Below are positions 1 to 20,000 of a stretch of DNA of 20,000 nt, one piece after another (positions within the stretch are counted from its first letter, which is position 1; each line of letters opens with the position of its first letter). Under the pieces are notes generated by a model that made no database searches, was not told the origin of the DNA, and worked only from the letters and a program-made list of their open reading frames with translations. This DNA is from an uncultured virus (IMG/VR IMGVR_UViG_3300000228_000008) (lineage: Duplodnaviria > Heunggongvirae > Uroviricota > Caudoviricetes). Both the position numbers and the translations under genes were made by a program. Location: IMG/VR virus record IMGVR_UViG_3300000228_000008, one strand, 5' to 3'.

Positions 1-857
1 TGTCAGAATTAAGTACTTATTTTTCTATTATGTTTGATTATTCTATGGAGGATGTAACTTTTACAAGAGATGAGATAAACGTATTTCATTATATATTTAT
101 AGAGTCTATAACATTTTATGAGGTTTTTTACATTAGCCAACAAGAAACTATTCAAGTGCATGAAAGAAAATTTAATATTTCTGTAGGAAGTTATGGAACA
201 TACCCGATTCATGGTTTTGAAAGCACAGGTTCTCTTCTATATCCAAACCCTTTCGAGTTATCTACAACTTATCAGTATGATACTACTACTGGTATGGTTG
301 GAATGCCGAATAGTACTGGTGACTTTACTTCTGTAGGTAAAACACAAAATAGATTTTGTAAAAAAATACAAATAGATGGAGAGGAACTTAGTGGCAGTTA
401 CTTAGATTTTGAGAAAAAGCAGAAAGAGTTGTACGATGAAGTAGCTTTATCTGGAAGTAGTGAAATAATATTTAAATCCGTAGCAGACGTAGTTTTTAAA
501 GAAGAATTAGAAAACATAGGTATAACTGATTTACCAAAATGGGAATGTAAATTTATAAATAATACAATGAAACCATTAAAAGCTGTACAAGAAAAACAAT
601 TGTATCAACCACCTGGGCATCAGTGGACTTGGGACACAGGAAGTTTTGAAGATCGTATTGGATGTGGTGGAGGTGGTATTGGTCAATGGAAAGCTGTATT
701 CTATTATGTATTTGGCAGAATATCAGGTATGTACGGTTATGTTGGTGAGAGGGACATATTCGATTTGTATTCATATGGTCTATCCGACGTTTTAACTAGA
801 ATGGCAGATCCAGCTGAGGCGGTAAGAGATCTATTAGGTGTTGGAGAGTACGATTAG
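1..857 (+). CDS. Hypothetical protein, probably virion-associated; 5' end lies at or just outside the window edge
   Basis: The frame of the 30..857 ORF is open back to position 3 (SELSTYFSI-M). The window starts 'tg tca gaa', compatible with an ATG one base outside it. Ends at TAG 855-857. No recognisable family. Confidence 0.7.
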   Translation, partial: SELSTYFSIMFDYSMEDVTFTRDEINVFHYIFIESITFYEVFYISQQETIQVHERKFNISVGSYGTYPIHGFESTGSLLYPNPFELSTTYQYDTTTGMVGMPNSTGDFTSVGKTQNRFCKKIQIDGEELSGSYLDFEKKQKELYDEVALSGSSEIIFKSVADVVFKEELENIGITDLPKWECKFINNTMKPLKAVQEKQLYQPPGHQWTWDTGSFEDRIGCGGGGIGQWKAVFYYVFGRISGMYGYVGERDIFDLYSYGLSDVLTRMADPAEAVRDLLGVGEYD

Positions 858-878
858 GAGGTTTAAGCAGTTTTCAAA

Positions 879-999
879 TAACTTATAAAAACTATAAAAA
901 CTTATTGACAACGGAGGAATCTGTAAATATAGTGAAACTACGTACTAAGAAGCAGGAACTTTACTTAAAATTTATGACTTATTAAGTTTTTATAAGTTA
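879..999. repeat. Perfect 15-bp inverted repeat pair (879-893 / 985-999) with an extra tandem copy (893-904 pairs with 983-994)
   Basis: Read directly from the sequence. Confidence 0.95.
905..933 (+). promoter_or_regulatory. Sigma70-type promoter
   Basis: TTGACA (905-910), 17-bp spacer, TATAGT (928-933), upstream of the 1015 CDS. Confidence 0.7.
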
Positions 1000-1014
1000 A
1001 AGGAACCAGGGTAT

Positions 1015-1413
1015 ATGTTTGAAATAACTTGCGAAGAATGCAGTAGTCTTATAACTATGGATTACCAAGCATCATTAGAGGATTACCTATATAAAGTAAA
1101 TTATGTGACAAACGATATTACTTATATTACAGATACAGCTATAAAAGCATATATGATATATAAATGTATTGGTTGTGGTAAAGTTTTTAAATACACTTTA
1201 AAAGATTTAGAATTAAAATTGAGGCAATCAATACATAAAGATGTTAGAAAATATAGAAAAATTTATGTTTTTAGAAATATATTAAATCCTGCTAATGTTG
1301 ATCCAGACAATGGATTACTTTTTTGTGGTATTTGTGATGGTGTTGATAATCTTGGTAATTGCTATACAGATATTGTAAATATATGTCCTTTTGCGTGTAA
1401 AAATGAAGCATAA
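1015..1413 (+). CDS. Cys-rich, putative zinc-binding protein (132 aa)
   Basis: CEEC and CIGC pairs, plus a C-terminal CGIC...C...C...C cluster. Stop overlaps the start of the next gene. Confidence 0.8.
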   Translation: MFEITCEECSSLITMDYQASLEDYLYKVNYVTNDITYITDTAIKAYMIYKCIGCGKVFKYTLKDLELKLRQSIHKDVRKYRKIYVFRNILNPANVDPDNGLLFCGICDGVDNLGNCYTDIVNICPFACKNEA

Positions 1414-4400
1414 TTTTTTAAGAGATAGTAAGTCTATCAGTAATTCTACACTGTGTAGATACGACTCTATGAGTGGATACAGTACGGATTTTTCTAAAAA
1501 TGGTGATGTAAACGGTTGGGATATATACAATAACATTTACATGTACGGTTGTTGGAATAATTTAATATTCGGATCATCACATTTAGATGAATGTTATATT
1601 GGTAGAACTACCGTTTTTTTATCTGTAAATGCAGAAGAATATTTTTTTATAGAGTTTATTTTAAAAGTAGTAGATGAAAATCCAAACAAAGTTGTAAAAG
1701 GTTTAAATAAAGGTAAAATAATGTGGTCAAGAACTGACGATAATGACTGGTCAGAAGAAAGAACCATTGAATTCAATATTACTGGTGTGGGTACTTGGGA
1801 ATATTATAAATTGAACCTTGGGCCGTACAAATGGTGGCAAGGTGATATAAATAATTTACGTTTTTATCCTTTTATTGATGGTAATAAGAAAGACAAATTT
1901 TTTTTGAAGTACTTAAGAATCACTTCAGAAGATTTTTGGATGTGTACAAATACAAATTGTTCTTTTTACCAGTTGTATAATCATCCTTGTTGTGGAGCTG
2001 GTAGTAGGCCATATTGTGAAGCTACGGTTAAAAAGAAAAATTACTCTTTTGTACAAGGTGTAAGTAGCGAATTATTAATAGATATAGATAGTTATGGTAT
2101 TGAACCAATAGAACTTGGTAATAATTTACTAGTGTCTGGGAACGATGTAGCTAAAATAATAGGTAATAATATTAGTACTATAAACATAGGAGGCTACTCG
2201 TTTGCTGAAATTAATTATACTGATGAAAATGTGATACGTATTTATAGTGGTACAAATGGTAGTAATAGTAGTATCGTAATACATTACTCTAAAGCAGCAG
2301 AAGAGCTTGGGTTTTTTAGTGTGAATAAAGAAGCCATATACACATATGTTAGTGGTACAATACAAGCGTCTGGGTTTGATTACGCAAGTACCAAACTATT
2401 ACAAACTTTTGAGATAAATTCTTTAATAAATGGAAGTAATGATGTGGCCTATGTGCATAATCCTTCACAGTATTCTGTGGAAGGCGGCAGAAGAGACTTT
2501 AATGAAATTGGTACTTCAAAGCTTATATCATCTATTGAAGATGTTACTATATTTGTGTCGTTCGATAATACAGGTAAGACTATTGTAGATTTGTCAAAAA
2601 GAATAGATAACAATGGTAAATTAACGCATTTTTGGGTTTATGGTGTCTTAAATCCTGGGGCTTCCTTGAAAATTTTAAGGCCTCATAATGATGGCAGTTT
2701 TTCAGTTATACATACAATACTTTTGCCTACAAAGGAAGCTAACACTTTATATACGTCAAAACCGTTAGTTTCTCAAGTGACCTGTGATGTTTTAGTTACT
2801 AAAGGTGACTTATTAGGTATATATAATGCTAATTTATATGTTGGTCAGACAGCCACAAAACTGCCAGACGCAACGTTTATTCAATTTTCTGGAGATATTT
2901 ACGGAAGAGTTTATGAAAGTGTTTCACATTCTTATGGTGTTGGTGGGTTTGCTATGTATGCAAGAGGTGACTTAAAGCAGACTAACACAATATTAGATAT
3001 TGATTTAGGTAATCGATTGAATATTTCAGAATTTGTAGTATCAGGAGAAGAGTTAGAAAATTATTATGAATTTAATATAGCCTCTTGTTTAGATATTACT
3101 TGGGAAGTTGATTTATTTAATGAAACACACAACCATTCAGGCTACTATGCAATCACTCTCGATAGGTGGTATGACACACATAATAATATTTATTATGGTA
3201 AAGAATGCTTAGATGATTTAATTATAACTGCCGATAATGGTAAACAAGGTGATGTATATTCTCAAAATAATGGATTAGCTACTCAAGGACATCATGCATA
3301 TTTTTATGTAAACGGTGATTTTGAATGGCCTTATAGTACAGTGTGTACAGGCCTTACAGAATACTGCGGAAATAAAGTCCCAACTTCAGGAGTACTTAAT
3401 TACATATCGGATCCAATAGCTTTTACTTTACTTTTTCCAGAAGAATACGAGTATGATATTCATAAAAGTATTATGTATTTTAAAGAGGAAAAAAATTTTA
3501 GAAATATAGCGTTATCTACTTATGGTGGTTTTTATAATTATTTAGGTAATGCTGACTCTATTGAATATAATTTAATTCCAAATTATAAATATATTTATTT
3601 AAACGGCGTTAAGTACTCTCCAGAAGATAGTGACAACATAAAAAGATATTTATTTAAAAATCCAGCAGTTTCTACTATTTATGCACAAGATTATGATGAT
3701 TTAGAGAAGACAGCTGATCATATAGCTACATATTTTGTATATTGGTCCATCTTAGGGCATGAGTTCGACCCAATATCTTGTAAAGGTTTTAGGATTTATT
3801 GTGATAGTCATTATAGTACAAAAATTACAGAAATAGAAGTATATTCTAAGATTAAAAGTGATACTTCTATGGTGGATAATACAGTATTACACTTTTCTGA
3901 TTATGGTGATAAATGGCGATCAGCAGGGTTTAAAAAAATAGACGATAAAACTACATCTGCTTTTATTGGAGGTACCCCTGGATACTTTAGAGTGACTTTA
4001 GAATCTCATACAACATTTAATATGCGAGAGATTTATGTAACAACAACTGAACAAACATATTTAGAAAATAGTACAGTTTTATTAACTGATACAAAAAATG
4101 GAGAAATAGGAGAAAGTACAGCAGTAGAAATAAAAAACACATATAATAAGGCATTTGATTTATCAATAGATATACCAAGAGACTTGGTTAGTAATAAAAA
4201 TATAGTTTTTTGGAATAAATTAAATTCTTCTAGTGATCTTGAAAACTCAGAACTAGGTCCTTCGTGCCTACTATATAAAAACAAAGATCATATAATAACT
4301 TATATTGAAGGGCAGTGCGCTAATAATTGTTATACATATGGTTTAGTTAATTTAGTTAACAATAAGGATGCCTATTACTCTTTAAATACTTTCGATTGGA

Positions 4401-7400
4401 ATTATTTTGGTACTGTGAGTTCTGGTGTTGCTTTATCTTTTTCAAATAAAGCATATTTACATAGATATAAATTTTATAGTTCTTTATCACCAGTATCAAG
4501 TAAATATTGGAGACTTCAAATAGTATCATCTGATAGAGTCATAGTGGTGAATGATATCATAGCTACTTATTTAGATACTAGGGTAAAAATTGATAGAATT
4601 CTTTTATCTGAAACTATTCCAAGTAATTATTTAAATTACATAGACAATGATGGATCCAATATACCTAGCTATTACACGTTTAAAGATTCATTTATTGATG
4701 GTACTTGGTATGAATTCTCAGTATCTGGTTCTAGTAGTCCAGAATCCTATGTTGTAAATAATGAATATTTATACATCAACAGTAAAGGAGGCACAAGTAA
4801 TTTAAGTACATATAGTTTTAGTAACTCTAATAACTTTGAATTTACAATAAAATACTATTTTACTGTAGCCACTACAACTATTTATGCAAACACAAGTTGT
4901 AACTTCGAATTTTATAATGCAGCAGATAAACTTTTTAGTATTAGTTGGACAGTTACTGCTAATGTAGACACTTCAAGTTGTGCTTCTACACTGCACAAAT
5001 TAAGTATTTTTGTTTTGACATCTAATGTGTATAATAATACAACTTTAGGTTGTTATTTAAATGTTAATACACTAAATACAATAGTACTTAGAAAAGCAGG
5101 TACAAAAGTCTCTTTATATTTAGGTGAAAATGTTTTTATAACAACTTTTGATTTAGGTTACGACTATAACATTACTTCTTTTTATTATAGAACTACATCA
5201 TCTGTAACAACATCAAGGGTATATCATGTAAGTTTTAAATATAGAGTGTTGCTATTTGGTGAATATTGGGTTGGGATTAGATTACACAATAATGATCCAA
5301 TAGATAGAATAAATTTAATTTCTACTGGCAATGCTTTGACTATGAAAGTATTAACAAGTAATGATAATAGCTTATATAGTATATGGGAAGTTGTGTCTCT
5401 AATAAGAGAAGATCTGCATATATATTTCAGTGTCGATTTAGAAAAACGCCATAGTTTAGCCATAATTAGAAATTATGGCTCAGGTAATCTTTTTTATGTT
5501 GCATTGACATTGAATACAGTTTTTTCAAATACGTCTGGCGATATTTATAACGCAGAATTTAATTCTACAAGTAGCGATTGTAGATGGGTAGGTGTAAAAA
5601 TAAATTGTTCTGATAATATATTAAAGTCTATTGAAAAGTTAGGCATATATACTGATATTACTATTCCTTTTTGTAAAGATGGTGGGTTAAATAACACTTG
5701 GATTTCATTACCAAATACATTGACTAGTTATATGCCAATAAAAAATGTGGCTTTAAATGCTACAGTTTCTGGTACTAGTTTTTATAAAGATCATATACCA
5801 GAAAGATCAGTTAATGGTGAATCATCAAAATTTGGGCCAGAATTTTGCTGGGCCTATAAAAAAGATACAAACCCTGTATTATACATAGAGTTTGGTGGGG
5901 AGTTTAATGTAGGGCATTTTATAATGCATAATGGGTACTCTTCTGATATTAATTCAGGGTATAATAAAAGCTATAAACTTAGTTTAGACAACACATCTTC
6001 TGGAGATAGTAGAACTTGGGTATTAGTATATACAGCTTCTAATATAACAGATTCTTCTACTAGAAAACACTCGTTTGATTATGTGCATGCAAGAAGAGCT
6101 AAATTAGAAATTACCTCTTTTGATTATATTGAAGTTATTGAAGACATTTCTGATAGTACATATTTAGTTGTGTATATAGGATTTCTGCGTGAAATAGAAA
6201 TATTAGCTAAGGAAAATACTACTATTATAAGTAGTGAGGACTATCCTATTGTTTGTGTAGATTTAAGAAGTAGTTTCAACGTAGTAGATGTTAAATTATA
6301 CAACCCTTTTCAACAAGACGACAGTCTTATAACAGATTCTTCTAATAATATGTGGGATAATTCAAGTGAATTTATAAGTTACTCAGATAATATAACGTCT
6401 GATCCTACTAAAGCCACTTTTAGCAGAGGTCAGGATTATACTACTGAGTATGAAAATAATTTAAATACGGGGGATTTGAAGTACTCATATGAGTATACTA
6501 TAGTTACTGCTTTATTTTTATCAAAAGGTCATCATTATATTGGTTGGGCTGCTTATTATCCAGAAAATGTAGAGGAAATTAGTATAGATTTAATAGGAGA
6601 TGAAGATTTACATATATATGCTACAAATTATGGTACTGGTTGGAAAACACAACAGCATGAGTTTTTTACTACTTATGATGGCTATTATACAATATACGCA
6701 AGACAGAATATAAGCAGTAGTTACTCATGGGGGGTTTCAAATATTAAAATATATAGGTTATATGATTTAACTAGATGGGTAGCTATTGTACGAGATACTG
6801 CTACTAACTATGCGTATAATTTTGTTGACGATATGTCTTCTCCTGATTTCTTAGATAAAATTGGGATTTATAGTTCAGATGTACTAATTCCATCAGAGTA
6901 TTGGTGGTGGTGGGGTTCAGATCTTTCTTGTTTATCGAATGACAGTGCAACTGTGAAGGTAGGAACAAGGTCGTTAAAAGTAGTATATCCAGCATCGTCT
7001 GATATTGATACATTACGTTTAATTGAAGCAGATCATTTTGGTAAAGATTTATTGTGGTCTATGTTAGATGCTTTTCATTTTTATTTATACGTTGATAATA
7101 TAGATAATTTAGATACTACTTTTGGCAAAATAGTATTAGGATCTGTGGACAGTACTTCTTCTGATTTTTATTACTCTTGGGATATAGCAACAATTCCACT
7201 AGAGACTGGTTGGAATGATATTAATTTAAATTTTTATAACTATTCAAGTGTATATCCAACATCAAAAGGTATAAATGGTGGTTTTCTAGATACTATTTTA
7301 TGTTTTAAAATTAACGAACGAAATATTACCTCTTTATACATACAATATAGGGGCAGGGGTTCAGAAGTTACTTTATTTTTCGATGATTTTAGAATAAGAC

Positions 7401-8206
7401 GTAATACATTTGATACATCTGTTATGTATTCAAAAGGGTTGTGTTTAACATATAATGATTATTTAATGATGCCTTTATCTAACATAAACTTAGATAAGGG
7501 GTCAATTGAGTTTCATGTTAAAATGGGGGTAGACTCTTTAGGAAGAGACTCTTTTGGAGAACTACACGCAGCTACTTTATTTACATTGAGTAGTAATTCA
7601 AATGATATAGTGTCACTAAGGATTAAACCAGGAAATTGGTTCGAGGTTTTTGCAGGTAATATACGTAATCAAAGTTTATTTAATACAACAGAATTATTAG
7701 CACGTACTTTTGTTGGTATTGGTAGTATAGTACATATAGGTCTTGTTTGGAGTAATGATGGTAGTGGGACTGTTGATGGTTACACAGTAAAGTTATTTAT
7801 AAATGGAGTACTTACTTTGAATAGCATCTCTGGTTGGAAAGTATCGGATACAAAGTTATCTTTTTTTAAATTGGGTGGAGGAATATCGCAGACTTCTCAA
7901 GTACATGCTAATCACAGCGCATTTATTTTCGAAAATGTTAAAGTATATAATTATTGTAAAGACTCTTTTTTAATTTATACCCAAGATATAGGTGGCGAGC
8001 ATTTATATACACCAGAAAATTTTATAGAAATTTCAAATGATAACATAAATTTCGTGTCGGCTGGATCAGAAAATCTCCCAATGATTTTTGAACAAGTACC
8101 AAGCCAAGAATCAAAAACTATATATATTAGAACCAATAAAATTAAAAAATTAAAATCAACAGGTAGTAATGCCCAAATTACAGTAGACTGGTTAACTACC
8201 GTTTAA
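1403..8206 (+). CDS. Giant (~2267 aa) multidomain virion/tail protein with carbohydrate-binding-type modules (F5/8 type C/discoidin-like, C-terminal LamG/ConA-like)
   Basis: Long ORF; ATG 1403 preferred over TTG 1391. Discoidin-like segment NVALNATVSG...LYIEFG...YKLSLD...ARRAKLEIT...LREIEI (~5744-6203). LamG-like segment KGSIEFHVK...HIGLVW...VKLFING...FENVKVYN (~7426-7952). N-terminal WQGDINNLRFYP jelly-roll-type motif. Confidence 0.8.
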   Translation: MKHNFLRDSKSISNSTLCRYDSMSGYSTDFSKNGDVNGWDIYNNIYMYGCWNNLIFGSSHLDECYIGRTTVFLSVNAEEYFFIEFILKVVDENPNKVVKGLNKGKIMWSRTDDNDWSEERTIEFNITGVGTWEYYKLNLGPYKWWQGDINNLRFYPFIDGNKKDKFFLKYLRITSEDFWMCTNTNCSFYQLYNHPCCGAGSRPYCEATVKKKNYSFVQGVSSELLIDIDSYGIEPIELGNNLLVSGNDVAKIIGNNISTINIGGYSFAEINYTDENVIRIYSGTNGSNSSIVIHYSKAAEELGFFSVNKEAIYTYVSGTIQASGFDYASTKLLQTFEINSLINGSNDVAYVHNPSQYSVEGGRRDFNEIGTSKLISSIEDVTIFVSFDNTGKTIVDLSKRIDNNGKLTHFWVYGVLNPGASLKILRPHNDGSFSVIHTILLPTKEANTLYTSKPLVSQVTCDVLVTKGDLLGIYNANLYVGQTATKLPDATFIQFSGDIYGRVYESVSHSYGVGGFAMYARGDLKQTNTILDIDLGNRLNISEFVVSGEELENYYEFNIASCLDITWEVDLFNETHNHSGYYAITLDRWYDTHNNIYYGKECLDDLIITADNGKQGDVYSQNNGLATQGHHAYFYVNGDFEWPYSTVCTGLTEYCGNKVPTSGVLNYISDPIAFTLLFPEEYEYDIHKSIMYFKEEKNFRNIALSTYGGFYNYLGNADSIEYNLIPNYKYIYLNGVKYSPEDSDNIKRYLFKNPAVSTIYAQDYDDLEKTADHIATYFVYWSILGHEFDPISCKGFRIYCDSHYSTKITEIEVYSKIKSDTSMVDNTVLHFSDYGDKWRSAGFKKIDDKTTSAFIGGTPGYFRVTLESHTTFNMREIYVTTTEQTYLENSTVLLTDTKNGEIGESTAVEIKNTYNKAFDLSIDIPRDLVSNKNIVFWNKLNSSSDLENSELGPSCLLYKNKDHIITYIEGQCANNCYTYGLVNLVNNKDAYYSLNTFDWNYFGTVSSGVALSFSNKAYLHRYKFYSSLSPVSSKYWRLQIVSSDRVIVVNDIIATYLDTRVKIDRILLSETIPSNYLNYIDNDGSNIPSYYTFKDSFIDGTWYEFSVSGSSSPESYVVNNEYLYINSKGGTSNLSTYSFSNSNNFEFTIKYYFTVATTTIYANTSCNFEFYNAADKLFSISWTVTANVDTSSCASTLHKLSIFVLTSNVYNNTTLGCYLNVNTLNTIVLRKAGTKVSLYLGENVFITTFDLGYDYNITSFYYRTTSSVTTSRVYHVSFKYRVLLFGEYWVGIRLHNNDPIDRINLISTGNALTMKVLTSNDNSLYSIWEVVSLIREDLHIYFSVDLEKRHSLAIIRNYGSGNLFYVALTLNTVFSNTSGDIYNAEFNSTSSDCRWVGVKINCSDNILKSIEKLGIYTDITIPFCKDGGLNNTWISLPNTLTSYMPIKNVALNATVSGTSFYKDHIPERSVNGESSKFGPEFCWAYKKDTNPVLYIEFGGEFNVGHFIMHNGYSSDINSGYNKSYKLSLDNTSSGDSRTWVLVYTASNITDSSTRKHSFDYVHARRAKLEITSFDYIEVIEDISDSTYLVVYIGFLREIEILAKENTTIISSEDYPIVCVDLRSSFNVVDVKLYNPFQQDDSLITDSSNNMWDNSSEFISYSDNITSDPTKATFSRGQDYTTEYENNLNTGDLKYSYEYTIVTALFLSKGHHYIGWAAYYPENVEEISIDLIGDEDLHIYATNYGTGWKTQQHEFFTTYDGYYTIYARQNISSSYSWGVSNIKIYRLYDLTRWVAIVRDTATNYAYNFVDDMSSPDFLDKIGIYSSDVLIPSEYWWWWGSDLSCLSNDSATVKVGTRSLKVVYPASSDIDTLRLIEADHFGKDLLWSMLDAFHFYLYVDNIDNLDTTFGKIVLGSVDSTSSDFYYSWDIATIPLETGWNDINLNFYNYSSVYPTSKGINGGFLDTILCFKINERNITSLYIQYRGRGSEVTLFFDDFRIRRNTFDTSVMYSKGLCLTYNDYLMMPLSNINLDKGSIEFHVKMGVDSLGRDSFGELHAATLFTLSSNSNDIVSLRIKPGNWFEVFAGNIRNQSLFNTTELLARTFVGIGSIVHIGLVWSNDGSGTVDGYTVKLFINGVLTLNSISGWKVSDTKLSFFKLGGGISQTSQVHANHSAFIFENVKVYNYCKDSFLIYTQDIGGEHLYTPENFIEISNDNINFVSAGSENLPMIFEQVPSQESKTIYIRTNKIKKLKSTGSNAQITVDWLTTV

Positions 8207-8230
8207 TTAAAGTAGACTAAGGTTAAATTT

Positions 8231-11200
8231 ATGACAAAATATAACATGATTAATAGTAGTTATTTTACATCTAATACTACTAGTGGTACAGGTAATCGTA
8301 ATCTAACTGCAACTGAGTTATATTCACTTACAGATGGTGTATTGGATACGATAGGAGTAACAGTAACAGGATCAGATATTTTATGTCTTGATATAGATTT
8401 AGGATACCGATTAAAAATAGATAGTATTTTATTATATGCTAGTGATTTAACGAAATTACCTAATATTAACTTCTATTTTAAAAATTATGAAACCGATTCT
8501 TATATAATATGCTCTAAAAGTTCTTCTATAAACTCTTATGTAGGGACTACACCATCTCCTAGTGCACCTAGGTATGTTAGATGTACAGTTAGTGGTACAG
8601 ATATAGGTATTAATGAATTACAAGTACTTAATGACGACAATATCATAGCTTTTGGTGTAGATGGTAATACTACTAGTACTATGCTAGAAAGTGCTCCGGA
8701 AGGGATTTATGGAGATATACAAACTATAGAAATATATAATAATACTGACAGTGATATTCCTGCTAATGCTTATGTTTGTGTGGATTACACAGGTAAAATA
8801 GATGACACATATATAGATATATCTGCAAATGAAGGTGGTCCTTTTTATAACTTAGCTGATGGTGATTTTACAGAGACTTGGCGAACTTCAGGTACACATA
8901 ATGGCACTACAAGTGTTACTGGAGTTGTTGGCGCTTTATTATGTATCGACCATGTTGATGAAATTTGTAAAGAATATTTAGGTAAACTTCCTAACATTTT
9001 ATGTACTTACCCTAAAAAACCGTTTGGTTTATATAGTTCAACTGCTTTTGACCATACTACTGGTAGATTGTACGTAGCTTTTTGGCAAGGGACATCTTCT
9101 ACTGGTTCAGCTATTGATCTTTGGTACTATACTGCTGCTACAAATATTTGGGTTTTTAAAGGTACTTTAGTTAGTCCTTTTTGGCATACTTCTTATATAA
9201 GCATGTGTTGTGATAATAATGGTGTTTACTTTTTAACTACTATTTCTCCATATACTACAATATATATATTAAAACATGATCCATCTGGGGCTTTAGGCAA
9301 CTTAGTAACTTTATCTACTTTTACAATATCCGATTATTATCCACAAAGTACTTGTTTTTACATAATAGCAGATTTTAAAGGCAACATATGGATAAAAAGT
9401 AACACTCATGTGCAGGCATGGACTAAATATTTTTTTAAGTTTGTTATTTCCACGCTAGTTATAACTAGTATGAGTAATATTTTTTACAGTGCTCCAAGTA
9501 ATACAGTAGGTGCATTATGTATATTAGCGTATAATATTGATAGTGACAGAATTTATTCTATGAATACAGAGAATAGTTCATATACTAATGCGTATAATAT
9601 AGAAATGTACGACGTAGTTTCTGATACTTGGGTAATACAGTATTTAAACTACGGTATTATAACAGGGGTAAACACAAATTATGACGTGTTTTTTTGTTGT
9701 CATAATGAAGTACTATATTTTCATTCAGCAAATTACGGTGGTATTATTTATATTTATGATTTAACCACTGGCATTAAAAGTACAGTTCCAACTGGGTTTT
9801 ATGTTAAAACAGGTATATCAAATAAAGTAATAGCTTTAGATCCTCTTACTTTAGAAGACACTTATTCTTTATTGGTTATCGGTGGGTATACTGACGATTA
9901 TTCAGTATTTGGCTATAATAATCCATTTATAACTGACACTTTAAGAATATGTGCGTATACTTCACCTATTATAGCTTTAGAAGACCCTAACTCAGCTAGT
10001 TATTTTAGTATAGAAACGTCTTCTACGCCAGGTATAACTAATGTGAGTAAACACCGAGAAATACAAGATGGTGTAATAGAAGTTAGAAGTAGTACAACAT
10101 CACCTTTACCTGTCGAAGCAGTGTTTTGGTCTTCACACCATTTGAATTACATTAATAATGCACGTATTGATTGTAATACTTTAGTAACTGCTTATACACG
10201 TACAGCACAGTACAACTTAAATTTAGCATGTAGTATGTCTTTTTGTAGACAAACGACTAACATTACTATGGTGTATAGTGTCACTTATTATCCTACCAAG
10301 CCTTTTTTTATTAGGTATGATATTTTAGGTAATACTCTGGTATCATTGCTTTCTACATATGACTTTGGTAATATCACTTACATGTCTTGTGATAACTATG
10401 ACGGTTTTTGGGCGTATAGCCCAGGAACCACCACATTACATCATGCGGATCATAATTTTGTTTTAAAGGCCTCAGTTTTTGTTCTGGGTTTTAGAGGGCT
10501 ATGCAATGAAAATTTATCTGGTGGGGCTTGGTATACTAGTTCAGTATCTAAATCATTAGTACATATTGATTACAATTGTAATACAATAGTGGCTAGAACG
10601 TTATTAGATCCATACGAAGTATGTGAAACTTTAGACAATGGTTGCTGGGTAATCGATTTATTAGATGATTTATATGGAAAAACTATAAAAAGATATAGTA
10701 CATCAGGTGAATTAGTTACTACCATTAAAGTTACTAAACTTTTTAAAAAAATAACAGCAGATTTAGTAGGAGGTTTCTACGCTTTAAGTTTTGATAGCCT
10801 ACAATGTTTAGATCATTATGATAAAGAAGGTAATTTAACCATGTCAATTAAAGATATTTATAATGAAACACATATAAGCGGTGGACCAAATGGAGTTATA
10901 CTATATTCAAGTACACTTTTAAGAGTTAGATATGTTTCTTTACAAACTAAAAATATAGTTTGGACCAAGTTTAATACTGACCTTACTTATCCAAATGGTA
11001 GTTTTGCGCCACCAATACTTGCTACATTTAGAATGGAAGATCAGCAAAAATATACAAATGTTGCTAAGCATGTACCTTTATCTTATGACCCTCTATGGAA
11101 TTTATCTACAGGCACACTACCTTGGAAAGATGTAGATAAAGATGGGTATTTTTTAATAAAAAAGAAATATCACCAAGTAAGGCTTACTTTATCAAGTAGT

Positions 11201-11377
11201 AATTCTATAGATACACCATATGTTTTAAAAGCTATCATGGCACCGGCTGTGTGTATATCTAATATTTTACCACACCAAAGTAAACCTTTATTTATACGAT
11301 CTAATATTCCTCAAGGGTCTGAAGCATACCAAACGGTAACAAGGATAAAAGTTTGGTGGGATGTTGAGACAGTCTAA
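8231..11377 (+). CDS. Large (1048 aa) putative virion protein: N-terminal discoidin-like domain plus two beta-propeller-like regions
   Basis: N-terminal LTDG...LDIDLG...PRYVRC...INELQV. Propeller-like blades such as AFDHTTGRLYV, EMYDVVSDTW, DNYDGFWAY, DNGCWVID and DLVGGFYA. Confidence 0.75.
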   Translation: MTKYNMINSSYFTSNTTSGTGNRNLTATELYSLTDGVLDTIGVTVTGSDILCLDIDLGYRLKIDSILLYASDLTKLPNINFYFKNYETDSYIICSKSSSINSYVGTTPSPSAPRYVRCTVSGTDIGINELQVLNDDNIIAFGVDGNTTSTMLESAPEGIYGDIQTIEIYNNTDSDIPANAYVCVDYTGKIDDTYIDISANEGGPFYNLADGDFTETWRTSGTHNGTTSVTGVVGALLCIDHVDEICKEYLGKLPNILCTYPKKPFGLYSSTAFDHTTGRLYVAFWQGTSSTGSAIDLWYYTAATNIWVFKGTLVSPFWHTSYISMCCDNNGVYFLTTISPYTTIYILKHDPSGALGNLVTLSTFTISDYYPQSTCFYIIADFKGNIWIKSNTHVQAWTKYFFKFVISTLVITSMSNIFYSAPSNTVGALCILAYNIDSDRIYSMNTENSSYTNAYNIEMYDVVSDTWVIQYLNYGIITGVNTNYDVFFCCHNEVLYFHSANYGGIIYIYDLTTGIKSTVPTGFYVKTGISNKVIALDPLTLEDTYSLLVIGGYTDDYSVFGYNNPFITDTLRICAYTSPIIALEDPNSASYFSIETSSTPGITNVSKHREIQDGVIEVRSSTTSPLPVEAVFWSSHHLNYINNARIDCNTLVTAYTRTAQYNLNLACSMSFCRQTTNITMVYSVTYYPTKPFFIRYDILGNTLVSLLSTYDFGNITYMSCDNYDGFWAYSPGTTTLHHADHNFVLKASVFVLGFRGLCNENLSGGAWYTSSVSKSLVHIDYNCNTIVARTLLDPYEVCETLDNGCWVIDLLDDLYGKTIKRYSTSGELVTTIKVTKLFKKITADLVGGFYALSFDSLQCLDHYDKEGNLTMSIKDIYNETHISGGPNGVILYSSTLLRVRYVSLQTKNIVWTKFNTDLTYPNGSFAPPILATFRMEDQQKYTNVAKHVPLSYDPLWNLSTGTLPWKDVDKDGYFLIKKKYHQVRLTLSSSNSIDTPYVLKAIMAPAVCISNILPHQSKPLFIRSNIPQGSEAYQTVTRIKVWWDVETV

Positions 11378-11401
11378 GTTAAATATTTAGAGGTACTTGT
11401 A

Positions 11402-13510
11402 ATGTCTAATTATACACCTCCTAATGGCAATAATATATTATTTAATTTTACAGATGATGGTTATGTAGCCCCTAATTTTTTAAGGATTGAATTTAGTTCT
11501 TATAATACTACAGATCTTCTAGCGTATGTAGAAGTAGTTCAACTTTTTAATGAGGAAACTTATACTTATGTAAAAAATTGTAGAAAAATAGTTGTAGGTT
11601 ATACAGATACAGGTATTCAGACTTTATCATTACCTTGTCTATTTGGAGGTATTAGAGATCTTAAATTTACTGCAACAGCCGTACTAGCAATTACTAGTAC
11701 TTTTATAGATTTAGAAACTTATATATATGGTAATTTTGAGTATTTAGATTTTTTGGCTGCTGTAAAAGCCAAGTACATGCTTTTTACTGATATATCAGCA
11801 GGCTCATATGCAGTGTCTCCTGCTGATTTAAATAGTTTTTTAAAAGTTATAGAGATATCCGATATATCTTCTCACATAATAGGTCAGTTATATAAAGGAC
11901 AGACAGATTTACAAACAGTATTTGATAAAATAACTTTTAAAAGTAGAGGTAATATTAATGCTTTAATTAGAGGGTTAGCTAAAAAAGATTTACTAGGTGC
12001 TATAACTAGTTTTCATACGCGTGATTTAAGTGCTGCAATATTATCTGGTAATTTTAAAGTTTATAGAAATTTAAATGCTTTATTATACTGCGTATCTCCA
12101 AGTAATTTACAAGCTTTTTTACATGGTTACGACACAGCTAATTTAAATGTTACATCTACAGTAGGCTATCAATTAAATGATCTTCAGTCTAGTTTATATG
12201 CTATATATCCTAAAGATATACAGGCGTATTTAAATTGTATGAAGGCACAAAATATACATTGTGATTTACACGCAACTGTTTCAAGTGTGTCAATTTTAGA
12301 TTTACTTTCTTATATAGGTACAATTGAAGCATTTTCATTATCTGCTACTATAACTGCTACAGGAAAATATTTAGATTTGTTGGCTCGTATAGTACCAAAA
12401 GTTATAAACATAAAAAGAATACTTTATATTTCACTGTATGAACATTCTGATTTAAAAGCTACAATAAACTATAATTGTCTAAAATCAAAGTACATAGATT
12501 TAAATGTTCATTTGTATCCTATTAAAAAATTAGACTTGAAAGCGTATTTAATAGGTTGGTACGGTAATTATGTAGATAATATGTTAGAATTAAAGGCATA
12601 TATTAATGTATCAGATTATATACATGTGAATTACATGAACTGCTCTGCAGATGTTTATCCAGGAGAGCCGTTATTTGTAACTCATAATATAATAAGTAAT
12701 AAAAATTCTATTATGTATAAAGTTACAGATACGTTTTTGATTATACAGAAAACTAAAGCAATGCTTGAAGCATTTATAATTGGTATCCTACCTTCATATG
12801 ATATTAAAGCCACTCTTACAGTAAAACCATTAGCTAATTTTACGACAGTACCAAGCTGGGTAAATCCAAAAACTTTAGAAGTTGTTATAAATTTAGATAG
12901 ATTTGAAGAACGTTGGAGAAGATTCGTAGAAATGATATTCTTTACTAATGATGACTCAGGTTATTATTTTTTCTACGTTCCTGGGGAAAATAATGTTTAT
13001 AAAGTAGATAGAAACCGCACTTGGAAAATACAGATAACAGGGTTTACGCATGATGCTACTAATATATATTCAAGAATAAAAGTAAAGAAGCTATTTGTTT
13101 TTAATTTATCAAATTATAACACATTTGATGAGGCATTAAGTGATTTAATAGATAGAGTGTCTATTAGTAGAAAATTTGATTTAGGTGCCTACTTAAATAC
13201 TTTTACATTTCCTTCTAAAGATATAGAAGCAGTAATTTATGTCAAAAAGATTCGCCATTGGTCTAAAGCACTAACAGCAATATCTAAAGTTTTTGGCACT
13301 TCTGTAAAAGTTTTGCCGGCAGAGATAACTCCAGAGCTATTTCATGGTGATAATAATCTAACTGGACTAATAGTAGGTAAATCGTATGAACCTCCAGTAT
13401 CTTCAGACATACATTTCAATTTTAGTGATACTTCTTACATACAACCAGGTTCGTATAATAATATGAATTGGACGTATAAACAAGCTGAAGTTTTTTGGAA
13501 GGATGTATAA
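11402..13510 (+). CDS. 702-aa repeat protein (about 30 'D-L-x-A-x-I/L' units), putative fibre/beta-solenoid structural protein
   Basis: GAGG RBS upstream. Recurrent units include DLLAYV, DLETYI, DLNSFL, DLSAAI, NLQAFL, DIQAYL, DLHATV, DLKATI, DLKAYL and DIKATL, often 12-15 aa apart. Confidence 0.8.
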   Translation: MSNYTPPNGNNILFNFTDDGYVAPNFLRIEFSSYNTTDLLAYVEVVQLFNEETYTYVKNCRKIVVGYTDTGIQTLSLPCLFGGIRDLKFTATAVLAITSTFIDLETYIYGNFEYLDFLAAVKAKYMLFTDISAGSYAVSPADLNSFLKVIEISDISSHIIGQLYKGQTDLQTVFDKITFKSRGNINALIRGLAKKDLLGAITSFHTRDLSAAILSGNFKVYRNLNALLYCVSPSNLQAFLHGYDTANLNVTSTVGYQLNDLQSSLYAIYPKDIQAYLNCMKAQNIHCDLHATVSSVSILDLLSYIGTIEAFSLSATITATGKYLDLLARIVPKVINIKRILYISLYEHSDLKATINYNCLKSKYIDLNVHLYPIKKLDLKAYLIGWYGNYVDNMLELKAYINVSDYIHVNYMNCSADVYPGEPLFVTHNIISNKNSIMYKVTDTFLIIQKTKAMLEAFIIGILPSYDIKATLTVKPLANFTTVPSWVNPKTLEVVINLDRFEERWRRFVEMIFFTNDDSGYYFFYVPGENNVYKVDRNRTWKIQITGFTHDATNIYSRIKVKKLFVFNLSNYNTFDEALSDLIDRVSISRKFDLGAYLNTFTFPSKDIEAVIYVKKIRHWSKALTAISKVFGTSVKVLPAEITPELFHGDNNLTGLIVGKSYEPPVSSDIHFNFSDTSYIQPGSYNNMNWTYKQAEVFWKDV

Positions 13511-13512
13511 TT

Positions 13513-15138
13513 ATGAGCTTATTATTTTTTGACGGATTTAAAAACTATACTTTCTTACCACTAAAGTGGGATGAGTGTACGTACAATTGTTGTTTGTATA
13601 TAAAAGGATCTTCTGGCAGGCAGGGTGGTAATGTACTTGCTGCTACTACAAATTATTCTGAAATACTACTTGATTTTCTACAAAAAAATTTACCGGAGGA
13701 TACAGATGAGATAATAATAGGATTTGCTCAAAAACGTCTGATAAATTCTACAGATAATTTAGTAATAAGCTTTTGCTATGATGATATTATACAAAGTAAT
13801 ATACTAGTTAGTAGTACAGGAGTATTCTGGTATACAACAAATATATACAATAGTATAGGAAGAAATCAAGTTACACTACTTAATACATGGCATTACATAG
13901 AAGCGAAAATAAAAATTCACGACACACTAGGAACAGTAATTATAAAGGTTGATGAAGTTACAGTACTAAATTTAACAAATTTAAATACCTCTACAGTTTC
14001 ACCACTAGTTATAAATAACATAAAATTTAATACTATTTCTAAATCTTTAACAGCTTTAGATTTTATGTATATAGAAGATTTGTATATGACAAATACTTTA
14101 GGAGATACTAATAATTCTTTTTTAGGTAATTGTAAAGTATCTCATCTATCTCCTGGAGCAAATGGGTCTTTTAATCAGTTTACCCCTTCACCAACTTATT
14201 CTGGTACTGCTAATTATGCTATAGTTAATGATGGTACTTATATAGGCAGTAGTACTACCTATAATGGTACTTTTTATGAGTATGCTGGATTAGATGATGG
14301 TGGGTATACTTGTCACGATAATGTTAATTTTGTATTTGATAATACTTCTACAGGTATTCCTGTAAGTAATGTGATGCGTGTAGGTAAGGGGACTAATTAT
14401 ATATGGTTTCGTTTTTCTAATGTTAGTGTGCCTAAGAATGCTAAAATATCAACAGCATATTTAGATATAAATAACATTTCCTTACCATCTTATAGTTGTA
14501 CGGTTGAAATTAGAGCACAAAAAAGTTTTTTTGGGGTTTCTCAAATAATTTCAAGTAGTGATTTATTTAGTAGAACGCTTACGTATACAGTACATAAACC
14601 TGGAAATGTAAATTTTAATTCTGTCAACATAGCACCAGTAATACAAGAGTTAGTTGATCAGGTAGGTTGGGTAGAGGACAATAACAGTATTTTGATTATT
14701 ATCAAGTTTATACAGTTGGTTAGTAGTTACGTGTATAATCAGTATTCATCATATGAGGCTAATAACGATCCATATCATATAAATTCTCCAAAATTTTTCA
14801 TTGAGTGGTCTCTACCGTGGGAAAAAGACTTAAAATATATAACTGCCAATACTGTAGATAAAAAAGATAGTTATTTATTAACTATGTCTTCAGGTATTAC
14901 AGGTGTAAAAGCTGTAAGCTCTTCAGTAGTTGCTAAACGAGATTACGATACAGATGTATATTTAAGAGGTGTAATGGTTAGTGGTACCACTTATAATAAT
15001 AACGCAGTGTTTTTACCAAAGACACGTTATAATAACAATATGTTTATTTTCGACAAAGATCCCATTACTAATGATGCTTGGTTAAATACATCTTTAATCA
15101 GTAATGAATTTGGGTTTATTACTACAGTTTCTGGATAA
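13513..15138 (+). CDS. Putative tail protein (541 aa): lectin/LamG-like N-terminal domain with an inserted DNRLRE-like module
   Basis: ATG 13513 (MSLLFFDGF) follows AAGGA. Motifs: WHYIEAKIKI...IKVDEV; YIEDLY; WFRFSNVSVPKNAKISTAYL...IAPVIQELV...PKFFIEW; C-terminal DPITNDAW...EFG. Confidence 0.7.
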   Translation: MSLLFFDGFKNYTFLPLKWDECTYNCCLYIKGSSGRQGGNVLAATTNYSEILLDFLQKNLPEDTDEIIIGFAQKRLINSTDNLVISFCYDDIIQSNILVSSTGVFWYTTNIYNSIGRNQVTLLNTWHYIEAKIKIHDTLGTVIIKVDEVTVLNLTNLNTSTVSPLVINNIKFNTISKSLTALDFMYIEDLYMTNTLGDTNNSFLGNCKVSHLSPGANGSFNQFTPSPTYSGTANYAIVNDGTYIGSSTTYNGTFYEYAGLDDGGYTCHDNVNFVFDNTSTGIPVSNVMRVGKGTNYIWFRFSNVSVPKNAKISTAYLDINNISLPSYSCTVEIRAQKSFFGVSQIISSSDLFSRTLTYTVHKPGNVNFNSVNIAPVIQELVDQVGWVEDNNSILIIIKFIQLVSSYVYNQYSSYEANNDPYHINSPKFFIEWSLPWEKDLKYITANTVDKKDSYLLTMSSGITGVKAVSSSVVAKRDYDTDVYLRGVMVSGTTYNNNAVFLPKTRYNNNMFIFDKDPITNDAWLNTSLISNEFGFITTVSG

Positions 15139-15140
15139 CT

Positions 15141-15434
15141 ATGTCAGAAATAAAAATATCCAGTCATGTAGTAGATGTTTTACATAAATATGTAGATAAT
15201 ATTGGAAGTACATATAATTTTTCTGGTAGTGTTACTGAAGAAGGTATTGGTGAATTATGTGTATTGTATGCGTATAACTCAACAACTAAAAAATTAGTAG
15301 GTAAGACATTGTCAGAAAATATTGGGCATTTTTTATTACCTTCTACGATAAGTGGTAGTTGTTTTATAGTGTGTTTTTCTAATGATGCTAGTTACAACAA
15401 CTTGATAGCTAAACAAGTAATTCCGTATACATAG
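15141..15434 (+). CDS. Small (97 aa) tail-associated protein, prealbumin/carboxypeptidase-regulatory-like beta sandwich
   Basis: Tightly packed between neighbours. Alignable by eye to the C-terminal ~75 aa of the 630-aa protein. Confidence 0.75.
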   Translation: MSEIKISSHVVDVLHKYVDNIGSTYNFSGSVTEEGIGELCVLYAYNSTTKKLVGKTLSENIGHFLLPSTISGSCFIVCFSNDASYNNLIAKQVIPYT

Positions 15435-15442
15435 GAAATAGT

Positions 15443-17335
15443 ATGAGTTTATCTGGGTGGGAAAGTTCAAATAGATTACAATTTTCTATATCTAATGGGT
15501 ATATTCATGATTATACATCTGTAGTACCAATTTTATTTAGGCTGTCTTCAAATACAGGTTCAAGTAATACAGATATAACCTTTGTTTTTACTAATATGGA
15601 AGAGTCTGGAAGTAGCTATATGAATAGAAAGAAGGTAGCTTTTTCACAACTAGTGAATGGTGTAGAAGTAGAATTAAGGGCAGAGTTAGATATGTGGGAT
15701 CATGCCAATAAAAAGGCTATTTTTTGGGTAGAACCTCTGGAACTGTCTTCAGAATATATCAATGTTTTTTACTTTTATTATAACAAGGCAAAAGCAAGTA
15801 ATGTTACTTACATTTTAGAAGCGTCTGATATAACTAACGGTTCATCTTTTATATGGGATACTAAGTTTACTTCTGTACATCATTTTAATCCTTATTTTGG
15901 CTATATCAATTCCACAAATACAAATGGCTCGGTTATTAGTTTAAATAATGTTACGTCGTCTTTATGTAGTTTAGGCGGACATGCATTAACGTTTAGTAGC
16001 TCAACTAGCTACGCTGATTTAGGTAACTATACTAAATATAATTACGGTACAACAGCACATACATTAATTTTTGGAGCTATAAACTCAGGGAATATACTTT
16101 TTTCTAAAGGGCTTTACTCAGATTGTACCACAACACTATATTATCAAGAAACACCAACACTAATTAATGACTCATTTGACGATGATTTTGTAGGACCAGT
16201 TGGGACTATCCCTGATATATGTTTATGGACTGTTAGAGTTGGTAATCCATTACAAAATGCTGGCTCTTTAGAGTTTTCACAGGCGTTAGATGAGAGATTA
16301 CGTTCTAATTTTTATGTTGGTGGTTCAGGTACACTAGTTACTGTAAACTTTAATATAGTAGGTGGAGAACTAACTTCAGGATGGTTATTAGGCCTACGTG
16401 TTAGACTTTTAGGGTTTACTTACGATTATTTAATACAGTTTACACCATCCGGTAGTAATATTGTTATTAGTTTTTTAAGAGTGTCAAGTGATACTTATAC
16501 TGTTTTGGAGTCTGTTGGAATAACAACACTTACAGCAGCTGGTTTTATCGGCACTTTTAAAGCCTCTATTAGTGGCACCTCTTTATGTTTGTCTTGTTAT
16601 TACGATGGTTCTTGGAGAACTTTTACTTGTATTACTGTACCAAGTACATTAGCCTATGGTTATATAGAAATAGATAAAAAACAAAGTACTTCAAGTAATT
16701 TAACTAAATTTTACATATCTAATTATAGGTCTAACTATGAAAATTCTTTTTTTAGACGTTCTTCTAAAAATAGCAATGTTCTTTCTCTTGAAAGTCGTAT
16801 AAATAATCAGAAACGTTTTTTAGAAATACCAGAATTCATTTTAAATTCTGCTTGGTCTTCATACTCTTTTGGTGTAGCTTCTGAAATACTAACAGCAAAA
16901 GCAGTAGTAAGTGAGAGTAATTCAGGACACTTTAGTGGTATTTTTGAAGGCACACAAACTAATACTTTATCAGTTATTTTAGGGGATAGTGTTTCTGGTT
17001 TTATTGGTAAAATTTCAGAAATATTTTTTTTCAAAACCCAGCAAAATGAACACACTATATTTTTAATTACTAAAAGTTTAGAAGACTCTTTAATAAGCAT
17101 TAGTAGATATTTTTTAAGAGGTTATACAACTATAGAAAATAGACCATTTAGTACAACAGTACTTGCTTATGACAAGGATACTGGTGATTTATTATCTACT
17201 GCAGTTTCAAAAGATATAGATGGTTATTATTACATGGAGGTACCTATAAAAAATAATTATTTTATTGTAGGTTTGGGTTCTACAATGTACAATAATAAAA
17301 TTTTAAGTAATGTTACACCACAAATTATTTTTTAG
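15443..17335 (+). CDS. DUF2341-like plus LamG-like domain protein (630 aa), putative tail/receptor-binding protein
   Basis: N-terminal GW..R...I...PIL..L...EL..ELD.WD....A.FWV....L......FYFYY and IWD..F.SVHHF are DUF2341-like. ALTFSSSTSY and FIGKISEI are LamG-like. AGGA RBS upstream. Confidence 0.75.
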   Translation: MSLSGWESSNRLQFSISNGYIHDYTSVVPILFRLSSNTGSSNTDITFVFTNMEESGSSYMNRKKVAFSQLVNGVEVELRAELDMWDHANKKAIFWVEPLELSSEYINVFYFYYNKAKASNVTYILEASDITNGSSFIWDTKFTSVHHFNPYFGYINSTNTNGSVISLNNVTSSLCSLGGHALTFSSSTSYADLGNYTKYNYGTTAHTLIFGAINSGNILFSKGLYSDCTTTLYYQETPTLINDSFDDDFVGPVGTIPDICLWTVRVGNPLQNAGSLEFSQALDERLRSNFYVGGSGTLVTVNFNIVGGELTSGWLLGLRVRLLGFTYDYLIQFTPSGSNIVISFLRVSSDTYTVLESVGITTLTAAGFIGTFKASISGTSLCLSCYYDGSWRTFTCITVPSTLAYGYIEIDKKQSTSSNLTKFYISNYRSNYENSFFRRSSKNSNVLSLESRINNQKRFLEIPEFILNSAWSSYSFGVASEILTAKAVVSESNSGHFSGIFEGTQTNTLSVILGDSVSGFIGKISEIFFFKTQQNEHTIFLITKSLEDSLISISRYFLRGYTTIENRPFSTTVLAYDKDTGDLLSTAVSKDIDGYYYMEVPIKNNYFIVGLGSTMYNNKILSNVTPQIIF

Positions 17336-17364
17336 TTGACATGTCGTCCATATTGAGTTATAAT
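17336..17364 (+). promoter_or_regulatory. Perfect-consensus sigma70 promoter for the dnaN-hyp-recA operon
   Basis: TTGACA (17336-17341), 17 bp, TATAAT (17359-17364), immediately after the upstream stop codon. Confidence 0.9.
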
Positions 17365-17385
17365 TATTATTAATTCAATAAAAGG

Positions 17386-17581
17386 TTAGTTGATAGTAAA
17401 CAAATCATTAACTATTAAAAAACAATGTTATTAGCGCACAAGATAGAATTAAGACCGAATCCTGTTCCAGTCCGACACGATTGAGCGGACTTAACTGCAC
17501 AGAAGAGATTTGTAAGACCACTTGTGGCAGAGTTGTTGACGCTGTGAATAACTATAACGAAAGTTATGATTTTACAATCGG
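17386..17581 (+). mobile_element. Internally deleted IS607/IS200-605-superfamily (TnpB) mini-element
   Basis: Bounded by GG at 17384-85 and 17580-81. Imperfect inverted ends: GATAGTAAACAAATCATTAACT versus the right end's reverse complement GATTGTAAAATCATAACT. Contains a TnpB-like N-terminus and an omegaRNA-like scaffold. Excision restores AAAGGAGttattATG. Confidence 0.7.
17425..17484 (+). pseudogene. tnpB: tnpB 5' fragment (MLLAHKIELRPN-PVPVRHD*)
   Basis: The first 12 codons match the typical TnpB N-terminus (M-x-x-A-H/Y-K-x-x-L-x-P-N, helix-turn-helix OrfB_IS605 region). The similarity then stops. The match is short. Confidence 0.65.
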
Positions 17582-17600
17582 AGTTATTATGGAATTTATT
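17461..17600 (+). ncRNA. Putative TnpB omegaRNA (reRNA) scaffold plus flanking guide
   Basis: Stems: AGTCCG/CGGACT (17469-74/17486-91); CACAG/CTGTG (17498-502/17542-46) enclosing GTAAGACC and a CCA-CTTG-TGG hairpin; ATAAC-GAAA-GTTAT GNRA hairpin (17554-67). The layout parallels the CCTG...GTAAGACC...TGAAGCAGGAA pattern of tnpB 3' ends. Confidence 0.55.
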
Positions 17601-18722
17601 GTAGATTTGTTTGCCTTTCAAAAGGCTTTAAAACTTTTTGGATCTGTTGCTAAGGCTTCTTCAGAAGAAACTGATGGCCAAATTTTTATGGAAGTTAGGG
17701 GTTCTGGAGAGCTTATATTACTTTGTAATAGTAAGGGCATGTCCATAACACATGTAATACCTAATTGTAACGTTAAGGTCGTAGGTGTAGTTTCCGTACT
17801 ATATGGTAAACTAAGTTCCTTTTTGTCAGCATTCTTTTATCTATCAGAAGGAGTTGGTGTTAAAGATGTAAAAGTAAAAGCATTAAAAAATGAATTGTCT
17901 TTAACCGTAGTTGGCTTAGCTCCAAGTGGTAAAAGTACTTCACATAAACTAAAACTAAAACTCTTTCCCCCGCAAAAGATTTCTTTACCATCCCCGTTTA
18001 CTGATACCACTTTCGAGCTTAACTGCGCTACATTAAAATTAGCATTATCTAAAGTGTTATATGCCGTTAACCCTGCTTCTGTTAGATCTTTTTTACAAGG
18101 TATTAATTTAATTTTTACTGAGGATAATTTATATTTCGCAGGAACTGATGGTCAAAAATTATCAGAGTACAAAACTCCAAACACAAGTAAGTTTTTAAAA
18201 GGTAACCACATAGTTTCTTTTACTTTTTTTAATACTTTAAAAAGAATAATAGGTAGTGATCACCCTGTTTATTTTTCTATGATTGAAGGAAAGATTAAAG
18301 CTAAATTTTTAAATACTGTTTTACATGGTACATTAATTTTAGGTGAAGAATATCCCGATTATCAAAGAGCATTTAATAATTTCACTGATTCTATTGTAGT
18401 AGATAAAAATATATTTCTATCTTGTTTATCTCCAATACTACCCACATTAGACCCAGAAGATCATAACAGATTGACTTTACAAATTAGTAATAAGAAACTT
18501 ACATTAAGTAATGATTACGCGGAAGCAGAATACAGCGACGAGTTAGTATTTGATAAGGACTTTGTTATAGATTTAAATGGTAATTATTTATTAAACACTA
18601 TAAATTCCATAATGGATGATTTAATAACTATACAGTTTTCAAACGATACAAGCGCTTTAATTTTTGATGCTACACAATTTAATAATCAGAAATCTTTAAT
18701 TACTCCTATTAGGAGACATTGA
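17589..18722 (+). CDS. dnaN: DNA polymerase III beta subunit (sliding clamp), 377 aa
   Basis: The true start is probably ATG 17589 (MEFIVD), after GGAG. Motifs: KVLYAV...RSFLQGI...FAGTDGQKL; LILGEEYPDYQRAF; IDLNGNYLLNTI; LITPIR at the C-terminus. Size fits a beta clamp. Confidence 0.92.
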   Translation: MEFIVDLFAFQKALKLFGSVAKASSEETDGQIFMEVRGSGELILLCNSKGMSITHVIPNCNVKVVGVVSVLYGKLSSFLSAFFYLSEGVGVKDVKVKALKNELSLTVVGLAPSGKSTSHKLKLKLFPPQKISLPSPFTDTTFELNCATLKLALSKVLYAVNPASVRSFLQGINLIFTEDNLYFAGTDGQKLSEYKTPNTSKFLKGNHIVSFTFFNTLKRIIGSDHPVYFSMIEGKIKAKFLNTVLHGTLILGEEYPDYQRAFNNFTDSIVVDKNIFLSCLSPILPTLDPEDHNRLTLQISNKKLTLSNDYAEAEYSDELVFDKDFVIDLNGNYLLNTINSIMDDLITIQFSNDTSALIFDATQFNNQKSLITPIRRH

Positions 18723-19297
18723 TGCTTGAACTCACATCATTACAAGCTAAAGTAAAACTTCTTGATGAGCTTTCTTTTTTGGGCAGCAAAGACACAGAAA
18801 AAGAAATAGAACTGGCTTGTGTTGCTTTTTTGAGGGCTATAGATTACAAAGTGGTAAAAAAACCAATATTCGTAACAATAAAAAAACTTGACGAATTAAT
18901 AGATTTGTTTTATAATTTACTAAATTACCATCATAATGACACTTGTGAGTTAGTTTCTAATAGACAAAGAGACAGAAAGATTTTTTCTAGTTTTATAGCT
19001 TATAGACAGGACGAATTAAAATGTTCTTTTAATAATGGACTACAAGATTGTGCAAATATAATTAAAGCTTTATTTATATTTGAAAGTCATTTAGAACTTA
19101 CGGTGCCTTTAGGTACTTGGATATTTAGTAGTACAAAGTATAAATGGCTTGTTGACAGAGTTGTTGGTATGTTAGATGGTAATATGGAATTATTAAATCA
19201 ACGTACTTTGGAAAGGAAAATAGTAGAGGATGAAGCAAATTCAAAAGAATATACTGGTTTTGATTTTAATAAACTAAGGAGATTATATGGCGACTAA
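18722..19297 (+). CDS. Hypothetical alpha-helical protein (191 aa)
   Basis: TGATG overlap with the dnaN stop, AGGAG RBS at 18711-18715. Its stop overlaps the recA start. Confidence 0.75.
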   Translation: MLELTSLQAKVKLLDELSFLGSKDTEKEIELACVAFLRAIDYKVVKKPIFVTIKKLDELIDLFYNLLNYHHNDTCELVSNRQRDRKIFSSFIAYRQDELKCSFNNGLQDCANIIKALFIFESHLELTVPLGTWIFSSTKYKWLVDRVVGMLDGNMELLNQRTLERKIVEDEANSKEYTGFDFNKLRRLYGD

Positions 19298-20000
19298 AAA
19301 GGTTGTTGAAGAAAATACAGAGGTTACTAATACAAAGAAAGTTTCAGCATTTGACATAGCAGTAAAAGCACTAACTAAAAAATTTGGCGATGTTATAAAA
19401 CCTATGAGTGATAAACCACTCATTATAAACACAATATCAACTAGGAGTATTGGGCTAGATGCAGCACTTGGTCGTGGAGGACTTGCTTTAGGTCGTATTT
19501 ATGAGGTCTATGGTCCACCAAGCTCTGGTAAAACCTCATTAGCAATTTCAACAATAGCTGAAGCGCAGTCTCGCAATATGAATTGTGTATTCGTAGATGC
19601 GGAACATGCTGCAGATCCCTCATTGTTTGAAAATATGGGAGTAGATCTTAAAAAACTAACTATTGTGGACCTTTTTACTGGTGAAGATAATCTAATGGTT
19701 GTTGAGTCATTAATTAAAACTGGTGAAATAGATTTAGTAGTTATAGACTCTGTCACATCTTTGATTCCTAAAGTAGCAGCTGAAGCTGAGTTAGATGATA
19801 CCACAATAGCACTATTAGCTCGTTTAATGAGTAAAACATTACTTCGTCTTGTGCCAATGGCTGCTGAAATGCAAACTTGCGTTATTTTCATTAATCAGAC
19901 ACGTAATAAAATTGGAGGATATGGAAATCCGGAGGTTACGTCGGGGGGAGATGCACTATCGTTTTATGCTACTGGGAGGGTAAGAGTGTCAGGTGTGGGG
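19287..20000 (+). CDS. recA: RecA recombinase (3'-truncated by the window; absent from the ORF track)
   Basis: AAGGAG RBS, then ATG 19287. Translation gives ISTRSIGLDAALGRGGLALGRIYEVYGPPSSGKT (Walker A), FVDAEHA, LVVIDSV (Walker B), ARLMSK, IFINQTRNKIG and NPEVTSGGDALSFYA. Confidence 0.97.
   Translation, partial: MATKKVVEENTEVTNTKKVSAFDIAVKALTKKFGDVIKPMSDKPLIINTISTRSIGLDAALGRGGLALGRIYEVYGPPSSGKTSLAISTIAEAQSRNMNCVFVDAEHAADPSLFENMGVDLKKLTIVDLFTGEDNLMVVESLIKTGEIDLVVIDSVTSLIPKVAAEAELDDTTIALLARLMSKTLLRLVPMAAEMQTCVIFINQTRNKIGGYGNPEVTSGGDALSFYATGRVRVSGVG

Follow-up and report, generated by a model that had tools for sequence, protein, structure and literature searches.

Two probable mobile elements without protein genes in ribosome-binding GGs of a phage genome, one of them an apparent IS607-family derivative

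Transposons of the IS607 family insert at GG, according to the account of their architecture in PMC6188088. They make no target-site duplication and lack terminal inverted repeats; their inverted repeats are subterminal, and short direct repeats are also present. A study of IS607-family elements (bioRxiv 10.1101/2023.11.20.567912) reports that the GG is strictly required, that the omegaRNA scaffold ends with ..UCGG, and that just 40 bp of the left end and 60 bp of the right end are needed for excision. According to PMC11061315, 18 of 22 strains have AGGAG as the TAM, and the other 4 have GAGGG.

We compared these elements with two inserts in a 20-kb window (the whole stretch of DNA that was analysed). 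The window is gene-packed phage DNA with a GC content of 30%. A preliminary description had stated that only two gaps between ORFs exceed 30 nt, and the ORF chain agrees: the remaining gaps are of 24, 24, 8, or 2 nt, or are overlaps. The two long gaps are the insert sites (Table 1), and both inserts are oriented the same way as the phage genes. We are fairly confident that both are non-autonomous mobile elements sitting in the GGs of ribosome-binding tracts, with insert 2 derived from an IS607-family element and insert 1 behaving similarly.

Table 1. Features of the two insert sites (window coordinates)
Feature	Position	Strand	Remarks
Site 1 target: stop TAG (855-857) overlapping AGGAGG, ribosome-binding tract of the Cys-rich gene	855..861	+	
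Insert 1, putative gene-less mobile element, 149 bp	862..1010	+	Absent in three lineages of relatives and in 3 contigs from one close strain
Left arm of perfect 15-nt inverted repeat, insert 1	879..893	.	Partner 985-999; 17 nt inside left end
Tandem direct repeat TATAAAAAC x2 (9-nt), insert 1	884..901	+	
Promoter-like site TTGACA-17-TATAGT (11/12), insert 1	905..933	+	Aimed at Cys-rich gene and 2271-aa ORF
Right arm of 15-nt inverted repeat, insert 1	985..999	.	11 nt inside right end
Cys-rich gene, 132 aa	1015..1413	+	Downstream of insert 1; 49-57% identity in relatives
Native phage promoter TTGACA-17-TATAAT (12/12)	17336..17364	+	Same place in all relatives; upstream of insert 2
Site 2 target GG (AAAAGG), first half of ancestral ribosome-binding tract AAAAGGAG	17384..17385	+	
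Insert 2, 196 bp, apparent internally deleted IS607-family element	17386..17581	+	Left end, tnpB 5' stub, and omegaRNA module/right end
Insert 2 left end, 39 bp	17386..17424	+	
tnpB stub ORF MLLAHKIELRPNPVPVRHD (then stop), 19 codons	17425..17484	+	In insert 2
omegaRNA-like scaffold, 113 nt: last tnpB codons and 3' non-coding module	17469..17581	+	Full-length model match; ends ..UCGG
Predicted 20-nt guide position AGTTATTATGGAATTTATTG	17582..17601	+	RBS spacer, start codon, and first 4 codons of dnaN-like gene
dnaN-like gene (DNA polymerase sliding clamp)	17589..18722	+	Downstream of insert 2

At site 1, TAGGAGG is followed by the 149 nt of the insert and then by GTAT and the ATG (at 1015) of the Cys-rich gene. 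The insertion point is directly 3' of the GG at 860-861, and both the target and the end of the element carry GG (AGGAGG/TTT..CCAGG/G). Because AGG recurs at 1008-1010, the cut has a 3-nt ambiguity. At site 2, AAAAGG (to 17385) is followed by 196 nt ending in ..AATCGG and then by AGTTATT and the ATG of the dnaN-like gene (17589). These junctions (AAAAGG/...AATCGG/AG) also have GG at the target and at the terminus, with no target-site duplication, and a repeat search of 17300-17650 found no inverted repeat at the termini of 17386-17581. (Neither insert has the inverted repeats at its very ends that a classical MITE, with terminal inverted repeats and a target-site duplication, would show.) The right ends leave AAAGGAACCAGGG ahead of the start codon of the Cys-rich gene and TCGGAG ahead of that of the dnaN-like gene, so each gene again has a purine-rich tract, as had been proposed. 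The junctions likewise uphold the placement of each element at a GG in a ribosome-binding tract, namely that of the gene which opens the series after the gap.

The comparison with orthologous loci that had been suggested revealed short junctions at both sites. In three more distant relative lineages (orthologous loci from IMG/VR), there are just 10-13 nt at site 1 and 44-47 nt at site 2. The four loci for site 1 have three distinct sequences (TAATGAGGTTATAATG, TAGGAGGTTTACGTATG, and TAATGAGGTAATAAATG). The five loci for site 2 also have three; all of them have TTGACA-17-TATAxT straight after the upstream stop codon and a leader of 44-47 nt that ends with (A)AGGAGT.A.TATG.

Empty alleles were also found in closely related strains from other public runs: TAGGAGG/GTATATG at site 1 and AAAAGG/AGTTAT..ATG at site 2. 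The joint at site 1 (858 to 1008) skips 149 nt and can slide by 3 nt to 862-1010; it was seen in three contigs of run X4 (depth 21.5). The joints at site 2 are 17372 to 17580, with 14 other letters between, and 17385 to 17587, with 6 letters between (runs X5 and X6). These come from Logan contigs, not reads, with one contig per run and joint and depths of about 6 and 2.5. The relatives and the empty alleles show the junctions that were predicted from the two inserts and confirm their coordinates. Only X4 had the empty site 1, whereas the empty site 2 came from X5 and X6 alone, and the inserts differ in sequence apart from one motif of 12-14 nt, which bears out the proposal that they are two different, independent insertions.

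Could the long gaps be ancestral regulatory regions that the relatives and sister strains lost by deletion? Presence or absence alone gives no direction, and IS607 excision would yield a precise loss. Against this, three more distant lineages and the closer strains all lack the inserts, insert 2 is demonstrably derived from a transposon (see below), and an intact native promoter and ribosome-binding site flank it. We consider ancestral gaps very improbable.

Both inserts seem to have further copies in the communities. The summed contig depth at position 17551 was 105, 200, 117, and 82 in runs X1, X4, X5, and X6, versus baselines of about 29, 17, 7, and 7. At position 886, the depth in X1 was 62 versus a baseline of 29. 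One contig from X4 has the left part of an insert-1-like sequence after a different flank, which likewise ends in GGAGG.

We then examined the origin of insert 2. The first 11 residues of its stub ORF (MLLAHKIELRP) are identical, 11 of 11, to the N-terminus of a family of TnpB proteins. When the stub was compared to phage records by blastn, it matched the beginnings of tnpB-like genes from two Vibrio phages (one with 91% identity across 34 nt and E = 1e-3, the other with 84% across 43 nt). A back-translated pattern for MLLAHKIExRP identified 97 stretches in genome contigs, and we retrieved 80 of these 97 loci. Most of the 80 have an ORF of 350-399 amino acids that begins with MLLAHKIELRPT, and 52 have the C-terminus of a TnpA just upstream. 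For one such pair, Pfam found Resolvase and MerR domains in TnpA, and OrfB_IS605, Cas12f1-like TNB, and HTH_OrfB_IS605 domains in TnpB. The MLLAHKIELRP start occurs in a family of elements, with a serine-recombinase TnpA and TnpB, from Gammaproteobacteria and Vibrio phages. In a multicopy member of this family, the left flanks end with GG in all 30 of 30 cases, with a purine at position -3 in 29 of 30, and the right ends are ..GCGG.

Homology to tnpB fades past about codon 14, so we placed the deletion joint at about 17465-17469; what remains of tnpB is about 14 codons from its beginning and about 25 codons more. Because insert 2 has only a 19-codon stub, and because no resolvase or OrfB domain was found in the 20-kb window (that is, neither TnpA nor TnpB), it seems to be a non-autonomous derivative rather than a complete insertion sequence. 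Judging from its sequence, insert 2 is demonstrably transposon-derived, as a deletion derivative of an IS607-family element. No parent was identified, because the nearest bacterial copies of its module are only about 70% identical. The left end also has a weak promoter-like sequence, read by eye (TTGATA-17-TATTAA, 17390-17418). Another possible left boundary for insert 2 is ATTAACTA at 17405-12, which resembles the leaders of two relatives.

The right part of insert 2 resembles an omegaRNA. A covariance model of 17 family modules, from which the window was excluded (R1), matched 17469-17581 across its full length (positions 1-140 of 140) with 60.7 bits (E = 1.9e-15); the runner-up scored 9.5 bits. 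The structure of the family covaries: 95.6% of cells are paired, versus 32-48% when the structure is slid, and both sides change in 14 of 22 pairs. The scaffold in the window keeps 21 of the 22 model pairs, as do full-length members, and has compensatory pairs of its own in the long-range helix 17478-83/17575-80. Its end coincides with the boundary of the insert (17581). No Rfam 15 family matches the module: Rfam gave no match in the window at the gathering score, RAGATH-18 (the Rfam motif that other IS607 TnpBs bind) gave none at E ≤ 10 in 17300-17650, and Rfam with RAGATH-18 gave nothing at E ≤ 0.1 in six family loci.

From the architecture of the family (as outlined in 10.1101/2023.11.20.567912 and PMC11061315), we infer that the guide would lie at 17582-17601. 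The preliminary description had placed an omegaRNA guide over the translation start in every element. This holds for insert 2, and its proposed scaffold sequence GTAAGACC falls where the omegaRNA module is conserved. It does not hold for insert 1, where we found neither omegaRNA-like sequence nor omegaRNA-like structure (the fold is no better than that of shuffles), and where the proposed scaffold GAAGCAGGAA matched nothing. Overall, the earlier observation was confirmed, and its interpretation is partly supported.

How might this arrangement have come about? Two independent and recent insertion events would have brought the elements into the GG of purine-rich ribosome-binding tracts in front of phage genes. 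The parent of insert 2 would be an IS607-family transposon with a serine-recombinase TnpA and the RNA-guided nuclease TnpB, and insert 2 would have lost about 1.05 kb of tnpB, plus tnpA if the parent carried one. IS607 transposases recombine at a GG core that is common to the element's ends and the target. Recombination at this shared core would explain why there is GG at both junctions without a target duplication and why the empty allele (AAAAGG/AG) is precise. It would also explain how the dnaN-like gene has retained a ribosome-binding site, since GGAG is rebuilt from the GG that closes the right end and the AG that flanks it. As the native consensus promoter sits 21 nt upstream, insert 2 is probably transcribed within the dnaN leader, and this promoter would transcribe the scaffold and the guide position.

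The use of ribosome-binding tracts may simply reflect where a GG is available. The window contains 759 GGs: 744 in coding sequence, 8 within the inserts, and 7 in non-coding sequence elsewhere, and all 7 of these are in ribosome-binding tracts. A GG-requiring element that must spare genes can therefore survive only in ribosome-binding tracts here. This agrees with the suggestion that a ribosome-binding GG is a tolerated landing pad, with IS607 insertion at GG now as the mechanism; we infer that the landing pad results from the GG rule together with purifying selection. Most likely, both inserts are tolerated selfish insertions, mobilised in trans by a TnpA whose gene lies elsewhere. As by-products, insert 1 would supply a new promoter and insert 2 a long structured leader.

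Alternatively, the inserts might be kept because they serve a function. Transcription from the strong dnaN promoter would then yield the omegaRNA of insert 2, and a TnpB, or a nuclease-dead TnpB-like repressor, that the host or a different element provides in trans could be loaded with it. The target would be the empty allele (RGG and the dnaN start) of competing phages, which would be cleaved or repressed, or else dnaN itself would be tuned. Elements of this kind might together make up a dispersed guide set, as the preliminary description had suggested for the whole genome, with regulatory leaders as the other option. In favor of this, the structure of the scaffold is intact, with as many pairs as in full-length members, and the deletion took the protein and spared the module from the first model position. 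Intactness may merely reflect a recent deletion, however, as transposition in any case requires both ends. The right end has CGG where the target flank has AGG, which is the self/non-self difference at -3 that 10.1101/2023.11.20.567912 describes for one IS607 TnpB. Empty alleles coexist in related strains, there are many further copies of the module in the same communities, and trans-acting omegaRNAs from gene-less IS605-type elements are discussed in 10.1101/2023.03.14.532601. On the other hand, there is a single guide-bearing element in the 20 kb, and TnpB was not found in the window or in the records of two relatives (G001 and G006), which lack the R1 module as well. A retained function therefore seems unlikely to us, and we favor selfish insertion.

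The family of insert 1 is less certain. It fits the IS607 architecture as given in PMC6188088, with short direct repeats and an unequally spaced inverted repeat; this repeat is subterminal, not terminal, because its left arm begins well inside the left end. The direct repeat is part of a motif, AACT(T)ATAAAAAC, at 880-892 and 890-901, with an inverted copy at 986-998. Insert 1 and the left end of insert 2 have a motif of 12-14 nt in common (AACTATTAAAAAAC, 17410-17423, in insert 2); it occurs four times in the window, all within the inserts, versus a mean of 0.155 in shuffled sequences, and was chosen post hoc. Insert 1 also parallels insert 2 in its RGG target, its precise empty allele, and its additional copies in the community, and it carries its own near-consensus promoter toward the downstream operon.

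Searches with insert 1 found no relatives. There was no significant similarity in phage records, in relative G001, in four sulfur-bacterium genomes (best E = 0.016), in the 80 loci of insert 2's TnpB family, or in Rfam, and its score against R1 (7.7 bits) was not significant. Scanning metagenome contigs with 22-mers turned up only 5 chance matches, and scanning IMG/VR with 20-mers turned up none.

Insert 1 might instead be a different type of small mobile promoter cassette, either a recombination-borne phage promoter module, comparable to the promoter-stem-loop cassettes of T4-type phages, or a MITE from another IS family, which would leave only insert 2 as an IS607 remnant. The absence of homology to tnpA, tnpB, the omegaRNA module, or any family locus favors this, as do the near-consensus promoter and the perfect 15-nt inverted repeat within the insert, and the AGG found at the two junctions might represent a 3-bp target duplication. 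But the inverted repeat lies inside the ends rather than at them, and at unequal distances, the RGG target and the ..AGG right end resemble the IS607 family, the second copy also adjoins GGAGG, and the left end of insert 2 has a motif in common with insert 1. We view an origin outside IS607 as a serious possibility, though not the leading one. From architecture and target, membership in IS607 is about an even bet, because no homology to tnpA, tnpB, or omegaRNA is detectable.

Finally, we compared the inserts to known systems. Members of the IS607 family, such as IS607 from H. pylori and the IStron from C. botulinum (as described in bioRxiv 10.1101/2023.11.20.567912), resemble insert 2 in their insertion at GG, their GG termini, their lack of terminal inverted repeats and target-site duplications, and their scarless excision. 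Besides TnpB, they carry an omegaRNA at the right end, whose scaffold likewise finishes with ..CGG, and have a purine at -3 in the target flank versus a C in the right end. Unlike these members, insert 2 lacks both protein genes and sits in a phage. PATE-like gene-less derivatives of IS200/IS605, as presented in 10.1101/2023.03.14.532601, are similar to insert 2 in having both ends and a guide-RNA scaffold but no protein, and both would need TnpA and TnpB in trans. They differ in having a tyrosine (HUH) TnpA, hairpin ends, and AT-rich TAMs, whereas insert 2 is of the serine-recombinase IS607 type with a GG core.

In the mini-IS built in the laboratory from the C. botulinum IStron (40 + 60 bp, by the account in 10.1101/2023.11.20.567912), the ends are of a size similar to those of insert 2 (39 bp plus the stub, and 113 bp), which puts insert 2 within the size range that is mobilisable in trans; the 149 bp of insert 1 also fall within it. 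The elements in the window are natural and belong to another subfamily.

The Vibrio phages IBT_VpB-34 (OR712157.1) and 1.187.O (MG592553.1) have the same TnpB N-terminus as insert 2 (MLLAHKIEIRPT). Their elements are phage-borne and of IS607 type, with a stub of the TnpA MerR-HTH directly upstream. Unlike insert 2, they encode a full TnpB of 364-365 amino acids, and their 3' module is of another subclass, with no match to R1 at E ≤ 0.001 and ending in ..TATCTG. A last comparison is with the free-standing homing endonucleases of T-even phages, which cause marker exclusion (in the description in PMC13565253). These would be alike only if insert 2 is kept for a function, with its nuclease specificity aimed at a competitor's element-free allele; unlike in those endonucleases, the specificity would be encoded in RNA and the nuclease would lie outside the element.

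The DNA at 862-1010 (insert 1, at site 1 before a Cys-rich gene) and at 17386-17581 (insert 2, at site 2 before a dnaN-like gene) is extra DNA. The preliminary description had the junctions right: at site 1, TAGGAGG runs to 861 and is followed by 149 nt and then by GTAT and the ATG at 1015; at site 2, AAAAGG runs to 17385 and is followed by 196 nt ending in AATCGG, then by AGTTATT and the ATG at 17589. Given the window's ORF chain, the two inserts also lie in the sole gaps of over 30 nt. Orthologous loci contain empty sites, as short junctions in relatives and as exact joints in the contigs of closer strains. At site 1, relatives (four loci, three distinct sequences) have 10-13 nt from the stop codon to the next start, and their junctions are TAATGAGGTTATAATG, TAGGAGGTTTACGTATG, and TAATGAGGTAATAAATG. 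At site 2, relatives (five loci, three distinct sequences) all have a TTGACA-17-TATAxT promoter right behind the upstream stop, and their leaders of 44-47 nt end in aaaaGGAGttattATG, aaaGGAGtatttATG, or gaaGGAGttactATG. Removing 17386-17581 from the window gives TAAAAGGAGTTATTATG, and the identical 17-mer is present in three of the fetched loci (L017-L019).

Eleven public sequencing runs contain parts of the window. (They are labelled as soil, biofilm, or cave metagenomes, and none is recorded as RNA.) For a comparison of strains, the Logan contigs, not reads, of four runs (X1, which is source-like, X4, X5, and X6) were placed on the window at a likeness of at least 85%. The scarless joint expected without 862-1010 is TAGGAGGGTAT, and without 17386-17581 it is AAAAGGAGTTATT. 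Three contigs from X4 (depth 21.5; shorter side 74 nt) join 858 to 1008; this cut slides by 3, so it is the exact absence of 862-1010. X5 and X6 each have one contig (depth ~6) that goes from 17372 to 17580 with TTAATTAAATAAAA between, which is a variant native leader running directly into GGAGTTATT. Each also has another contig (depth ~2.5) that goes from 17385 to 17587 with AGTTAT between; both kinds of site-2 contig are shallow. Because the empty site 1 was found only in X4 and the empty site 2 only in X5 and X6, the two insertions segregate independently, in agreement with the earlier proposal that they were independent events.

Judging from the layout of its ORFs, the clamp and recombinase matches (see table), and its viral relatives, the window is phage DNA. 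The long ORFs are all on the + strand and nearly gapless, and the GC content is ~30%. Upstream of the clamp lie very large ORFs of 2271, 1048, 702, 547, and 630 aa that are almost unannotated by Pfam or PHROGs. (The 2271-aa ORF, at 1391-8206, has one sub-threshold match to F5_F8_type_C_2, a galactose-binding family, at residues 1476-1571; otherwise, no family was found for it or for its neighbours.) The relatives are all uncultivated viral contigs from IMG/VR, of 70-228 kb and with 49-65% protein identity; for the dnaN locus, an alignment query found relatives and the protein alone found none. Megablast of the whole window against phage records gave no match, and a scan of the window for tRNAs and tmRNA found none. 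Rfam 15 had no match in the window at the gathering score and only chance-level matches in the two gaps at E ≤ 10. A promoter scan of the whole window gave 100 sites, versus 120.9 ± 9.7 in shuffles, so there is no enrichment. Nonetheless, each of the two gaps contains one of its best matches, both on the + strand (see table).

Features of the window, with the evidence for each
Feature	Position	Strand	Details
Perfect 15-nt inverted repeat in insert 1	879-893/985-999		Subterminal, 17 nt from the left end and 11 nt from the right end of the insert
Promoter inside insert 1	905-933	+	TTGACA-17-TATAGT; one of three 11/12 matches
Promoter upstream of insert 2	17336-17364	+	TTGACA-17-TATAxT class; sole 12/12 match
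Sliding clamp (dnaN-like)	17589-18722	+	Pfam DNA_pol3_beta domains; PHROGs phrog_947, E = 1.9e-27
RecA/UvsX-like recombinase	19287-20000	+	Pfam/PHROGs

The contigs also differ from the window elsewhere. The close strain in X4 has a depth of 13-20 over most of the window (higher past 17343) and almost nothing at 6004-8004 and 11340-14674. These strain-specific pieces correspond to the C-terminus of the 2271-aa protein and to the 702- and 547-aa ORFs, which fits host-recognition modules. In X1, 2669-4002 (within the 2271-aa ORF) has a depth of 56-60 versus a baseline of 29 (~2x), with loose ends at 3053 and 3634; this region is repeated, or else it is common to another genome in the sample. Contigs from X4 and X5 skip 148 nt at 604-753, within the upstream 5'-open 284-aa ORF. 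This length is not a multiple of 3, and the skip represents a variant allele or was introduced by the assembly. Finally, a backward joint from 17769 to 15528, with 22 other letters between, is present in all four runs at depths of 5-16; it may come from a rearranged relative or from another phage that has both flanks.

Insert 2 can be related to a family of transposons. Sensitive blastn of insert 2 against phage records gave six weak matches, and the best two (E = 1e-3 and 5e-3) are the start codons of 364-365-aa "transposase" genes in two Vibrio phages. Insert 2 has a stub ORF from the ATG at 17425 (MLLAHKIELRPNPVPVRHD, then a stop), and the Vibrio phage genes begin with MLLAHKIEIRPT. The back-translated pattern MLLAHKIExRP had 97 matches in bacterial contigs (one genome per species), of which 80 were fetched. 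Most of these loci come from Gammaproteobacteria (Endozoicomonas, Thiomargarita, Chromatium, Methylococcales, Thiotrichaceae, and Halobeggiatoa). Among the matches whose ORF ends inside the locus, 48 are ORFs of 350-399 aa starting with MLLAHKIELRPT, and in 52 of the 80 loci the C-terminus of a second ORF lies directly upstream. For one representative pair, Pfam identifies Resolvase and MerR in the upstream ORF and OrfB_IS605, a Cas12f1-like TNB, and HTH_OrfB_IS605 in the long ORF. These are the domains of a serine TnpA paired with a TnpB, which is the hallmark of the IS607 family. From the matches to the left end, the stub, and the 3' module (described below), insert 2 comprises a 39-bp left end, ~14 codons of tnpB, a deletion of ~1.05 kb, and the entire omegaRNA scaffold and right end. 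By this comparison of sequences, it is a naturally occurring IS607 derivative that has lost its protein genes and whose omegaRNA is complete and structurally intact.

Several other observations concern this family. Phage genomes (two Vibrio phages and an IMG/VR contig; L009, L010, and L011) encode full-length TnpB with the same type of N-terminus, each preceded by a 66-aa MerR-HTH stub of TnpA. These loci share a conserved 3' region of ~90 nt ending in ..TATCTG, to which our model of the family's 3' module (R1) has no match. In a Thiomargarita sp. locus (L035), ~130 nt upstream of the pattern match, a nested tnpB-only element (GG followed by TTGACAACTATCAC...) interrupts a second tnpB of the family within its first codons, directly behind ..CACAAGG. 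The nested element's tnpB is cut to 16 codons (VLLAHKIELRPTPVAS, then a stop), a stub much like the window's. Two contigs from X4 agree with the window across insert 2's left end as far as 17429, just beyond the ATG of the stub, and then continue with an unrelated GACAAAGCCTCACGCG..., which is neither the window's stub nor the start of a family tnpB; these may represent another variant of the element at site 2. A left boundary for insert 2 at ~17420, with a match to ATTAACTA and a flanking ACAAT repeat, was rejected because the empty alleles and the GG rule (see below) fit 17386. Exact scans of IMG/VR for a 20-mer of the stub ORF and for a 21-mer of the P1 hairpin found neither.

The conserved 3' module of the family consists of the last ~29 codons of tnpB and ~50-60 nt more. 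It ends in ..TTTTAGTAGCGG, beyond which the copies diverge, and 17469-17581 of the window aligns to it throughout. R1 is a covariance model built from 17 family modules, with the window excluded. With filters off, and across the whole window, R1 matches 17469-17581 (+ strand; 60.7 bits, E = 1.9e-15, model positions 1-140 of 140), and the match ends exactly at the right boundary that the preliminary description gave for insert 2. The next-best match in the window has 9.5 bits, and insert 1 has no significant match. In a 19-row alignment, which was fitted to the model and leans its way, the model's structure is paired in 95.6% of cells, versus 32-48% if the partners are slid by 1-3 columns; both sides have changed in 14 of the 22 pairs, and none of 500 shuffles reaches any of these measures. 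The window's row forms 21 of the 22 pairs, equal to the full-length elements L026 and L098. Its long-range helix (CGAUUG at 17478-83 with CAAUCG at 17575-80, where the family has CGUUAC/GUAGCG) has compensatory pairs of its own. The 5' hairpin covaries by eye (GUCCG at 17470-74 with CGGAC at 17486-90; GGUCGAG/CUCGACC in the family) and was left out of R1 because it would form a pseudoknot with the long-range helix. The structure is visible by comparison only: folded singly, neither gap does better than shuffled sequence (z of -0.6, -1.5, -0.5, and +0.8). Rfam 15 has no family match in six of the family's loci, and the omegaRNA of insert 2 is of a class outside Rfam 15. The predicted guide position, which is the 20 nt after the scaffold (AGTTATTATGGAATTTATTG), falls on the start of the dnaN-like gene. 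(A by-eye alignment to the Vibrio phage module was dropped in favour of the Gammaproteobacterial family; R1 detects neither the 3' modules of the Vibrio phage elements nor those of most of the Thiomargarita loci from the N-terminal pattern.)

Insert 1 is harder to classify. Besides its inverted repeat, it has a tandem TATAAAAAC repeat and its internal promoter, which is aimed downstream. Its repeats fit the published description of IS607 ends, and left ends in the family also have promoters, such as TTGACA-17-TATGAT right after the GG in tnpB-only copies from Thiomargarita. The 20 kb contain four instances of the motif AACT(T)AT(T)AAAAA(A)(A)C, of which three are in insert 1 and the fourth is in insert 2's left end (in shuffles, the mean is 0.155 and the maximum is 1, for a motif that was defined after looking). 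Other copies of insert 1 exist, as one X4 contig matches it from 865 on behind a different flank ending in ..GGTGGAGGTA, and the summed depth over insert 1 in X1 is 62, versus a phage baseline of 29 (~2x). Every search for homologs of insert 1 failed (phage records, the relative G001, sulfur-bacterium genomes, the family's loci, R1, and Rfam), an exact scan of IMG/VR did not find a 20-mer of its left end, and its RNA folds are unremarkable. A 22-mer had five matches among metagenome contigs; all are in unrelated coding sequence, so the window's own contig is absent from that collection. G001 has no copies of either insert, and a weak match at G001:165522 is coding sequence. Given its junctions and architecture but failed homology, we consider insert 1 to be a non-autonomous GG-targeting element, and the case that it is IS607-like seems evenly balanced.

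Both sites follow the target rule of IS607-family elements. These elements are described as having no terminal inverted repeats and no target duplication, with every mapped insertion at GG and with GG at the transposon termini too (PMC6188088). For the TnpA of a C. botulinum IS607, GG is strictly required; the omegaRNA scaffold ends in ..UCGG and the TAM (the motif beside the target) is TGGG, which sets self apart from target at -3; and ~40 bp of the left end and 60 bp of the right end are enough for excision of a mini-IS (bioRxiv 10.1101/2023.11.20.567912). Among 23 IS607 TnpBs, the TAM is AGGAG (18/22 strains) or GAGGG (4/22) (PMC11061315; summarised in PMC13565253). For a multicopy member of the family, the left flank ends in GG in 30/30 copies, -3 is A or G in 29/30, and the right end is ..GCGG; the nested insertion in L035 also follows ..AAGG. 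The window reads AAGG, element ending in TCGG, AG at site 2 and GAGG, element ending in CAGG, G at site 1.

This rule offers a simple reason why the inserts lie in ribosome-binding sites. The + strand of the window has 759 GGs, with 744 in coding sequence, 8 in the inserts, and 7 in non-coding sequence, which amounts to only 125 bases outside the inserts. All seven non-coding GGs (at 857, 860, 1010, 8221, 11392, 15434, and 17384) are in purine tracts just upstream of starts. Roughly five ribosome-binding tracts contain GG, and two are occupied. Since the element needs GG and genes must not be broken, it can persist only in these tracts, and because it ends in GG, the downstream gene regains GGAG (site 2) or AGGG and AAGGA (site 1). 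These are the usable purine-rich sites that had been noticed at the right ends, and translation is presumably preserved at both sites. The idea that ribosome-binding GGs are tolerated landing pads is thus supported as regards the GG rule, the junctions, and the census; the position of the inserts probably reflects selection, not targeting. The family's GG core and AG-rich target and TAM coincide with the Shine-Dalgarno core, and recombination at the GG core rebuilds the site. In a literature search, which does not prove absence, we found no paper tying IS607 targets to Shine-Dalgarno sites; PMC11061315, on IS607 TAMs, has 0 occurrences of "Shine-Dalgarno" or "ribosome binding".

The module of insert 2 is multicopy in these communities. 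Summed contig depth at 17551 is 105, 200, 117, and 82 in X1, X4, X5, and X6, far above phage baselines of ~29, 17, 7, and 7; in four other contigs of X1, position 17509 is a C, so that the pair 17509-17532 becomes C-G instead of U-G; and the contigs of X1 break inside both inserts. The extra copies may lie in this phage, in other phages, or in hosts. R1 has no match in two relatives' records (G001, 228 kb, and G006, 161 kb), and no TnpB zinc-ribbon was found in G001. The closest matches to the module come from assemblies of Thiotrichaceae, Thiomargarita, and Halobeggiatoa, at only ~70% identity, which is too low to name a donor or host. R1 has 60 matches in the 3.2 Mb of a Thiomargarita sp. 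assembly (G004) and 1-2 in each of three other sulfur-bacterium assemblies. In G004, many matches are within 100-300 nt of contig ends, and in some copies a sequence resembling a right end, ..AGTAGCGG, precedes the start of another tnpB by 9 nt; the subfamily has evidently expanded massively in this assembly.

Most likely, the two mini-elements reached GG sites of the phage through the action of a serine recombinase (TnpA) encoded elsewhere, and those in ribosome-binding tracts survived because such insertions would leave coding sequence untouched and restore the site. Insert 1 would place a strong promoter ahead of both the Cys-rich gene and the 2271-aa ORF. With insert 2, the leader from the -10 box to the clamp's start would grow to 224 nt and contain a 19-codon stub ORF as well as the folded omegaRNA scaffold. 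In the modelled long-range helix, G17580, which belongs to the rebuilt GGAG, is base-paired, and this could affect initiation. If the infected cell had a matching TnpB, from the host or from the copies abundant in the community, then the scaffold, transcribed from the region's strongest promoter, would guide it to RGG followed by AGTTATTATGGAATTTATTG, which is the empty allele of sister strains. (The occupied allele has CGG instead of RGG at the TAM position.) We think it improbable that insert 2 is such a trans-acting guide, cutting the empty allele of co-infecting sister phages and driving RNA-guided homing or marker exclusion at an essential replication gene. If it is, then several elements in ribosome-binding sites would form a dispersed guide set, as the preliminary description had imagined. 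With a predicted guide at the beginning of an essential gene, and with related strains that carry the empty allele, it is directly testable whether TnpB guides can act in trans between phages.

The IS607 GG rule, TnpB and its omegaRNA, laboratory mini-IS, and gene-less IS605-type elements with omegaRNAs are already known. Three points are new: an IS607 derivative that lacks protein genes in nature and retains an intact omegaRNA, of a class absent from Rfam; the location of such an element within a phage genome, where it overlies the start of an essential gene and is polymorphic among strains; and the connection drawn explicitly between Shine-Dalgarno sites and the GG/AG-rich target of the family. 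(The literature that we searched, again without proving absence, describes none of these.) The window offers a natural example of IS607-type elements that occupy ribosome-binding sites of a phage and vary within its population, with a simple mechanistic reason. In annotating compact phage genomes, one should consider that long "leaders" may be remnants of such transposons. The Vibrio phage elements have cut TnpA down to the 66-aa MerR stub and kept TnpB, whereas insert 2 has neither protein.

Follow-up and report, generated by a model that had tools for sequence, protein, structure and literature searches.

The window, meaning the whole 20,000-nucleotide stretch that was analysed, is AT-rich (30.4% G+C) and phage-like. 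A row of large ORFs of unknown family (2271, 1048, 702, 547 and 630 aa) ends at 17335, the sliding clamp gene, dnaN, begins at 17589, and 3′ of dnaN come a 192-aa ORF and then, from 19287, a RecA/UvsX-like gene (PF00154, 5e-64). Comparison of 17000-18000 by blastn with 50,697 phage records gave no match and with plasmids gave chance-level short matches alone (best E 0.7). Phage relatives sought via DnaN in viral contigs numbered zero, and the DnaN search of metagenomes returned one 1236-nt contig, covering residues 221-377 alone. The features of the dnaN leader and of dnaN itself are as follows.

17336..17364, plus strand: candidate sigma-70-type promoter, TTGACA-17-TATAAT, a 12/12 match lying in the flank, outside the element
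17380..17385, plus strand: left flank AAAAGG, the likely TAM (a putative role) and GG core, which in the empty allele is the 5′ part of the dnaN Shine-Dalgarno
17386..17581, plus strand: non-autonomous IS607-family mini-element, 196 bp, delimited by raised depth, a 195-nt contig, contig joints that pass over it and copies in other flanks
17580..17583, plus strand: GGAG Shine-Dalgarno, read from the sequence as the element's terminal GG and the flank's AG
17582..17601, plus strand: predicted guide template AGTTATTATGGAATTTATTG, comprising part of the dnaN RBS and the ATG; relatives diverge after their terminal CGG
17589..18722, plus strand: dnaN (sliding clamp, 377 aa), phrog_947 at 1.9e-27, with Pfam DNA_pol3_beta_2 and DNA_pol3_beta_3 above cut-off

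The promoter, which an earlier note made from the sequence had called perfect, does match the TTGACA-17-TATAAT consensus at 12/12 positions and is the sole such site among 100 promoter-like sites in the whole window, though as a class these sites are not enriched (100 found versus 120.9 expected). Element-free contigs still span 17313-17372, so the promoter region is kept without the element. The runner-up on the plus strand is at 905-933 (TTGACA-17-TATAGT, 11/12), between an ORF ending at 857 and one starting at 1015. The sequence of the empty allele at the dnaN Shine-Dalgarno is AAAAGGAG. The element interrupts it between AAAAGG and AG, and the restored GGAG sits seven bases before the dnaN ATG. 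As it is the terminal GG of the element that rebuilds GGAG, dnaN probably stays translatable. The dnaN frame is open upstream through the whole scaffold described below (17427-17591; ORF 17481-18722, with a TTG start), and LNCTEE in this upstream frame aligns with LKRTQE of TnpB C-terminal tails; that an old tnpB frame runs into dnaN is probably chance.

The stretch 17386-17581 is a discrete insertion. Contigs of four public runs with part of the locus (among 13 listed, no RNA run being one of them) were aligned to 16900-18300, and they show the presence of allele forms, not their abundance. X5 and X6 contigs join 17385 to 17587 with AGTTAT between (depth 2.5 and 2.6), and they also join 17372 to 17580 across 14 letters, a variant form of 17370-83 (depth 5.9 and 6.0). 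Both joint types read ...AAAAGG|AGTTAT..., the empty site that had been predicted for related phages. The first empty allele (the 17385-17587 joint) is one T longer than the precise empty site, and the second (the 17372-17580 joint) has a 3-nt insertion and one substitution upstream. Owing to the extra T, bases 6-8 of the would-be target (within 17582-17592) are TTT in place of the window's TT; this could be ordinary strain variation or a guide-escaping allele. No target is duplicated, and the two empty-site joints share the GG dinucleotide: GG at 17384-85 precedes the element, and GG at 17580-81 forms its last two bases.

The GG-bounded, 196-bp element that the earlier note had drawn thus holds up, its edges at 17386 and 17581 being marked by the joints, by a 195-nt contig, by loose contig ends and by depth. 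The 195-nt contig, from X4, corresponds to 17387-17581 with 16 differences, and so diverged a copy indicates that the mini form itself has spread. Contigs have loose ends at 17380/17382 and at 17582/17584 that lead into other flanks, at least two on the left and at least two on the right in the public contigs, from which it follows that the mini form has further copies elsewhere. Word depth is 3-9x higher over 17370-17604 than in the flanks, and in X4 depth over the element is 57-154 versus 17 in the flank. Within the window the element is single copy, and exact-word searches for it in viral and genome collections gave 0 matches. The inverted ends that had also been claimed did not survive a repeat search of the element, which found no terminal inverted or palindromic repeats, just two internal pairs, and their absence fits IS607 ends as published (10.1101/2023.11.20.567912).

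The left part of the element is composed of three segments.

17386..17424, plus strand: left-end segment upstream of the tnpB start, tnpA absent; longer contigs differ before 17420
17425..17464, plus strand: tnpB 5′ stub, the first 13 codons, MLLAHKIELRPNP, identified by matches to tnpB starts and by an X8 contig that runs past 17464
17465..17468, plus strand: deletion junction (TTCC); in run X8 the full-length 5′ piece is shared up to 17464 and the 3′ piece from 17469

In the ORF from the ATG at 17425, MLLAHKIELRPNP is followed by VPVRHD and the stop codon 17482-84 (full reading MLLAHKIELRPNPVPVRHD-stop). This 19-codon ORF is the element's own coding in its entirety; there is no transposase or nuclease gene in it. 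Twelve TnpB-like codons had been proposed, and the first 13 in fact match tnpB starts of Vibrio phages and of a Thiomargarita MAG. The two best blastn matches of the stub in the phage collection (E 1e-3 and 5e-3) fall exactly on the starts of annotated 364-365-aa transposase (tnpB) genes of two Vibrio phages, and the match to the Thiomargarita MAG is 94% over 32 nt. The back-translated stub motif found nine viral loci, eight with 299-400-aa ORFs beginning MLLAHKIE and a ninth that runs off its contig, while a narrower back-translated pattern gave 0 matches. Neither tnpB, tnpA, a tldR-like gene nor any other TnpB-family ORF was found in the 20-kb window by PHROG and Pfam searches.

What the stub was cut from can be seen in X8. 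A 461-nt contig matches 17420-17464 and continues, read by eye, into ...PEQEQFLLQSV, which is normal TnpB continuation, and a 710-nt contig has 489 nt of other sequence before matching 17469-17584 (4 differences, 2 gaps); the two are separate short pieces, unlinked to each other or to any host or phage. With these full-length 5′ and 3′ pieces diverging from the window at 17464 and 17469, the element is an internal-deletion derivative, as had been suspected, and the search for a parent or further copies that had been suggested thereby yielded both, the other flanks in the metagenomes standing for the further copies. The longer forms, i.e. contigs matching from 17420 on, carry different sequence before 17420, which fits the loss of tnpA. 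Loose ends at 17425 and 17456 show that some contigs share just the tnpB start with the window. In these the 19 letters before the ATG are those found in L147-L149, elements of the Thiomargarita MAG with tnpB alone, and a bacterial element of that type therefore co-occurs with the phage in those runs.

The family to which the stub belongs was searched for from a seed alignment, A1, of seven TnpBs, and the related loci found were 17 viral and 81 genomic (80 kept), the latter by record title mostly from purple sulfur bacteria, Beggiatoa/Thiomargarita relatives and methanotrophs. Its TnpBs have the Pfam domains HTH_OrfB_IS605, OrfB_IS605 and Cas12f1-like_TNB, and at two loci (L007 and L010) a 217-aa TnpA with MerR and Resolvase domains overlaps the tnpB start. 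The architecture of the family is that of IS607, and the sequence match of the element to it is in the right end and scaffold, the putative left end lying where relatives carry the TnpA gene. Relatives with a MerR plus Resolvase TnpA, together with the GG flank and GG end, bear out the assignment to IS607 with insertion at GG. The 3′ ends of the family share a block ending ...TTTA(T/G)(G/T)AGCGG, and copies within a genome diverge right after CGG. Two viral members differ from the usual pattern in their gene content: in Vibrio phages OR712157 (L001 2344-3601) and MG592553 (L002 2338-3595) a 66-aa HTH-only gene overlaps a 364-365-aa tnpB, which looks like an IS607 element whose TnpA has lost its recombinase domain, and the scaffold 3′ of these tnpB genes is of a different type from the window's. 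A TnpB relative of 299 aa on a 76.6-kb viral contig (L003 1136-2032, the same as L030), which matches OrfB_IS605 weakly and in part only, may be a shortened or nuclease-impaired form; the scaffold and right-end tip there (…TTTTAACAACGG) are close to those of the window.

The remainder of the element is taken up by the omegaRNA scaffold.

17466..17581, plus strand: complete omegaRNA scaffold, by covariance model R1, nhmmer, a right-end weight matrix and covariation
17469-74/17486-91, plus strand: stem 1, AGTCCG/CGGACT, read directly from the sequence
17478-83/17575-80, plus strand: pseudoknot, CGATTG/CAATCG, from the loop of stem 1 to the 3′ end
17498-502/17542-46, plus strand: P2, CACAG/CTGTG, a family-model helix
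17507-11/17530-34, plus strand: P3, GATTT/GAGTT, with three wobble pairs, a family-model helix
17518-21/17524-27, plus strand: P4, CCAC-TT-GTGG, read directly from the sequence
17554-58/17563-67, plus strand: P5, a short GAAA-closed hairpin, ATAAC-GAAA-GTTAT, a family-model helix
ending at 17581, plus strand: right-end tip TTTTACAATCGG, by a weight matrix of right-end tips

From 64 distinct family tails the window and four with uncertain ends (L026, L028, L072, L083) were removed, and the remaining 59 were collapsed at 90% identity to the 38 from which R1 was built. Of 24 pairs predicted by RNAalifold on these, 19 show compensatory changes. R1 matches the window at 17466-17581 over its full length (model 1-147) with 69.2 bits and a rough E of 2.7e-17, the next best of 15 listed matches in the 20 kb having 11.1 bits, and a sequence-only HMM (nhmmer, 24 non-window tails) matches 17474-17556 at E 1.7e-6. 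The earlier note's claim that the deletion spared the RNA scaffold is therefore upheld, and the covariance-model check proposed along with it succeeds with this model made from other loci, Rfam models giving nothing: the search of 16800-18200 at E <= 10 returned nothing relevant, RAGATH-18 included (best E 1.9, unrelated families), and that of eight family loci returned 0 matches at E <= 0.1.

When the structure is written out with stem 1 and the crossing pseudoknot it has 27 pairs, of which 19 are changed on both sides among 39 sequences. In these 39, the window included, pairing is possible in 93.3% of 1044 cells versus 71.0% when shuffled and 34-45% with slid partners; the covariation score is 0.627 versus 0.210 in shuffles, and 0 of 500 shuffles reach it. 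The MAFFT alignment puts stem 1 and P4 of the window out of register, and those two were read directly. Relatives have the pseudoknot as CGCTCA/TGAGCG, CGTTAC/GTAGCG, CGATCC/GGATCG or CGTTG/CAACG and P2 as CACGC/GCGTG, CACAC/GTGTG or CACAA/TTGTG, so that the window's CACAG/CTGTG and CGATTG/CAATCG are its own compensatory variants. The three stems pointed out earlier from the letters (AGTCCG/CGGACT, CACAG/CTGTG and a GNRA hairpin) all exist, and each belongs to a helix of the family model. At 17509 a common T-to-C variant replaces a U-G pair of P3 by C-G. The fold of the whole 240 nt is unremarkable (z = -0.34), which means that the structure is visible only by comparison with relatives.

The scaffold is kept whole and its RNA structure, as predicted from the letters, is intact. 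In the window it has 4 differences in 116 nt from the X8 full-length 3′ piece, with which the compensatory pairs are shared; these pairs could be a simple inheritance on which selection has not acted after the deletion. Both R1 and the right-end weight matrix end at 17581, and the empty-site joint is at the same base. An alternative right end at 17483-88, GAGCGG, which resembles a family tip, was rejected: these six bases are part of stem 1 (its loop and 3′ arm), and 17581 is the end according to the covariance model, the empty-site joint and the family alignment alike.

Copies of the scaffold without TnpB are frequent in sulfur-bacterium genomes. R1 has 15, 20, 65, 9 and 2 matches in five family genomes, and at 13 of 30 loci fetched tblastn found no TnpB within ~1.5 kb, several more having fragments alone; two of the 13 are at contig ends and not judgeable, and one keeps a few C-terminal codons. 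The 65 matches are in the Thiomargarita MAG (L118, L127, L131, L135), a fragmented assembly with many of them at contig ends. In the same MAG (G003) the TnpB profile has 89 matches, of which just three among those listed (all but 11) span >=360 of 385 positions. Guide-RNA copies may far outnumber nuclease genes there, or the fragmented assembly may distort the count. Multi-copy mini-elements in three bacterial genomes have different left parts, and their similarity to full-length copies starts near stem 1 (0-3 nt before it, ~5-8 nt in one case), the window being alike in this respect. Single decayed copies in the Thiomargarita MAG (L145, L151) are without stem 1, so decay regardless of the RNA also occurs. 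In one genome, that of Thiorhodospira sibirica, there are four copies of a ~256-bp mini-element (L114, L124, L128, L136) with a TTGACA...TATATA-like promoter in the left part directly before the scaffold, and this looks like a gene-less element with its own guide-RNA promoter.

With the scaffold ending at 17581, the guide template is 17582 onward; 17582-17600 is AGTTATTATGGAATTTATT, and at the guide length of about 16-20 nt given in PMC11061315 it spans the dnaN RBS and the ATG at 17589, as had been anticipated. Two other metagenome copies have left flanks ending AAAAGG and AGAAGG, and nine bacterial mini-element flanks end AAGG, AAGG, TAGG, ATGG, ATGG, GTGG, TAGG, GTGG and CAGG. A or T thus precedes GG in 12 of 12 left flanks (three of window type, nine of bacterial minis), versus C always in the right-end tip (CGG), and from these 12 flanks we infer that the difference would let TnpB spare filled sites. 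A Shine-Dalgarno-like TAM, AGGAG, is published for other IS607 TnpBs (PMC11061315).

The explanation that we consider moderately probable is of a gene-less IS607 derivative whose scaffold and guide would serve TnpB in trans for the cutting of element-free alleles. Internal deletions removed tnpA and nearly all of tnpB, leaving the left end, the first 13 tnpB codons and the whole right-end omegaRNA gene, and the element inserted at GG inside the dnaN Shine-Dalgarno. Transcription from the strong phage promoter, which lies 22 bp upstream, would run through it in sense, within the dnaN leader, and give scaffold plus guide, the guide being the first ~20 nt of flank with the dnaN RBS and ATG. TnpB from a full-length copy elsewhere, in host or phage, would process and load this RNA, and the complex would cut alleles with AAAAGG right before the target, i.e. 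element-free copies of the phage locus. Repair of the break from a filled copy would keep and spread the element. Use of the RNA by TnpB in trans is plausible, its chances being about evenly balanced. Rather unlikely, to our mind, is the bolder version of this, in which the element parasitises TnpB by means of a guide alone and works as an RNA-programmed gene drive that operates among phages. Expressed from the strong phage promoter, it would point TnpB borrowed from a host IS607 at the start of the clamp gene in competing phages that share the cell and lack the element, and so would both spread the element and favour the carrier phage. The repeated retention of the scaffold from stem 1 in separate minis would then reflect selection on guide-only elements, and the empty allele with the extra T could be resistant.

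Against trans use stands the possibility, which has a real though minority chance, that the element is an inert relic, moved by a transposase in trans and riding along with the phage, its scaffold intact as the deletion and the insertion are recent and its RNA used by no TnpB. The lack of tnpB in the 20-kb window is in keeping with this, as are the commonness of internal-deletion derivatives with many breakpoints (the 13 of 30 loci without a tblastn TnpB match and the several more with fragments) and the difference of the scaffold from a full-length copy at just 4 of 116 positions. It fits less well with the 195-nt copy that is diverged by 16 differences, so that the mini architecture has spread, with the 17509 variant that turns U-G of P3 into C-G, or with the multi-copy minis of three bacterial genomes that differ in their left parts and yet retain the scaffold from stem 1 on, and stand-alone omegaRNAs are reported to be active in trans (PMC10691335).

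Two further explanations look to the effect on dnaN. That the inserted 196 nt alter stability or translation of the dnaN mRNA by their structure, with no link to TnpB, is improbable. The leader is 196 nt longer, with the ATG 224 nt beyond the -10 hexamer versus 28 nt, and a structured RNA is placed beside the Shine-Dalgarno, but the structure belongs to a transposon family found in many unrelated contexts and the whole-leader fold, at the z of -0.34 given above, is unremarkable. The least likely option, with hardly any probability attached, is RNA-guided control of replication genes, in which a nuclease-dead, TldR-like TnpB relative would bind the dnaN start and tune clamp expression. The guide template does span the dnaN RBS and ATG, and the 299-aa relative with the weak RuvC-region match is on a viral contig; yet the guide is simply whatever flanks the insertion, what stands before the target in this phage is the right-end tip ATCGG in place of the A or T before GG of the 12 left flanks, the window has no tldR-like gene, and the empty alleles show dnaN to work without the element.

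From the perspective of experiment the locus is unusually easy to test, since filled and empty alleles are public, the target is the start of an essential gene and the promoter is consensus. It adds an omegaRNA type that is absent from Rfam, has well-supported covariation and occurs at up to 65 places in one Thiomargarita MAG, and the scaffold is precisely what several gene-less derivatives of separate origin have kept. Should trans use prove true, there would be homing from one co-infecting phage to another, guided by RNA and carried out by a borrowed nuclease. For a phage-borne IS607 element that is gene-less in this way, a search of the open-text literature found no published description. 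Among the possible targets of non-restorative transposon homing a review (PMC13565253) names co-infecting phages, and the free-standing homing endonucleases of T-even phages that it covers are alike, if the window element is active, in that the element-free allele is cut and the element copied in by repair. In the phage element the specificity would in contrast come from RNA and the nuclease would be borrowed.

Among transposons the window element is close to IS607 systems such as the C. botulinum IStron (10.1101/2023.11.20.567912) and ISFba1 with its RAGATH-18-derived reRNA (PMC11061315). In the former report IS607 TnpB drives homing and an RNA stem-loop forms a pseudoknot with the scaffold 3′ end. 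The systems have in common with the family of the window element an overlap of tnpB with the gene of a serine-recombinase TnpA, an omegaRNA that spans the right end, a 3′-end pseudoknot and the lack of a target duplication, and also, as proposed for the window element, a G-rich Shine-Dalgarno-like TAM (TGGG, AGGAG) and a part for TnpB in homing. The window element, unlike these, is gene-less and has no group I intron, and its scaffold of 116 nt is of a different, shorter type than the 187-nt reRNA scaffold. PATEs, which according to Meers et al. 2023 (PMC10055086) 'often encode' omegaRNAs needing TnpB in trans, are similarly minimal and non-autonomous, with both ends and an omegaRNA that depends on the TnpB of another element. 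They belong to IS200/IS605, with a Y1 transposase, palindromic ends and single-strand transposition, whereas the window element has serine-recombinase relatives, a GG core and no terminal repeats; without palindromic or hairpin ends, and with relatives that carry a serine recombinase, it is not a PATE. Nor is it a TldR guide RNA, there being no adjacent TnpB-family ORF in the window.

There is a likeness in kind to the stand-alone OMEGA omegaRNAs (Altae-Tran et al. 2021, as related in PMC10691335), which are mobilised without an effector and active in trans, with a biological role that the same text states to be unknown. They too consist of scaffold without effector or transposase beside effector-bearing copies, with the guide taken from the flank and trans activity reported. 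What distinguishes the window element is a scaffold of IS607 type that is absent from Rfam, and a location in a phage gene leader behind a phage promoter, with filled and empty alleles both public. Given the frequency of TnpB-less copies in its own family and the published omegaRNAs that work in trans, the window element belongs to a kind already known, gene-less and guide-RNA-bearing, of which it is a clear example.
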